Source: Candidatus Moraniibacteriota bacterium
GTDB lineage: Bacteria > Patescibacteriota > Minisyncoccia > Moranbacterales > UBA1568
Assembly: GCA_041908545.1 (NCBI GenBank)
Contig: JAYRFE010000070.1
Location: forward strand, 1 to 39,587
Reading direction: 5' to 3'
Length of the DNA: 39,587 nucleotides
In this document: in pieces, positions 1 through 39,587 of the stretch
How the letters are laid out: every line of letters begins with the position of its first letter
Numbering within the stretch: the first letter of the stretch is position 1
Translations under genes and position numbers: made by a program
The notes under the pieces: generated by a model
Databases searched by the model: none
Told to the model about the DNA's origin: nothing
What the model saw: the letters and a program-made list of their open reading frames with translations, nothing else

Positions 1-140
1 AGTCACTTTGCCAATTTTAATAATTTCAATTTATTTCTTAATTTTTAAGATAGAGAATACTTCTTTGTTTCTATTAGTCATTATATACTCAAGTCAAAAA
101 TAATCTACTCATAAAAATTACATAATTTGTTACGTAATTA

Positions 141-164
141 AAAAACACCCTTTCGGGTGTTTTT
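141..164. terminator. Hairpin AAAAACACCC-TTTC-GGGTGTTTTT at the inner edge of the AT-rich left flank. The A-run/stem/T-run layout could terminate transcription in either direction.
   Basis: Read directly: the 5-bp stem CACCC/GGGTG with loop TTTC is flanked by A5 and T5. It lies immediately left of the tRNA-Asp 3'-end copy. Confidence 0.4.
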
Positions 165-168
165 CTTT

Positions 169-231
169 GCGGGAGCGACGGGACTCGGTCACAAATAATT
201 TGTTTGTCGTCACAAACAAATTTTCGCGACC
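169..231 (-). repeat. Partial copy of the 3' end of tRNA-Asp, interrupted by a 36-nt AT-rich hairpin. It is either an att-like remnant or a tRNA pseudogene fragment.
   Basis: Positions 169-188 (gcgggagcgacgggactcgg) are identical to 370-389 inside tRNA-Asp. The next tRNA segment cgcgacc recurs at 225-231. The 3 nt 'acc' between them in the tRNA is replaced by 189-224, which contains the hairpin tttgtttgt-cgtc-acaaacaaa. No 5' half of a tRNA could be recognised further upstream. Confidence 0.6.
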
Positions 232-329
232 CCGACTCGTCATTTCACATACTCGTGAAATATGACTCCGCCTTCCTCATCCCAACGGAAGTGAAGCAGT
301 TCACTTCCTTCGTTTCCCGCAAGAAACCA

Positions 330-362
330 AAAATCCCAACCGGATAAACCGGCTGGGATTTT
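330..362 (-). terminator. Rho-independent terminator of the tRNA operon
   Basis: The minus strand reads AAAATCCCAGCCGG-TTTAT-CCGGTTGGGATTTTTGGTTTCTT. This is a 13-bp interrupted stem followed by a T-rich tail, starting 6 nt after the CCA end of tRNA-Asp. Confidence 0.6.
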
Positions 363-367
363 GGTCT

Positions 368-444
368 TGGCGGGAGCGACGGGACTCGGACCCGCGACCT
401 CCACAGTGACAGTGTGGCGCTCTAACCAGCTGAGCTACGCCCCC
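368..444 (-). tRNA. tRNA-Asp (anticodon GTC), CCA encoded
   Basis: Hand-folded cloverleaf: acceptor GGGGGCG/CGCTCCC (one G-U pair), D arm GCTC-AGCTGGTTA-GAGC, anticodon arm CCACA-CTGTCAC-TGTGG, T arm GCGGG-TCCGAGT-CCCGT, discriminator G, CCA. Length 77 nt. Confidence 0.9.
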
Positions 445-539
445 CTTCCTCGTTTTTGGAATCCCTCCCTTCCAAAATCCAGCCTCCATAGTTTGCAATA
501 TGGAGATTGGATTCCGCCAGAGAAAGTCCCGAACTGATG

Positions 540-613
540 TAGCAGGGATGGGAATCGAACCCATGACCTCAGCGTTATGAGTGCTGTGCTCTAACCGGCT
601 GAGCTACCCTGCC
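540..613 (-). tRNA. tRNA with anticodon CAT, elongator type (Met, or Ile2 if lysidine-modified)
   Basis: Cloverleaf: GGCAGGG-TA-GCTC-AGCCGGTTA-GAGC-A-CAGCA-CTCATAA-CGCTG-AGGTC-ATGGG-TTCGATT-CCCAT-CCCTGCT-A. It has the elongator-type pair C11:G24 and a G1-U72 wobble. No CCA is encoded. Confidence 0.85.
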
Positions 614-627
614 TCTCATTCCCTTTG

Positions 628-701
628 TTGCGGGGGGTGGATTCGAACCACCGACCTTTTGGTTATGAGCCAAACGAGCTGCCAGACTGCTCTACCCCGC
701 T
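628..701 (-). tRNA. tRNA with anticodon CAT and initiator-like features (probable tRNA-fMet)
   Basis: Cloverleaf: AGCGGGG-TA-GAGC-AGTCTGGCA-GCTC-G-TTTGG-CTCATAA-CCAAA-AGGTC-GGTGG-TTCGAAT-CCACC-CCCCGCA-A. Positions 1:72 are unpaired (A x A) and the D stem has A11:U24, both bacterial initiator hallmarks. The anticodon stem has only two of the usual three G:C pairs. Confidence 0.8.
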
Positions 702-774
702 ATTCATATTTTCCCGACACCTTGTACTTTCTGAACCGAAATCTTCACTTCTTCCGATATCCGAAGCGGCTCTG

Positions 775-848
775 TGGGCGATCCAAGATTCGAACTTGGG
801 ACCTCGACATTATCAGTGTCGCGCTCTAACCACCTGAGCTAATCGCCC
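775..848 (-). tRNA. tRNA-Ile (anticodon GAT)
   Basis: Cloverleaf: GGGCGAT-TA-GCTC-AGGTGGTTA-GAGC-G-CGACA-CTGATAA-TGTCG-AGGTC-CCAAG-TTCGAAT-CTTGG-ATCGCCC-A. Length 74 nt, with no CCA encoded. Confidence 0.9.
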
Positions 849-927
849 AAAAGACTTCTCTTGAAACGAAAACACCCCACCGAAACATCCGACAACAAAA
901 AAAACCAGCTTCCAAGCCAACGGATGT

Positions 928-956
928 ATAATACCCAAACCACCGAAAAAAATCAA
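928..956 (-). promoter_or_regulatory. Sigma70-type promoter upstream of tRNA-Ile (TTGATT-N17-TATTAT)
   Basis: On the minus strand, the -35 element TTGATT is at 951-956 and the -10 element TATTAT is at 928-933, with a 17-nt spacer. It sits between tRNA-Ala and tRNA-Ile. Confidence 0.5.
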
Positions 957-959
957 GGG

Positions 960-1035
960 TGGTGGACCCAAGCGGATTCGGACCGCTCGCCTCCTGCGTG
1001 CAAAGCAGGCGCTCTACCAAATGAGCTATGGGCCC
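960..1035 (-). tRNA. tRNA-Ala (anticodon TGC), CCA encoded
   Basis: Cloverleaf: GGGCCCA-TA-GCTC-ATTTGGTA-GAGC-G-CCTGC-TTTGCAC-GCAGG-AGGCG-AGCGG-TCCGAAT-CCGCT-TGGGTCC-A-CCA. The G3:U70 alanine identity pair is present. Confidence 0.9.
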
Positions 1036-1059
1036 TTTTTCATATTCCGATACCTCGAT

Positions 1060-1087
1060 AGTATACCCGAATCCGGATGATTGTCCA
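1060..1087 (-). promoter_or_regulatory. Sigma70-type promoter of the tRNA operon (TGGACA-N16-TATACT)
   Basis: On the minus strand, the -35 element TGGACA is at 1082-1087 and the -10 element TATACT is at 1060-1065. The -10 element lies 24 nt upstream of the tRNA-Ala 5' end. Confidence 0.5.
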
Positions 1088-1128
1088 TACGCGTTCCCCC
1101 TGCATGTTACAATGAAATACATACGTGT

Positions 1129-2289
1129 ATGGTGTCCGAAACACGCATGAATATCGTCTCCAACCATCAGACTCTTCCTGACGCCGCCTGGCTTCTCGCC
1201 CTCACCGGCATTCCGGGCGTCGGCAACAAGACACTTCTTGCCTTGCTCCGCTCTTTCGGAACCGGACGAGCCGTCTGGCAAGCCGCTCTCGATACGAATG
1301 AAGCCCTCTCCGGTGTGCGTCCGGCTACCCTCTCCGCCCTCCGTACCCACACCCCTACCCTCGATCCCGCATCTCTCTGGAACGATTTCCATGCTTCATT
1401 CCCGGATATCCGTATCATCGGGTATACCGATACGGATTTCCCGGCGCTCCTCCGCGAAATACCTGATGCACCGATACTGCTCTATGTCCGTGGCCCCTTC
1501 GATTGGCGCATGAATCGCCCGATGATCACTATCGTCGGCACCCGTCATCCCTCGACCTATGGCCGACAGGTCGTCCAAGATTTCTCTCGTCATCTCTCAC
1601 GGGCCGGATTCGTGATCGTTTCCGGTCTCGCTTTCGGTATCGATGGTCTCGCTCATCAGGCAACACTCGACAACGACGGCACGACCCTCGCCGTCATCGG
1701 AAGCGGTGTCGATGACGTATCCATTTCACCGCAGTCCCATCTCCCGCTCGCCCACCAGATCATCAAACAAGGCGGGGCGATCATCTCCGAACTCGCTCCG
1801 GGAACGCAGGCGGCGGTCCATACTTTCCCTTCACGCAATCGCATCATGGCCGGCATGAGCCCCGCCACCCTGGTCATCGAAGCGGCGGAACGAAGCGGCA
1901 CGCTCATCACCGCCCGCTTGGCTCTCGAATATGATCGGGACGTCCTCGCCATTCCCGGGTCTCTTTTCTCTCCGGGTTCCATCGGTTGCCATCGACTCAT
2001 TCAGAACGGCGCAAAACTCATCACCTGCCTCGAAGACATCCTCGAGGAATTTCCGACGGCGACAGCCCTGGTCACTCCCGATCACCCGTCGAATGAAAGG
2101 ACGCTCCCTCCGCTTTCGGAAAACGAAACAGCCCTCCTCTCGCTCCTCACCCGCGAATCCCTCCATATCGATCAGATCATCCGACAAACAAAGCGTTCCG
2201 CCAATGAAATCACTTCGGATCTTACCCTGCTTGAGATGAAAGGGCTTGCCAAGAATATCGGTGGCATGCACTATAGGAGAATACGCTGA
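1129..2289 (+). CDS. dprA: DNA-processing protein DprA/Smf
   Basis: The ORF-track protein has an N-terminal SAM-like motif (GIPGVGNKTLLALLRSFG). It has the DprA Rossmann core (IVGTRHPSTYG, VSGLAFGIDGLAHQATL, FPSRNRIMAGMS, VIEAAERSGTLITARLALEYDRDVLAIPG) and a C-terminal winged-helix-like tail. I prefer the ATG at 1129 (or 1147) over the TTG at 1081, because 1060-1087 holds the divergent tRNA promoter. Confidence 0.9.
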   Translation: MVSETRMNIVSNHQTLPDAAWLLALTGIPGVGNKTLLALLRSFGTGRAVWQAALDTNEALSGVRPATLSALRTHTPTLDPASLWNDFHASFPDIRIIGYTDTDFPALLREIPDAPILLYVRGPFDWRMNRPMITIVGTRHPSTYGRQVVQDFSRHLSRAGFVIVSGLAFGIDGLAHQATLDNDGTTLAVIGSGVDDVSISPQSHLPLAHQIIKQGGAIISELAPGTQAAVHTFPSRNRIMAGMSPATLVIEAAERSGTLITARLALEYDRDVLAIPGSLFSPGSIGCHRLIQNGAKLITCLEDILEEFPTATALVTPDHPSNERTLPPLSENETALLSLLTRESLHIDQIIRQTKRSANEITSDLTLLEMKGLAKNIGGMHYRRIR

Positions 2290-2335
2290 CATCGATCGGC
2301 GCATCAATATGTTCACTGATCAATTGTCATATCTT

Positions 2336-4495
2336 ATGAAGCTCCTCATCGTCGAATCCCCTTCCAAGGCCAAGACTATCGAGAAATACCTGAAAGGCGG
2401 CTACAAGGTCGTGGCTTCGGTCGGACACGTGCGCGACCTTCCCAAATCAAACAAGGATGCGATCGATATCAAAGCCGGATTCGTTCCCCGCTATGTCGTG
2501 AGTCCCGGAAAGGAAAATATCGTACGCGAGATTTCATCGCTCGTCAAGAAAAGCAGCGAGGTTCTCCTGGCAACCGACCCCGACCGCGAAGGTGAGGCCA
2601 TCGCCTGGCACGTCGCCGATGCCTGCGGGATCAAGAAACCGCGGCGCGTCCTCTTTTATGAGATCACCGAAAAATCAGTCAACGAGGCGATCTCCCATCC
2701 GAGGCCTCTCGATCAGAATCTCCGCAAAGCGCAAGAAGCCCGTCGGGTGCTCGACCGGCTCGTCGGCTACGATCTCTCAGGACTCGTCTGGAAAAAAGTC
2801 CGCTACGGTCTCTCCGCCGGTCGTGTCCAGTCGCCGGCACTCCATATCCTTGCCGAACGTGAAAACGCCATTCAAGCTTTCATTCCCGAGGCCTACTTCA
2901 TCGTCACCGCCCTCTGCCAGACGACCAAGAAAGAGCCGATCGCTTTCACCTGTGTCGAACAACCGAAGACCAAGGAGGAATGCGATCGCATCATCGGACT
3001 CGCGAAAAAAAATCCATGGGAGATCACCGATGTCACCGCTACCAACGCGAAACGCCGTCCCTACCCACCCTTCACCACCTCGACTCTCCAGCAGGCAGCC
3101 AGTTCGCGCCTCGGCCTCTCTCCTTCCCGCACGATGCGGGCCGCTCAGAAGCTCTACGAAAAAGGCGCGATCACCTATATGCGTACTGATAGCGTTTCCA
3201 TTTCCGAAGAAATCATCCCGAAAATCGCCACTCTTATCAACAAGGAATTCGGCGAAAAATATCTGACCACCCGCCGCTATCAGACCAAATCAAAGAATGC
3301 CCAGGAGGCCCATGAAGCCATACGACCGACCGACCCGGGCAAAAAGACCGCCGGTTTCTCCGATGATGAAAAACGCCTCTACACCTTGATCCGCATCCGG
3401 ACTCTCGCCTCGCAAATGACCGATGCCGAAATCCTCCGAACCAAGATAACTGCCAATACCGTAGACCGATCCCTTCCTCACTTCACCGCGAGCGGATCGC
3501 ATCTACTCTTCGACGGATGGCTCGCTCTCGATACGGCGGCCCGCGGTGACGATGTCGAGGTACCCCAAACCAAGGCAGGAGATCGGCTCACCCTGAAAGA
3601 TATCGCTGCGGAAGAAAAAGCGACGGAACCACCCAAACGCTATACCGAGGCTGGTCTGGTCAAGGAACTCGAGAAGAGAGGTATCGGCCGACCATCGACC
3701 TATGCCAGCATCATCAAGACTATCCAAGATCGCGGGTATGTCGAAAAGGAAGGCAAGGCGCTCCGGGTGACGGACACCGGCCTCGTCGTCGACGGCTTTC
3801 TCTTCGCCCATTTCAGCGAGATCGTCTCCGAACAGTTCACTGCCGACATGGAAAACAAACTCGATGATATCGCAAACGGTGAACGCGAATACGGGAAGAC
3901 ACTAAAAGACTTCTATACCCCCTTCACCAGGGAAATCAAAAGCAAGGATAAGATCGCTAAAGTCACCAATATGGGAGACGCTCCGAAAGGCACCGTATGT
4001 CCGAAATGCGGATCAAGCATGGTCATCAAGCTCGCACGCAATGGAAAATTCTTTTCCTGTTCACGCTTCCCTGACTGCGACGGCTCCCTGACCGAGGAAG
4101 GCAAGGTCATCGAACCACCCAAAGAAACCGGTGAGGCCTGCCCCGACTGCAAGGACGGAAAACTTATCGAGCGCCAGGGGAAATACGGGGGATTCATCGC
4201 CTGTTCCAATTTCCCGAAATGCAAATTCATCAAGAACGACGAGAAGTCGATCGTTTCGAGCGGTGTCCAATGCCCGGTCTGCAAAAAAGGCGACATGATC
4301 GAACGGAAGGGACGTTTCGGACTTTTCTATTCCTGTTCCCACTATCCGGACTGCAAAAACGCGATCAAGGCCAAACCGACCGGCGCGCTCTGCAAGCTTT
4401 GCGGTGCGCTCATGATGGAAGGCACGAAAACCATTCCTGAACGCTGCAGCCAAAAAACCTGTCCAAACCATCGTCCGGACAAATTGAAGAAGTAG
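2336..4495 (+). CDS. topA: DNA topoisomerase I with four C-terminal zinc ribbons
   Basis: TOPRIM start MKLLIVESPSKAKTIEKYL, then DPDREGEAIAWH, the catalytic-Tyr region AITYMRTDS, and four CxxC...CxxC modules in the last ~170 aa. The in-frame ATG at 2336 matches the canonical N-terminus. The ORF-track start at 2246 overlaps the end of dprA. Confidence 0.95.
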   Translation: MKLLIVESPSKAKTIEKYLKGGYKVVASVGHVRDLPKSNKDAIDIKAGFVPRYVVSPGKENIVREISSLVKKSSEVLLATDPDREGEAIAWHVADACGIKKPRRVLFYEITEKSVNEAISHPRPLDQNLRKAQEARRVLDRLVGYDLSGLVWKKVRYGLSAGRVQSPALHILAERENAIQAFIPEAYFIVTALCQTTKKEPIAFTCVEQPKTKEECDRIIGLAKKNPWEITDVTATNAKRRPYPPFTTSTLQQAASSRLGLSPSRTMRAAQKLYEKGAITYMRTDSVSISEEIIPKIATLINKEFGEKYLTTRRYQTKSKNAQEAHEAIRPTDPGKKTAGFSDDEKRLYTLIRIRTLASQMTDAEILRTKITANTVDRSLPHFTASGSHLLFDGWLALDTAARGDDVEVPQTKAGDRLTLKDIAAEEKATEPPKRYTEAGLVKELEKRGIGRPSTYASIIKTIQDRGYVEKEGKALRVTDTGLVVDGFLFAHFSEIVSEQFTADMENKLDDIANGEREYGKTLKDFYTPFTREIKSKDKIAKVTNMGDAPKGTVCPKCGSSMVIKLARNGKFFSCSRFPDCDGSLTEEGKVIEPPKETGEACPDCKDGKLIERQGKYGGFIACSNFPKCKFIKNDEKSIVSSGVQCPVCKKGDMIERKGRFGLFYSCSHYPDCKNAIKAKPTGALCKLCGALMMEGTKTIPERCSQKTCPNHRPDKLKK

Positions 4496-4546
4496 GACTT
4501 TTCTTCCTCTCGAGTGCTACACCCCCATGATCTGCGGCACGATCTG

Positions 4547-4951
4547 CTAGGGACGGGTTTGATCGAGTTCGACTACGAATACCCGCTGCCAGGAACCCAG
4601 CTGGAGTTTCTGTCCCATCACATTGAGGAGTGTCGAGGTCGGGAGACGGATCGTCTTATTGTGCGCGTGCCCGTTGACGTACTCATCCGACGACATGTGT
4701 TCGGTACGGATTTCGAAATTATCGTGCAGATATTTGTACGACCGCGGAGCAAGCTTCTCAAGCAATACTTTCATATCCTCGATAAGCAGAGGTTCCGCCT
4801 CATTTACGATGACTGCGACCGTCGTATGGAGACTCTAAATATTGATGACTCCGTTCTTGATACCGGAGTCCTTAATCTTCCTCCGAATCTTGTCGGTGAC
4901 GTCGATGAAATCAAGCGTCGCGCTCGTCGAAAGCTTGATGATATGATTCAT
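4547..4951 (-). pseudogene. YjbQ/UPF0047-family gene interrupted by one in-frame TAG (4835-4837)
   Basis: My hand translation of the minus strand gives MNHIIKLSTSATLDFIDVTDKIRRKIKDSGIKNGVINI*SLHTTVAVIVNEAEPLLIEDMKVLLEKLAP...YVNGHAHNKTIRLPTSTLLNVMGQKLQLGSWQRVFVVELD. This is colinear with E. coli YjbQ (..LLHLLLQHTSASLTLNEN...PSHIKSSMLGTSL...TGTWQGIWLGE). The ORF track shows only the 75-aa C-terminal piece. An alternative ATG is at 4960. Confidence 0.8.
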
Positions 4952-5120
4952 GATACGCATATGACTGGAATGTATTAAGGGTACCCGAAAATGCTGCGCT
5001 CAGTGTACCGGCATCCGTTTCCTCTGACTATGCGACCATCTTTTCTTAGAACCAGGCCACACCATAAGCAAACATTCAAACTCAGCTCTTCCCTTCATTA
5101 AGCCAAAAACTCAGAATTGC

Positions 5121-5148
5121 TTGACAAAATACCCAAAAAGAGTATAAT
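5121..5148 (+). promoter_or_regulatory. Near-consensus sigma70 promoter TTGACA-N16-TATAAT with no convincing downstream gene
   Basis: TTGACA is at 5121-5126 and TATAAT is at 5143-5148. All neighbouring annotated genes are on the minus strand. Confidence 0.6.
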
Positions 5149-5154
5149 TAAAAA

Positions 5155-5361
5155 CAGTAAATCCAAAGGAGAGCGGCAAATGGGCCCAGAGTATCGGCGC
5201 CCGGAGACAAGGGACCTCACACTGATGACGGTTCCATGGGTCCGAGTCGGGAAAACGGCCTTCACGCCCCTTTCCCGACTCGCTTCCCGCATACGTTCTT
5301 TCTCTCTTTTTCTCCCTCCTACTTGCCCCCATCGCTTCGCGATTCAGGGGCCTTTTTATTT
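5155..5361 (+). ncRNA. Candidate ~200-nt structured transcript of unknown class, running from the orphan promoter to an intrinsic terminator
   Basis: Starts about 7 nt after the -10 element. It contains a 7-bp helix GGGCCCA (5182-5188)/TGGGTCC (5237-5243). It also has a perfect 12-bp hairpin CGAGTCGGGAAA-N16-TTTCCCGACTCG (5243-5282). A terminator GCCCC-c-ATCGC-TTC-GCGAT-tca-GGGGC followed by CTTTTTATTT lies at 5325-5361. No known RNA family was recognised by eye. Confidence 0.3.
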
Positions 5362-5396
5362 CCGATCCCTGACCGTTCTTCCTCCTCCGTTCCGGA

Positions 5397-5708
5397 CTAC
5401 ATCCGTTCCAACCACCCGGAAACACTCACCAGAAAGACGATATTTTCGAGAATCAAAAGCGGAACGCCCAGGATGAAATACCACTTCTGAGTCTTATGCC
5501 GGAAGACCAGCATACCGAACCACACTCCGATACTTCCGAATGCCGCCGCCCAAAAAAACAGGAGTCCCTCCGGAATCCGCTCCGCTCCGGACGTCCGACT
5601 CCGATGCTTGTCGAGAGCCATACCCAAGAAGGTTCCCGTATTCACCAGAAAAAAAATGCTCGCCAATCCGAGAGTGATCTGATCCATAGCGGAGGCACGC
5701 TTACTCAA
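5397..5708 (-). CDS. DUF1294-family small membrane protein
   Basis: Family-typical pattern DKHRSR..AERIPEGLL...AAFGSIGVWFGMLVFRHKTQKWYF. It overlaps the stop of the upstream metallophosphoesterase gene by 8 nt, suggesting an operon. Confidence 0.75.
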   Translation of the reverse strand: MSKRASAMDQITLGLASIFFLVNTGTFLGMALDKHRSRTSGAERIPEGLLFFWAAAFGSIGVWFGMLVFRHKTQKWYFILGVPLLILENIVFLVSVSGWLERM

Positions 5709-6825
5709 GCGTTATCATCACTATCTCGGGCGTATTACCGACCCGCAGAGGTGGTCCCCAGGTACCGATACCGTTCGTCGTATAGAGAGTATATCCTCCG
5801 TCCTGATAAAGACCGTAATCATGTCCGCGATAAATCGCCTTCGTGACGAATGAGAAGGGGAACATCTGACCGAGATGCGTATGTCCCGAGAGCTGAAGAT
5901 TGATACCGGCTGCCTTGAACACTTCGATATTCGTCGGAGCATGAAAGAGAAGGATATTCGGTTTTCCGATGAAAGAAGGACTCATCCTCTTCAGGAGACC
6001 TGCGGGATCGAACGAGGCTCCTCTTTCCGGATAGCCGATGCCGATCAGCGCCAGGCCGTCGATATCTACCACTTCATTCTCCAATATCCGTACCGGCAAG
6101 ACGCCAAGTGCGCCTCGGACGATATCCGTACCGATATAGGTTTCGTGATTCCCAGTGACAAAATAAATCCCCTTTTCCGCGCGTATATCCGCCAATGGAG
6201 CCGCCAGAGCATCCAATTGATCGTTCATCCCATCGAACAGATCTCCCGTGATGACGACCAAGGACGGTTTCCCGGCATTCACCTGATCGACCACTCTCTG
6301 CAGGAAAGCTTTCCGATACACATCGCCAAGATGGACATCAGAGAGCTGGACAATACGCTTCCCCTTCCAGACATCGGGCAATCCCGGAATCCGGACCGTC
6401 ACTTCCTTCACCTGGGGATGAAAGGCGTTCCAGACTCCGAACAAGGAAACGGACACGGCGATCCCAAAAAAAAGGCTCGTCAGAAGGACTATGTTCGGAT
6501 ATACCCACCCGATTCGCGGCAGAATGAAGATGATAAGCCAGATTAAAAGAGCTGCGATCAGAAGTTGAACAAGTAACCCGAGCCAAAAACCGGACAGCGC
6601 ATAAAGAAACCGGGTCAACTGCATATCCTTCCAGTGAACGAGTAAGGAACTTGCAACGAAGCTTCCCGAAAGAAAAAGCATACCGATTATCAACCAGAAA
6701 CGCTGTGTCGGCAGAACGAGTCCGAAGAAATGGGCGATCGAAACAGCGAGGAGCGCATGTGCTCCGAATAGTACCAGCCAAAAAAGGGAAAAAATGACGA
6801 TGAACATGGTCGTACGGGATAACAA
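5701..6825 (-). CDS. Membrane-anchored metallophosphoesterase (calcineurin-like, YkuE-type)
   Basis: About four N-terminal TM segments, followed by the phosphoesterase motifs RIVQLSDVHLG, VVITGDLFDG, VTGNHE and LSGHTHLGQ. Confidence 0.85.
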   Translation of the reverse strand: MLSRTTMFIVIFSLFWLVLFGAHALLAVSIAHFFGLVLPTQRFWLIIGMLFLSGSFVASSLLVHWKDMQLTRFLYALSGFWLGLLVQLLIAALLIWLIIFILPRIGWVYPNIVLLTSLFFGIAVSVSLFGVWNAFHPQVKEVTVRIPGLPDVWKGKRIVQLSDVHLGDVYRKAFLQRVVDQVNAGKPSLVVITGDLFDGMNDQLDALAAPLADIRAEKGIYFVTGNHETYIGTDIVRGALGVLPVRILENEVVDIDGLALIGIGYPERGASFDPAGLLKRMSPSFIGKPNILLFHAPTNIEVFKAAGINLQLSGHTHLGQMFPFSFVTKAIYRGHDYGLYQDGGYTLYTTNGIGTWGPPLRVGNTPEIVMITLE

Positions 6826-6871
6826 ATAAATCGCCTCCTCATCTTACTCCTCTTTTCTTCCTCTTTCAACG

Positions 6872-6904
6872 AAAAAGGCTCCCTCTAAAAACGGGAGCCT
6901 TTTT
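6872..6904 (-). terminator. groEL terminator (12-bp stem flanked by A5/T5)
   Basis: AAAAAGGCTCCC-tctaaaaac-GGGAGCCTTTTT lies 22 nt downstream of the groEL stop. On the minus strand the stem is followed by TTTTTCGTT. Confidence 0.7.
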
Positions 6905-6925
6905 CACGCCTTGCTTTCGGGTGAC

Positions 6926-8671
<1,746 letters not shown>

Positions 8672-8698
8672 TTAGCACTCTCTATTATAGATTGCTAA
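8672..8698. promoter_or_regulatory. CIRCE operator (HrcA-type inverted repeat)
   Basis: TTAGCACTC-N9-GATTGCTAA matches the consensus TTAGCACTC-N9-GAGTGCTAA with one mismatch. It lies about 100 nt upstream of the groEL start. Confidence 0.8.
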
Positions 8699-8713
8699 TT
8701 CGAGACGTGTCAA
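8684..8713 (-). promoter_or_regulatory. groEL promoter TTGACA-N18-TATAAT, with the -10 element inside the CIRCE spacer
   Basis: On the minus strand, TTGACA is at 8708-8713 and TATAAT is at 8684-8689. Confidence 0.55.
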
Positions 8714-8839
8714 GATAGGACTCCCACCCATGCATCCTACGAAAAACACCTGGGAATCCTGTCGTTTTCCGGTCATTTTCTCTTATCCGACGCAGACAAA
8801 TAATACGTACTCCGAAAAAATCCAGGGAGGGCGCCCTCC

Positions 8840-10174
8840 CTATTCGTATCGGAGCGCCTCGAGCGCATGGATTTTCGAAGCGCGCATAGCAGGAAAAATC
8901 CCCGTAATAAGCCCGAGGAAAAAGATGAAGACGATGATAGAAATGACGAATGCCGAAGGGAGCTGCACGAAATTCATACCGATGACACCATATTTCTGTG
9001 CCAAGAAATTCACGCTGGCATTGATACCCTTCGCCCCGCCATACCCGAAAAGCAAGCCGAGCGATCCTCCGAGAAAACTGATCAAAAAAGCCTCGAAAAT
9101 GAACATCTTGAAAATGTCCGACCGTTTCGCCCCAAGCGCCTTCAGAATGCCAACTTCCTTCGTACGCTGAAGAAGGGAAACACTCAGCGTATTGAGCATA
9201 CCCATCGCCGAAATGGACATGATGATGACGCCGAAGACAATCAAAATACCACGGACGATGGAGAAGAAGGAATTGATATCCGCGATCGTATCGACGATAC
9301 TCTCGGTCACGAAAGCGGTCTGCTCGATCTGCAATCTGACCGACTCGATGGAGGACTCGTCTTCCACTCTCGCTTTGGCGAATTGTCCGGCGATATTGCC
9401 ATACCGGGCCCGTATGACCTCGAGCGGGACATAGGCGTATACTGAATCATCTCTCGTCTGATCCTTGGCGACTCCCACGATATAGAGCTTGTTTTGACTC
9501 TCATCCAACGGAATCGTCTCCTCACCCTCTCCCAGATCGGATGCGATCATATCGCTCGTCACGATCGCACTGTACTCGATCTCTCTGCCCACAATATCCT
9601 CCGGATTCTCATACCCGAGCAGAGAAGCCAGTTTCGGAGTCACCAGGATGGCCTGAGGCGTAGCAAACAACGCTTCTCTCATTTCCTCCCGAATATCGGT
9701 TCTTGCGAGATCAAGGAAATGTCGACTGATCGCGTTGAGCGTCACGTCGGTCTGAGATTCTCCGCTCACGAACTTCCCACCGATACTCGCCCGAACCTCG
9801 ACTTCCTTGATACCGGCTATATTCCGCATCTTATTGATAGTCGTCTTATCCAACAACGCGAAATTATCCAAGCTCTTGTTGCTGATATCGATGATATCGC
9901 TCGGATTGTTCTTCGTCACTTCGCGGATGACCATACCCTGAACCCCGAAACCGAGCGCAATCAGAAGCGTGATGATCCCGATACCGATCGCCACCCCACC
10001 GACGGTCAACACGGATCGCATCCGGTTCGCGAACATGTTGCGCCATCCGATGAAGAGGACGGAGGAGAGCAGCATATGGGAAAAACGGATATCGAGCGGT
10101 CCATGCGACGAAACCGCCCTCTCGGGAACGACTCCTTCCTTCTCCTCTTTTGTCGTACGCGAAAGAAAACTCAT
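8840..10174 (-). CDS. ABC transporter permease, FtsX/MacB type, with a large extracytoplasmic domain
   Basis: TM1 (VLTVGGVAIGIGIITLLIALGF), then a ~230-aa loop, then the FtsX domain (LLQRTKEVGILKALGAKRSDIFKMFIFEAFLISFLGGSLG). Its start overlaps the ATPase stop by 4 nt. Confidence 0.85.
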   Translation of the reverse strand: MSFLSRTTKEEKEGVVPERAVSSHGPLDIRFSHMLLSSVLFIGWRNMFANRMRSVLTVGGVAIGIGIITLLIALGFGVQGMVIREVTKNNPSDIIDISNKSLDNFALLDKTTINKMRNIAGIKEVEVRASIGGKFVSGESQTDVTLNAISRHFLDLARTDIREEMREALFATPQAILVTPKLASLLGYENPEDIVGREIEYSAIVTSDMIASDLGEGEETIPLDESQNKLYIVGVAKDQTRDDSVYAYVPLEVIRARYGNIAGQFAKARVEDESSIESVRLQIEQTAFVTESIVDTIADINSFFSIVRGILIVFGVIIMSISAMGMLNTLSVSLLQRTKEVGILKALGAKRSDIFKMFIFEAFLISFLGGSLGLLFGYGGAKGINASVNFLAQKYGVIGMNFVQLPSAFVISIIVFIFFLGLITGIFPAMRASKIHALEALRYE

Positions 10175-10938
10175 ATCGTTTTGGATGTTTCCTGCATTGC
10201 CTGTTGCACTGCATCATCATCAATCATACCGATGAACTGCTGATTGATCGTATCCGAAGTGATCTTCCCATCGACCATATTGATGATCCGAGACCCGAAT
10301 TTGTACTGATCCATGTTGTGCGTGACCATGATGATCGTAATCTGGAATTGGCGGGAGATATTCCCGACAAGAGTCATGAGTTGCTCTCCCGCCCTCACAT
10401 CGAGGTTACCGGTCGGTTCATCGGCGATGATGAATTTCGGATTCAGCAACAACGAACGGGCGAGCGCGATACGCTGCTGCTGTCCTCCGGAAAGGTCGAA
10501 CGGACGATGGTTCGCCCATTTGCTCATTCCGACAAGCTCGATCAGCTTCGCCGCGATAACGATACTCTCGCTGAAAGTCTTACCGGAAATCACCCCTGGG
10601 ATGGCGATATTCTCGATGACGGTAAGCGACTTCACCCAGAACGGCTGTTGCGGGACGAATCCGATATACCGATTCCGGAAATTCGCTCTCCAGTTCTTCG
10701 TCTTCTCCCAGATATCCTCCCCCTCGATGAAGACGGTCCCCTCGGTCGGCCCTTCCAGACCATAAATCGTATGCAAAAGCGTCGACTTGCCGCAACCGGA
10801 CGGACCGACCAAAAGGACGAATTCCCCTCTCCGAATTTCGAGGTCTATACCGAACAAGACAGGAATATCCTGCTCCCCGACATGGAAACTCTTCTTGAGA
10901 CCGCTTACCCTGATAACGATTTCTTTTTCTTCGGGCAT
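10171..10938 (-). CDS. ABC transporter ATP-binding protein (MacB/LolD-like)
   Basis: Walker A GPSGCGKST, signature LSGGQQQR, Walker B FIIADEPTGNLD, H-loop VTHN. The start is MPEEKEIVIRV; an alternative start lies 36 nt upstream at 10974. Confidence 0.9.
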   Translation of the reverse strand: MPEEKEIVIRVSGLKKSFHVGEQDIPVLFGIDLEIRRGEFVLLVGPSGCGKSTLLHTIYGLEGPTEGTVFIEGEDIWEKTKNWRANFRNRYIGFVPQQPFWVKSLTVIENIAIPGVISGKTFSESIVIAAKLIELVGMSKWANHRPFDLSGGQQQRIALARSLLLNPKFIIADEPTGNLDVRAGEQLMTLVGNISRQFQITIIMVTHNMDQYKFGSRIINMVDGKITSDTINQQFIGMIDDDAVQQAMQETSKTI

Positions 10939-11032
10939 CTTCTCTTTTTTTATGTTTCCCTCCACCAAAAACATCGCCCCGGCTCAGAAAAGGGCACAAC
11001 ATTCCTCCTTATAGTATACCACCAAATTCCTC

Positions 11033-14000
11033 CTAATTCCCACCGAGCCTCGACATCCACCCGAAATTATTCAGGAAAGTCCTCGTGATGACTTCCGTCG
11101 CATTGGCTTTCGACTGTTCCACCGGAACCGTCGATGGATCCGTCGTCGTCTTGTTTCCGGCCTCATCATACACTTCGACCTGGTAGCTATAAACATCGCC
11201 TGCCTCAGCCGGAATCGTGATGAGGTGATAGGTATTAAGCGAATCGTCGTTCGTCGACTGCTCGAACGATCTGGTCACGATACCCTTGGCATATGCCACA
11301 TGCAGACGGGAAGGTTCATCGGTTTCGATCTTGATGTAGACACTGGCCTGGGCATTGTTTCCCCGACCCGACACACGCCCCATAGACTTGTTCGAAAGGA
11401 CTTTCGGCGGTCGGGAATCCGTTCGTGTCGTTATCTTCTGTTCAAACGGGCTCGCTTGAATATTGTGCGTATCCATACCGGTGATGGTCACCGCATACTC
11501 CACAGCCGGATCCAAATCGGAGATTTCCGCGGAATGCTCGGTGACAAGATCTTCAGTCAAATAGGTATGGTTCTCGGAACTCCCGGCTGACTTGTAGTAG
11601 ATGAGCGTCGAAGTCGGAACGTTGGTGATATAGGAGATGACGATAGTCGGCAGATCGACGTCTTCCTTGTTCTCCACCTTGACATCGGACACGACCGGCT
11701 CTTCCGGCGTACTGAAAGCATACTCATCGGAAGAGAAGGAATTGAGATCTCCATCGATACAATCGATCTGCGCCCGATAATCCGAAGCCGGGTTCAACTG
11801 ATCGATTTTCTGGACATGACTCGAACCGCCCGATGTCTCTTCGATGCTGTATGAACCGTATTTCAGGGTACAAGTAGCGCTCACATTCGTTTTCCAGCTC
11901 ACATAAGCCGTGTGCAACTGAATATCCGTAACGGTCACATCGGAAATGACCGGCGGCGGGAGCGTCGTGAAGGTATCGATTTCCGAGGTCCCGATATTCC
12001 CATCCGGGTCGATATACTTCACCCGATAAAAGTATTTCGTTCCGGCATCCAGACCCTTGACCAAGACCTCATGTGTCGTGACGGAATCCACCTGACCGGT
12101 CGTCTCCCCGAGCGAAATGCTTTTTCCATATTCGATGAAAGAACTCGCGACACGATCGGTCGCCCAGGTGAAGGAGGTCTGAAAGGCTTGAGTCGTATAA
12201 CTCGGGGTGCCGACCAGTTTCGGGGCCGTCGTATATTTTCCTGTCGGAATGATCGAGACGACCGATGATGCCGCGGAATAATTACTCGTCTTATCCTTCG
12301 ATTTCACGTAGTAATAATGAAGTTTACTCTCGAGTGTCGTGTCCCCGGATGGCAACAGGATTTCCCCTGAATCGACATAGGCGCTCCCGGATGTCTTCGC
12401 TATTTCAGTAAATGTCACGTTGTCCTCGGACCGATAGATGACGAATCCATCGAAGTTGGCCGAATCGAGACCGTCCGGACGTACCCATTTGACCGCGATA
12501 CTGTATTTCGAGTTCTCCCTATCGGACGTATCGAAAATTTGGACCTTCCCAGGGATCGGAGGATTACTCGTGTCCGCCGTAAATGAAATCACTGCGTAGT
12601 TGTTGTATTCGATGTTTCCTGCTTCGTCCTCCGCAACCACGAAGAAAAGATTTTCTCCCTTCTGGGTCGCGAAAGCCCCTGGGCCGGCGGAAGTCAGGGA
12701 TGTCGACACCGTATTGTTCGCCGTCGGAAGCACATTTACCGAATAGTGATATATGAGTTTCGTGGAATCACCCACGAATGAAGCGGGTATACCCCAGGAA
12801 AAAGCGAAGGAATTGTTCGTGGAGGTCGTCGGAGTTACTGCCAGGCTCTGTGGCGGAGTCGGAGCGCTCGCACTGTAGTAGTATTCCTGCATCAACGGTG
12901 TCGAAGCGTTCCCGGCAGCATCGACGGCCCGGAGGTAGAATTTGTTCTTCCCCGACTGGTATGCGCCGACCAGATGATCCGCATTCGGAATCGTCACCTG
13001 GAACGCACCCGGATCATTGATATCCACCCAGACCCCGGGCGTATCCCCGTCCGTCCGGTATTGGAACTTCGTCACACCCGAATAATCATCCGTCACATCC
13101 GCTGCCCAAAGGAAAGCGTAATTATCCGTGGCGGTATACCCGGCCGGCGTCACCGAAATCGTGCTCGGATTCGTCGGTGCGACCGTATCATACTGATACG
13201 TGAAGGCCTCATAATTCGAAACGGGAATCATCCCGGCGAGATCGACCGCCTTGATCTTCAGATAATATGCCTGACCGGATGTCAAACCCGAAGCGGTATA
13301 GGTCGTCCCTGTCTGAAAACTCCCCAGACTGAACGCATCGGCGCCGCTATTCGTCCCGAAATAGACATAGTAACCGGCAATACCCGACCCACCAGGATTA
13401 TCACTGGCACCTCCTACCGACTTGGCAGCCGGCCACACGAAACTCGGCGCGCTCTGACTGCTCCAGTCACCAGGAAGAATCGGGGTCGTATGAGAGACAT
13501 CCGTATAAGCGGATACCGAAGACGGATTCGTCGGCGCATCCACGTCCTGATAGTACCGGACGGTGATATCGGTGATATTCGGTGAAAATATCTGATCAGA
13601 CGAAGAAAGCGTCGCCCGTACCTGAATGAAAGGATTCGCCGGTGAATCGATCTTCATCGTATGCGTCGTACCCGAAACCGAATCATTCAGGGCGGCCGTC
13701 CAACTTGACCAACTCGCACCGTCATCGGATGTCCGCGTCTCGATGGTGACAAACGTATTGGCCGGTGTCGTATAACTCACCGAAAGGTTGGCAAAATGAT
13801 ACACGGAAACGAGATTCATCGTCGCGGTCGTAAAGGTTCCCGTTTTCACGAATCCGGTATTTCCTCCCGAAGATCCGACCAGATAACTATACAGTCCGTC
13901 GGCATAGGAATTCGTCCCCGCTCCGGAGATGACCCAGTTCTTGTTGCTGCTGTACGCTCCCACACCGCCCGTCGTCACCAAGGCGGGTACCTTAAGCGCT

Positions 14001-17000
14001 GGCGTCGAACTGACCGTCTGCCAAGAACCCGGGGCCACCTGCGTCGTATCATATCGATAGTAATCGTTGGTCCCACCGCCGCGAGCGACATACAGGTAAC
14101 CGTCACCGGAATCGGTCAAACTCCCTCCGGCTCCGACCGTCCCGGGCACAGCGCCCAATGCCGCCCAGGATCCTCCGATCTGGAAGCGACACGCATTCGC
14201 CGTTCCTCCGGCCCGAGTGACGTACACATACCCTCCCTTATATACGATCTTCGATCCATCGCCGATATTTCCGCCACAGGCACCCGCCGTCATCGCCGTC
14301 ATCACCGACCACCGAGATCCGCTTATACCCTGAGTATCATAGCGCCACCAGACCAGAGCGCTTCCTTGTGTCAAATAGATATACCGGCTCCCGTCATACG
14401 TCATCGAAGATCCGGTCGTCACCTGTCCCGGCGGACGATCGGCGGTGATTTCGGTCCACGCATTGGTCGCGACATCATACGTAAAGAAGTACGTCGTAAA
14501 ACCGGTCCGTGTCGTACCGAGCGCTCCCGGAACATAGTAGACCTTTCCTTCCGTCTGATTAAAGAGGATACTCGCCCCGGTCGTCGCGCCCACCGGCAAC
14601 CTCGCAAGTTCAGAGAATGTCCCGGTCGTCACATTGTATTTCCCGAACGTATTATCCGAACCACCGCGGATAATATACAGATTCGTCGTATCGTCCGCAG
14701 CCATGAATGTCCCGGTCGTGTACGGAACGAATGAGTTGACCCCGGTAACATTCCCGGTCGGTACGGACGGACCAAAAAAACCGCTCCGAGGAAGCTCCCA
14801 GGTGCTATCGGATATGTTGTATCGATAAAAGCCCGTCGTTCCTCCTCCTCTCTGCAGATACGCATACCCATTATAGACAAATAAGGAAGCACCCGAACTT
14901 ACCAATGCCGGAACATTCGGCAAAGTGAACCAGGTATTGGTATCGATATCATACCGATAGAAGTTCTGCTGCATATTGGCTGTCGTCGCATTGTTGCCGC
15001 CGACCGCGAAAATGGATTGGGTGGTCGCATCAAATGCCAAGGTTCCACCATCATAAAAGCCTTCCGGTGCCGGAGCAAGCGGGGTCCAGGTATTCTGCGT
15101 TTCCCCGTGATCCGCATCCGTATGGATCGAATATTTCGCGAAATACGGGAGCAGATTCCCCTGTATCGCATACACGTTGTTCCGCTCATCATACACGCTG
15201 TCTGCCCCTTCATAGACGAATTGGCCGTTCACCGTATTCGGGTTGCCGAAATCGGTATTCGGGAGAGTCGTCCATCCGGGCGTACAACCGCTCTGTCCAT
15301 TACAGGTATCGTACCGATAAAACGCATCGTCATTCCCTGGCATGGCATAAATGTATCGCGACCCGTCATAGGACATGTTGCCGCCATAATCGAAGTTCTT
15401 CGGTGCACTATCGATGCTCGTCCAGGTATCCGTCGCGATCGTATACTGTAAAAATGAAGACCGAAGGTTTCCTTTTGCCAGATACAGATACCCGGAAGGA
15501 CCTTCAATGAGGGATCCTCCATTGTTCACCGTGGCAGCAAGAGTGGGAATTACCGCTTTCGTCGTCCAGGTATCCGTCTCGATCTCGTACCGATAGAAAG
15601 TATTCGTGCTGTTTCCGGCCGCCGTATAGAGACAATGATTACTGTTCCCCGCGCATGCTCCCGAAGCAAGTTCTCCGCCGTAGCCTATGTTTCCTGGCAA
15701 AAGAGAAAGGCGGGTCTGGTTCCAAATTCCGCTCACATTCGTGAGACTCACCGAGCCATCAGATTTGGATGTCGTATTACTCAGGGTTCCCGCATTGAAA
15801 TCCGCTTGGGAAGTCACGGTCTGGCTCAATACTGGGGAAGCCCCATCATATGAATACGTGAACGCGTCCCACGTCGAAGAACTCACATTCCCATTGCTAT
15901 CCTTCGTCTTGATACGGAGATAGTAAGACTGCGGAGCATGAAGGACGGTCTGTTCGAGAACGGTATTGGAAGTATAATTGAGCGCGGTCTGAAACACTCC
16001 GTCCGATACGGGATCGGCACTCGCGTTGGTTCCGAAATACACATAGTACCCCGCGACTCCCGAACCGCTATCGCTCGCCCCGGACCACTGGAAATACGGG
16101 TGATCGAAAGAATAGGCCGTACCCGAGGAAAGCGTTTCTCCTCCACTATTCGTGGAATACGCATTGATAACGGATGGGTTGACCGGGGCCGTCTCTTCGG
16201 AATTATAGGCGATAATGAACTTACCGACTGTCGGGGTACTCACTCCATCGCTCGTCGCCAAGGTGATCCTGACCTGGATATACCGCGCGGTCGGTGATTG
16301 TATGGTGCTCCCGGATACTGCCTGCCATGCCGACCAGGTACTCTGATCATCACTTGTCCGTGTCTCATAGGTCACCGTCGTATTCGCCGGCTGCGTATCA
16401 GTCGGGGTGAAATTTCCCCACGTATCCACGTGGGAAAGATCGAAGGTCTTACTCAGATACGTCCCGGAGGACGGATAATTCGACGCGGAAGCGGTATAGC
16501 TCCATATATCGGCAAGTCCTTGTCCGTTAGCCGCATAAAAAGAAGTGCCGCCGGCATACTCGATCGAAGCTCCGCTATACGGCCCGCGAGCAAAAGTATA
16601 CCCCTGATTCGCCGGCAGTAGTCTCCAGGTATCCGTACCCGGCGTATATTCCCAGAATTCATTCTTATAATATCCGGCCAAAGCATAGATCTTCCCGCCA
16701 TACACGGTCATGTCCGTACCGAGATACTGGGCGAAGGGTGTCGATCTGACCGTACTCCATGACCCATTGTACTTGAGCATCGCGGTCTCTCCGTTGCCCG
16801 GCATGACATAGATATCCGTCCCGATCGCGACCGTGCGAGCACCGATATTCGGAAAGTAATTCACGGTCCCGATAGTGATCGTCGAAAGCGTACTCCATCC
16901 GGTTCCCGAAACCCAACGATAAAACGCGTTCGTCCCTCCTCCCCGAATAGCGTAAATGGAGTTATCCGAAGCACACGCAAGAGCTGCTCCGGCTCCCGCC

Positions 17001-18351
17001 GCTGCCGGAAGCGTATTCGGTGAAGAGGAAAAGGTAGTCCAAGCATCCTCCGTATATCGGTAGAAGTTCACGCTGCCGGGCTGAGCGTAGTACGCATTCC
17101 CGTTACACCACACCCCCTTCGTATCCGTGTTGAGCGAATAGGGCAACACCGCCTTCGAACTCCAGGAATTGGTCGCGATATCGTATCGATAAAAGGCATT
17201 CGTCGCTCCTCCACGAGTCGCATAGACATACGCGGTCGCTCCCGTCTGTCCGTTCCAAATGAGATCACTACCAGTATTCAATCCAACTGCTCCATCCAGC
17301 ACCTGTTTCGGTCCGACCCACTGACCATTCGTCCCGAGTGTCGGATCGAATTTCCACATATCCGTCGTATTGAGACCACGAAAAGCGTAGATTTTGTTCT
17401 CCGTACTGCTGTAGGACAAGGAAGGATAATTCGTCGTCATCGGTGCGAACTCATTCGTCCCGGTCATCGAAAGCCAGGTCGTGGCAGCCACACTATAACG
17501 GAAGTAAGTGGTAGTGCTTCCACCACGCAGGACGTAGATATAGTTGTTCGCGAATACCGCCCGCTGTTCCCCGGCTGGAGCGGTCGGGATAGATGTTCCG
17601 TTCGACCAGGCGTTGGTCGACAGGTTGTACTTATACATCTGCACGCCCGGCGTCCCACGAAGCGCGTACAAGAAACCGTCTTGCCCATTGATCAAGTCTC
17701 CTCCGACTCCGATAGTACCGGTAACCGGAGCCCGGTTCAGCCACTGATCGGTAGCGACATCGTACTTATAGAAATCGGTACTCGTGTTCCCGCGAGCGAA
17801 ATAGATATTCGTACCATCGTTTTCGATGGATGCCCCCGAATATGGGGCATCAAGCAGATCAGCCAGACGCGTCCAGGTCTGATTGGCAATGGAATACTTG
17901 TAATACTTCAGGGAGTACCCGCCAAAAATCATATAAATATCTCCCGTCGCGGATACATAACTCATATCGGACCCAAGATAGGCCGGCACCGGAAGATCGG
18001 AAAGATTTTCCCAGAGATTATTCACCGTATCGTATCGCCAGAAAGCCTTGTCTGACTGACCGCGCGTCGCGTAGAGATAATTTCCAACCAGAACAGAAGA
18101 AGACCGGCGTTCACCGGCTCCTTGGTCGGCGCCCAAACTCGCTCGCTCCAACTTCCCGACGACTGCAATTGAATCGCGTCCGCAGAGCTCAGAGTCGTGG
18201 TACCGGTCTGTGTCCCCGTCTCCCACTCGGCCCGCGTATCGATAGAGACCGACTGAGGAGCGCTCAAGGCACCCGGAGTCGCCCCATACACCACTGCCAA
18301 CACGAGTCCCATCAAAGCGGTACGCCAGGTAAATCCTCGAAGAGAATGCAT
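11033..18351 (-). CDS. Giant secreted/surface protein (~2440 aa) with an apparent 1-nt frameshift near 18100-18105. It contains Kelch-like beta-propeller blades, jelly-roll-like modules and many FN3 domains.
   Basis: There are dozens of blades of the type xxYxxRGxxTxxFYRYDxxTxxW. Two super-repeats each end in a module like TFDLSHVDTWGNF...ARYIQVRITL plus an FN3 domain (GVAGYYVYFGTN...YYLRIKTKD). The C-terminal third is FN3 repeats (for example TKYFYRVKYIDPDGN). The signal peptide MHSLRGFTWRTALMGLVLAVVYGATPGALSA is encoded in a different frame (ORF 18022..18627). Confidence 0.85.
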
Positions 18352-18741
18352 TATCTTCGATGTCCATTTCCCCACGGCACGCATCATCGTCAACACATAC
18401 TGACGTCGAAGATATGCTTTCCCATGGCTTCCTCTTCGAATCACCGAGTAACTCGACAAAAATTCTTCCAGACTTTCCGCCTCAACGACCGCCCGCACTA
18501 CTTTTTGCGGCTTTTTTTGCCGAACAGCAAAAAGCGGGCCGATAAACGACCAAAAACGCCTTCGAATGAAAAGGAGTGTTCTTCGTACTTTTGATATTTC
18601 TTTTTCCATTCTTACCGAAAAACGCATGGGGGTTTTCCTGTAAATTTCTTTTCACCAAGAAAAATTTCCTCGAGAGCATCGGGCGACCGCAAGAAATCCT
18701 TCTCTTTATTAAGGATACCAGATTTCAGACTTACAAACAAA

Positions 18742-18769
18742 GAGGGGACCTCCAAAAAAAAGCCCCCTC
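18742..18769 (-). terminator. Possible ychF terminator
   Basis: Stem GAGGGG/CCCCTC with a 16-nt loop, followed on the minus strand by TCTTTGTTTGT. It lies about 40 nt after the ychF stop. The stem is weak. Confidence 0.35.
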
Positions 18770-18805
18770 CTTCCAAAGAAAATCTCTCCCTACTTCCGAA
18801 AAGAA

Positions 18806-19858
18806 TCAGACCCGAAAAACGATGACGTCCCCATCCGTAATGATCGCGTCTTTCCCCTCGATTCGAAGTGTCCCCTGATCGCGTGCCGCACTCCAGGAAC
18901 CGGCCGCCAAGAGCGTATCCCAACGGATGACCTCGGCCCGGATGAATTTCTCTTCGAAATCCCCATGAATCGCCGCCCCGGCCTGCGGAGCCGTCGAGCC
19001 CTGCTTCACCGTCCAGGCGCGTGTCTCTTCGGGGCCCGTCGTGAAATACGTCATAAGGCCGAGAAGTGCATAGGCCTGACGCGCCAATTCACCGATATGC
19101 GAAACGATTTCCATTTCAGCCATCTCCTCAGGAGACATGTCGAGCAGCTCTTCCTCGATCTTGATATCGAGCTTCACGTGCGGTCGTTCCTCAAGAGATG
19201 GAGTCAGCGTCTGATAGGTGTCCGAAATATTATAGACATAAAGGAACGGCTTGGCGGTAAGCAGCTGCAGACCGCGAAGCATCTTCCGTTCTTTCTCCTC
19301 AGTAAGAGAGAGGAGGATCTGATGTGCCAGGACACCCGCGGAAAGCTCCCGTTCCAACCGCTCGATCAATGCGAGCTCGATCGGCGCATCCTTCTCTCCT
19401 CCCCGGACCTCCTTGGCCGTCTTGATCTTGCGCTTAGCAAGCGTCTCGAGGTCCGCCAAGATCAGTTCCGTATTGATGACGGCGATATCATCCTCCGGTT
19501 CGACGCGATTGTTCACGTGGATAATATCGGTGTTTTCGAAAGCCCGGACCACTTCGACGATTGCGTCCACTTCACGGATATTCGCCAGAAACTTATTCCC
19601 AAGCCCCGCACCCTCGCTCGCGCCCTTCACCAGTCCGGCGATATCGACGAACTCGATGACGGCCGGAATGGTTTTCTTGCTCCCGGAAAGCGCGGCCAAC
19701 TTACCGAGCCGCTCATCCGGCACCTCGACGATACCGACATTCGGCTCAATGGTGCAGAACGGATAATTATTGATATCAACCGGTTTCCGAGTCAGCGCCT
19801 TGAACAGGGTCGATTTTCCGACATTCGGCAACCCGACGATTCCGACTTTGAGCGACAT
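18806..19858 (-). CDS. ychF: Ribosome-binding ATPase YchF (Obg-like GTPase family)
   Basis: MSLKVGIVGLPNVGKSTLFKALT, NYPFCTIEPNVG, DIAGLVKGASEGAGLGNKFL, and a C-terminal TGS-like domain ending in GDVIVFRV. The start is taken at the canonical MSLKVGIVG. Confidence 0.95.
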   Translation of the reverse strand: MSLKVGIVGLPNVGKSTLFKALTRKPVDINNYPFCTIEPNVGIVEVPDERLGKLAALSGSKKTIPAVIEFVDIAGLVKGASEGAGLGNKFLANIREVDAIVEVVRAFENTDIIHVNNRVEPEDDIAVINTELILADLETLAKRKIKTAKEVRGGEKDAPIELALIERLERELSAGVLAHQILLSLTEEKERKMLRGLQLLTAKPFLYVYNISDTYQTLTPSLEERPHVKLDIKIEEELLDMSPEEMAEMEIVSHIGELARQAYALLGLMTYFTTGPEETRAWTVKQGSTAPQAGAAIHGDFEEKFIRAEVIRWDTLLAAGSWSAARDQGTLRIEGKDAIITDGDVIVFRV

Positions 19859-20092
19859 AAGAATCTGCATTAATAGAGAAAGATGGGACATCTCCATCCG
19901 TGCAACCGTATCACCAGGTGCGAAAAGGGAGAAACCGACTCATTCTGGCAGGATTCTTCCTCCCTGTAAAGAGGACTTTCCCCTCTCCATCATGCAGTAT
20001 CCAGATGACCGAAATCCCGGGTTCTTGTATGATAAAGGTATCCTCATCATCCGCCCCTCTCTATTATAAAACGTATTCTCCTCAAAAAATCT

Positions 20093-21211
20093 ATGAAAAA
20101 GATTCTGCTCGCGACCCGCCCGCTGGTTCCGCCTTGGGACGAAGCTTCCAAGAACTTCGCCTACTTCCTCGCCAGATCGGTCAGTAAACACCACGTCAGC
20201 ATTCTCACCACACCAACCTGGCTCCCGGATCTTCCGGCCGATATCACCCAGATTCCCTGCTACACCAAGAATGAGCTTGATTTTTCGGAAAAACTCCGTC
20301 TGCTCACCACTCTTCGGAATCTCCGGGGGAAATTCGATATCACCCATTATCTCTTCACCCCGACCCGAAAAAACACTTCGCTCATCAACTTCTTCAGCCG
20401 ACCGACGCATGGCAAGACCATACAGACCATCGCCACCCTGCGCGAAGATCTCTATGGACCGAAACAGTGGAAACAACTGCTTTTCGCCGATCATATCGTC
20501 GTGTATTCCGATTATTCGGAACGACTCCTCCGCAATATCGGCATGAGCCGGGTCAGCCGCATCTATCCAGGAGTCGATCTCACCTATTATCAGCCATCCG
20601 AAAAGAGTCCTGAAACCCTTGCGTATTTCCACCTGACTTCGGAAGACTTCATCGTCACCTATAATGGCGAATACGCGCGTCTCGGAGCGACCGATATGCT
20701 CGCGGAGTGGCTTATCGAGTACTTCACCACTCATCCGGATTCGAACATGAAATTCGTCTTCGCCTGCCGTGTCAAAAAACATGAGGACGACCGTCTCAAG
20801 AAGATCGAAATCACCGAACGATTCCAGCGAGCCGGGATCCTCCATCATATCCGTTTCACCGACACGTATGCCGACATGCCGAAGCTTTATAATCTCGCCG
20901 ATATCATCGCCTTTCCTGTCAATGACATGCGGGGAAAATTCGATGTTCCGCTCGTCATCATCGAAGCCTATGCCTGCGGCAAGCCGGTCATCCTTTCCGA
21001 CCTCCCTCTCTTCCGGGAGTTCGCGAACGACGACATCTGTGTTACGATTCCTCGCGGCGATACGAAGAGCTTCACCCGGGCTATCGAATCCCTACAGGCG
21101 AATCCGGAAGAAAGAGTCAGACTCGGTCAGAAAGCCCGCACCTTCGTCGAAGCGCATTTCGACCTTCGGAATACGGTGAAAGAATACGAGCGGCTCTACG
21201 ACTCACTCTAA
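20093..21211 (+). CDS. Glycosyltransferase, GT4 (GT-B fold) family
   Basis: The C-terminal half has the typical GT1/GT4 pattern (FVFACRV...IRFTDTYADMPKLYNLADIIAFPV...GKFDVPLVIIEAYACGKPVILSDLPLFREF). Confidence 0.8.
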   Translation: MKKILLATRPLVPPWDEASKNFAYFLARSVSKHHVSILTTPTWLPDLPADITQIPCYTKNELDFSEKLRLLTTLRNLRGKFDITHYLFTPTRKNTSLINFFSRPTHGKTIQTIATLREDLYGPKQWKQLLFADHIVVYSDYSERLLRNIGMSRVSRIYPGVDLTYYQPSEKSPETLAYFHLTSEDFIVTYNGEYARLGATDMLAEWLIEYFTTHPDSNMKFVFACRVKKHEDDRLKKIEITERFQRAGILHHIRFTDTYADMPKLYNLADIIAFPVNDMRGKFDVPLVIIEAYACGKPVILSDLPLFREFANDDICVTIPRGDTKSFTRAIESLQANPEERVRLGQKARTFVEAHFDLRNTVKEYERLYDSL

Positions 21212-21300
21212 ATTCCCTTTCAGAAACCACATGGGATCACGACGGTCATTCATACCCCCAGGAAATACCTTCCCATCTGATCACTTATCAAAAAAAACAT

Positions 21301-22806
21301 ATGTTCAAAGATTCTCTCCGGAAAATTTCCGAATACCGAAGCGAGCTTCGGACAAAGAAAATGAAAGTGCCTGTCGTGTTCCACGTACAGGATGCCCTTC
21401 TTCCGAATGAGGCGACTCTCGAGCAGCTCGAAAGCGTCGCTTCCAACAGCGAAATTTTCGACCATATCGCCGCCATGGCTGATGTCCACAGCAAACCTGG
21501 ACGCAAGAACGCGACCGGCACTACCGTTGCCTCCGAATCCTTCATACTTCCTCAACTCAACGATAGCGACCCGGCCTGCGGCATGCGCCTCGTCCGTACC
21601 AACCTGAACGAAAGCAATACGACACCTGAGGAACTCCACCGACTCTTCGAAGCCCTGGTCCCGGTCGTTCCGACCAAAGCCTATATCGGTACTTACCTCC
21701 CTTTCCGCGTCGTCGTCGATATCTGCCGTCGTGGCATCACCCCACTCATCGACTACCTCGGTATCCGGACAAAATATGAAGCTGAAAACTCGCTTGACCG
21801 TGGAAATTTTTTCCCGACAGAACCGTCACACCGGGATATTCTTAATATTCTCCCGCCACTTTTTCTCTTCTTCGCCCAATTCCGTTCCGGAATCCTCGGA
21901 GCGGCCGGCAATCATTTCCTCGACCTCATGAAGGTGACCGGCATTGAAGACGAAACGACTGCGACCAGACTAGGCGTCAAAAACGGCGACTATCTCTTCA
22001 TGATCCACTGCGGTTCCGGCATACTCGGTCAGTACACCATGTACATGTATACCGCCAAAAAGCGCGAACATCTCTCGACGGCCATTCTCATGAATATCGG
22101 ACGTTTCTTTTGGAACACCCCCTTCAAGAAGACTGTCCGATCGATCGCAGCCAAGATCCGCGCATCCGATTTCGGCCGGAAGGAACCACTCATCGCCTTT
22201 GATGGAGACGGCGAAGACGGCAAACTCTATATGGCCGCCCGCCAAGCCTGTTCCAATTTCGCACACGCCAACCGAGCCGTCATCACCCACCATGTCTCTG
22301 AGACCGTCAAACGCATCCTCGGACGCGATCCCGAATGCGAATTGCTCTACGATATGCCGCATATCCTCGTATCCCAGGAAGAACACGCCGGAAAAAAAGT
22401 CTGGGTTCATCGCAATGGCACCAGTCGCGCCTATGGTCCGACGCGCATGCAGGATCATCCGATATTCCGCGAAACCGGCGAACCTGCCTTCATCCCGACA
22501 TCCATGTCGACTGAGGCATACCTCTGTGTCGGACAGGACGGAAATGATTCCAGTTTCTTTTCCTGCAATCACGGTGCCGGGAAAGCGGCTACCAAGACGG
22601 AAGACGCAACCCCGGAAAACAAGATGGAACTCGATCGAAAGTTGGAGGCGAAAGGCGTCCGTCTCTACAACGGCCGCTCATCGAAAGTCATCGAACAGGA
22701 CTCCTCTCACTACAAGCGAGCCGATGATGTCATCGCGAGCGTCAAGGAAAACGGTATCGTCAAGCCCGTCGCCCGCATGCAGCCGATTTCAGTCATCATG
22801 TACTAA
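21301..22806 (+). CDS. rtcB: RtcB-family RNA ligase (divergent, 501 aa)
   Basis: The RtcB motif series appears in order: ADVHSKPGRKNATGT, DSDPACGMRL, AAGNHFLDLMKV, IHCGSGILGQ, HRNGTSRAYG, IPTSMSTEAYL, SCNHGAGK. Confidence 0.8.
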   Translation: MFKDSLRKISEYRSELRTKKMKVPVVFHVQDALLPNEATLEQLESVASNSEIFDHIAAMADVHSKPGRKNATGTTVASESFILPQLNDSDPACGMRLVRTNLNESNTTPEELHRLFEALVPVVPTKAYIGTYLPFRVVVDICRRGITPLIDYLGIRTKYEAENSLDRGNFFPTEPSHRDILNILPPLFLFFAQFRSGILGAAGNHFLDLMKVTGIEDETTATRLGVKNGDYLFMIHCGSGILGQYTMYMYTAKKREHLSTAILMNIGRFFWNTPFKKTVRSIAAKIRASDFGRKEPLIAFDGDGEDGKLYMAARQACSNFAHANRAVITHHVSETVKRILGRDPECELLYDMPHILVSQEEHAGKKVWVHRNGTSRAYGPTRMQDHPIFRETGEPAFIPTSMSTEAYLCVGQDGNDSSFFSCNHGAGKAATKTEDATPENKMELDRKLEAKGVRLYNGRSSKVIEQDSSHYKRADDVIASVKENGIVKPVARMQPISVIMY

Positions 22807-22811
22807 AGTAC

Positions 22812-22838
22812 GCGTGCCACTTTTCTCAGCTGGCACGC
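22812..22838. terminator. Hairpin between the convergent rtcB and ligase-like genes (GCGTGCCA-N11-TGGCACGC)
   Basis: Perfect 8-bp stem beginning 6 nt after the rtcB stop and overlapping the stop codon of the minus-strand gene. No strong T-tract follows. Confidence 0.4.
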
Positions 22839-24253
22839 TTGAGATCCCGGGATGGTTTCATAGCATACCCGAATAAAAACGCGAAGAATAAGATCCCGAA
22901 ATGTGAAGTCCAGAGCCAGTGATCCCAGAAAAAACTCGGGAGAAGAGCGACGAGGCCAATGGATTGCGGACTGAAGAACAGAGATTTCGAAGACACAAAA
23001 GATACTACGGATCCGACAAACAAGGCGAGCCCGATCACACCGAGCTCCACCCAGATGAGAAGCAAGACATCGTGCGCCGGCTGGATTTCCCAGATCGGAC
23101 GACCAGGATTTTCTTTCATAAGTTGCGCCGTGAAATTCCCGGCTCCGACACCGATCAGCGGATATTTTCCGATAAGCATCCATGCGTCCCGAAACGCCGT
23201 GATCCGCTCAGATACCGACCCTTCCCGCTCGACTGTCACGGTATCGAATCTCGGAAAAATCTGCTCCCATAAGACAGATCCGAAAACGAATCCGGCCAAT
23301 CCAAGCATAAAAAAAACTTGCAGAAACCGCTTCCGAACTCTAAGTTGCCCCCCTCTCCAGACATGAAATCCCACCAGAGTGATTCCGAGTAGAATCCCAA
23401 GCCACGCCGTACGGGAAAACGTGAGAAGAAGACCAAGAAGAACGATGATGCTCCCTCCTTCGAAAAACAGCCGTTTCTTGATCGAAAGTGCCGATTGCGT
23501 AAGATACCCTATTCCCAAGACCAAAACGACACCAAGATACCCTCCGAGCATATTCGGATGCGGAAACGTACCGTATGCCCGTAGCCACCGACCAGATTCA
23601 TTCTTCAGCACCGATGTCCCGGCTTGCCAGGCTTCATGTCCACTCATCCCGAGCCACGACGAGACGAGCGTATTCTGCGAGAGAAATTGCCCGATACCGA
23701 TTACGCTCACGAGCACCGCTCCTGCGAAGAATGCTGTTGTGAGCAAGCCTGTTTCCCGTTTACCGAATGAACAGCTCAAAAGGAAGACCCCAGCCGCCAA
23801 AAGCAGCTTCACGAAAAAATATCCGGCCAACACCCGATCAGGTGCCCAGAGTATCGAAAGCCCGGCCCAGAAGATAAAGCCAGAAAACAAAGTACTCGAT
23901 TTTAAAAGAAAAGAGTCCAATGAATACTGGAACGTAAAAACAAACTTTTTCTTTGCTATTTGCTCGGAAGCAAAGGGCATCAGAAAAAGCTGTTTTTGCG
24001 TTCCAGTCAAACGCACCAACTGATGTTTTCGCCCCCTGGTACCCTGCCTTGACCGCCTACGCACAAAGTATCTCACTCCATACCACCCGAGTATCAACAC
24101 CAACAGAATATCCGTAGCATAGATACCAAGAGTCCCATACTGCCACTTCTCCCCGCCGATCATCGGCTCACGGAGGAAATACACCGTCTGAAACGGCAAC
24201 AAAAACATGAAAAGGGGAAAAGAAAAACGTGAGAATCGACCCATAATATACAA
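22826..24253 (-). CDS. O-antigen ligase/polymerase-like membrane protein (Wzy_C family) carrying an in-frame hairpin-repeat insertion
   Basis: At least 10 hydrophobic segments and the Wzy_C-type signature LLLTFSRTAWLGILLGITLV. The N-terminus LPFQTVYFLREPMIGGEKWQYGTLGIYATDILLVL is typical of these proteins. Codons for ...GTQKQLFLMPFASEQIAKKKFVFTFQ... are repeat copy a. Confidence 0.8.
   Translation of the reverse strand: MYIMGRFSRFSFPLFMFLLPFQTVYFLREPMIGGEKWQYGTLGIYATDILLVLILGWYGVRYFVRRRSRQGTRGRKHQLVRLTGTQKQLFLMPFASEQIAKKKFVFTFQYSLDSFLLKSSTLFSGFIFWAGLSILWAPDRVLAGYFFVKLLLAAGVFLLSCSFGKRETGLLTTAFFAGAVLVSVIGIGQFLSQNTLVSSWLGMSGHEAWQAGTSVLKNESGRWLRAYGTFPHPNMLGGYLGVVLVLGIGYLTQSALSIKKRLFFEGGSIIVLLGLLLTFSRTAWLGILLGITLVGFHVWRGGQLRVRKRFLQVFFMLGLAGFVFGSVLWEQIFPRFDTVTVEREGSVSERITAFRDAWMLIGKYPLIGVGAGNFTAQLMKENPGRPIWEIQPAHDVLLLIWVELGVIGLALFVGSVVSFVSSKSLFFSPQSIGLVALLPSFFWDHWLWTSHFGILFFAFLFGYAMKPSRDLKRAS
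23929..24004. repeat. Hairpin repeat copy a (core in orientation A on the plus strand), inside the ligase-like ORF
   Basis: ggaacgtaaaaacaaaCTTTTT-CTTTGCtaTTTGCTcggaAGCAAAgGGCATCAG-AAAAAGctgtttttgcgttcc. The arms pair with one T-G wobble and a small internal loop. Confidence 0.8.
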
Positions 24254-24264
24254 AAATTTCCAAC

Positions 24265-24852
24265 CTATAGGCTATCTCGTTGCCTGGTTAGCTCATCCTG
24301 AACCGATTTCCAAAAGGGCAAGAGGGCGGGAAAATTTGCCACTGCCTCATCAGCCCAGTGTAATAAAACAGGATAAATATCCTGACGCTCCCACTGCTTC
24401 ATGCCAAGATTATTGCGTTGGACGATAACTTCTATTTTATCCAAAGCCTTTGCGAATTTTGCCTCGATAGAAGACTGCTCTTCGTACTCCATCCACAACG
24501 CTTCCAATTCATTTCCAGTATTCCTAGGCAGGAGAGCGTATAATTCTTTGGCAGCTCGCAACTCTTTGGCATGTTGTTTTTGATGAGCATCACCATCGTG
24601 TTGATCCATGATCCACACATCACCAGCCACTGCCTCTACCAGATCATGCACGAGAATAATTTCAAGAGCTTTCAGTACATCAAGATCCACATCAAGTTCC
24701 CTAACAAAAATCAGCGCCATCAAAGCAACCCGCCAGCTATGCTCTGCCGGACTTTCTTTCCGTGAATTATCGCTGATAGACAATGCTCGCTGTATTGTTT
24801 TTAACTTCTCCGCCTTCTCTAAAAAAAGGAGTATTGCTCTCTCGTGTGCCAT
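24265..24852 (-). CDS. HD-domain hydrolase (YfbR-like 5'-deoxynucleotidase family)
   Basis: ESPAEHSWRVALMAL and ILVHDLVEAVAGD match the H...HD...D metal-binding pattern. The gene is visibly more AT-rich than its neighbours. Its stop lies 11 nt upstream of the ligase-like start. Confidence 0.75.
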   Translation of the reverse strand: MAHERAILLFLEKAEKLKTIQRALSISDNSRKESPAEHSWRVALMALIFVRELDVDLDVLKALEIILVHDLVEAVAGDVWIMDQHDGDAHQKQHAKELRAAKELYALLPRNTGNELEALWMEYEEQSSIEAKFAKALDKIEVIVQRNNLGMKQWERQDIYPVLLHWADEAVANFPALLPFWKSVQDELTRQRDSL

Positions 24853-24984
24853 AAAAATGAGTTCACAAAATGATTCCTTTCCGTAAGAGTAGCACTTTTT
24901 GATACTCTCACGCGATATATACTACTTTTCTCGACACAAATGAAAACGAAACGGCAGGATACAGAAACGATTTCACGAGAGGGC

Positions 24985-25060
24985 GAGGGGCGAGGGCGGC
25001 TTTTTCTGATGCCCTTTGATTCCGAGCAAACAGCAAGGAAAAAGATCGTCCTCGCCCCTC
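24985..25060. repeat. Hairpin repeat copy b (core in orientation B on the plus strand)
   Basis: gaggggcgagggcggcTTTTT-CTGATGCCcTTTGATtccgAGCAAAcaGCAAGG-AAAAAGatcgtcctcgcccctc. The arms pair with two G-T wobbles and a 1-nt bulge. Confidence 0.8.
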
Positions 25061-25079
25061 GGTACCCTGCCTTAACCGC

Positions 25080-25268
25080 CTACGCACTAAAGTATCTCAC
25101 ACCATACCACCCGAGTATCAACACCAACAAAATATCCGTGACATAGATGCCAAGAGTCCCATACTGCCACTTCTCCCCGCCGATCATCGGTTCACGGAGC
25201 AAATACACCGTCTGCAGCGGCAAGAGGAAGAAAAAAAGAAGCAGTATGTTTCTCCACCACATGCACAT
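25080..25268 (-). pseudogene. Truncated duplicate of the N-terminus of the O-antigen-ligase-like gene
   Basis: The fragment sequence LPLQTVYLLREPMIGGEKWQYGTLGIYVTDILLVLILGWYGVRYF matches the full gene's LPFQTVYFLREPMIGGEKWQYGTLGIYATDILLVLILGWYGVRYF. A 1-nt indel right after RYF causes a stop at 25080, and only about 62 codons remain. Confidence 0.7.
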
Positions 25269-25272
25269 GTCG

Positions 25273-25734
25273 TCATGCCTCCCCGGTTGTCGTGCCACCT
25301 GGATCGCCGAAGAAATCCCACAACATATACACCCCCTCCTCTTCTGTTTCGATACGCAACATCAAAACGGCGGTTATTTCTTTCAGGCCACTCAAATAAG
25401 ATTCTTTTCGTTCCGCTATCGATTCCGGTGTCTGATATTCATCGAAGAAACACAGCACTTGCGCTTCGATATCCTTCATCTTAGCAATAAATCCGACTGT
25501 CTTTTCCTGTTGTTCTTTCGAGACAGCCCTCTGAATCATCCCGGATACTATTTTCGGATAAAAAAAATCGTTTTCAAGCTTCAGATGACCTGCCAACTTC
25601 TTCAAAAAAGAAACTTGCAGATCAATGACACCGGCATATTCGGTCGCCAAGACGGCCTGGCGCTGAATTTCCCCGATCAATCTTCGAAGTTCCCTGTGTT
25701 GAGCGATAAGCACGCTGACCATATCTTCACCCAT
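25273..25734 (-). CDS. Hemerythrin-like (HHE cation-binding) domain protein
   Basis: All-helical ~150-aa protein with H-x3-E-type spacing (AQHRELRRLIGEI, AGHLKLENDFFYPKI, IETEEEGVY). The start is taken at MGEDMVSVL. The assignment rests on pattern only. Confidence 0.5.
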   Translation of the reverse strand: MGEDMVSVLIAQHRELRRLIGEIQRQAVLATEYAGVIDLQVSFLKKLAGHLKLENDFFYPKIVSGMIQRAVSKEQQEKTVGFIAKMKDIEAQVLCFFDEYQTPESIAERKESYLSGLKEITAVLMLRIETEEEGVYMLWDFFGDPGGTTTGEA

Positions 25735-26010
25735 AAGGCAGAATACCGAAAAACTTAAATGTCCGCTCTCCGATTCATTATACCAGAAACAAGCCCCGAA
25801 AGATATCCACCGCAAAAAAACAGACGGTCGCGCCGTTTTATTTCTCCCCGACGATTATCGGATCATACACCGTCCGTAGCGGTGTAGGAAGGAAAAAGGA
25901 CAAAAACGGACAAACTACGAAGCGTTTCATGTGCATACGAAATATTTCAAACCATGCCTAAAAAATCGCCTCTCATTGCCGAGGATAGCACTTTTTGATA
26001 CTCTCAGTCT

Positions 26011-26643
26011 ATGAAATACATCACCTTTTCCGGCGTAGATGGGAGCGGCAAGTCTACTCAACTCGAACTTCTGAGGGAATACCTCATCGGTAAAGGTTTT
26101 AAGGTCGCCTATTTTCACGCAATCGAATTCTCTTTCGCCAATCGGATCGCCCGACGATTCAAAAACATCAAGAACTTCCAACCCGGTCAGGAGAAAGCCG
26201 TCACCAAAACCTCTCTTCTCACGCTTCTTCTCCGCCAAAAACTCCTCTTCCTCGATCTGTTCCGCTTCCGACGGTTCCTCAGCCGACTGGAACGCGAAGG
26301 ATACGACTACGTCCTCTCCGACCGCTCCTTTTTCGACAGCCTCATCCATCTGGAATACCTCGCCCTCCCGCACCGAAAAATACTCCCCTTTCTCCTGTGG
26401 CGCACTCGAAGCGACTTACTTGAATCCTTTCTACCGAAACCGGATATCGCCTTCTATCTCGATCTCGACCCGAAAATCATCATGTCCCGAGAACGCACAC
26501 CTGAACAAGGCATCGAATACCTACACAAAAAACAATCCCTCTTCCGAACGAAAATGAACTCCTGGAATATGCACCTGCTCGCCGCCGATCGGCCGAAAGA
26601 ACTCGTTTTCGACTCACTACTCACCGTACTTCGTGAACGCTGA
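26011..26643 (+). CDS. Thymidylate-kinase-like P-loop kinase
   Basis: N-terminus MKYITFSGVDGSGKSTQLELLREYL (Tmk-type GxDGxGKST P-loop) and a DRSFFDSL motif in the position of Tmk DRY. It lacks the usual TREPGGT segment, so the substrate is uncertain. Confidence 0.6.
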   Translation: MKYITFSGVDGSGKSTQLELLREYLIGKGFKVAYFHAIEFSFANRIARRFKNIKNFQPGQEKAVTKTSLLTLLLRQKLLFLDLFRFRRFLSRLEREGYDYVLSDRSFFDSLIHLEYLALPHRKILPFLLWRTRSDLLESFLPKPDIAFYLDLDPKIIMSRERTPEQGIEYLHKKQSLFRTKMNSWNMHLLAADRPKELVFDSLLTVLRER

Positions 26644-26838
26644 CACAAGACGGAAACCAACGGAAATATCCGGTTCGAGATCCCCCCGATTTCCGTTTCC
26701 GTCCTATCCCAGCCGGAGTCTTGACAGTCCGACTGGATTCCGATACCCTTTCCTGGTAGAGAGAGTTCTTTTTTATTTATCAAATTTCGCACCCTCGAGA
26801 AATGTGTTTTTCATTTCCAAATGAAGAACGTGATTCTC

Positions 26839-27116
26839 GGGGACGCGGAGACGTTAACCGAACGACTGGCACATCACTGCGTCGCAAGGTGGCATCGGTT
26901 CTGGAGCTCGAACCGGCCAACTACGAAAAAACATGATGATGTATCGCCACTGACGAATGAGGAAGTGAAATGATGCTTCATACTTGGTCGAAAACCGCCC
27001 TCTACCCTCCTTGGGCAGGGATTCGACGCGCACCCTTCCGGGCATTCTCGTGAGCAATCTCAGAGCAAGCGCCACAACGACTTCATGGGAACCATCATTT
27101 CTCCGCGTCCCCACCA
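26839..27116 (+). ncRNA. Unassigned structured locus, either an RNA of unknown class or a MITE-like element. A 12-bp terminal helix closes ~250 nt, and the 3' end reads ...CCCC-ACCA.
   Basis: GGGGACGCGGAG (26839-26850) is the exact reverse complement of CTCCGCGTCCCC (27101-27112). This is followed by ACCA and then a hairpin plus T5 (27124-27155). Inside are GGATTCGAC (27019-27027), a hairpin CGGTTC-N8-GAACCG, and GCC AAC TAC GAA AAA ACA TGA TGA (26916-26939). There is no credible ORF on either strand. Confidence 0.35.
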
Positions 27117-27123
27117 TCCTCCC

Positions 27124-27155
27124 GACTAGACGCCAACGTGCGACTAGTCTTTTTC
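27124..27155 (+). terminator. Candidate intrinsic terminator after the structured locus
   Basis: GACTAG-acgccaacgtgcga-CTAGTC followed by TTTTTCTTTTCC. The stem is modest (6 bp, plus an internal 3-bp ACG/CGT). Confidence 0.45.
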
Positions 27156-27264
27156 TTTTCCTCAAGGAAAAAGTTATACTACATTACAAGCGTTGATTTT
27201 ACCATCTCTCCTCTGCCGAAATCATCCTCCCGCGGATTCCGAAATAACGAAATAAGCCATCCTC

Positions 27265-28734
27265 ATGAAAAAATTCTCACAAGCACTTGCCTGGCTCACC
27301 GTTTCCGAAATCATCTTCAATATCGCCGGCTACGTCATCCAATCGGCCGTCGGCCGCATTCTCGGTCCGGCCGATTATGGCCGCTACAGTCTCATCGTGA
27401 CTCTCACGACCATGGTCATCATCCTGATCGGCAACGGAATCCCGACCGCCATGTCGAAGTACCTGGCCGAAATCTTCGAAAGCGCCCCCGAAAAAATACT
27501 CGGCATCAAACGCCAGGCCATACGATTACAGATCCTGCTCATGTCTTCCGTCACGGTCCTCTTCTTTCTCGCCGCACCGCTTCTCGCGCACCTCCTTCAC
27601 GACCCGAGCCTCACTCCGCTCTTCCGTCTTTCCTCCCTCATCATCCCCGCCTTCGCCGCCGCATCCTTCTACTTTTACTACTATACCGGACTGCATTTCT
27701 TCCGCCTCCAAGCGGGACTTAAGATGATGCGCGCACTTGGACGCATCGTCTTCATCATCAGCTTCGCCTACTTCTTCGGTGTCCAAGGCGCCGTATCGGG
27801 CTATATCGCCGCACCACTCTTCATCTTCACTCTCGGCCTCCTGGCTGACATCTTCATCACCCATCGCTACTTTCCGCACGTCAAACAACCGAAAACCGAA
27901 GTCATCGCCTTCTCCGGAAAAACCATACTCACCTACGCCGGACCACTCACACTCTTCCTGCTTTTCTACGAATTCATCCTCACTCTTGATCTCTACTTCG
28001 TCAAAAGCCTTCTTCGAAGCGACTACCTCACCGGTATCTACAACGCCGCTCTCACGGCCGGACGCATCCCTTATTACCTCTTCTACGCCCTCACCATCAT
28101 CCTCCTTCCCGCTATTTCCAAGACGACTGCCGCACGCGACACGAAAGAGACGGAGAATCTCGTCAATAAATCGCTCCGCCTGTTGATATTTCTCCTTTTC
28201 CCCATGGTCACCCTCCTCATGATATACGCTCCCCAAGTGCTTCATCTCTTCTACGGAAACCAATACGCTGCCGCCGAACGACCACTCCAGGTCTATGCGC
28301 TCGGAGTCGGATTCCTTACTGTTTTTTACGTTCTCTCTTTCGCGCTCAATGGTGCCGGACTCGTCAAGATTCCCATGAAGCTGGCCTTCTTCGGATTTCT
28401 CGGCATGATCGGACTCAATTTCCTCCTCATCCCGAAATGGTCGCTCATCGGAGCCGCGCTCTCCACTACGCTCGTCTCCATCGCAGTCGCCATCGCCATC
28501 CTCATCGCCGTAGAGCGGCACTTCCGAGTCCGACTGGCCCCAAAAACCCTCTTCATCTCCCTTGGAAGCGTCATCGTTCTCATATTCGGTTCATACATAC
28601 TCCCGAGCGGTCCATATGGCTTCCTCGTTTCGGGAACACTGCTCACCTGTCTCTATTTCACCCTTCTCCGTTTCTCGGGCGAACTGACCGATACCGATAT
28701 CGCCCCACTCACCCGGCTCTTCAAGAAAAAATAA
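27265..28734 (+). CDS. Polysaccharide/oligosaccharide flippase (MOP/Wzx-type polysaccharide biosynthesis protein)
   Basis: 489 aa with about 12-14 TM segments. The N-terminus LTVSEIIFNIAGYVIQSAVGRILGPADYGRYSLIVTL is typical of Wzx/polysacc_synt proteins. Confidence 0.75.
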   Translation: MKKFSQALAWLTVSEIIFNIAGYVIQSAVGRILGPADYGRYSLIVTLTTMVIILIGNGIPTAMSKYLAEIFESAPEKILGIKRQAIRLQILLMSSVTVLFFLAAPLLAHLLHDPSLTPLFRLSSLIIPAFAAASFYFYYYTGLHFFRLQAGLKMMRALGRIVFIISFAYFFGVQGAVSGYIAAPLFIFTLGLLADIFITHRYFPHVKQPKTEVIAFSGKTILTYAGPLTLFLLFYEFILTLDLYFVKSLLRSDYLTGIYNAALTAGRIPYYLFYALTIILLPAISKTTAARDTKETENLVNKSLRLLIFLLFPMVTLLMIYAPQVLHLFYGNQYAAAERPLQVYALGVGFLTVFYVLSFALNGAGLVKIPMKLAFFGFLGMIGLNFLLIPKWSLIGAALSTTLVSIAVAIAILIAVERHFRVRLAPKTLFISLGSVIVLIFGSYILPSGPYGFLVSGTLLTCLYFTLLRFSGELTDTDIAPLTRLFKKK

Positions 28735-28842
28735 AACCACGCAGAGTACACCCCGATTCTCCCGTGTCCACCCATACGCCAAACGAAAATCGGATCACAC
28801 ATGATATCGTGGATCCGATTTTCATCCGAGTTTCTCGCTTTC

Positions 28843-30372
28843 TTATCGTCCGAAACGATAAACGTCGATCGGTCCACGGACGGACGGATTACTTATCCGT
28901 TCCATCCGTTGTTTCATGTACGTTTCCGCCTCATTCGAGAAATAGTCATAGTCATTGTCCGAAAGAACGACCCAGCCGCTCTCGTGTTCCTTTACGATTC
29001 TCTCAAGAGCATCGAGTGAAAGCTTTTCCCGATTCACCTCGTCCCCAAGATCGTACACCGGGAGGTCGGTCCCGCTCCAGTAATAATTCCTCATATTCCG
29101 CGTAACCAGGACATCCGTCGGCAGCCGGTTCTTCTTCACGTATTCGAAAACCTTCCGATAATTCGGATTCCCTCCCGAAGACGTCTCATGATACGTATTG
29201 TTTTCCGCCAAAAAGTACCCGAAATTCGGCACAAGCAGAAAAAGACCGGAGAGGATGATCAACGAGGTCTTTCGACTCCACCGGGGATAATGTTCCAGAA
29301 GCGACTGCCACAGACCGAATATCCCGACCGCTGTCAGGATCAATCCGAACGACTGAGAGAAAAAGATATACTGCGGTCCCGCATTCCGTCGAAAAAACCA
29401 GATCGCACACACGAGCGGTATGATAAAAGAAAAAACAAGGTATCCGGCCGCTTTCGGTCGTCGTTCTCGTACCGCCAGGCTATACACTCCGAAACCCATG
29501 AGTCCGAGAGCGAACAGCGGATGGGCATAATCTTCCATCACGTATCCGAGATAGCTATAGTGATCATCGAACCAGATGAGGCCTGCCGAAAAGGAAGAAA
29601 AAAGGCCTGTCGCCGCGATACGGAGCGCTGCCAAAGCGGATATTCCGAGACCGAGCAATGAAAAATACCGATTCCGGAAATTCCCGGTCTCCCGATACCG
29701 TGTCATGCCAGCCCACAAGAGATACGCCGCCAGCGAAAAGACGATTGTCGCTGTCAGCTGATGAATCGAAAGCCCGATGACGAGCAGGATTCCGGACAGG
29801 AGAGCATACCCGACATGAATCCCTGTTCGCTCCCAGAATTTCCGGAATAGACGCCAGCGCGTCGAAACAGTCTGTTCAAGACAAAGGAAGAGAGTCGTCG
29901 CGAGAGCAAGATACACCGGAGCGAACATCGCGTACATCCGTAACCGGCGATCGAACACTATTTCCGAAACCGAAAGCGCGGCGAGAAACGTCGCCACGAG
30001 AGCGATCTCGCGTCGTTTCGTCAGCACCCAAGCGCTCCAGAAAACCGTGAGCAACGTGACGCCACCCCAAAAGACACTCACCGATCGGGCGACCGCCTCA
30101 GTCGGAGGGAGAAATCGGAACAACTGGGCCACCTGCCATTTATAGATATTCGCCCGCTCATCGCGCGCCGCATTCGCATTCACGGTACTCGGCTTCTGAT
30201 GATTAAAATCCCAAGCCTTCCATTCCCCGGTCTTGAAGTATCCATACGCGGAATTCATATCGAGAAACTCATCCGCCACGAACGAGTTGTTTCCCAAGCC
30301 ATACGCCCGAATCCCTACCCCGAGACAAAGAATGCATCCGAGAGTCAGAAATGTCCGTTTCCAAGAAACCAT
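28843..30372 (-). CDS. Membrane glycosyltransferase, GT39/PMT_2 (ArnT-like) family
   Basis: The N-terminus GVGIRAYGLGNNSFVADEFLDMNSAYGY is a DE-type first loop after TM1. It is followed by about 10 TM segments and a soluble C-terminal domain. Confidence 0.7.
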   Translation of the reverse strand: MVSWKRTFLTLGCILCLGVGIRAYGLGNNSFVADEFLDMNSAYGYFKTGEWKAWDFNHQKPSTVNANAARDERANIYKWQVAQLFRFLPPTEAVARSVSVFWGGVTLLTVFWSAWVLTKRREIALVATFLAALSVSEIVFDRRLRMYAMFAPVYLALATTLFLCLEQTVSTRWRLFRKFWERTGIHVGYALLSGILLVIGLSIHQLTATIVFSLAAYLLWAGMTRYRETGNFRNRYFSLLGLGISALAALRIAATGLFSSFSAGLIWFDDHYSYLGYVMEDYAHPLFALGLMGFGVYSLAVRERRPKAAGYLVFSFIIPLVCAIWFFRRNAGPQYIFFSQSFGLILTAVGIFGLWQSLLEHYPRWSRKTSLIILSGLFLLVPNFGYFLAENNTYHETSSGGNPNYRKVFEYVKKNRLPTDVLVTRNMRNYYWSGTDLPVYDLGDEVNREKLSLDALERIVKEHESGWVVLSDNDYDYFSNEAETYMKQRMERISNPSVRGPIDVYRFGR

Positions 30373-30458
30373 ATATTTGAAAAAAATTATCGATTCAAAC
30401 CCACAAACCCCGTTCCTCCGAAAAACTCCTCCCTTTCGAGTATCGCAAACACTGGAAG

Positions 30459-32339
30459 CTACCGTTCATCCGTTTCTTCATCAGCCGGTGAATCGATCGC
30501 GTCCTCACCGTCAGTTCCGTCCGAAACAGGCTGATTCCGGTCAAACCATTCCCTCCACGTATAGCGTGGGGGTGCCGATGAATCAGAAGGTTTTTTCAGG
30601 GAGAAATCCTGTCGTTCACCGATATACGCCTCAGGCTTCGGAACCAGCTCGAAGGCGACCAGAGTCCCGAAATCAGTCTTCGGGCCGATCATATAGGCGG
30701 TCCGGTATTTCAGAAGCGCATCCTCATGATTCGAGTGTGCGCGAAGGATAAGAAAGTAAACCCCTTGCCGATAGATTCCGTCAAATCCCAAGACGGCGTT
30801 CTCAACCCCTCGACGCTCCAGAAGATACTTCAAGGCCCTCCGGTGCTGCGGCTCGCTCCACATATACACCGGATACCCGGTCGCCCGTGAACGGGCTTCC
30901 AAAAAAGAGACGATGACCTGCTGTTGCGCGAGAGTCACCCGGATGCGCTCTTTAAGGATGCGATCCGGAGCGCTTTCGACCGCATCGGTTCCGGCTCGTG
31001 CAAGTTCATGGAAACGACCGGAAAGGAAAAAAAGGTTCGACCCGATAAGAAACGCTATGACACATGAACTGACAATCCTTCCGATATGGTGCCGATGGAT
31101 CAGACGCTCAACCGACAGGAGCAGAGTACCGAACGAAAGAAGGAAAAACGGTCCGGACAAAAGAAAGAACCGCGGCGCCACGCCGTATGAAAGCGGAAGA
31201 AAAACGACAAACGTTATCCCGATCCAGAGAAGGAGCAGAAGGAGAAAATCCGATTTGGTCCGTTCCCGTTCCCGCCACCAGAAGAACAGAAGGGTTAGTA
31301 TCGAAAGTATCGATATGCCTACGGCAACCACCCCGTACCATTTCCCTTCATCACAGCGATTCAGGCAGAGGCTCGTAAGGGTTCCGTTCTCGATGCGGAG
31401 AGCCGGAAACATTCCTCCTTCAAATCCGGTCATGATCACCAGATTGGCGAGACCATGTTCGCTCACATTACGCAGGAACTTCTCCGGAAGACCATGATCC
31501 TCTTTCGTCGACTTTTTGGTTATGGCCATGACAAATTCCCGGGAATTCTGCCCCCGTGTCTCGATTTCATTCAACACGACCGGAAGATACAGCACCCCGA
31601 TGATTCCGAATACCGAAAGCCAGGCCTTCCATGAATACTTTGGTCGCCGGATGAGAAGGAAACTCGCGACCAAAACCGGCAAGGTGATAAAGGCGAGAAA
31701 ATGAAGCTGAGACGCCATACCGAGAAGCGCCGCACCGACACTAAACCATACCCCCCGGCGTGACTCATGGGCATCAACCGATCGGAGCAGAGCATAAAAT
31801 CCGGCAAGGATGAAAAAAGGAAGCGGATTCGGATTCCATGCGAAACGTCCATACATGACGAAATATGCCGATACCGAAAACAGCGCGGTGAGTCCGAGCG
31901 ACAGTCGGTCCGAAAAGAAACGTCGGGCGAGAAGAAAAAAAGCTCCGACCGCGGCCACCGAAAGTATCATGACTCCAAGGGCATACCCGACCGGATCCAT
32001 ACCGAATACGAGACCGGACACATACTGAAAGACATAAAAAAAGGGCCCGAGACGGAGAAATGTCCCTCCTGCTTTCGGCCCGAGAAGCGGCAGATCAAAA
32101 AATGACCCTTCGGCTGCCCCATCGATCACCCGGGCATCACGAGCCTGATCAAGCTCGAAATGCAGCCAATCGGAGAAGTGAACACTCCGAAGAAAAAACC
32201 CGACACACAGAATACCGAGTAAAGCCAAAACCACCTGCCAACGCCACTGATTCTGTCCAGAATGCTGTTCCATATCAACTATGGTACACCATAGGGAAAG
32301 GGCCGCCAAATGTCTTCCAACCCTCTTCTCAGGACTCAA
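30459..32339 (-). CDS. Second ArnT/PMT-like membrane glycosyltransferase (GT39/GT83-like)
   Basis: LLGILCVGFFLRSVHFSDWLHFELDQARDA follows TM1, then multiple TM segments and a ~200-aa C-terminal soluble domain. An alternative start MEQHSG is at 32273. The start overlaps the rnhB stop by 4 nt. Confidence 0.65.
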   Translation of the reverse strand: MSPEKRVGRHLAALSLWCTIVDMEQHSGQNQWRWQVVLALLGILCVGFFLRSVHFSDWLHFELDQARDARVIDGAAEGSFFDLPLLGPKAGGTFLRLGPFFYVFQYVSGLVFGMDPVGYALGVMILSVAAVGAFFLLARRFFSDRLSLGLTALFSVSAYFVMYGRFAWNPNPLPFFILAGFYALLRSVDAHESRRGVWFSVGAALLGMASQLHFLAFITLPVLVASFLLIRRPKYSWKAWLSVFGIIGVLYLPVVLNEIETRGQNSREFVMAITKKSTKEDHGLPEKFLRNVSEHGLANLVIMTGFEGGMFPALRIENGTLTSLCLNRCDEGKWYGVVAVGISILSILTLLFFWWRERERTKSDFLLLLLLWIGITFVVFLPLSYGVAPRFFLLSGPFFLLSFGTLLLSVERLIHRHHIGRIVSSCVIAFLIGSNLFFLSGRFHELARAGTDAVESAPDRILKERIRVTLAQQQVIVSFLEARSRATGYPVYMWSEPQHRRALKYLLERRGVENAVLGFDGIYRQGVYFLILRAHSNHEDALLKYRTAYMIGPKTDFGTLVAFELVPKPEAYIGERQDFSLKKPSDSSAPPRYTWREWFDRNQPVSDGTDGEDAIDSPADEETDER

Positions 32340-33082
32340 ATCGCTCCCATAACCGGACCAGGAGAAGAACTTGGACGAAAGGGTCTTGACCGCAGATCAC
32401 GCGCGAAGCGCCGATTGACAACATCCGGAGAAGCGAGTTGCACCGGTCGAAACGACTGCCGATGGAGCGGACAGGCTCCGTATCTCCGCAAAGCATCCAG
32501 ATGCTCTTTCGTACCATAGCCCTTATGCCGGATGAACCCGTACACCGGATACTCCCGATCGAGAGCATCCATCATCCGATCACGCGTCACCTTGGCGATG
32601 ATAGAGGCCGCCGCGATAGACTTGGAAATACCGTCGCCGCCGATGAGCATTTCCTGTTTACCCGAAAAATTCGGCAACAGCTGATTGCCATCGATCAGAA
32701 AATGAGCTTGTTGCATATCACCGGCCGAAACAACCCGTTTCAAATCCGATATAGCCGCCTTCATCGCGAGAAAAGTCGCCTCAAGAATATTCACCCGATC
32801 GATCGTCTCGGCCGAAATGATGCCAATCCCAATAGCGAAGTGTTCCCCTATCACTGAAAATACCCGCTCCCGTTGTTTCTCGGACAATTTCTTTGAATCC
32901 CGCATCAAAGCAAACACGTTCTCTTGCGAAGCAGGAATAACGAAACTCAGATCGCGATACGCCACCGCAGCGGCCACGACCGGCCCGGCCAAGGGACCGC
33001 GACCGACCTCATCCACCCCGATCACGAAGCGGCTCCCACCGACCGATCTCTCTATTTCCATCTCAAAAGTCGTCTGTTGCAT
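32336..33082 (-). CDS. rnhB: Ribonuclease HII with a ~40-aa basic, Pro/Ser-rich C-terminal tail
   Basis: IGVDEVGRGPLAGPVVAAAV, DSKKLSEKQRE, FLIDGN, AASIIAKVTRD, GYGT. Start candidates are at 33112, 33082 and 33061. Confidence 0.9.
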   Translation of the reverse strand: MQQTTFEMEIERSVGGSRFVIGVDEVGRGPLAGPVVAAAVAYRDLSFVIPASQENVFALMRDSKKLSEKQRERVFSVIGEHFAIGIGIISAETIDRVNILEATFLAMKAAISDLKRVVSAGDMQQAHFLIDGNQLLPNFSGKQEMLIGGDGISKSIAAASIIAKVTRDRMMDALDREYPVYGFIRHKGYGTKEHLDALRRYGACPLHRQSFRPVQLASPDVVNRRFARDLRSRPFRPSSSPGPVMGAI

Positions 33083-33128
33083 GCATATAGTATAACGTAT
33101 CCGCAAAGCCAATGACCACCTGAAACGG

Positions 33129-33153
33129 CTGATAGCGGTTCAACCGCTATCAG
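33129..33153. repeat. Palindrome CTGATAGCGGTT-C-AACCGCTATCAG, copy 1 of the AGCGGTT..AACCGCT motif
   Basis: Perfect 12-bp arms, nested within CACCTGA...TCAGGTG (33117-33156), just upstream of rnhB on the minus strand. Confidence 0.7.
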
Positions 33154-33444
33154 GTGAGGGTTCCCTTTTTCCCTCAACCTGCTATACTTGGCTTACCATA
33201 AGCTTCTCTGCAAACCCCATGGAGCGATCCGGGCACTGAGAGAATCCACCGTCATGTCCAACCTCGAATATCCAGTTTCGAATTTTCTTTCGCTCCTTTC
33301 GGCGCGATTTTTTGTTGGAAATGGATGTCTTAAGAAGATTCAAAATTAGATTTTCGATACTCCATGCATATGGAACATCGGAAAGAACCACCTGTATCCC
33401 TCTTCACGGTATCCATAAATCACAAATCCGATATCTGATTTCAC

Positions 33445-36400
33445 ATGAACTTCACCCATCTCCACGTCCACTCGCACTATACTCTCTTGACCGCACTCGG
33501 CCGGCCGGAAGAACTTTTGGCGCATGCCAAGGAACTCGGACAGACCGCGCTCGCCCACACCGACACCTCCGCTCTCTACGGAGCGGTTGAATTCTACACC
33601 AAGGCCAAGGACTACGGGATCAAAGCGATCATCGGAGCCGAAATGTACGTCTGCCACGATCTCCACAGTAAAAACAATACCGCCGAAGACCGACGGCGTC
33701 ATACCATCGTCCTCCTCGTCAAAAACGAAACCGGCTACAAGAATCTCCTCAAGATCATTTCGATCGCCCAACTCGAAGGCTTCTACTACAAAGCCCGGAC
33801 TGATAAAGCTCTCCTCCGCCAGTATAGTGAAGGACTGATCGCACTTTCCGGATCGCTCCAGGGTGAAGTACCCTCCGAGCTCATCTATGGCGACTACGAT
33901 CGTGCCAAACTCGCCGCTCTCGAATATCAGGATATCTTCGGGGCTGGCAACTTCTACCTTGAAATCCAGCCGCATTTCAATCATGAAACTCACGCCACGG
34001 TCAATCAAGGACTGATCGCACTCTCGCGCGAGACGAGTATCCCTCTCGTTGCCGCGAATGACGTACACTATGTCCGCCGCGAAGACGCCGCTATCCAAGA
34101 CACGCTCCTCTGTATCCGGGACAATAAACGTGTCGACGACCGTGACCGCTTCTCGATGATGTCCCTCGATCTCTCACTCAAAAGCTCCGAGGAAATGATT
34201 GAAACCTTCAAAGATTTCCCGGATGCCATCGAGAATACCCAAAAAATCGTCAATGCCTGCCACTTCTCCTTTACCTTCGGTGTCAATCACCTGCCTGAAT
34301 ATCCGCTCCCGGAAGGTGTCACACCGGACGGATATCTACGCCAGCTCTGCGAAACGGGACTCAAGGAGCGCTTCGGTGATACCCCGACGACGGAAGAACA
34401 ACTCACCCGTCTCAACTACGAACTCGACATCATCGGCAAGACCGGCTTTGCGTCGTACTTCTTGATCGTCCAGGACTTCGTCAACTGGGCGAAAGACAAC
34501 GGGGTCGTGGTCGGTCCGGGTCGTGGTTCAGCCGCCGGCTCCTTCGTCGCCTACCTGACCGGTATCACCAACCTCGACCCGATCCAGTACGATCTCCTCT
34601 TCGAACGCTTCCTCAATCCGGAACGTATCTCCATGCCCGATGTCGATATGGACTTCGCCGATGATCACCGCGAAGACGTCCTGAACTACGTCCGCGAACG
34701 CTTCGGAGCCGACCATGTCGCACAGATCATCACCTTCGGAACCATGGCCGCCCGCGGTTCGATCCGCGATGTCGGACGTGCGCTCGGCATACCGCTTTCT
34801 CTTTGCGACCAGACCGCCAAAATGATTCCGATGTTCACTTCCATCAGAAAAGCCCTGGAAGAAGTCCCGGAATTCAAGACGCATTACGAAAGTAATGCCG
34901 AGGTCCGCCGCCTCGTTGACAACGCCCAGAAAATCGAAGGATTGGCCCGGCATGCCTCGATGCATGCCTGCGGCGTCGTCATCACCAAGGACCCGGTCAC
35001 CGAATACACCCCCCTCCAGCGTATTTCCGGTTCACGCGAAGGCGTCGTCACCCAATATGCCGCCTCAACCAAGAACAACGCGGTCGAAAAAATCGGCCTC
35101 CTCAAGATGGACTTTCTCGGTCTCAAAAACCTCACCATCATCCAGAACACCCTCCGTATCGTCCGGGCACTCGGCAAGTTCGAAGCACTGGCGCATACAC
35201 TCGGACTCAACCCGGATACCGCTTCCGTTACCGATGTGCTGGACAAACTACCGATCGATGATGTAGGAGCCTATCGGGTGCTCCAGGAAGCCCGAACGAC
35301 CGGCGTCTTCCAGCTCGAATCGACCGGCATGAAACGCTATCTGAAACAGCTGAAACCGACGGTCTTCGAAGACATCATCGCCATGGTCGCGCTCTATCGT
35401 CCGGGACCGATGGAATATATCCCCGACTTCATCGGCGGCAAACACGGCACCAAGCAGATCGAATATCTCCACCCGAAACTCGAACCGATTCTGAAGAACA
35501 CCTACGGCGTCGCCGTCTATCAGGAACAGCTCATGCAGATCGCTCGGGATCTTGCCGGTTTCTCACTCGGTGAGGCCGACGTGCTCCGCAAAGCCGTCGG
35601 AAAGAAAATCAAGGAACTCGTCGCGGAACAACGCATCAAATTCATCGAGGGCTGTGTCAAGCACGACATCACCAAACACGTCGCCGAACAGGTTTTTGCC
35701 TTCATCGAACCGTTTGCCGGTTACGGTTTCAACCGGTCCCATGCCGCCTGCTACGCGATGATCGGTTATCAGACCGCCTATCTCAAGGCTCACTATCCGG
35801 CCGAATTCATGGCCGCGCTCCTCACGAGCGATCAAAACGATACTGACCGCATCGCCATCGAAGTACGCGAGGCACGTGAAATCGGCTTGAGCGTTCTCCA
35901 ACCGGACATCAATGAAAGTTTCGAAAGCTTCGCGGTCATCCGGGGAGACGACGATATCGAGCGTATCCGCTTCGGTCTTCAGGCGATCAAGAATGTCGGT
36001 TCGGTCTGTGCGGAAGAGATCGTCAAGGAACGGAAGCGCGGCGGGAAATTCAAAAGTCTCGAAGACTTCGTCGAACGCGTCCAGACCAAGGATCTGAATA
36101 AAAAATCCATCGAAGCGCTCGCCAAGGTCGGCGCCCTCGACACCCTGGGCGAACGCGAGCAGATCCTCGAAAGCATCGATGCCATCATCCGCTACGGTAA
36201 GCAAGCCTCCACTCTGGCCGAGACACATACCGATAGCCTCTTCGGCTCCATGCCGCTTCCCAAGACCAAGATCAATCTCGCGCGAGCTATCCCGGCATCG
36301 AAACAGCAGCGCCTGGCCTGGGAAAAGGAGCTCCTCGGACTCTATGTCACCGGACATCCGGCCTCCGATTATCGGCATTACCTCAAAGAAACTACCACCC

Positions 36401-36975
36401 CACTCACCGATCTCGAAAAACAGGAGAATGACACCCGGATCCGCATCGGCGGTATCGTGACTTCCTCAAGACGAATGATCACTAAAAACGGACATCCGAT
36501 GTTCTTTATCGGTCTCGAGGATCTTACCGGCCGGACCGAAATCCTCGTCTTCGGCAAGACGGCGGAGCAAACCGACGGCTTTTGGAAAGAAGATGATATC
36601 GTACTCATCGATGCCCGCGTCTCTCACAAGGACGGCCAGCTCCGCTGTATCGCCGAAAGCGCCGAACGCCTTTCTCCCGATACCCTGACGCAGTTCGAGC
36701 GCGTGCGCGTCACCCGTGAGAAATCTGTGTCGGAAAAGGCACGGGCAAATGAGAACACCCTGACAGCTCCGAAACTCCTGATTACACTCGAAGAACAGGC
36801 TGATGCCGGACTCATCGGTAAACTCTCGGCCTTTCTCCGAACCGTACCGAAAGGAGAAACGAAAATCCTCGTCAAGATACACGGCACGACCATCGATACG
36901 CCCTTCTACATAAATCCCGAAGAAACGACCCTCGAACAGATACGTGCGCTCCAAGGTGTTGAATCAGTCGGATAA
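33445..36975 (+). CDS. dnaE: DNA polymerase III alpha subunit
   Basis: PHP N-terminus MNFTHLHVHSHYTLL, then GVVVGPGRGSAAGSFVAYLTGIT, ISMPDVDMDF, LLKMDFLGLKNLT, a C-terminal OB-fold region, 1176 aa. Confidence 0.97.
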   Translation: MNFTHLHVHSHYTLLTALGRPEELLAHAKELGQTALAHTDTSALYGAVEFYTKAKDYGIKAIIGAEMYVCHDLHSKNNTAEDRRRHTIVLLVKNETGYKNLLKIISIAQLEGFYYKARTDKALLRQYSEGLIALSGSLQGEVPSELIYGDYDRAKLAALEYQDIFGAGNFYLEIQPHFNHETHATVNQGLIALSRETSIPLVAANDVHYVRREDAAIQDTLLCIRDNKRVDDRDRFSMMSLDLSLKSSEEMIETFKDFPDAIENTQKIVNACHFSFTFGVNHLPEYPLPEGVTPDGYLRQLCETGLKERFGDTPTTEEQLTRLNYELDIIGKTGFASYFLIVQDFVNWAKDNGVVVGPGRGSAAGSFVAYLTGITNLDPIQYDLLFERFLNPERISMPDVDMDFADDHREDVLNYVRERFGADHVAQIITFGTMAARGSIRDVGRALGIPLSLCDQTAKMIPMFTSIRKALEEVPEFKTHYESNAEVRRLVDNAQKIEGLARHASMHACGVVITKDPVTEYTPLQRISGSREGVVTQYAASTKNNAVEKIGLLKMDFLGLKNLTIIQNTLRIVRALGKFEALAHTLGLNPDTASVTDVLDKLPIDDVGAYRVLQEARTTGVFQLESTGMKRYLKQLKPTVFEDIIAMVALYRPGPMEYIPDFIGGKHGTKQIEYLHPKLEPILKNTYGVAVYQEQLMQIARDLAGFSLGEADVLRKAVGKKIKELVAEQRIKFIEGCVKHDITKHVAEQVFAFIEPFAGYGFNRSHAACYAMIGYQTAYLKAHYPAEFMAALLTSDQNDTDRIAIEVREAREIGLSVLQPDINESFESFAVIRGDDDIERIRFGLQAIKNVGSVCAEEIVKERKRGGKFKSLEDFVERVQTKDLNKKSIEALAKVGALDTLGEREQILESIDAIIRYGKQASTLAETHTDSLFGSMPLPKTKINLARAIPASKQQRLAWEKELLGLYVTGHPASDYRHYLKETTTPLTDLEKQENDTRIRIGGIVTSSRRMITKNGHPMFFIGLEDLTGRTEILVFGKTAEQTDGFWKEDDIVLIDARVSHKDGQLRCIAESAERLSPDTLTQFERVRVTREKSVSEKARANENTLTAPKLLITLEEQADAGLIGKLSAFLRTVPKGETKILVKIHGTTIDTPFYINPEETTLEQIRALQGVESVG

Positions 36976-37009
36976 CATATTTTTAAAAGTTCCTTGTACA
37001 GTCTCTATA

Positions 37010-37088
37010 CGGAAGGCACTCTCTTACTTTTTCCTTGCTGCGTATTCGGAAATACGGGGCATCAGAAAAAGCAAGAGAGTACCTTCCG
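37010..37088. repeat. Hairpin repeat copy c (orientation A)
   Basis: cggaaggcactctcttaCTTTTT-CCTTGCtgCGTATTcggaAATACGgGGCATCAG-AAAAAGcaagagagtaccttccg. The arms are 23 nt with two C-A mismatches, which would be G-U pairs on the opposite strand. Confidence 0.85.
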
Positions 37089-37157
37089 CTTCATCGGGAA
37101 TATATTTCTACACTCCATCATTCGTACACTTTAAGGCAGAAGGTTTCTCAAGTATGG

Positions 37158-37233
37158 AGGGAGTGAGACTTCTCTTTTTTTGATGCCGGTGTTTCTGAAC
37201 ACGTCGCAAGAAAAAAGAGAAACCTCACTCCCT
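37158..37233. repeat. Hairpin repeat copy d (orientation B)
   Basis: agggagtgagacttctCTTTTTT-TGATGCCgGTGTTtctgAACACgtcGCAAG-AAAAAAGagaaacctcactccct. The arms have two adjacent mismatches. Confidence 0.85.
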
Positions 37234-37357
37234 TAGTATCTATCTCAAATCTCATAGGAAAAGCATTTCTAAAAAAATCATACTCCTTTTACTGACCTGA
37301 TGCATCAGTAAAGAGCGCTCTTTATGTTCACTTCAGGATGTGGTAAGGTATCCTTTC

Positions 37358-37398
37358 CCTTACAACGTGTTCAGAAAAATACGAGGCGCCAAAAAAGC
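37358..37398. repeat. Degenerate hairpin repeat core, copy e (orientation A)
   Basis: ccttacaacgtgttcagaaaaatacgaggcgccaaaaaagc compared with the family core ccttgcgacgtgttcggaaacaccggcatcagaaaaaag. The flanks (about 37325-37415) are only loosely self-complementary. Confidence 0.5.
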
Positions 37399-37478
37399 AA
37401 CTAGAAGGAACATTCTGTATCAAAAACAGCGCATTACTGCACGATACTATGGGATACGATAGGTGTCCGAAACGTGAA

Positions 37479-37554
37479 GGAAGGATAATTGCTCTTTTTT
37501 CTGATGCTGGTGTTTCTGAACACGTCGCAAGGAAAAAAGAGCGATTATCCTTCC
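37479..37554. repeat. Hairpin repeat copy f (orientation B)
   Basis: ggaaggataattgctCTTTTTT-CTGATGCTgGTGTTtctgAACACgtcGCAAGG-AAAAAAGagcgattatccttcc. The arms are 22 nt, with 21 Watson-Crick pairs and one G-T. Confidence 0.9.
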
Positions 37555-37599
37555 CTACTCTACGACATAGAAAACATTTTTAAAAAAACTCATCTTATT

Positions 37600-38529
37600 A
37601 TGGAATTACCCCCTCACAAACTGATCGTCATCGCCGGGCCGACCGCTTCCGGCAAGTCAGACCTAGCCATCGAGCTGGCGCATCGGCTGAACGGCGAAAT
37701 CATCTCGGCCGATAGCCGCCAGGTGTACAGCGGCATGAATATCGGCACTGGTAAGGTGCTCCGGGATTCGGAATCGGCGGCAGATGATGAATATATCTCC
37801 GGCGGCATCCGCCACCACCTCATCGATATCGCCAAACCGAACGAAGCGTACAATATCTCGGATTTCCTCCAGGATGCCAATCACGCACTCACCGGTATCC
37901 GCGCTCGCGGCAAGCGACCTCTCGTCTGCGGCGGCACGCATTTCTGGATCCAAGCACTCCTCGAAGGAACGAGTTTTCCGGCTGTTCCGCCCGATCCGGT
38001 CCTGCGGGACCACCTCAGCACCAAGACCACCGATGAGCTCTACACTCTGCTCAAAGCACAGGATCCGACCAGAGCCGCGACTATCGACCGGCAGAATCCA
38101 CTCCGCCTCATCCGCGCTCTCGAAATCGTCGCCGCTCTCGGCACAGTCCCCTCGATCACCCGACACGAACCATCAACCGCCGAAAACCACCCCACGATTC
38201 TCGTTCTCAATCCCCCGAAAGAAGTCCTCCGCGAGCGCATCAGGACGCGGCTTCTTAACCGATTCGCATCCGGCATGGTCGAAGAAGTCGAAAGGCTTCA
38301 CGGACAAGGAATCGATTGGGAGCGCCTTGAGAGCTTCGGCCTCGAATACCGATTCATAGCGGAATTCCTCCAAGGTAAACGAGATGAAACGTCCCTGCAA
38401 GCCGACCTCGAGCACGCCATCTGGCACTACGCCCGTCGACAGCTCTCCTGGCTCCGCCGCTGGGAACACCAGGGAACGACCCTTACCTGGATATCGGATC
38501 CCAAAGAAGCGATGAACCTCCCCTTCTAA
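37600..38529 (+). CDS. miaA: tRNA dimethylallyltransferase
   Basis: MELPPHKLIVIAGPTASGKSDLAIELA and ISADSRQVYSGMNIGTGK. The start is taken at ATG 37600, because the ORF-track start at 37489 lies inside repeat copy f. Confidence 0.93.
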   Translation: MELPPHKLIVIAGPTASGKSDLAIELAHRLNGEIISADSRQVYSGMNIGTGKVLRDSESAADDEYISGGIRHHLIDIAKPNEAYNISDFLQDANHALTGIRARGKRPLVCGGTHFWIQALLEGTSFPAVPPDPVLRDHLSTKTTDELYTLLKAQDPTRAATIDRQNPLRLIRALEIVAALGTVPSITRHEPSTAENHPTILVLNPPKEVLRERIRTRLLNRFASGMVEEVERLHGQGIDWERLESFGLEYRFIAEFLQGKRDETSLQADLEHAIWHYARRQLSWLRRWEHQGTTLTWISDPKEAMNLPF

Positions 38530-38585
38530 AGCTCCTGCTACCCATATCGATCCAAAAAAAGAGCACTCATCATCCCAACAAAAAA

Positions 38586-38665
38586 GGGGAGGGTGCTTTT
38601 GGCTTTTTTCCTTGCGACGTGTTCGGAAACACCGGCATCAGAAAAAAGCCAAAAGCACCCTCCCC
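38586..38665. repeat. Hairpin repeat copy g (orientation A), the best-preserved copy
   Basis: GGGGAGGGTGCTTTTGGCTTTTTT-CCTTGCgacGTGTTcggaAACACcGGCATCAG-AAAAAAGCCAAAAGCACCCTCCCC. The arms are 24/24 perfect Watson-Crick pairs. Confidence 0.9.
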
Positions 38666-38716
38666 GCTCCACAAGGCTCCATGCCAGAGCTCAGGGCCTA
38701 TCCCGATAGGGTCTAA

Positions 38717-38736
38717 ATAGCGGTTTCAACCGCTGT
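38717..38736. repeat. AGCGGTT..AACCGCT palindrome, copy 2
   Basis: ATAGCGGTT-TC-AACCGCTGT, nested within GGTCTA...TAGACC (38710-38745). Confidence 0.6.
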
Positions 38737-38766
38737 CTACTAGACCGACACGTTTTAAGCCATTTT

Positions 38767-38786
38767 GTAGCGGTTGAACCGCTATC
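38767..38786. repeat. AGCGGTT..AACCGCT palindrome, copy 3
   Basis: GTAGCGGTT-G-AACCGCTATC, nested within CCGACA...TGTCGG. It lies 15 nt downstream of the LamG-gene stop on the minus strand. Confidence 0.6.
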
Positions 38787-38800
38787 ACGTTGTCGGCAGG

Positions 38801-39587
38801 TTAGCGGCCGAGATTATAGAGATTCGTGACTTCCGTTTGAGTGAAAGCCCGACTATACAGACGGACTTCATCGATACCACCGGAACTGTATGTCGCAAGC
38901 GTCTGATCTCTGCCAATTTCGAAGTTATCGCTTGATGCTTGTGTCGCAGCCGGGATAGTATTACTGAATGTCAGAGACTGCTGCACACCGTCCAAATAGG
39001 CCTTGGCCCGGTTTGCATTCCCCGATAGATTCCCGTCGAATACGAAGACGACGTGATGCCAATCGGTATCATTCGAATTGAAATATCCGTAACTGTTCAC
39101 TCCGCCACCAGTCCCGACATTCACATATGCCCTCCCATCATTGTAAAAGTTGATACTGAAAGTCCGACCTGCGTTTGTCGTTTTTCCTACTGTAAGATGT
39201 GCGTTCGACGCGCCACGCTTGAACCAGCCGGAAAGCGTCACCGTCGAAGCCCCATCGACCGCATTGACATCGCCAGCCGAGACATAGTCATCGTTCCCGT
39301 CAAAACTCAAGGCCTGACCGATCTTGCCGAGAGCGACGGTCGGACCATTAGTAAGAGTACCGTTGTTTCCTACACCACTTCGATCAAAGGCGGTCGTGCC
39401 GGAAACATCCGGACCATTGAAAGACCAATAGCCCTTAAGACCGGTATCGGGATTGTCCGGCGCGGTCGATTGGTAGAGTTTGGCGATTTCTTCAGCGGAG
39501 AGTGAGCGATTATAGAGACGGACCTCATCGATGATTCCCGTCCAATACGTATAAGACGACCCATTTGACCTCCCTATCGCAAACTTC
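38801..39587 (-). CDS. LamG/concanavalin-A-like lectin repeat protein, 3' part only (gene continues past the window end)
   Basis: The C-terminal domain ends ...GGIDEVRLYSRAFTQTEVTNLYNLGR. Hand translation upstream of the ORF-track start stays open to 39587 and shows a preceding repeat (...GIIDEVRLYNRSLSAEEIAKLYQS...GLKGYWSFNG...ALSFDGNDDYV). Confidence 0.8.
   Translation of the reverse strand, partial: KFAIGRSNGSSYTYWTGIIDEVRLYNRSLSAEEIAKLYQSTAPDNPDTGLKGYWSFNGPDVSGTTAFDRSGVGNNGTLTNGPTVALGKIGQALSFDGNDDYVSAGDVNAVDGASTVTLSGWFKRGASNAHLTVGKTTNAGRTFSINFYNDGRAYVNVGTGGGVNSYGYFNSNDTDWHHVVFVFDGNLSGNANRAKAYLDGVQQSLTFSNTIPAATQASSDNFEIGRDQTLATYSSGGIDEVRLYSRAFTQTEVTNLYNLGR

Follow-up and report, generated by a model that had tools for sequence, protein, structure and literature searches.

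Palindromic repeats lying within genes are best known from Rickettsia, where they are read as selfish DNA that is merely tolerated by the proteins. The Rickettsia palindromic elements (RPEs), about 150 bp long, were described as 'selfish DNA in protein-coding genes' (Ogata et al. 2000, reviewed in PMC10969869), and in some RPE families nearly half of the copies are intragenic and occur in dozens of genes (PMC10969869). REP elements, which measure 20-40 nt, have a conserved GTAG/CGTC head (PMC3733652), while MITEs of the ERIC, BOX and Correia types are small non-autonomous repeats that can make in-frame fusions with host ORFs (PMC10969869). In TIGR units, short box C/D motifs flank two variable 8-12-nt spacers, and a Nop-domain Tas gene is located alongside (PMC12045711). 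In the account cited here, the repetitive hairpin-forming elements (RHEs) of sponge mitochondria are described from intergenic regions (PMC2800124).

The case analysed in this work comes from the candidate phyla radiation and concerns a hairpin repeat located within an O-antigen-ligase-like gene, on a 39,587-nt stretch of DNA (the window) from a Candidatus Moraniibacteriota bacterium. At this locus one insertion appears to be tolerated in both orientations, giving two unrelated peptides in the same loop. The synonymous sites of the hairpin are almost frozen while its flanks are free to evolve, and its arms covary within the coding sequence.

The hairpin repeat and its host gene

The 849-kb Moranbacteria-like genome (G000) contains 22-23 copies of a hairpin repeat family of about 80 nt, each copy being a long hairpin with a tip common to all and arms of its own. 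A covariance model of the repeat, R1, was built on 20 genomic copies and found the family in 9/9 other genomes of the genus searched. The 31 genomes searched outside the genus returned no convincing R1 match and two marginal ones (E 5.5e-4 and 8.6e-5). The family architecture consists of a conserved tip of about 45 nt, near-invariant except for a covarying mini-stem of 5-6 bp, and of copy-specific arms of about 17 bp, which have a degenerate purine-rich pattern in common in all copies; double compensatory changes occurred in 24 of the 31 pairs. The ligase is the sole intragenic locus among about 200 copies in the genus. It holds the only intragenic copy of G000, where an apparent case upstream of leuS sits in the 5' UTR, and none of the 34 copies of G009 is clearly intragenic. 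Copies between co-directional genes were 11 forward versus 5 reverse in G009 and 3 forward versus 5 reverse in G000 (our own tally of contexts), and in both genomes copies also occur between divergent or convergent genes in either orientation. Orthologous intergenic copies are conserved only modestly above their flanks, so that a general host function of the tip is not established. A terminator or promoter role of copy a was rejected because no consensus site was found at the hairpin and copies occur in all intergenic contexts in both orientations. Thresholded Rfam searches of the window passed only tRNAs, and permissive ones matched the hairpins only to miRNA-precursor models, with 20-32 bits against thresholds of 83-95.

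The features of the locus are collected in Table 1. Copy a reads CTGGAACGTAAAAACA-AA-CTTTTTC-TTTGCTATTTGCTCGGAAGCAAAGGGCATCA-GAAAAAG-CTGTTTTTGCGTTCCAG on the plus strand, forms a hairpin with almost perfect pairing, at about -43 kcal/mol (-42.9), and scores 74.3 bits against R1 (E about 5e-15). The minus-strand ligase mRNA carries it in the reverse model orientation, and the ORF remains open across it (...LTGTQKQLFLMPFASEQIAKKKFVFTFQY...), in agreement with the first-pass annotation, which had proposed an in-frame repeat copy in the ligase coding sequence. The copy corresponds to residues T83-Q109 of the 475-aa ORF, in a positively charged loop after TM2. The earlier placement in the loop after the first two TM helices was therefore correct, although the estimated range of residues ~72-100 was about 10 residues too low. 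Predicted peptides across the insert junctions include LTGTQK and QLFLMPFASEQIAK.

Table 1. Positions of the hairpin copies and neighbouring genes in the window
Feature	Position	Strand	Basis or remark
Hairpin copy a	23928..24007	+ ('forward' model orientation)	Sequence, fold, R1 score, ORF
Arms of copy a	23928-23943 and 23991-24007		
T/A-tract stems and conserved tip of copy a	23946-23990		
'Orphan arm'	24024..24040	-	mRNA sense AGGGGGCGAAAACATC, residues R73-H77; comparison with B-type hairpin
O-antigen-ligase-like (Wzy_C / WaaL-fold) gene, intact	22826..24253	-	Pfam, structure match, homologues
Hairpin copy b	24984..25061	-	R1 73.6 bits; ligase-specific tip
Ligase 5' fragment B (pseudogene, B-type allele)	24956..25298	-	Comparison with P0009
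HD-domain (YfbR-like) gene	24265..24852	-	Between fragment B and intact ligase
Hemerythrin-domain gene	25273..25815	-	Domain match and P0009 comparison
RtcB RNA ligase gene	21301..22806	+	Convergent with O-antigen-ligase-like gene

The ligase ORF opens with a TTG codon, but the likely start is the ATG at 24244, with which the protein has the 472 aa of its orthologues. The protein matched Pfam PF04932 (Wzy_C) with E=4.7e-21 and 75.6 bits against a cut-off of 31.7, and the best Foldseek match of its structural model was WaaL 7tpg_B (E=2.8e-5, probability 1.00). We assign it on this basis to the Wzy_C / WaaL O-antigen-ligase superfamily, with a predicted WaaL-like multi-pass fold. The gene has 280 homologues, and all invariant columns are retained in it. 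The AF2 confidence falls below 50 exactly over residues 73-115, in a model with a whole-model pTM of 0.76. The richness of the TM2-TM3 loop in positive charges suggests that it is probably cytoplasmic rather than exposed. The N-terminal 60 residues show an amino-acid identity of 0.83-0.94 and a third-position identity of 0.49-0.72, which indicates protein-level constraint in the same frame.

R1 matches were found inside the ligase ORFs of G000, G004, G006 and G007, the ligase copies scoring 52-78 bits, and none at the ligase loci of G001, G005, G008 and G009 of the same genus. Alignment with orthologous ligases, the check proposed in the first-pass annotation, returned an insertion: the hairpin-free ligases of the genus have about 37 aa fewer at this position, the distance from GEKWQYG to WAPD being 106 aa in this gene versus 69 aa in G008, and more distant homologues also lack the segment. 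Seventeen distinct hairpin-bearing orthologues (14 A-type and 3 B-type, see below) all have open frames, bearing out the idea that the gene tolerates the insertion. The insert peptide is common to orthologues down to about 52% identity. The same annotation had reasoned that orthologues sharing this peptide without repeat-like DNA would speak for coding conservation, but the peptide-sharing orthologues carry the repeat (R1 matches in G004, G006 and G007). At the level of sequence comparison, the segment was thus confirmed as an inserted repeat copy rather than ordinary coding conservation.

Over 21 hairpin copies, 82 of 126 frames (65%) are free of stops, so that an open frame through the element is unsurprising in itself; what lies above chance is that family membership coincides with a frame left open in 17 distinct orthologues. 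Judging solely from the conserved open frame, the insert would be translated as a passenger of about 27 residues rather than removed. Peptides of the type 'LFLMPFASEQ' or 'FSLLFARKQRASEK' in Patescibacteria proteins should be read by annotators as translated repeats. The locus further identifies the TM2-TM3 loop as a place where WaaL-like ligases accept insertions. A universal hairpin site at this loop was not adopted, as the strongest local hairpin lies there in only 4/23 homologues, three of which carry this hairpin family; the ligases of other lineages have unrelated hairpin inserts in the TM2-TM3 loop or in other loops.

Insert orientation and nucleic-acid conservation

The element was also found inverted, again in frame, in three orthologues and in the pseudogenised 5' fragment present in the window (copy b). 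The A form encodes ...TQKQLFLMPFASEQTAKKKFVF... and the B form ...FSLLFARKQRASEKAVFAP..., two unrelated peptides, the latter without Met. In nucleic-acid orientation the A and B hairpins align end to end and their arms are homologous. Both forms have the tip GCTNTTYGCTCGGAAKCAAAKGGCATC, which is confined to ligase-associated copies across 10 genomes of the genus, and this shared ligase-specific tip suggests that one insertion was flipped or rearranged in place and not newly inserted. Between the A and B alleles there is a length difference of 33 nt and, on either side, a stretch of about 50 nt that cannot be aligned; a single clean inversion would therefore not be the whole history. In a tree of the C-terminal part, hairpin-bearing genes fall into two separate clades, and three subclades contain B alleles next to A alleles. 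The allele breakpoints lie around the hairpin. As judged from these comparisons, the A and B insert forms were shown to be mosaic over different ligase backgrounds.

The first-pass annotation had also noticed that ttcgccccct, close to copy a, resembles the outer arm of copy b. The resemblance is real (24029-24038 matches 25051-25060) and arises because both lie within a direct duplication of 90% identity (24029-24214 = 25052-25238). The 'orphan arm' in this segment shares homology with the 5' arm that the hairpin has in its inverted B-type form, lacks a complementary partner, belongs to the extra 33 nt of A-type versus B-type genes and shows weak similarity to copy a's own 5' arm. The suggestion that the repeat had been replaced or moved here holds in so far as this homology and the shared tip favour a flip or rearrangement in place; a new insertion was not borne out. 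A second 'orphan arm' case was found in G004 (site C100). The hairpin-free ligase of G008 also lacks the orphan-arm sequence, and other empty sites are too diverged for alignment. An origin by 33-nt tandem duplication was considered weak, since the segment similarity was significant in only 3/7 orthologues scored. A model in which the flank was the template for the arms when the element inserted (inverted target duplication) was not adopted because of the shared arm pattern and the homology of the A and B arms.

Copy b is the same element as copy a, turned round with respect to the direction in which the ligase is read, and one pair of its mini-stem is broken (AATCAA). Over its N-terminal ~72 codons the surrounding fragment B has 97.5% identity to an intact gene, that of the related strain P0009, and a 1-nt insertion near 25089 leads to a TAG stop at 25080-25082. 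Beyond this stop come hairpin b and about 28 nt of downstream sequence of B type, where the homology ends. In P0009 the hemerythrin-domain gene is immediately followed by an intact ligase, which has the N-terminus seen in fragment B, and the order of a hairpin b-like element, HD gene and ligase recurs in L109, an independent metagenome contig.

Third-position identity is 0.83-0.95 in the hairpin codons, against 0.34-0.67 in the gene body downstream of the loop (with a few blocks up to 0.75-0.78) and just 0.53-0.67 in protein motifs with an amino-acid identity of 0.94-0.97. Nucleotide identity is 0.85-0.93 in the hairpin versus 0.57-0.67 in the flanks, with values of 0.57-0.67 upstream (amino-acid identity 0.37-0.39) and 0.61-0.63 immediately downstream (amino-acid identity about 0.4). 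In the ligase hairpin alignment 93% of the cells are paired, against about 50% in slid controls, and 12 pairs have changed on both sides. The frozen third positions, the compensatory pairing changes and the tip common to A and B point to constraint at the level of the nucleic acid instead of the peptide, and on this evidence selection or another homogenising force appears to act on the hairpin nucleic acid. Part of the conservation island could derive from patchy recombination among strains rather than from purifying selection. The ligase hairpin offers a natural experiment in which protein-level and nucleic-acid-level constraint are separated.

Proposed history and rival explanations

The reading that we prefer, and hold to be rather likely, is an ancient in-frame insertion of the hairpin, followed by a flip in place, spread by recombination and constraint at the nucleic-acid level. 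A genus-specific palindromic hairpin would long ago have inserted into the DNA for the cytoplasmic Arg-rich TM2-TM3 loop of a WaaL-like ligase, preserving the frame and adding, with the adjacent 33 nt, about 37 residues relative to the hairpin-free ligases of the same genus. It would later have been inverted in place, presumably, as the simplest route, when its two inverted arms recombined or allowed template switching, giving two in-frame allelic forms, A and B, with unrelated peptides. Homologous recombination would since have carried both forms onto different ligase backgrounds. In the window, the HD gene and an A-type 5' end would have come between a B-type stump and the rest of the gene, so that the stump with copy b was left behind.

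The occurrence of both orientations, the frozen synonymous sites and the arm covariation suggest that some cellular component recognises the tip. The conserved tip may be bound by a trans-acting factor as folded DNA (a cruciform or single-strand hairpin) irrespective of orientation; our searches returned no candidate tip-binding protein or mobilising enzyme. We put forward only tentatively, as rather less than an even chance, that the hairpin is a functional nucleic-acid element within the coding sequence, its tip being recognised as folded DNA or RNA by a genus-specific factor and its structure overriding codon choice, in which case the ligase gene would hold two overlapping codes. Under this reading the hairpin might also be a recombination hot spot through which a surface-polysaccharide gene swaps its 5' modules. 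A selfish or neutral passenger is also possible, if somewhat doubtful, its apparent conservation then deriving from recent recombination spread and from template-switch 'quasi-palindrome correction' of the arms. The ligase 5' modules have clearly been swapped between backgrounds and hairpins recombine elsewhere, as in the hybrid copy of the G007 dnaE-miaA spacer; the unrelated hairpin-forming loop inserts in other Moranbacteria ligases suggest that the loops are simply permissive, and the modest conservation of intergenic orthologous copies fits as well. However, conservation falls sharply within a few codons on either side, so that a spread patch would need to have nearly the exact size of the hairpin. 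Arm-to-arm correction, moreover, cannot maintain unpaired tip motifs, and the tip is identical in A and B alleles despite their deeply diverged flanks.

A programmed inversion switch, in which frequent flipping toggles the loop peptide as phase or antigenic variation, would account for the existence of two in-frame orientations and for the inverted repeats that bound the element, and surface-polysaccharide genes are frequent phase-variation targets. It is nevertheless very improbable, given that the orientations occur in different strains with diverged flanks, and the extent of the differences between A and B outlined above indicates old alleles rather than fresh flips; the charged loop is probably not exposed, no invertase gene lies nearby and the one tyrosine recombinase of the genome is on another contig. 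Hardly any likelihood attaches to a split gene, with translation halting or stalling at the hairpin and starting anew from an internal Met, or to its variant with intron-like excision from the mRNA and rejoining. Copy a does contain an ATG (LFLMPF), its 78 nt by model match are a multiple of 3, so that precise excision would keep the frame, and a gene for the RNA ligase RtcB is adjacent. Re-initiation, raised in the first-pass annotation, was not supported, in view of the lack of any earlier stop codon, the in-frame constraint on the TM1-TM2 part, the absence of a Shine-Dalgarno-like sequence before the ATG and the Met-free B-type inserts. RtcB-linked splicing-like excision was rejected because RtcB adjoins hairpin-free ligases too across Moranbacteria, an ancient synteny unrelated to the hairpin; searches for bulge-helix-bulge or known ribozyme motifs found none, the Rfam matches to miRNA precursors being chance ones far below threshold. 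That the segment is no inserted element, its resemblance to the repeat being a by-product of a conserved peptide, is refuted in our judgement. The sharing of the peptide by orthologues down to about 52% identity speaks for this explanation, but conservation at the synonymous sites of the hairpin is higher than at those of even the best-conserved protein motifs. Once inverted, moreover, the same DNA codes for another peptide, the segment is missing from the hairpin-free ligases of the genus, and the R1 scores are those of family members.

Comparison with described repeat families

Like REP and BIME sequences, the elements are short, dispersed, mostly intergenic imperfect palindromes, which occur singly or clustered in alternating orientation and serve as recombination substrates. 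Unlike REPs, they measure about 80 nt, with a conserved centre, variable ends and no GTAG/CGTC head, and the ligase copy is intragenic whereas REPs are extragenic by definition. The Y1/RAYT transposase (PF01797) is absent from G000 (95.6% complete), while control genomes were positive, and membership in the REP/RAYT system was rejected on these grounds. The family resembles MITEs as a small repeat able to fuse in frame with a host ORF. MITEs have terminal inverted repeats common to their copies and target-site duplications, whereas each copy has here termini of its own and the hairpin sites compared showed no direct duplications at their flanks, so that this assignment was not retained either.

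TIGR-Tas arrays are likewise found in Patescibacteria (and also in phages), have variable palindromic stems around a centre, and their units can cluster; here the centre is instead near-invariant and the copies are dispersed. With no Nop-domain gene (PF01798) in the genome and no variable dual spacers in the loop, membership was rejected. Organelle RHEs and GC clusters are also hairpin-forming repeats that have invaded compact genomes, and organelle hairpin repeats sometimes enter coding regions without destroying genes; they are organellar, unrelated in sequence and devoid of the conserved-tip architecture.

By analogy, RPEs appear to be the closest known counterpart, although we know of no sequence relationship between them and this hairpin family. 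In both cases a dispersed palindromic repeat lies in frame in a protein-coding gene, the host ORF remains intact with the insert as an extra peptide in a permissive region, and the insert is inherited by orthologues across species. RPEs have in-frame copies in many genes, whereas here a single locus is intragenic among the copies of the genus; unlike RPEs, the ligase insertion exists in both orientations and the family combines a conserved tip with copy-specific arms.

The ligase gene and its insert

The longest open reading frame over copy a, the hairpin inside the intact ligase gene, encodes a product with a Wzy_C domain (PF04932, E=4.7e-21), and its AlphaFold model (pTM 0.76) returned the WaaL O-antigen ligase 7tpg_B as the best structural match (E=2.8e-5). 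Copy a reads CTGGAACGTAAAAACA AA CTTTTTC TTTGC TAT TTGCT CGGA AGCAA AGG GC ATCA GAAAAAG CTGTTTTTGCGTTCCAG, which forms an almost perfect hairpin (-42.9 kcal/mol). It is translated in an open frame as ...RLTGTQKQLFLMPFASEQIAKKKFVFTFQY... (residues 83-109), and residues 73-115, the sole long low-confidence stretch near the N-terminus of the model, coincide with the insert.

Coordinates of the features discussed (window positions unless a contig of the same genome, G000, is named)
Feature	Position	Strand	Description
Longest ORF over copy a	22826..24253	minus	475 aa
Copy a	23928-24007
Orphan arm	24024-40
Direct repeats	24029-24214 / 25052-25238		90% identical, 1-nt indel between the two blocks
Strain-variable region upstream of ligase	24853-25300
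Copy b	24984-25061	minus	B type
Second repeat copy	25080-25298		ligase N-terminus with frameshift and stop
Segment matching the P0009 contig	25900..25096		97.5% identical
dnaE-miaA spacer	36976-37599
leuS hairpin	C57:8291-8369		5' UTR, ~50 nt upstream of leuS start, forward orientation
Hairpin at the L114/L122 site	C100:23475-23552		arms different from those at the orthologous sites

The segment was present in all the homologues P0002-P0020 (52-99% identity), while ~30-37 residues were absent from homologues outside this group (<=54% identity), and the GEKWQYG-to-WAPD spacing was 106 residues in the window protein and 69 in the same-genus genome G008. R1, the covariance model of the repeat family, matched within the ligase ORF in G000, G004, G006 and G007 and gave no match in the ligase loci of G001, G005, G008 and G009. 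Repeat DNA and peptide go together among the orthologues: those with the peptide carry the DNA as well, and those lacking the DNA lack the peptide. This bears out the first-pass annotation, which had proposed an inserted repeat rather than coding conservation. The hairpin is an old insertion.

Unrelated hairpin-forming inserts were observed in other Moranbacteria WaaL-like ligases (loci L004/L025, of G005/G009 type, L016, L037, L073, and L021 near aa 201), some in the same TM2-TM3 loop, e.g., KIFDFRYWILDLKSRIKHLKSE and PGLTRNLGGWISGSRVPPEAGKQ, others in later loops. WaaL-like ligase genes thus appear prone to acquiring palindromic repeats of more than one family.

The repeat family

A pattern search followed by R1, made from 20 copies, returned 22-23 copies in the window's own genome (849 kb, 103 contigs). 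All copies share a ~45-nt centre, CTTTTTYC-YTYGC-N3-[5-6-bp mini-stem]-CRGA-[mini-stem']-N2-3-GGCATCAG-AAAAAG, flanked by outer arms of 15-20 bp peculiar to each copy, and compensatory double changes occur at 24 of 31 consensus pairs. R1 matched nine of nine other same-genus genomes (1-45 matches each) and gave only two marginal matches outside the genus (E 5.5e-4 and 8.6e-5; 31 genomes from other genera of the family and order). Rfam holds no corresponding family. The window's genome encodes a single tyrosine recombinase and lacks both a Y1/RAYT transposase and a Nop/Tas protein; membership of REP/RAYT, MITE or TIGR-Tas was rejected on the features tested.

Intergenic copies were located between tandem, convergent and divergent genes alike, in both orientations; between co-directional genes, 11 forward and 5 reverse copies were counted in G009, and 3 and 5, respectively, in the window's genome by our own tally of contexts. 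The leuS hairpin was rejected as an intragenic copy; it had seemed to be one only as the ORF runs on, without a stop, to the end of its contig. The outer arms are non-random in alignment A1 of the copies, the 5' arm being purine-rich (GGRRGG..., Shine-Dalgarno-like) and the 3' arm pyrimidine-rich, on either strand. Hairpins occur within about 200 nt of the ends of contigs C25, C40, C57, C67, C83 and C90 of G000; assembly probably breaks at the repeats themselves or on account of their being palindromes, which makes the copy number a lower bound.

Two orientations and recombination

Three orthologues (P0007, P0012, P0015) encode ...EGRKRSFSLLFARKQRASEKAVFAP... at the hairpin position, and in their DNA this same hairpin is inverted with respect to the gene (B type; that of copy a is A type). 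In nucleic-acid orientation, the A and B types can be aligned from end to end, with homologous arms, GGRACG(C)AAAAC, and a common tip variant, TTTGCT-CGGA-AGCAAA, which a pattern search of 10 same-genus genomes found confined to ligase-associated copies. Taken together, these features indicate one flipped insertion rather than two. A-type genes are 33 nt longer on the upstream side of the hairpin, and this extra stretch includes an orphan arm colinear with the B-type 5' arm. The ttcgccccct whose likeness to the arm of copy b had suggested a replaced or moved repeat is this orphan arm; the element was flipped or rearranged in place and not newly inserted. The A/B history would comprise an inversion plus a gain or loss of 33 nt, for which tandem duplication is a weakly supported source in A-type genes.

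In the duplicated locus, the ligase fragment is followed by copy b and ~28 nt of B-type downstream sequence, where homology stops; on the P0009 contig, an intact ligase lies directly after the hemerythrin gene. An independent contig, that of P0008 (88% identity), has the same [b-like hairpin]-HD-ligase-RtcB arrangement, so the locus is not an assembly artefact. In a tree built on the 340 C-terminal residues, hairpin-bearing ligases split over two separate clades and B alleles stand beside A alleles in three subclades, and this mixing shows that the 5' module including the hairpin was exchanged by recombination. Upstream of the ligase, tmk, hemerythrin, HD or a 151-aa gene was observed depending on the strain, and the same downstream gene is combined with three or more distinct N-terminal (TM1) modules (window; L092, L093, L096, L109, L110).

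Hairpin-hairpin recombination can also be seen in the dnaE-miaA spacer, which in G007 (L099) contains one hybrid hairpin whose left arm is that of window copy 1 and whose right arm is that of copy 3. The asymmetric tip motifs are turned into symmetric CTTAC/GTAAG in this hybrid. The spacer holds six copies in G004 and none in G001 and G005; in G003 (L101), two copies flank a different short palindrome, GTCATTCCCGCGAAGGCGGGAATC, and the related GTCATTCCGGGCTTGACCCGGAAT occurs inside the L016 ligase loop. These palindromes may represent a second repeat family. At an orthologous intergenic site, G004 (C52, L114) retains the sequence of the 5' arm found in the G007 hairpin (C39, L122; ATCGAGGAGAGRAG..GATGT) without tip or 3' arm.

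Constraint on the nucleic acid

Mean pairwise identity was calculated on a codon alignment of nine A-type orthologues. Third-position identity was 0.83-0.95 over the hairpin codons and 0.34-0.67 in the gene body downstream of the loop (0.75-0.78 in a few blocks); near-invariant protein motifs were no better than the gene body, GRWLRAYG showing 0.53 with an amino acid identity of 0.97. The immediate downstream flank showed nucleotide identity of 0.61-0.63 (amino acid ~0.4) and the upstream flank 0.57-0.67 (0.37-0.39). Across 12 distinct ligase hairpins, 93% of cells were paired, against 48-55% in slid controls, and 12 pairs were altered on both sides, with matched arm changes, for example ATACGGAA/TTCCGTAT in P0009 where most sequences have ACGCAAAA/TTTTGCGT. 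The constraint thus acts on the nucleic acid. The conserved tip cannot be put down to selection on the protein, given that one DNA specifies unrelated peptides in A and B. Template-switch correction between the arms could maintain their match but cannot preserve unpaired motifs.

Most probably, the hairpin is translated and tolerated as a passenger within a cytoplasmic loop, while its fold as DNA (or RNA) is preserved for its own sake. Since neither orientation nor context matters to the family, and since its mini-stem co-varies, our preferred model is a putative factor that recognises a folded strand (cruciform or single-strand hairpin tip) rather than a strand-specific mRNA signal. A selfish element without function, its conservation being a product of patchy recombination, is a less likely alternative.

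Frames are open in 17 distinct hairpin carriers from independent assemblies (14 A, 3 B), although 65% of frames are open over all family copies, so that an open frame is unremarkable by itself. The N-terminal TM1-loop-TM2 part has an amino acid identity of 0.83-0.94 and a third-position identity of 0.49-0.72 in the same frame, which shows protein-level constraint in frame with the rest of the ligase; the gene is intact and predicted to be read as one protein. Re-initiation at the internal Met, as previously proposed, is unlikely: no Shine-Dalgarno-like sequence lies 5' of the ATG and B-type inserts lack a Met, making it, with the constrained N-terminus, both unnecessary and unsupported. Intron-like excision and a programmed switch are also unlikely, and the adjoining RtcB gene reflects an ancient synteny common to hairpin-free ligases.

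Among known systems, the passenger hairpin comes closest to the Rickettsia palindromic elements, along with other MITEs located inside genes (PMC10969869). In contrast to these, the ligase is the sole intragenic locus of its family, the hairpin occurs there in two orientations and forms an explicit island of synonymous-site conservation, and the family combines a conserved tip with variable arms.

Follow-up and report, generated by a model that had tools for sequence, protein, structure and literature searches.

A candidate REP-like family of hairpin-forming repeats with a conserved centre in Moranbacteria-related bacteria

The 39,587-nucleotide stretch of DNA analysed here (the window; contig JAYRFE010000070.1 of a Candidatus Moraniibacteriota bacterium) carries a family of hairpin-forming repeats of about 80 bases that has so far been undescribed. 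Judging from compensated substitutions between orthologues, transversions included, and from a covarying mini-stem, the folded form is under real constraint. Among the matches listed, the family is limited to a small clade of Moranbacteria-like (CPR) bacteria. We consider it best explained as a lineage-specific, REP-like palindromic repeat family of this clade, in which the unit is the whole ~80-nt hairpin and not the centre alone, a reading that we hold with about as much confidence as doubt.

The copies in the window

A fuzzy motif scan, an inverted-repeat scan and a covariance model (R1) built in this analysis concur on six intact copies and one decayed copy (Table 1). All have in common a centre of about 44 nt, CTTTTT-(C/T)(C/T)TTGC-NN-(5-6 bp mini-stem, CRGA loop)-N-GCATCAG-AAAAAG, and each centre is flanked by the copy's own pair of complementary arms of about 18 nt. 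The exact core pattern matched the window three times, against 0.01 expected, and the six intact copies scored 71-89 bits with the covariance model (E 1e-15 to 1e-19). A preliminary description of this DNA had counted seven copies of one architecture; this holds for the six intact ones, but the seventh is a 13-bit remnant. The length, then called nearly constant, spans 76-82 nt among the window copies and about 74-95 nt in the family as a whole. The arms of copy g pair perfectly, as described, being 100% complementary in the inverted-repeat scan. Comparison with Rfam gave no matching family and no described repeat matching the element was found in the literature, in agreement with the earlier statement that the core matches no known motif.

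Table 1. Features of the repeat family in the window (CM, covariance-model score)
Feature	Position	Strand	Remarks
Copy a	23926..24007	+	type-2 core CTTTTTCTTTGC..GGCATCAGAAAAAG on + strand; CM 80.7 bits
Copy b	24984..25061	-	core in A sense on - strand; CM 71.2 bits
b-type ligase pseudogene fragment	24900..25270	-	frames broken; compared with L127 and L128
Solo arm GTCTTAAGAAGATTCAAAATTA	33327..33348	+	within weak CM match 33262-33359, 21.9 bits
Copy c	37010..37088	+	type-2 core; 35 nt past dnaE stop codon; CM 88.9 bits
Copy d	37158..37233	-	type-1 core; CM 80.7 bits
Relic palindromes between d and f	37297..37323		read directly from sequence
Copy f	37335..37410	+	decayed chimera, approximate limits; CM only 13.1 bits
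Copy e	37479..37554	-	type-1 core; 45 nt before miaA start codon; CM 80.1 bits
Copy g	38586..38665	+	type-1 core, perfect 25-bp stem; CM 88.6 bits

The relic palindromes are presumably element debris: CTGATGCATCAG (37297-37308) is a symmetric head-to-head junction of two core right ends, and AAAGAGCGCTCTTT is inner-arm sequence without a core.

Two elements lie in frame within O-antigen-ligase-like genes, one in an a-type and one in a b-type gene. Copy a, correctly described before as inside a coding sequence, lies in ORF 22826-24244 (-), where it lengthens the TM2-TM3 loop of the ligase by 27 amino acids (TGTQKQLFLMPFASEQIAKKKFVFTFQ). In an alignment of homologues this insertion is confined to proteins at least 52% identical, and distant homologues lack the entire segment. 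Compared with genome L141, the element is the best conserved DNA of the gene (89-93% versus 62.5% overall). Copy b lies within the truncated remnant of the second, b-type paralogue. The segmental duplication that a copy had been reported to adjoin is the N-terminal part of this pseudogene (25055-25225), which duplicates 24035-24200 at about 94% identity, counted from the alignment. An intact b-type gene with the same in-frame element is present in L128, and proteins P0007, P0011 and P0015 represent the same form.

Folding, covariation and strand

Both strands of the window copies fold into the same shape (z = -8 to -11). At its base is a stem of 22-27 bp that includes CTTTTT/AAAAAG. Above this stem, an internal loop leads to an invariant 3-bp TGC:GCA helix, and a second internal loop to a mini-stem of 5-6 bp that ends in a tetraloop. 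The covariance analysis suggested in the preliminary description was carried out on alignment A2, which holds 55 distinct copies from the window and about 12 related genomes, and both pairing and covariation exceeded those of shuffles: 85.5% of the pair cells were paired versus 62.8% (0/500), and the covariation score was 0.58 versus 0.18 (0/500). Slid controls gave 46-54% paired. Compensated changes occur in 27 of the 33 pairs, and RNAalifold independently recovered the same structure with compensated changes in 23 of 28. The three mini-stem versions first described, all paired, are real, and five further paired versions exist in other copies (CATGTT/AACATG, CACGTT/AACGTG, TACGTT/AACGTA, TACGCT/AGCGTA and TGTGTT/AACACA). 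Orthologues show compensation as well. Between the window and L147, copy d differs by A-T to T-A and by T-A to G-C; in the copy adjoining a 244-aa gene, the changes are T-A to C-G and T-A to G-C; and within the ligase gene, the window has ACG/TTC where L141 has GCG/CTC.

As read from the aligned copies, the stem sequence drifts while the loop stays constant. The arms had been said to differ completely yet to pair within each copy. The pairing was confirmed, but the difference was overstated: columns 6-8 of the 5' arm are 85-95% purine, the arms of copies d, e and g are recognisably related, and a common purine/pyrimidine pattern links the arms in general. This conservation, with the centre kept and the outer arms free, is the reverse of that in classical REP and MITE families.

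The compensated stems had been taken to indicate a structured RNA or a protein-recognised DNA. The constraint on the fold stands, but a structured RNA gene read from one strand is unlikely. The centre is oriented either way relative to the upstream gene (14:16, no bias), and its direction varies between orthologous copies. The mismatches, which had been said not to pick a strand, barely do so: 86 A.C versus 34 G.T over all stem positions become 32 versus 19 when one fixed C.A position is left out. Strand B is the more stable RNA in 51 of 69 copies and has an excess of G.U-type mismatches at the level of clusters (21 versus 7, p = 0.0125); as evidence for a strand, the wobbles are weak. Folded DNA recognised by a protein is a possible reading; the window and 148 neighbouring ORFs yielded no trans-acting partner.

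A structured RNA acting in cis or in trans with a dedicated protein, whether as TIGR-Tas-like guide stem-loops or as RNase III-type intergenic hairpins like those of phage T7, is in our estimate distinctly improbable. The shape of the element fits the published stem-loop tigRNAs of CPR bacteria, which have a terminal stem that is palindromic and variable, are conserved only close to the loop and carry a 5-bp hairpin between two single-stranded segments, and which take flexible genomic positions, even inside coding sequence with the frame intact (PMC12045711; bioRxiv 10.64898/2026.09.09.750476). A stem of 22-27 bp would also suit RNase III, and the stability and wobble excess of strand B point the same way. 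However, the likeness to tigRNAs, in the same host group and with the same tolerance of coding sequence, is one of shape alone, and identity with a TIGR guide unit was rejected: the unit of two box C-9 nt-box D intervals was found in 0 of 55 copies on either strand, the would-be spacers are constant (at most 1 bit per column) and the single-stranded segments are only 8-10 nt long, the copies are dispersed and not arrayed, there is no adjacent tas gene, and neither a Nop-domain gene nor any other recurrent one turned up in the window or the 148 neighbouring ORFs. The random orientation of the core relative to transcription and the weakening of the strand signal to 32 versus 19 also count against an RNA. 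The T7 sites offer no more than an analogy: they too are intergenic and placed after genes, their internal loops are conserved and their stems span about two turns of the helix, and hairpins of this kind might leave the upstream message with a 3' hairpin that protects it; but T7 sites are transcribed one way, whereas the centre here takes either orientation.

Inheritance, duplication and loss

All true copies among the matches listed in a genome scan came from about a dozen CPR assemblies that are related to each other. A metagenome scan yielded 23 contigs with the element, and none was found in the viral contigs scanned. Across the clade, in which MiaA identity spans 66-100%, comparison of orthologous sites shows that the copies are old and mostly vertically inherited at the same chromosomal positions, that new copies arise through local duplication, and that recombination between centres loses or scrambles copies through deletions and chimeras. 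The dnaE-miaA interval holds copies in every clade genome examined except L141, where the block of elements has been deleted. Copy d, the oldest traceable copy, has orthologues with related arms (GGAAGG(G)TGATTT...) in L143, L147, L074, L148 and L149, and its core orientation is the same from the window to the last four of these. It is triplicated in tandem in L149; L027 has a partial tandem copy. Copy c has orthologues in L051, L137 and L143, and copy g in L051, L126, L137, L142 and L143. The left arm and left half-core of copy f derive from an element (f') that is intact in L051 and L143, and its right half is type-2-like with a non-complementary arm. L137 has lost the d-to-e stretch and retains a d-arm/e-arm chimera, and L145 has a c/e chimera. 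At the solo-arm site upstream of dnaE, a five-way alignment of the RNase HII-dnaE spacer showed the element intact in L141 and L074.

Strain comparisons revealed no clear-cut case of a recent insertion opposite an empty site. Every polarisable presence/absence difference was a deletion, so we only infer that the element is mobile. Target-site duplications, sought by eye in c, d, e and g, were limited to a possible AGTAT repeat at d.

It is very improbable that only the 44-nt centre moves, entering the loops of pre-existing hairpins after genes, or sites that are then copied inverted, with the arms being local sequence. The copies in L101, L125 and L132 do resemble A-run/stem/T-run terminators whose loop holds the centre, solo-arm sites exist in the window and in the dnaE-miaA spacer of L141, and the paralogue has ligase coding sequence homologous to the right arm of copy b. 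However, the 'empty' site of L141 arose by deletion, since both lineages inherited copy d from their ancestor; L051, a close relative of the window, has element fragments at the solo-arm site; few long hairpins without a centre occur in the window; and the positional purine/pyrimidine pattern of the arms and the homology of d, e and g are what duplication of whole hairpins predicts.

The elements could also be neutral DNA palindromes, selfish or junk repeats whose arms would be kept complementary by hairpin-templated repair and template switching and whose centres would be kept alike by gene conversion, the fold having no function; this we regard as unlikely. Recombination between centres is frequent, and both kinds of transition mismatch are present, which leaves no clear strand. 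Orthologous copies whose arms are homologous can have the core in opposite orientations (L019 and L078 versus L083 and L102), as do the a-type and b-type ligase genes. In addition, centre variants are common to different copies of one genome (CCGGCATC in d and g of the window but CCAGCATC in both in L051; GCATCGG in e', g' and f' of L051 where e and g of the window have GCATCAG), and the relic CTGATGCATCAG is symmetric. Against neutrality, chimeras with non-complementary arms are not re-homogenised, and their centres decay (13 bits for f and 36 for L145, versus 71-93 for intact copies), an argument based on three chimeras. Different lineages have the same core type (1 or 2) at orthologous sites, which means that one centre does not freely overwrite another, and the asymmetric internal loops remain asymmetric in about 70 copies. 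Moreover, placement is biased to gene 3' ends, and the arms unique to the copy in the ligase gene are also well conserved.

Placement and likeness to known repeats

The elements shun divergent promoter regions and sit just 3' of genes. They were present in 26 of the 131 tandem spacers, in 8 of the 35 convergent ones and in 1 of the 32 divergent ones, a position bias that the preliminary description had left to be examined, and the first copy after a gene lies 8-60 nt past the stop codon; copy g lies in a convergent spacer ~57 nt past that of miaA. The neighbours are housekeeping genes, among which the copies are dispersed, and the co-occurring gene that had been envisaged did not emerge, as no mobile-element gene recurs in the window or among the 148 neighbouring ORFs. 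No T-run follows the hairpins, and they are therefore not canonical intrinsic terminators.

The family had been set apart from ordinary MITE or REP families, but its genomic behaviour is like theirs: it is dispersed, lies 3' of genes, duplicates, recombines and inserts in frame. Like REPs, BIMEs and REPINs, it is a multi-copy, hairpin-forming, chromosomal and vertically inherited element that is found mostly just after genes and in convergent spacers, in either orientation and often clustered, that is a recombination substrate and for which a trans-acting protein encoded elsewhere would be expected (RAYT for REPs). In contrast, REPs are 20-40 nt long with a conserved stem and a 5' GTAG/CGTC tag, whereas the element is ~80 nt long, conserves the apical ~44 nt and leaves the outer stem free; no such tag was seen in the elements, nor did the window or the 148 neighbouring ORFs yield a RAYT. 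Like copy a and the b-type copy, long retained in the TM2-TM3 loop, Rickettsia palindromic elements (RPEs) and similar MITEs such as the Coxiella QMITEs are palindromic repeats that lie in frame in genes, where translation makes them an additional surface or loop segment. RPEs are longer and conserved from end to end. In the present family, the centre is translated in both orientations, in paralogues, and there is no evidence of a sequence relationship to RPE/QMITE-type repeats.

As a REP-like family, the element would act as a folded single strand, either RNA at transcript 3' ends or hairpin/cruciform DNA, which would account for arms that have to remain complementary, change by compensation and are otherwise free in sequence. 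The arms would keep their purine-5'/pyrimidine-3' pattern through transition-type compensation. The apical module of about 30 nt (TGC:GCA helix, two internal loops, mini-stem and tetraloop) would be the sequence-specific part and is probably read by a putative trans-acting protein, perhaps a factor of the host, perhaps a RAYT-like enzyme by which the element spreads. The likeliest effect of the element on the cell, as known for REP elements, would be that of a stable hairpin after genes that shapes or protects the 3' end of the transcript and is a hotspot of recombination.

Architecture and covariation of the hairpin family

The window is ordinary chromosomal DNA of a CPR bacterium: it carries dprA, topA, groEL, an ABC transporter, a gene for a 2444-aa Kelch/fn3 protein, ychF, rtcB, an O-antigen-ligase-like gene (the ligase gene below), rnhB, dnaE and miaA, and its closest protein relatives are annotated as Moranbacteria or Moraniibacteriota. 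The preliminary description had claimed seven copies, a to g, of a hairpin repeat of 76-80 nt with a conserved centre and copy-specific complementary arms; the centre (the core) measures about 44 nt. Six copies are intact, being found by a fuzzy core scan, coinciding with the strongest inverted repeats of the window and scoring 71-89 bits with a covariance model built here; the next real match in the window, copy f, is a 13-bit remnant.

Copies of the hairpin family in the window; A sense denotes the strand reading CTTTTT...TTGC...GCATCAG...AAAAAG, and B sense the opposite strand
Copy	Position	State	Strand of A-sense core
a	23926-24007	intact	+
b	24984-25061	intact	-
c	37010-37088	intact	+
d	37158-37233	intact	-
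f	~37335-37410	remnant	+
e	37479-37554	intact	-
g	38586-38665	intact	+

The two strands adopt one common fold (z-scores -8 to -11). The stem of 22-27 bp ends, on its inner side, in six pairs formed by the conserved CTTTTT/AAAAAG. Further inward come a 2x3 internal loop, the TGC:GCA helix, which is invariant, and a second small internal loop, and the apex consists of a 5-6 bp mini-stem, closed by an invariant T-A pair, and a CRGA tetraloop. Among 55 distinct aligned copies from the window and related genomes, standard pairs occupy 85.5% of the pair cells, compared with 62.8 ± 0.7% when the 3' partners are shuffled, and pairing falls to 46-54% when the partner is slid by 1-3 columns. The covariation score of the same copies is 0.58, against 0.18 in the shuffles, and none of 500 shuffles reached it. 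The covarying mini-stem of the preliminary description is thus upheld, with five covarying pairs (CG/UA, GC/AU/UA, UA/CG/GC, GC/AU and UA/CG); no variation occurs in the TGC:GCA helix or in the U-A that closes the loop. RNAalifold, unprompted, returned the same structure, with compensated changes in 23 of its 28 pairs.

Because paralogous copies share kinship, comparisons between orthologues provide the stronger structural evidence. Between copy d of the window and its counterpart in the related locus L147, double changes convert A-T to T-A and T-A to G-C; at the copy adjoining a conserved 244-aa gene, changes of T-A into C-G and of T-A into G-C separate the genomes; and in the ligase copy, ACG...TTC (Thr...Phe) of the window has become GCG...CTC (Ala...Leu) in L141, with the pair preserved. 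A compensated 2-nt indel between the two d copies was considered and dropped, as an ungapped alignment with compensated substitutions suffices.

The outer-stem columns carry 1.4-2.0 bits of entropy, compared with 0-1 bit in the centre, and element length ranges from 74 to 95 nt. The arms do not, however, differ completely between copies, as had been stated: they share a positional purine/pyrimidine pattern along the stem, with 85-95% purine at columns 6-8 of the 5' arm, and a relationship is apparent by eye among the arms of copies d (GGAAGG(G)TGATTT..., in L147, L074, L148 and L149), e (GGAAGGATAATTGCTC) and g (GGGGAGGGTGCTTTTGG). Such a shared pattern would be the expected trace of compensation through G.U intermediates (G-C, G.U, A-U) if hairpins are duplicated as complete units and diverge afterwards. 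The purine-rich 5' arm carries no information on orientation, because it arises automatically on both strands of a hairpin. Separately, four strain differences in copy g (38586-38603) of L126/L137, and several between L003 and L138, cluster on the purine-rich 5' arm, and most of them are G-to-A changes; these clusters look more like hypermutation of one arm in one direction than like random drift.

A pattern scan of one genome per species returned mostly chance matches; among the matches listed, true copies, defined by long complementary arms together with the TTCGGAAA mini-stem loop, occurred in only about a dozen related CPR assemblies, titled 'Patescibacteria group', 'Moraniibacteriota' and 'Bdellovibrionales', the last probably mislabelled. 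A stricter scan of a metagenome collection gave 23 contigs, and a scan of a viral collection gave no copy. The covariance model identified about 75 distinct copies in the 293 kb of all these loci, which were chosen for holding a copy. Further copies lie in syntenic loci fetched through protein look-ups, where those fetched via the ligase or MiaA protein contain 2 copies in 18 kb (L141) and 2 in 21 kb (L148). Most cores fall under two main subtypes, type 1 (CCTTGC-GA-CGTGTT-CRGA-AACAC-C-AGCATCAG) and type 2 (CTTTGC-TG-NNNNTT-CGGA-AANNNN-G-GGCATCAG), beside which there is a third, more divergent type.

Genomic placement, inheritance and recombination

Elements occupy 26 of 131 tandem and 8 of 35 convergent spacers but only 1 of 32 divergent ones, and the first copy typically lies 8-60 nt past a stop codon and at least 49 nt ahead of the next start codon. 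A bias relative to genes, which the preliminary description proposed to look for, therefore exists for position but not for orientation, as the core is in A sense in 14 cases and in B sense in 16 with respect to the nearest upstream gene. At these 3' ends the elements may serve as hairpins of the transcript. This DNA shows no excess of sites resembling canonical terminators (29, against 24 ± 4.6 expected).

The family is vertically inherited. One to five copies are present between dnaE and miaA in every clade genome examined (MiaA 66-100% identical) except L141, in which the copy block has been deleted: about 300 bp were lost, and the left arm of d now joins the right arm of the next copy. Local growth is also observed, with copy d tripled in tandem in L149 and a partial tandem copy in L027; the mode of spread past such duplication is one that we infer. 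In strain L137 the d-to-e interval is gone, leaving the arm of d, a core and the arm of e; L145 retains the arm of c, a decayed core and the arm of e; and copy f of the window is a similar chimera, common to L051. In all three chimeras with arms that have ceased to pair, the core is degraded or degrading (13 bits in copy f, 36 in L145 and 51 in the third, compared with 71-93 for intact copies). The elements may act as recombination hotspots.

It was also considered that copies arise by flank-copy insertion, in which one arm is the old flank and the other its inverted copy. This was first suggested by L141 versus L074, by copy b versus the ligase paralogue, and by a site upstream of dnaE at which the window retains a solo arm only and L141 and L074 carry the element. 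The comparison of more strains did not support it: L141 represents a deletion, because copy d is ancestral, and the solo-arm site holds element debris in L051. Other copies might still have arisen in this way.

Two observations concern the same region. From the end of dnaE through copy c, the spacer and copy d, window 36940-37240 is nearly identical to L143 2500-2800, with one difference in the 67-nt c-d spacer, and the adjacent miaA product is just 77% identical. Such a mosaic points to an exchange of homologous DNA among diverged strains, one breakpoint of which lay inside the element cluster. In addition, miaA ORF calls are over-extended at the 5' end through an element (window 37489-38529; L148 10001-11194). 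The long ORF of the window begins at TTG 37489, within copy e, and ATG 37600 is the likely true start; the MiaA called in L148 has 397 aa and starts inside an element.

Copies had been described in intergenic spacers, beside a segmental duplication and within a coding sequence, and all three settings hold. Copy a lies in frame in the ligase ORF (22826-24244, minus strand), where it contributes 27 aa to the stretch separating TM2 from TM3. The insertion is shared by homologues of at least 52% identity and takes one of two forms, which are the two core orientations translated: ...TGTQKQ-LFLMPFASEQIAKKK-FVFTFQ... in the a-type paralogue, which holds copy a, and ...FEGRKRS-FSLLFARKQRASEK-AVFAPRS... 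in the b-type paralogue, which holds copy b. The whole segment is absent from homologues at most 50% identical. The duplication beside copy b is an N-terminal remnant of a b-type paralogue, of which L128 carries an intact version. Between the window and L141, the ligase gene is 62.5% identical overall and 89-93% identical across the element, the maximum for the gene. Because the element is the best conserved part of the gene in this comparison, the constraint is on the nucleic acid and not on a particular peptide.

Other features of the window were recorded alongside the family. A second small palindromic repeat, ATAGCGGTT(C/G)AACCGCTAT, occurs at 33132-33150 and 38767-38785, with a variant at 38718-38737 (with up to three mismatches allowed, the window has two matches where 0.01 would be expected, and a third copy is looser). 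Nested inverted repeats (GGTCTA...TAGACC), situated after copy g and before the Laminin_G gene, contain the two copies near 38.7 kb. In the divergent spacer between the RNase HII gene and dnaE (~33185-33310), a noncoding block, TAAGCTTCTCTGCAAACCCCATGGAGCGATCCGGGCRCTGAGAGAA...TTTCGCTCCTTTCGGYGCGATTTTTTGTTG, is conserved in L141, L074, L051 and partly in the distant L148, within unalignable surroundings. It holds a CTTCTCTG/CTGAGAGAA stem and may represent a dnaE leader or a small RNA ahead of that gene; Rfam gives only sub-threshold scores for it, the best being Methylobacterium-1 (25.5 bits, gathering score 40). A 509-aa ORF (28843-30372, minus strand) without a Pfam match has counterparts of 511 aa in L141 and 515 aa in L148, with conserved synteny beside rnhB, PMT-like and Polysacc_synt genes. 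Finally, two long hairpins without the family core lie at 5243-5282 and 330-362, one with 17-nt arms and a purine-rich 5' arm, the other an A-run/stem/T-run directly past a tRNA cluster; they resemble some family arms, such as AAAATCCC...GGGATTTT in L101, L125 and L132.

Strand, orientation and comparison with known systems

Orthologous copies with homologous arms can have opposite core orientations (L019 and L078 versus L083 and L102), in which case a mismatched inner arm segment inverts along with the core, and the two ligase paralogues also carry opposite orientations. Such flips are rare: none occurs among close strains, and the orientation of copy d is constant across the clade. Transition mismatches on the A strand comprise 86 A.C and 34 G.T over all stem positions, and 21 clusters of related copies have an excess of A.C against 7 with an excess of G.T (p = 0.0125). 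The signal is weaker in columns 4-19 alone (32 A.C, 19 G.T), because a C.A that one subfamily has fixed at a single inner position accounts for part of the overall A.C excess. When folded as RNA, 51 of 69 copies are more stable in strand B. The strand evidence thus leans weakly towards B without deciding, in agreement with the earlier statement that mismatches do not pick a strand.

In behaviour, the closest known elements are REP, BIME and REPIN sequences, which are likewise extragenic, enriched at gene 3' ends, found in both orientations and often clustered, as is the family with its clusters of 1-5 copies between dnaE and miaA. However, they fail as a family assignment in size, conserved part and tag. 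REP/BIME units are short (20-40 nt) imperfect palindromes with a conserved stem sequence and a GTAG or CGTC tag at one end, whereas the elements are 74-95 nt long with a variable outer stem, and the 5' ends of the aligned copies are GGRRGG-like or AAATCCC-like without a tag. REP elements also share their genome with a RAYT (Y1 HUH transposase) gene, usually REP-flanked, and the window contains no RAYT. MITEs have conserved terminal inverted repeats matching a parent IS, together with target-site duplications; here the outer ends vary and no parent IS was found, and flanking direct repeats are not consistent at c, e and g, with a possible AGTAT at d. In-frame insertions of the RPE type match in behaviour only.

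A search for a partner gene gave no candidate. Pfam detected no transposase, HUH, Nop or integrase family among all large ORFs of the window, nor among the 25 most frequent families listed for 148 neighbouring ORFs; the neighbours of the copies are housekeeping genes. A noisy motif scan for an autonomous parent, with half-cores split by a gene, gave no convincing case.

The stem-loop tigRNAs of CPR bacteria match in shape only. Their unit comprises two intervals of box C (CNA/CUU), an 8-10 nt spacer and box D (TG/CG) with a stem of at least 5 bp (bioRxiv 10.64898/2026.09.09.750476), an arrangement present in 0 of 55 copies on either strand, even with a 22-nt loop allowed. Moreover, tigRNA spacers differ between units, whereas the linker columns 27-34 and 51-59 of the family carry 0-1.0 bit and come in only two or three fixed subtypes, and tigRNA units have a tas (Nop-domain) gene next to or around them, whereas no Nop-domain protein occurs in the window or in the families listed for the 148 neighbouring ORFs.

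The family can be assigned neither to intrinsic terminators nor to attC sites, nor to any Rfam family. A Rho-independent terminator is a GC-rich hairpin with a T/U run directly behind it. Copies a to e lack such a run, and in copy g it is confined to the minus strand; a few Moraniibacteriota copies (L101, L125 and L132) have A-run/T-run flanks. Integron attC sites have conserved outer R/L boxes and a variable centre in a cassette context with an integrase, the reverse of the conservation here, and the neighbours here are housekeeping genes. With Rfam 15, including hammerhead, twister, pistol and hatchet, five tRNAs are the only matches in the window at gathering threshold, and E-value mode adds only sub-threshold matches of miRNA-precursor type, generic to a long hairpin; the core matches no Rfam family, in line with the earlier failure to match it to a motif. 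The strand-B CUGAUG...GAAA prompted hammerhead and box C/D K-turn readings, but inspection shows neither the A9 position nor stem I, and no tandem G.A arrangement fits. Bulge-helix-bulge and T-loop readings fail by inspection, as does a promoter reading of TTGCGA-17-GCATCA, whose -10 match is poor.

Interpretation and significance

The family is most likely a REP-like palindromic repeat with the whole hairpin as its unit. It is therefore placed among the interspersed palindromic repeats, and our literature search found no description of such a family in CPR bacteria. What is constrained is most likely the folded single strand, the apical module of which would be a sequence-specific handle for a putative trans-acting factor. 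Orientation independence, together with the need for arm pairing, is accommodated most easily by two readings. The element may be recognised at the DNA level, where both forms would always be available in a cruciform or in either replicated strand. Alternatively, only the stem may matter at the RNA level, with the apical module serving spread or maintenance. We consider it unlikely, at the present stage, that these hairpins are maintained by the host and read in folded form by a dedicated putative protein, which would make them a new nucleic-acid/protein system of CPR bacteria. One candidate is a relative of box C/D-like (TIGR/Nop) RNPs that lacks guides, another a measuring 3'-end processing signal of RNase III type; in such a system the protein would use the constant apical module as its handle, and the stem would be a locus-specific part of which only the structure counts.

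The genomes of CPR/Patescibacteria are small and compact. In this setting, the family fills a sizeable share of the spacers near housekeeping genes, dnaE and miaA among them. It generates deletions and chimeras at the strain level, and a membrane protein now includes it as translated sequence. The covariance model can be used to annotate the elements and to flag the over-extended or interrupted ORF calls that they cause. A constant apical module on a stem that evolves by compensation, even within a coding gene, is an unusual form of conservation for a genomic repeat. The family thus provides a clean natural system for telling structural selection from palindrome homogenisation, and its conservation pattern points to a putative factor that recognises folded nucleic acid.

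Follow-up and report, generated by a model that had tools for sequence, protein, structure and literature searches.

The window analysed here is the whole of a 39,587-nucleotide contig (C70, JAYRFE010000070.1) from a Candidatus Moraniibacteriota assembly (GCA_041908545.1; G000) that comprises 849 kb in 103 contigs and is about 95.5% complete. A thymidylate-kinase-like gene and a Wzx/MurJ-like flippase gene are separated in this contig by a gene-free block of 621 nt, bounded by the tmk stop (26643) and the flippase ATG (27265). The original prediction, made from the letters of the DNA, had put the block at about 620 nt and had placed within it a structured locus closed by a long helix; every sequence feature that it described was present. 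The five tRNA genes found in the window by ARAGORN (368-1035) are all remote from this locus. The features of the block and its two neighbours are as follows.

26011-26643, plus strand: thymidylate-kinase-like gene (tmk), the upstream neighbour of the locus
26721-26749, plus strand: promoter-like site, with -35 TTGACA (26721-26726), a 17-nt spacer and -10 TACCCT (26744-26749)
26756-26838, plus strand: 5' leader of about 85 nt from a presumed start site, containing AGTTCTT (26764-26770)
26793-26842, plus strand: leader hairpin, with outer stem CCTCGAGAA/TTCTCGGGG and inner stem GTTTTTC/GAAGAAC
26839-26851, plus strand: 5' strand of the closing helix P1 (GGGGACGCGGAGA), one arm of a 13-bp perfect inverted repeat with covariation
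26863-26887, plus strand: H1 hairpin (CGAC...GUCG), ending in the conserved GCGTCGCAA (26879-26887)
26888-26892, plus strand: 5' strand of P2 (GGUGG), pairing with 27092-27096
26893-27091, plus strand: hypervariable core of 199 nt, including the GGATTCGAC hairpin strand and the tag-like frame
27092-27096, plus strand: 3' strand of P2 (CCAUC), 3 nt ahead of the 3' strand of P1
27100-27112, plus strand: 3' strand of P1 (TCTCCGCGTCCCC), the other arm of the 13-bp perfect inverted repeat, with covariation
27113-27116, plus strand: ACCA 3' of P1, not conserved
27124-27159, plus strand: intrinsic-terminator-like element, with a hairpin at 27124-27149 and a U-tract, TTTTTCTTTT, at 27150-27159
27164-27180, plus strand: AAAAAGYTAYAMTAC, a conserved sequence past the terminator, with TATACT (27175-27180) as candidate -10 of the downstream gene
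27265-28734, plus strand: Wzx/MurJ-like flippase gene, the downstream neighbour of the locus

The P1 helix exceeds chance expectation. The block's longest perfect inverted repeat measured 13 nt, against a maximum of 12 nt in dinucleotide-preserving shuffles that was reached in 2 of 200. This GGGGACGCGGAG/CTCCGCGTCCCC helix had been described as perfect and 12 bp long; its perfection was confirmed, and its length is 13 bp (26839-26851/27100-27112). The arms enclose 248 nt, where about 250 nt had been estimated. The minimum free energy of the 278-nt locus was -103.6 kcal/mol (z = -4.3), and none of 200 shuffles was equally stable. Most of this excess stability comes from the terminal helix, since the interior without it gave z = -1.35 in this genome's allele. 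Interior z-scores were negative, at modest values of -1.1 to -1.9, in all five types of the element compared (alleles A, B and C and the homologues of genomes G006 and G008).

The succession of tmk and flippase holds across the order, and the content of the spacer between them varies. The two genes are about 25 nt apart in G001 and G007; a DUF559 gene occupies the spacer of G003, G004 and G009, and a small ORF that of G005. Among the 107 genomes of the family, a leader-based covariance model located the element in three, each time in the spacer of tmk and the Wzx-like flippase. Within the genus the element was present in three of ten genomes, with one copy each at the same locus in G006, where it is followed by DUF559, and in G008, where DUF559 precedes it. 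The same promoter, leader, P1 and terminator recur at the tmk-flippase site in the homologues of G006, of G008 and of 12 further metagenome contigs, which were gathered via the tmk protein cluster (Tmk 95-99% identical). The closest sister species (G004, G007 and G003) lack the element, and it is therefore dispensable. Weak matches of the leader model elsewhere reflected a promoter-plus-AGTTCTT similarity and were not homologues. A pattern scan of genomes recovered G008, one contig with a locus identical to that of G006 (CAZDRG010000043.1, L051) and chance matches; the metagenome scan gave only chance matches among the matches listed, and IMG/VR only chance matches that the covariance model rejected. 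When allele C was compared by BLAST with 319 genomes from the order, only the conserved 3' part of the G000 locus was returned. No allele had a match in 50,697 phage records, which were searched for a phage origin.

The assignment of a promoter and a terminator rests on conservation in these homologues. The motif TTGACA-N17-TAYYMT is conserved in position in all five allele types and species, and TTGACA-N17-TANNNT occurs 43 times in the G000 genome compared with about 5 times in shuffles (~8-fold enrichment). A consensus scanner called neither element at the locus: the promoter was missed because of its weak -10, and the terminator escaped the strict scanner because of an A.A mismatch in its stem. 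The terminator hairpin has 9 bp with this one mismatch and a CAACGT loop. Every type has a hairpin followed by a T-run, and the stem differs in sequence in G006 and G008. Beyond it, AAAAAGYTAYAMTAC is shared by all variants; conserved between G000, G006 and G008, it moves together with the module, and its TATACT may serve as the -10 of the downstream gene. The earlier view of a discrete, structured and probably transcribed non-coding locus was supported.

The arrangement of ACCA next to the helix (27113-27116), then a hairpin (27124-27149) and a T-run (27150-27159), was as predicted. The tetramer after P1 varies, however: A, B and G008 have ACCA, allele C has ACTA, and G006 has CCCC. An encoded CCA is missing from some tRNA genes of the window and from the ssrA gene, and so an encoded ACCA is unnecessary for 3'-end maturation in this genome.

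The leader aligned across the three species with a mean column identity of 76%. Its AGTTCTT, found like the leader hairpin in every variant, lies downstream of 3 of the 43 consensus promoters in G000 and may alternatively pair with the GAAGAAC of the leader hairpin. A block on C44 has the same promoter-plus-AGTTCTT start and an otherwise dissimilar sequence.

Covariation in the orthologous spacers, which the original prediction had proposed as a check, was seen in two helices. P1 had 94.9% of cells paired across six sequences with three compensatory pairs (slid controls 45-77%), and the leader hairpin had 94.1% of cells paired, also with three compensatory pairs (slid controls 42-66%); these counts are small, as they come from five divergent variants only. 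An invariant U.G wobble in the leader hairpin, which would be A.C on the opposite strand, favours the plus strand. The 3' strand of the leader hairpin overlaps the first 4 nt of P1, and both helices use the same five alignment columns, 53-57, GGGG(A/G), which makes them mutually exclusive. Column 56 covaries with both of its partners (C/G/C in A-C, U/A/U in G006). The calculated energies of the two differ by 0.5-4.3 kcal/mol in types A, B, C and E, where imposing either helix carries a penalty of no more than 4.3 kcal/mol. The leader hairpin and full P1 are thus predicted to be near-isoenergetic competitors.

Two near-isoenergetic alternative helices could form the switch of a cis-acting leader or attenuator, in which leader-hairpin/P1 exchange would gate or insulate transcription into the flippase and glycan genes. 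The position of the element is compatible with such a role: in G000, G008 and alleles B and C it immediately precedes the flippase on the same strand, and its terminator ends the unit 115 nt before the flippase ATG. However, a DUF559 gene separates the element from the flippase in G006, and the sister species in which tmk leads straight into the flippase, with about 25 nt between them, have no leader there. The competing helix lies towards the 5' end and has no contact with the terminator, and the conserved -10-like box past the terminator suggests that the flippase has its own promoter. No allele had a riboswitch or T-box match in Rfam, and the domain that the helix encloses is hypervariable, which would be unexpected of a sensing domain when the strains compared are near-identical. 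A cis-regulatory leader appears improbable on this balance.

Inside P1, a frame drawn by hand as P1-J-H1-J-P2-core-P2'-J-P1' accommodates all five types. A hairpin at the H1 position, picked by hand, can be drawn in each of them, as can a 4-7-bp helix just inside P1, and GCGTCGCAA is unchanged across alleles A, B and C. At P2, a G-C pair in one of A and G008 is swapped to C-G in the other. RNAalifold on A, B and C recovered P1 and a 7-bp helix flush with the 3' strand of P1; in allele A its version of P2 draws the 5' strand from an AUGAUG repeat near 26931-26940, not from 26888-26892. The three-way frame of P1, H1 ending in GCGUCGCAA and P2 is suggestive as a model, because H1 and P2 are short helices picked by eye.

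The H1 motif has 8-10 nt in common with the tip of the hairpin repeats of this genome. The sharing of the 10-mer CGTCGCAAGG (26880-26889) with the core of these repeats had been pointed out from the sequence, and three of its five occurrences in the genome lie in repeat tips. Similar to the locus, these REP/RPE-like conserved-tip repeats carry the motif (A/G)CGTCGCAAG(G) and combine a constant part with a freely varying one. The locus differs in that its stem is constant and its interior varies, and in being single copy, 4-5 times longer and equipped with transcription signals.

Comparison of strains revealed three discrete types of core: A (G000 and L209), B (eight contigs) and C (two contigs). 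The contigs that carry them are metagenome assemblies, and each allele recurs in independent samples. Core length in the other types was 106-164 nt, compared with 199 nt in G000. Between B and C, 60-nt windows were 98-100% identical in the flanks and 20-57% identical in the core; the two leaders are identical up to GGGGGCGCGGA, and the sequences are identical again from CCTGAACTCATCGTC onward. Between A and B, identity was 93-100% in genes, 67-83% in the leader and 28-48% in the core, and it jumps to 98% exactly at the 3' strand of P1. The allele A core was 28-53% identical to B and C (60-nt windows) against 93-100% in the flanking genes. The alleles share short motifs in the same order (GCGTCGCAA, GATGATGT, GGAA-T and GGATTC). 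Recombination is directly evident in contig L200, a mosaic whose core is of type B and whose right-hand spacer is of type A. A constant frame holding discrete core alleles in near-identical backgrounds is well supported by these comparisons.

Within alleles, variation was shown to spare the predicted helices. All five SNPs between A and A2 fall at positions predicted to be unpaired (P(unpaired) 0.78-0.99 vs a mean of 0.43). In B2, an A-to-G change converts a U-A pair to U.G, and a 3-nt insert lengthens a helix. Abstract-shape sampling gave no core fold common to the types.

A variable segment bounded by 12-13-bp inverted repeats, patchily present in the genus and lying in a spacer that is a hotspot whose cargo differs between species, might also be a DNA relic without RNA function: P1 would then be the terminal inverted repeats of a single-copy MITE-like insertion, or the interior the remains of a dead gene. 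A shared requirement for recombinase binding could likewise yield covariation between inverted repeats. However, G.U wobbles are tolerated on the plus strand only, within-allele changes avoid predicted helices, and conservation extends beyond the repeats to the promoter, leader hairpin and terminator. Neutral decay cannot saturate the core while neutral spacers stay 98-100% identical. We regard a defunct element or decaying gene as quite improbable.

The MITE, named in the original prediction as one alternative, was abandoned. BLAST of the element against its own genome returned the self-match alone, and every carrier has a single copy at the identical locus and no target-site duplication. The flanks (...TTCTC/GGGG and CCCC/ACCAT, with the slash at the boundary) have no direct repeat; the sole direct repeats of the block are 9-10-mers at chance level, away from the P1 arms.

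A pair of inverted repeats enclosing about 250 bp, with a Wzx flippase of a glycan neighbourhood immediately downstream, would also suit an invertible phase-variable promoter segment. All 12 contigs and three species nevertheless have the segment in one orientation, with motif order and strand constant. No allele is the reverse complement of another, the forward alignment of alleles always equals or exceeds the reverse-complement alignment, and no recombinase gene lies nearby; an inverton is exceedingly improbable.

We then considered known RNA classes. Rfam at gathering thresholds gave no match at the locus, and a search of 26600-27300 at E ≤ 10 gave no tmRNA or tRNA-clan match, nor did the four other alleles. 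The only Rfam match at E ≤ 10 was a chance-level box C/D sR5 (E = 4.9), which the other alleles did not retain.

A second, non-canonical tmRNA or tRNA-like RNA, processed and aminoacylated at its ACCA end, would share with the locus a GGGG start, a closing helix of acceptor-plus-T-stack length (12-13 bp), its own terminator and ACCA 3' of the helix in A, B and G008. The two internal features that had suggested a tmRNA were both located, namely GGATTCGAC in the interior (about 27019-27027) and a tag-like frame, GCC AAC TAC GAA AAA ACA TGA TGA (26916-26939), which encodes A-N-Y-E-K-T with a double stop in allele A and A-N-D-E-K-T in strain L209. The frame is restricted to alleles A and A2, however, with nothing alignable in B, C, G006 or G008, and ACCA is replaced in allele C (by ACTA) and in G006 (by CCCC). 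The doubts already voiced about a canonical tmRNA were borne out: the helix is continuous over 13 bp with G3-C70 rather than G3:U70, and no GGUUCGA-type T-loop precedes the 3' strand. The tag is not conserved, the locus also lacks a T-arm and pseudoknots, and ARAGORN made no call there or in four other alleles. The gene for tmRNA normally occurs once per genome, and this genome has a normal, full-length ssrA on contig C4 (G000:C4:5680-6115, 98.5 bits), with GGGGCUGU...GAUUCGAC and a T-arm; its GAUUCGAC is near the 5' end. SmpB, whose presence had been put up for checking together with ssrA, was not found in the assembly. The tmRNA and tRNA-like readings were given up, and an RNA of this kind is highly improbable here. 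A tRNA-like RNA with encoded CCA was rejected separately, as the NCCA after the terminal helix is not conserved.

Architecturally, the nearest known systems are retron ncRNAs and Y RNAs, and both fail on the defining protein. Retron msr-msd RNAs resemble the locus in their 12-13-nt closing repeats, the hairpin after the 5' repeat, the variable stem-closed segment and the accessory, patchy nature of the locus. Retron msd regions vary strongly from retron to retron. As a template for a reverse transcriptase, the element would have P1 as the a1/a2 repeats, for which its 13 bp with covariation are suitable, H1 as the msr hairpin and the P2-closed core as msd. However, no RVT_1 domain was found in the G000 assembly, and the reverse transcriptases of G003, G005, G006 and G008 neither track nor adjoin the element. 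The 3' strand of P1 is followed directly by a terminator and not by a reverse transcriptase gene, the neighbours are tmk and the flippase, and the leader hairpin competes with the closing helix. A retron-like template is very improbable, and a diversity-generating element (DGR) was rejected on the same absence of RVT_1 and the same mismatch in distribution.

Y RNA and YrlA are of a similar order of size and likewise have paired 5' and 3' ends that frame a variable internal module. The locus differs in having no tRNA-like module and no Rfam match, and PF05731 (TROVE, Ro60/Rsr) was not found in G000; the earlier suggestion of a Y RNA was dropped. RNase P RNA is encoded elsewhere in G000, which rejected that identity. 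SRP RNA and 6S RNA were undetected in G000, and SRP RNA was undetectable in all ten genus genomes; the element, present in three of the ten, cannot be the missing SRP RNA of the genus.

TIGR arrays consist of ~36-nt tandem units with alternating repeats beside a Nop-domain Tas gene (PMC12045711). A TIGR array or box C/D-like guide was rejected, as the block has no internal tandem periodicity and the neighbouring genes are unrelated.

Intervening sequences of rRNA genes are helix-bounded, strain-variable and sporadic RNA segments. The locus has the same three properties, in a CPR genome. It differs in lying outside any host RNA gene, in having its own promoter and terminator, and in that sister species have only an empty 25-nt spacer at the site.

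Six-frame ORFs and SD-linked starts were compared in the five types, and no conserved frame or peptide was found on either strand. A small protein or toxin gene, with the helix as part of its mRNA, could be sought in a minus-strand frame that begins at the CAT of ACCAT and spans the interior for 87, 61 and 70 codons in G000, G006 and G008, or in several short plus-strand frames with SD-like sequences upstream. The minus-strand frame ends after 11 codons in allele B, however, and the promoter and terminator are on the plus strand only. The types share no frame and no similar peptides, and none of the peptides is hydrophobic and toxin-like. A coding function is as improbable as a second tmRNA.

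The reading that we prefer, at roughly even odds, is a single-copy, independently transcribed gene for a structured non-coding RNA, belonging to an apparently undescribed family that is confined to one Patescibacteria (Moranbacteria-type) genus. During transcription of such an RNA, the leader hairpin would hold the G-rich start of the 5' strand of P1 and leave CGCGGAG free. The 3' strand, made about 250 nt later, could then dock on the free CGCGGAG and displace the base of the hairpin, so that P1 and P2 would close reliably whatever the sequence of the core. P1 and P2 probably mark where a stable RNA, about 270 nt long, begins and ends.

The constant frame might serve as a handle for a cell factor or processing enzyme, and the exchangeable core as a specificity module whose diversity would be kept by balancing or diversifying selection, for instance under conflict with rival strains, phages or other mobile elements. 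Our guess is a trans-acting RNA with a constant frame, in which the core sets specificity. A search for antisense targets found no match longer than 14 nt elsewhere in G000, and no partner protein, target or complementary sequence was found in that genome.

A more specific proposal, which we consider doubtful, is a 'frame-and-cassette' RNA gene. Its constant fold (leader hairpin, P1, H1 and P2) would carry an exchangeable core of 100-200 nt, present as old discrete alleles moved by recombination, and would act as an RNA-level determinant of specificity or immunity (self/non-self, anti-phage or anti-competitor) in episymbiotic CPR bacteria, with no dedicated protein gene at the locus. Divergence peaks are familiar from surface-antigen, restriction-specificity and immunity genes, not from RNA genes. 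The wholesale swap of a core between near-identical strains, with clamp and leader fixed, would be unusual for the evolution of a bacterial RNA, and a core that is truly a specificity module would point to recognition or defence by RNA alone. Space for accessory functions is scant in the tiny genomes of CPR/Patescibacteria. Our search of the literature on non-coding RNAs in this group found almost nothing. Even if the RNA were untranscribed, the locus would still document a recombination hotspot between tmk and a glycan flippase.

Downstream of three of the 43 consensus promoters (TTGACA-N17-TANNNT) in the source genome, 10-20 nt from the -10 box, lies the heptamer AGTTCTT that is also present in the leader of the putative RNA element; about 0.05 such occurrences were expected. 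AGTTCTT also followed similar promoters in genomes of two other genera, G061 (locus L060) and G126 (locus L063). At the G126 locus the heptamer was succeeded by a leader-like hairpin, approximately 200 nt and a terminator, all located upstream of an FNR-like gene. Within the source genome, a promoter with AGTTCTT behind it was seen in a second gene-poor block.

G000:C44:1475-2215 (locus L236), minus strand: second gene-poor block, approximately 730 nt

This block carries TTGACA-N17-TAGCAT with AGTTCTT shortly downstream of the -10, as in the element, together with a 47-codon ORF, a GC-rich stretch of approximately 300 nt and a terminator. It had no Rfam match and showed no sequence similarity to the RNA element.

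A Patescibacteria hairpin-repeat family that occurs in the source genome has a near-invariant tip (…GAACACGTCGCAAGG…), with which the most conserved core motif of the element, GCGTCGCAA(GG), overlaps in sequence. The sites listed with this overlap include the following, among others.

window 26879-26889: core motif of the element
C59:6722: site on contig 59
C70:37523: site on the window contig
C70:38610: site on the window contig

The 8-mer of the overlap, taken as such, occurred at chance level across the source genome. The overlap may reflect either a common binding factor or coincidence.

Housekeeping RNAs were also surveyed. SRP RNA (RF00169 or RF01854) was undetected in all ten genus genomes (the source genome and nine others), where it may be very divergent or interrupted. 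Neither 6S RNA nor SmpB was found in the source genome, the latter despite a full ssrA there. This ssrA (G000:C4:5680-6115) ends in ACCG. In the window tRNA cluster (368-1035), CCA is encoded by the tRNA-Ala and tRNA-Asp genes and is missing from the tRNA-Ile gene and both tRNA-Met genes; part of the tRNA set must therefore be acted on by a CCA-adding enzyme.

Four of the ten genus genomes carried reverse-transcriptase genes whose open frames span 350-390 aa; none was found in the source genome.

G003:C2: reverse-transcriptase gene
G005:C4/C12: reverse-transcriptase genes
G006:C1/C88: reverse-transcriptase genes
G008:C9/C18: reverse-transcriptase genes

These genes may be parts of diversity-generating retroelements.

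The tmk-flippase spacer (window 26644-27264; loci L018-L029 and L188-L199) is a cargo hotspot whose content varies by species. Depending on the species, it was empty (approximately 25 nt) or held a gene for a 111-aa DUF559/Vsr-like endonuclease, an ORF of approximately 75 aa, the RNA element alone, or the RNA element plus DUF559 in either order. Ahead of the element's promoter, it contains a long imperfect hairpin.

window 26650-26712: GACGGAAACCAACGGAAAT ... ATTTCCGTTTCCGTC, directly after the tmk stop

Part of this hairpin is missing by deletion in alleles B and C, two of the core types found in near-identical strains.

Follow-up and report, generated by a model that had tools for sequence, protein, structure and literature searches.

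Small palindromic repeats dispersed through the genome are well known from Proteobacteria and Firmicutes, and the REPs within a BIME alternate in orientation. Patescibacteria have tiny genomes with very little non-coding DNA, and in the literature on CPR/Patescibacteria no such small palindromic repeats were found described. REPs, known from Enterobacteria and Pseudomonas, are intergenic stem-loop palindromes that occur singly or in clusters and are associated with recombination; in E. coli they affect mRNA stability and bind host proteins (PMC3184786). They are 20–40 nt long and have stems conserved in sequence as well as a GTAG or CGTC tag (PMC3733652). Rickettsia palindromic elements (RPEs) are repeats of a reduced genome that are located between genes and also in frame within housekeeping genes, where they add a conserved peptide and leave the protein intact (PMC10969869).

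In the DNA analysed here, a stretch of 39,587 nucleotides from a Candidatus Moraniibacteriota bacterium (the window), the 624-nt spacer between dnaE and miaA (positions 36976–37599) is a cluster of hairpin repeats of about 80 bases. A single strand of the ~80-bp unit folds into one long hairpin, which consists of a copy-specific pair of arms (16–19 bp, purine-rich at the outer end), a T-run/A-run clamp of 5–7 bp between arms and apex, and an asymmetric apex of 29–30 nt, in which GATGC is followed by a mini-stem of 5–6 bp with a TCYG cap and then by GCAAG. Copies were located by reading the sequence, with a repeat finder, and by pattern search, and the 29-nt core with at most one mismatch occurs three times in the window compared to 0.00 times expected from shuffles. 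At least seven members of the family (a, b, c, d, e, f, and g) and one one-armed remnant were identified in the window (Table 1), where the neighbours of the cluster are dnaE, miaA, RNase HII, and a Laminin_G_3 gene. The spacer is interpreted here, with slightly better than even confidence, as a cluster of lineage-specific dispersed palindromic repeats that resemble BIMEs and RPEs and carry a selected apex of putative function.

Table 1. Positions of the hairpin repeats and associated features in the window
Feature	Positions	Strand	Description
Copy a	23924–24008	-	In frame within O-antigen ligase (Wzy_C) gene; 63 bits
Copy b	24981–25065	+	Attached to truncated duplicate of ligase N-terminus; 60 bits
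One-armed remnant	33330–33345	+	TTAAGAAGATTCAAAA; core and right arm deleted; upstream of dnaE
Copy c	37010–37088	-	Arms 37010–37033 / 37065–37088; core 37034–37063; type-2 apex GATGCCCCGTATTTCCGAATACGCAGCAAG
Copy d	37158–37233	+	Arms 37158–37180 / 37211–37233; core 37182–37210; type-1 apex GATGCCGGTGTTTCTGAACACGTCGCAAG
Two adjoining perfect palindromes	37297–37324		CTGATGCATCAG 37297–37308; TAAAGAGCGCTCTTTA 37309–37324
Copy e	about 37334–37397	-	Degenerate, non-folding chimera
Copy f	37479–37554	+	Arms 37479–37501 / 37532–37554; core 37503–37531; type-1 apex
miaA	37600–38529	+	tRNA isopentenyltransferase; ATG at 37600; adjoins repeat cluster
Copy g	38586–38665	-	Perfect 25-bp arms (100% complementary); type-1 apex

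Occurrence of the hairpin repeats is confined to a few Patescibacteria assemblies that are related to each other (Moranbacteria-like). A search of the window against Rfam gave no match at the gathering score other than tRNAs, and at E ≤ 10 only generic matches to hairpins of the miRNA-precursor type were obtained, which were far under threshold. Two pattern matches in viral contigs were not genuine copies, and the 16 chance matches of a metagenome pattern scan, all in coding DNA, were discarded because none of them had arms. The family is previously undescribed and belongs to a small group of Patescibacteria.

The first-pass annotation had reported four copies in alternating orientation and no credible ORF in the spacer. 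Both statements were confirmed, the order being c(-) d(+) e(-) f(+) with copy centres about 147, 172, and 149 nt apart. Copies c, d, and f reach 86, 88, and 91.5 bits in the covariance model, and folding them as single-stranded DNA against dinucleotide shuffles yielded z-scores of -9.9, -8.3, and -9.5, respectively. Copy c begins 35 nt past the dnaE stop and has orthologues with unchanged arms and orientation in the relatives L004, L028, and L036. Orthologues of copy d are present in L004 and L036, and copy f is orthologous to L005a and to a copy in L038, with compensatory changes in the arms. In the comparison of f with L005a, the flanks are shared and the arm changes are paired (GGAAGGATAAT/ATTATCCTTCC versus GGAAGGGTGAT/ATCACCGTTCC). 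Copy e was rightly called degenerate, as it does not form a hairpin on folding (z = +0.44), was missed by the covariance model, and lacks a complementary right arm. However, it is not the product of simple decay but an h-like/type-2 chimera, in which the left arm and the left half of the core are homologues of the relatives' copy h by alignment, joined to a right core half of type-2-like (c-like) sequence (AATACGAGGCGCCAAAAAAG). A simple unequal crossover of c and h as the source of e and f was also considered and rejected; it fits the chimeric core, but the d and f arms differ.

The sequences between the copies had been regarded as unrelated to one another, which does not hold for all of them: the d–e and f–(h) units are old paralogues, and the sequences that follow d and f are paralogues of each other (repeat families D3/D4; comparison with L004, L036, and L038). 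The alternating order is shown to stem from a duplicated ancestral +/- pair with a later chimeric recombination, and not from independent insertions. An assembly artefact, which had been named as a possible explanation, was ruled out because L004, an independent assembly, has an identical architecture including the palindromes; the hairpin-repeat architecture also recurs in independent assemblies. Between the window and L004, positions 37100–37500 of the spacer are 96–99% conserved, and the flanking genes are 66–92% conserved. This high conservation could mean that the spacer as a whole has a function not yet recognised, or that the stretch is a recent recombination tract.

The cluster extends into the annotation of the adjoining gene. 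A mechanical ORF at 37489–38529 opens with a TTG inside copy f and reads LLFFLMLVFLNTSQGKK. The miaA start at 37489 in the ORF track is, as had already been recognised, repeat f read as protein, and the translation given for it was right apart from one missing L. The true start of miaA is evidently the ATG at 37600, since homologues are 309 aa long, in agreement with this ATG, and the Pfam IPPT match (1.7e-57) covers a domain from residue 41.

Copy g lies between the convergent genes miaA and the Laminin_G_3 gene, reaches 99.4 bits (fold z = -9.1), and has orthologues in L004, L013, L028, L036, and probably L035. According to ORF translation and protein alignment, copy a is translated as ...LTGTQKQLFLMPFASEQIAKKKFVFTFQY..., and the peptide KQLFLMPFASEQ.AKKKF is retained in ligase homologues down to ~53% identity and is missing from more distant homologues. 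Copy b is a flipped ("form 2") version of copy a, and the form-2 reading RSFSLLFAR.QRASEKA was also found in the intact proteins P0007, P0011, and P0015. In the ligase gene of relatives, homologous arms enclose the apex either way round, both in frame (L031 versus L032, and proteins), and arm pairing is visible in the ligase proteins themselves (LTG..QY versus LAG..QH). The remnant upstream of dnaE has its intact counterpart at positions 5812–5897 of L036 and also in L037, L005, L007, and L031.

A comparison of relatives for polymorphism of individual copies had been proposed at first pass. Presence/absence differences were indeed seen, and so was the flipping of single copies, the latter at other loci. 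In eight spacer versions, orthologous copies hold position, orientation, and arms, and the versions differ by deletions, core-to-core or A-run recombinants, and duplications. No clean new insertion was found among these eight versions, and the mobility that had been implied is therefore not supported. L028 carries a chimera in which the left arm of d is fused to the right arm of f (d/f), and d–e is lost; L037 carries a c/f chimera; and in L038, c is deleted and h truncated. In L031, a deletion runs from within one arm to within another, and no copy remains in the dnaE–miaA spacer. L004 has the extra copies h, x, and y, of which h is in - orientation. The pre-dnaE copy of L004, compared to that of L036, has its right arm joined to the opposite core end. 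As L031 is without copies and L028 without d–e, single copies are dispensable, and any benefit per copy must be small. Copy b, the pre-dnaE locus, and L031 had also suggested that arms might be copied from the adjacent flank in inverted form; this is disfavoured, since in each case deletion from an intact hairpin is more parsimonious. The copies are inherited vertically at fixed sites and reshuffled by recombination rather than by jumping. They are breakpoints of rearrangement, through core or A-run crossovers, deletion of the core plus one arm, two-copy deletions, local duplication, and inversion of the apex between the arms.

Support for the folded structure comes from an alignment of 23 copies, in which 97.1% of cells are paired versus 73% in shuffles, the covariation score is 0.70 versus 0.20 (a value reached by 0 of 500 shuffles), and double changes are present in 23 of 33 pairs. 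The mini-stem covaries as well (GTGTT/AACAC, GTATT/AATAC, TGTGTT/AACACA, TTTGCT/AGCAAA). Arms of 13 non-orthologous type-1 copies are 36% identical (composition null 26%) and their cores 96%. The DnaE protein of the window is 93% identical to that of L005/L031, with 44% identity at 4-fold degenerate sites, and the type-1 apex is identical between these lineages despite saturated synonymous sites. Older chimeras that are unable to pair, namely e and the c/f chimera of L037, have a decayed apex. The third chimera, d/f of L028, is too recent for apex decay to be judged. The arms drift yet stay complementary, and the apex is nearly invariant while the arms can pair. Purifying selection seems to act on the apex even over a divergence at which synonymous sites are saturated; for the invariance of type 1 at positions that vary between types, recent homogenisation by gene conversion fits at least as well as site-by-site selection. 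Several known motifs were tried on the apex and rejected. By hand, a hammerhead or hairpin-ribozyme reading of CUGAUGC...GUC...GCAAG gave one inner hairpin and no three-way junction, and a k-turn or box C/D reading gave a 3′ strand with AG where a k-turn needs GA. The parS, IHF-site, and GNRA (CGCAAG) readings were inconsistent across core types.

On the preferred reading of selected, dispersed palindromic repeats, the apex would be a putative recognition site of a trans-acting factor, which would read it once a single strand has folded, be it in extruded DNA or in a transcript. The strand with GATGC...GCAAG appears to be preferred, on the arm mismatches and RNA folds detailed below. The arms may only present the apex, and compensatory selection and/or hairpin-templated repair might keep them complementary. 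The elements would be largely free to lie in either direction relative to genes.

The two palindromes between copies d and e are exactly where the first-pass annotation had placed them and are unchanged in L004. By chance, 0.15 perfect 12-nt and 0.01 perfect 16-nt palindromes are expected per 624 nt, assuming equal base frequencies. They had been explained as collapsed repeat copies, with core termini and an arm/A-run junction fused head to head. CTGATGC does form the 5′ terminus of the apex, and copy f contains GAGC/GCTC along with A/T runs (82% complementarity across 17 nt), but the likeness to the repeat extends over only 5–7 nt, and relatives hold precursors at the same position that are unrelated to any repeat copy. 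The homologous site upstream of the h/e copy reads CACTGATCAG...ACAGAGCACTCTCTTCAT in L038 and ACAGAGTACTCTCTTCAT in the f–h spacer of L004, and the imperfect precursors are CTGATCAG + AGAGCACTCT (L038), AGAGTACTCT (L004 f–h spacer), and GCTCTCTTTAT (L036). An origin from collapsed copies is thus very unlikely. Given these imperfect forms in relatives, the palindromes of the window are extended and perfected forms of older quasi-palindromes, which belonged to the ancestral spacer on the upstream side of the h/e copy.

The hairpins might also be cis-acting RNA elements that are active only in the GATGC...GCAAG orientation, with reverse copies as by-products. As 3′-UTR or intercistronic hairpins they would stabilise, process (e.g., by RNase III), or terminate transcripts, and an RNA-binding protein would act on the apex. 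The covariation and the conserved unpaired bases are what functional RNA typically shows, and arm mismatches on the GATGC strand comprise 25 G.T versus 10 A.C (p = 0.017, from 35 mismatches and with an alignment model built in the GATGC orientation), corresponding to an excess of G.U over A.C in RNA; for 20 of 24 copies, RNA of this strand also folds more stably. However, on the GATGC strand the few antisense copies (c and b) likewise show G.T instead of A.C. Six of the eight copies located 8–63 nt past a stop codon are sense to that gene, L036, L038, and L001 share a conserved sense copy 34–35 nt past the stop of gatB, and the pre-dnaE copy is sense in five lineages. The two exceptions among the eight, g and c, are antisense; the only gene to which g is sense is the convergent one, at a distance of 134 nt. 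Further evidence against cis-acting RNA is that c, e, and, in relatives, h are antisense in the dnaE–miaA spacer, that two orthologous sites have the apex in flipped as well as unflipped form, both of which persist, and that one copy is translated within a gene. Conserved promoters, terminator tails, or flank motifs were not found either: no position in the 50-nt flanks on either side of 24 copies reaches 0.7 bit of conservation, and a scan for sigma-70 promoters and terminators gave no signal common to the copies, with none flagged as a terminator. An intrinsic terminator has a GC-rich stem directly before a U-tract; among the window copies, a T-run after the stem is present in g alone, and in relatives a T-rich tail was seen in the g orthologues (L004, L013, L035) and in L005c, with no consensus tail. 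A role as cis-acting RNA is considered possible, although unlikely.

A classical MITE or another transposase-mobilised element (REP/RAYT- or IS200/IS605-like) that is still moving, with the alternating copies as independent insertions, would agree with small, non-coding, multi-copy, palindromic units in both orientations, which are clustered and intergenic apart from one copy in frame within a gene. It would also agree with the two copies with novel arms (L004x, L004y) that occur in the L004 lineage only. However, the arms, which would have to be the terminal inverted repeats, differ between copies, which have just the inner T-run/A-run in common. Neither target-site duplications nor flank motifs recur consistently: a 5–6 nt direct repeat flanks only 3 of 24 copies, which is near chance. 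No clean empty/filled site pair exists among the eight spacer versions, and every presence/absence difference either breaks within a copy or is a recombinant. No transposase was detected among the 20 window ORFs scanned against Pfam, and viral contigs contained no copies, which makes such an element quite improbable. A less improbable but still doubtful proposal is a new class of structured single-strand element in Patescibacteria. Its ~43-nt apex (T-run, GATGC, mini-hairpin, GCAAG, A-run) is proposed as the module that is selected and that propagates, maintained by a dedicated hairpin-recognising protein and copied or converted from site to site without regard to the arms, which would be built or renewed locally by fold-back (template-switch) synthesis. 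If true, the repeats would spread and be maintained neither by cut-and-paste nor by copying and pasting a fixed sequence. That the hairpins are units of an RNA-guide array (TIGR-Tas stem-loop or CRISPR-like) with the variable parts as guides is extremely unlikely. TIGR units likewise have variable palindromic stems around a motif-bearing loop and were described in parasitic bacteria (PMC12045711), and CUGAUG resembles box C. In the hairpin repeats, however, the loop is constant and the stems are variable, which is the reverse of guide spacers in a loop, and the copies are 140–185 nt apart, in both orientations, spread over 15 kb, and in one case inside a gene. Moreover, neither a Nop-domain (Tas) nor a Cas protein was found among the 20 scanned ORFs, and the conserved bases fit no canonical k-turn in the hand analysis.

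The family inverts the usual pattern of such repeats, with a conserved loop and stems that vary freely. Conservation of the loop across saturated synonymous divergence points to a trans-acting partner, which could be sought. The repeats create false gene starts, as for miaA, and false small ORFs, and they add a translated insert of 30–40 residues to the O-antigen ligase in two mirror-image versions. They also drive strain-level intergenic rearrangement, which is relevant to MAG assembly and strain typing.

Compared to known systems, the variable palindromic stems and the loop with conserved motifs are reminiscent of TIGR-Tas arrays. The TIGR loop, however, holds two variable spacers of 8–12 nt flanked by box C/D motifs, whereas the loop of the hairpin repeats is 96% identical and varies in a compensatory manner within the mini-stem. 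TIGR arrays are compact and located beside a Tas gene, whereas the hairpin repeats are dispersed, with no Tas among the ORFs scanned. Correia/NEMIS, ERIC, and SPRITE-type MITEs are likewise long hairpin-forming repeats near gene ends, and the hairpins in their RNA serve as RNase substrates or resemble terminators. In-place inversion is possible for Correia elements, and SPRITE is found preferentially at the ends of convergent genes, where copy g lies too. Unlike these elements, the hairpin repeats have no conserved terminal inverted repeats and no target duplications. The intergenic cluster of alternating copies, c(-) d(+) e(-) f(+) plus h(-) in L004, corresponds to the REP/BIME arrangement. 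In contrast to REPs, the unit is ~80 nt long, the stems are copy-specific (36%) around a conserved apex (96%), no GTAG/CGTC tag is present at the repeat ends in the flanks of 24 copies, and no RAYT is known, with no transposase among the 20 scanned ORFs of the 39.6-kb window. RPEs, compared by description, are ~105–150 bp long and similar over their full length within a family, whereas the hairpin repeats share only the apex, occur in both directions at the same gene site among relatives, and belong to a host from an unrelated phylum. Like an RPE, copy a is placed in frame in the O-antigen ligase gene and supplies a conserved peptide.

A plan common to all copies was recognised for the hairpin repeat, of which copies a to g lie in the window. 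A 16–19-nt arm is followed by a T-run (invariant TTTT), YY-GATGC, a mini-stem of 5–6 bp capped by TCYG, GCAAG-R, an A-run, and the complementary arm. In a MAFFT alignment, 97.1% of cells were paired versus 73% after shuffling, both sides had changed in 23 of 33 pairs, and the covariation score was 0.70 versus 0.20 (0 of 500 shuffles as high). The mini-stem also covaries among core types (type 1, GTGTT/AACAC; its L029 variant, GTATT/AATAC; type 2, CGTATT/AATACG; L006, TGTGTT/AACACA; copies a and b, TTTGCT/AGCAAA). Across non-orthologous type-1 copies (13 compared), cores were 96% identical and arms 36%; composition alone predicts 26% for arms, and the excess reflects a gradient from purine-rich outer to pyrimidine-rich inner positions rather than common sequence. 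The arms are free but paired, and the apex, the conserved hairpin tip, is apparently selected.

The 29-nt core GATGCYGGTGTTTCYGAACACGTCGCAAG has three near-exact matches in the window (0.00 expected), and a covariance model trained on 23 copies detected six intact ones there (a, b, c, d, f, and g).

Features of the window and positions of the second palindrome in relatives
Feature	Position	Strand	Remark
tRNA cluster	371-1035	-	five genes
Largest ORF	11033-18367	-	2444 aa
Copy a	23924-24008	-	covariance model
Ligase N-terminal part	24037-24253		duplicated
HD-domain gene	24265-24852	-	between the ligase N-terminal copies
Copy b	24981-25065	+	covariance model
Ligase N-terminal part, second copy	25062-25280		truncated, frameshifted, joined to b
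Ligase N-terminal-like fragment	~25800-25900		degenerate
Left arm upstream of dnaE	33330-33345		remains alone
dnaE	33445-36975		1176-aa ORF
Copy c	arms 37010-37033 / 37065-37088	-	strong hairpin
Copy d	arms 37158-37180 / 37211-37233	+	strong hairpin
Perfect palindromes	37297-37308, 37309-37324		adjacent
Copy e	~37334-37397		degenerate, fourth spacer copy
Copy f	arms 37479-37501 / 37532-37554	+	strong hairpin
miaA	start 37600		ATG
Copy g	38583-38667	-	covariance model
Second palindrome	33133-33149, 38718-38734, 38768-38784		38718-38734 is a variant with an extra T
Second palindrome, relatives	L036 5612, 11116, 11164, 14355; L038 15505; L035 1257; L005 6272; L004 82, 249		

Four copies fill the spacer between dnaE, whose product is 93–95% identical to relatives' DnaE with PHP and DNA_pol3_alpha domains, and miaA, whose true start follows from the position of the IPPT domain and the length of 309-aa homologues. 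The first-pass annotation had regarded the mechanical miaA start at 37489 as a product of repeat f, and its TTG indeed falls within f. It had also called copy e degenerate, in agreement with folding as single-stranded DNA against shuffles (z = -9.9, -8.3, and -9.5 for c, d, and f, whereas e does not fold, z = +0.44).

Eight versions of this spacer were compared, in the order dnaE to miaA. The window carries c, d, the palindromes, e, and f; L004 has the same with h added at the end, and L036 has c, d, and h. In L028 and L013, c is followed by a chimera (left arm of d, right arm of f), with 321 bp lost by direct-core crossover, and L037 retains a single c/f chimera with its junction in the A-run. 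In L038, c is deleted at a GGAAG microhomology, and an f-like copy and the left arm of h alone are present. L005 and L007 carry an f-like copy (+) and a second copy (-); L031, 98% identical to L005, lost both by a deletion that begins within one arm and ends within the other. In this comparison, which the first-pass annotation had proposed, copies vary in presence or absence, but inversion of spacer copies was not seen: position, orientation, and arms of orthologous copies are constant throughout. The copies act as hot spots at which deletions, crossovers, duplications, and inversions of the apex occur, and the spacer is a BIME-like cluster made by such events.

The f-like/h-like +/- pair is the oldest layer. 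Units d-e and f-h are old paralogues: the sequence that follows d aligns with that following f, and a left arm and flank are common to e and h. Copy e is chimeric, with an h-like left half and a type-2 right half. Copies x and y have novel arms and are restricted to the L004 lineage. Copy x sits in a swapped segment bounded by two copies of another dispersed palindrome, an arrangement more suggestive of ectopic recombination than of transposition. This second palindrome, TAGCGGTT[C/G]AACCGCTA (0.01 expected by chance), often lies 10–100 nt away from a hairpin copy, and L036, L038, and L001 have conserved the order gatB stop, 9 nt, second palindrome, 10 nt, hairpin. At the end of contig L013 (1-74), copy f has a T-run (TTTTTTTTG) in place of CTGATGCTG, probably an assembly-end artefact and an example of hairpin repeats breaking assemblies. 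The non-coding stretch 37100-37500 is 96–99% identical between the window and L004, versus 66–92% for the flanking dnaE 3' end and miaA and merely 64% at fourfold degenerate dnaE sites; most of it is deleted in L028. Either a recent recombination tract or whole-spacer constraint might account for this.

The two perfect palindromes between d and e were found exactly where first reported. Their reading as collapsed repeat copies is very improbable, as relatives show older quasi-palindromes at the site. Upstream of the h/e copy, L038 has CACTGATCAGATACACCGATACAGAGCACTCTCTTCAT and L036 ATGCTCTCTTTAT, and the homologous site of the L004 f-h spacer reads CCCGATACAGAGTACTCTCTTCAT, compared with CCTGATGCATCAGTAAAGAGCGCTCTTTAT in the d-e spacer of the window and L004. 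The perfect forms are thus lengthened and perfected versions of CTGATCAG and AGAGYACTCT; correction through fold-back or template switching may have produced the perfect forms.

Between the window and L005/L031, DnaE is 93% identical as protein and just 44% identical at fourfold degenerate sites, near saturation, and both lineages carry an identical type-1 apex. Copy f is orthologous to L005a (flanks common on both sides), and their arms differ by paired substitutions. The apex has decayed in both older non-pairing copies, e and the c/f chimera of L037; it is still intact in the d/f chimera of L028, which is too recent to be informative. Together, these data suggest purifying selection on a stem-presented apex. 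Type 1 shows no variation even at positions differing between types, and this uniformity would also fit gene conversion between cores. The apex would be a recognition site displayed by one folded strand, either of DNA or of RNA, and compensation and/or hairpin-templated repair may maintain arm complementarity.

Copy a lies in frame within an O-antigen ligase (Wzy_C) gene. The insert is retained in homologues down to ~53% identity, and more distant ones miss ~35–40 residues there. Twelve of 15 insert-bearing proteins read ...QKQLFLMPFASEQ.AKKKF..., and three (P0007, P0011, and P0015) read ...RSFSLLFARKQRASEKA..., the reverse complement of the apex. A paired arm change shows up at the protein level, where some relatives have LTG...QY and others LAG...QH. 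Ligase DNA of L031 and L032 has homologous arms with an inverted apex, and the truncated fragment joined to b in the window is of the second form. Another flip was found upstream of dnaE, where the same right arm joins opposite core ends in L004 and L036. By our own reading, five of six apex frames are open, which is not significant alone.

Outside the window, public genome and metagenome scans found true copies confined to a handful of related assemblies (one Patescibacteria MAG, three MAGs labelled Bdellovibrionales, and several metagenome contigs). Viral contigs yielded none, no Rfam family matched, and protein neighbours carry the source names Moranbacteria or Moraniibacteriota. The copies make up a family of interrupted palindromes that is specific to its lineage and vertically inherited. 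L001, L003, L005, and L007 belong to 'uncultured Bdellovibrionales' MAGs and carry the same repeats; as dnaE of these contigs has 98% nucleotide identity with L031 dnaE (WBZQ01000020.1) and gene order follows the Patescibacteria-like window, the label or binning may be wrong.

A polarity-dependent RNA element is conceivable but doubtful. Arm mismatches on the GATGC strand comprise 25 G.T versus 10 A.C (p = 0.017), as RNA, this strand folds more stably than its complement in 20 of 24 copies, and of eight copies closely 3' of a stop codon, six are in sense orientation with respect to the gene ending there. However, the spacer holds both orientations, flips persist, and neither a promoter nor a terminator tail nor a flank motif common to the copies emerged from scanning and flank alignment. 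In our reading, these biases amount to a mild preference for one of the folded strands and fall short of strict RNA polarity. Mobility as a true transposase-driven MITE is unlikely: no insertion with clean flanks was found in the eight spacer versions, and common terminal repeats and target duplications are lacking. A guide array can practically be dismissed, as variable loop spacers are missing and no Tas gene was found among the 20 window ORFs scanned.

We file the family as a dispersed palindromic repeat outside every named one, because the defining tests of REP/BIME and MITEs failed. Correia, ERIC, and SPRITE MITEs are among the nearest kinds, and differ in the terminal repeats and duplications just mentioned. 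REP/BIME elements, in contrast to this family, have conserved stems and a GTAG tag, and resemble it as clustered, alternating, host-interacting palindromes, and RPEs come close as in-frame palindromic inserts of a reduced genome.
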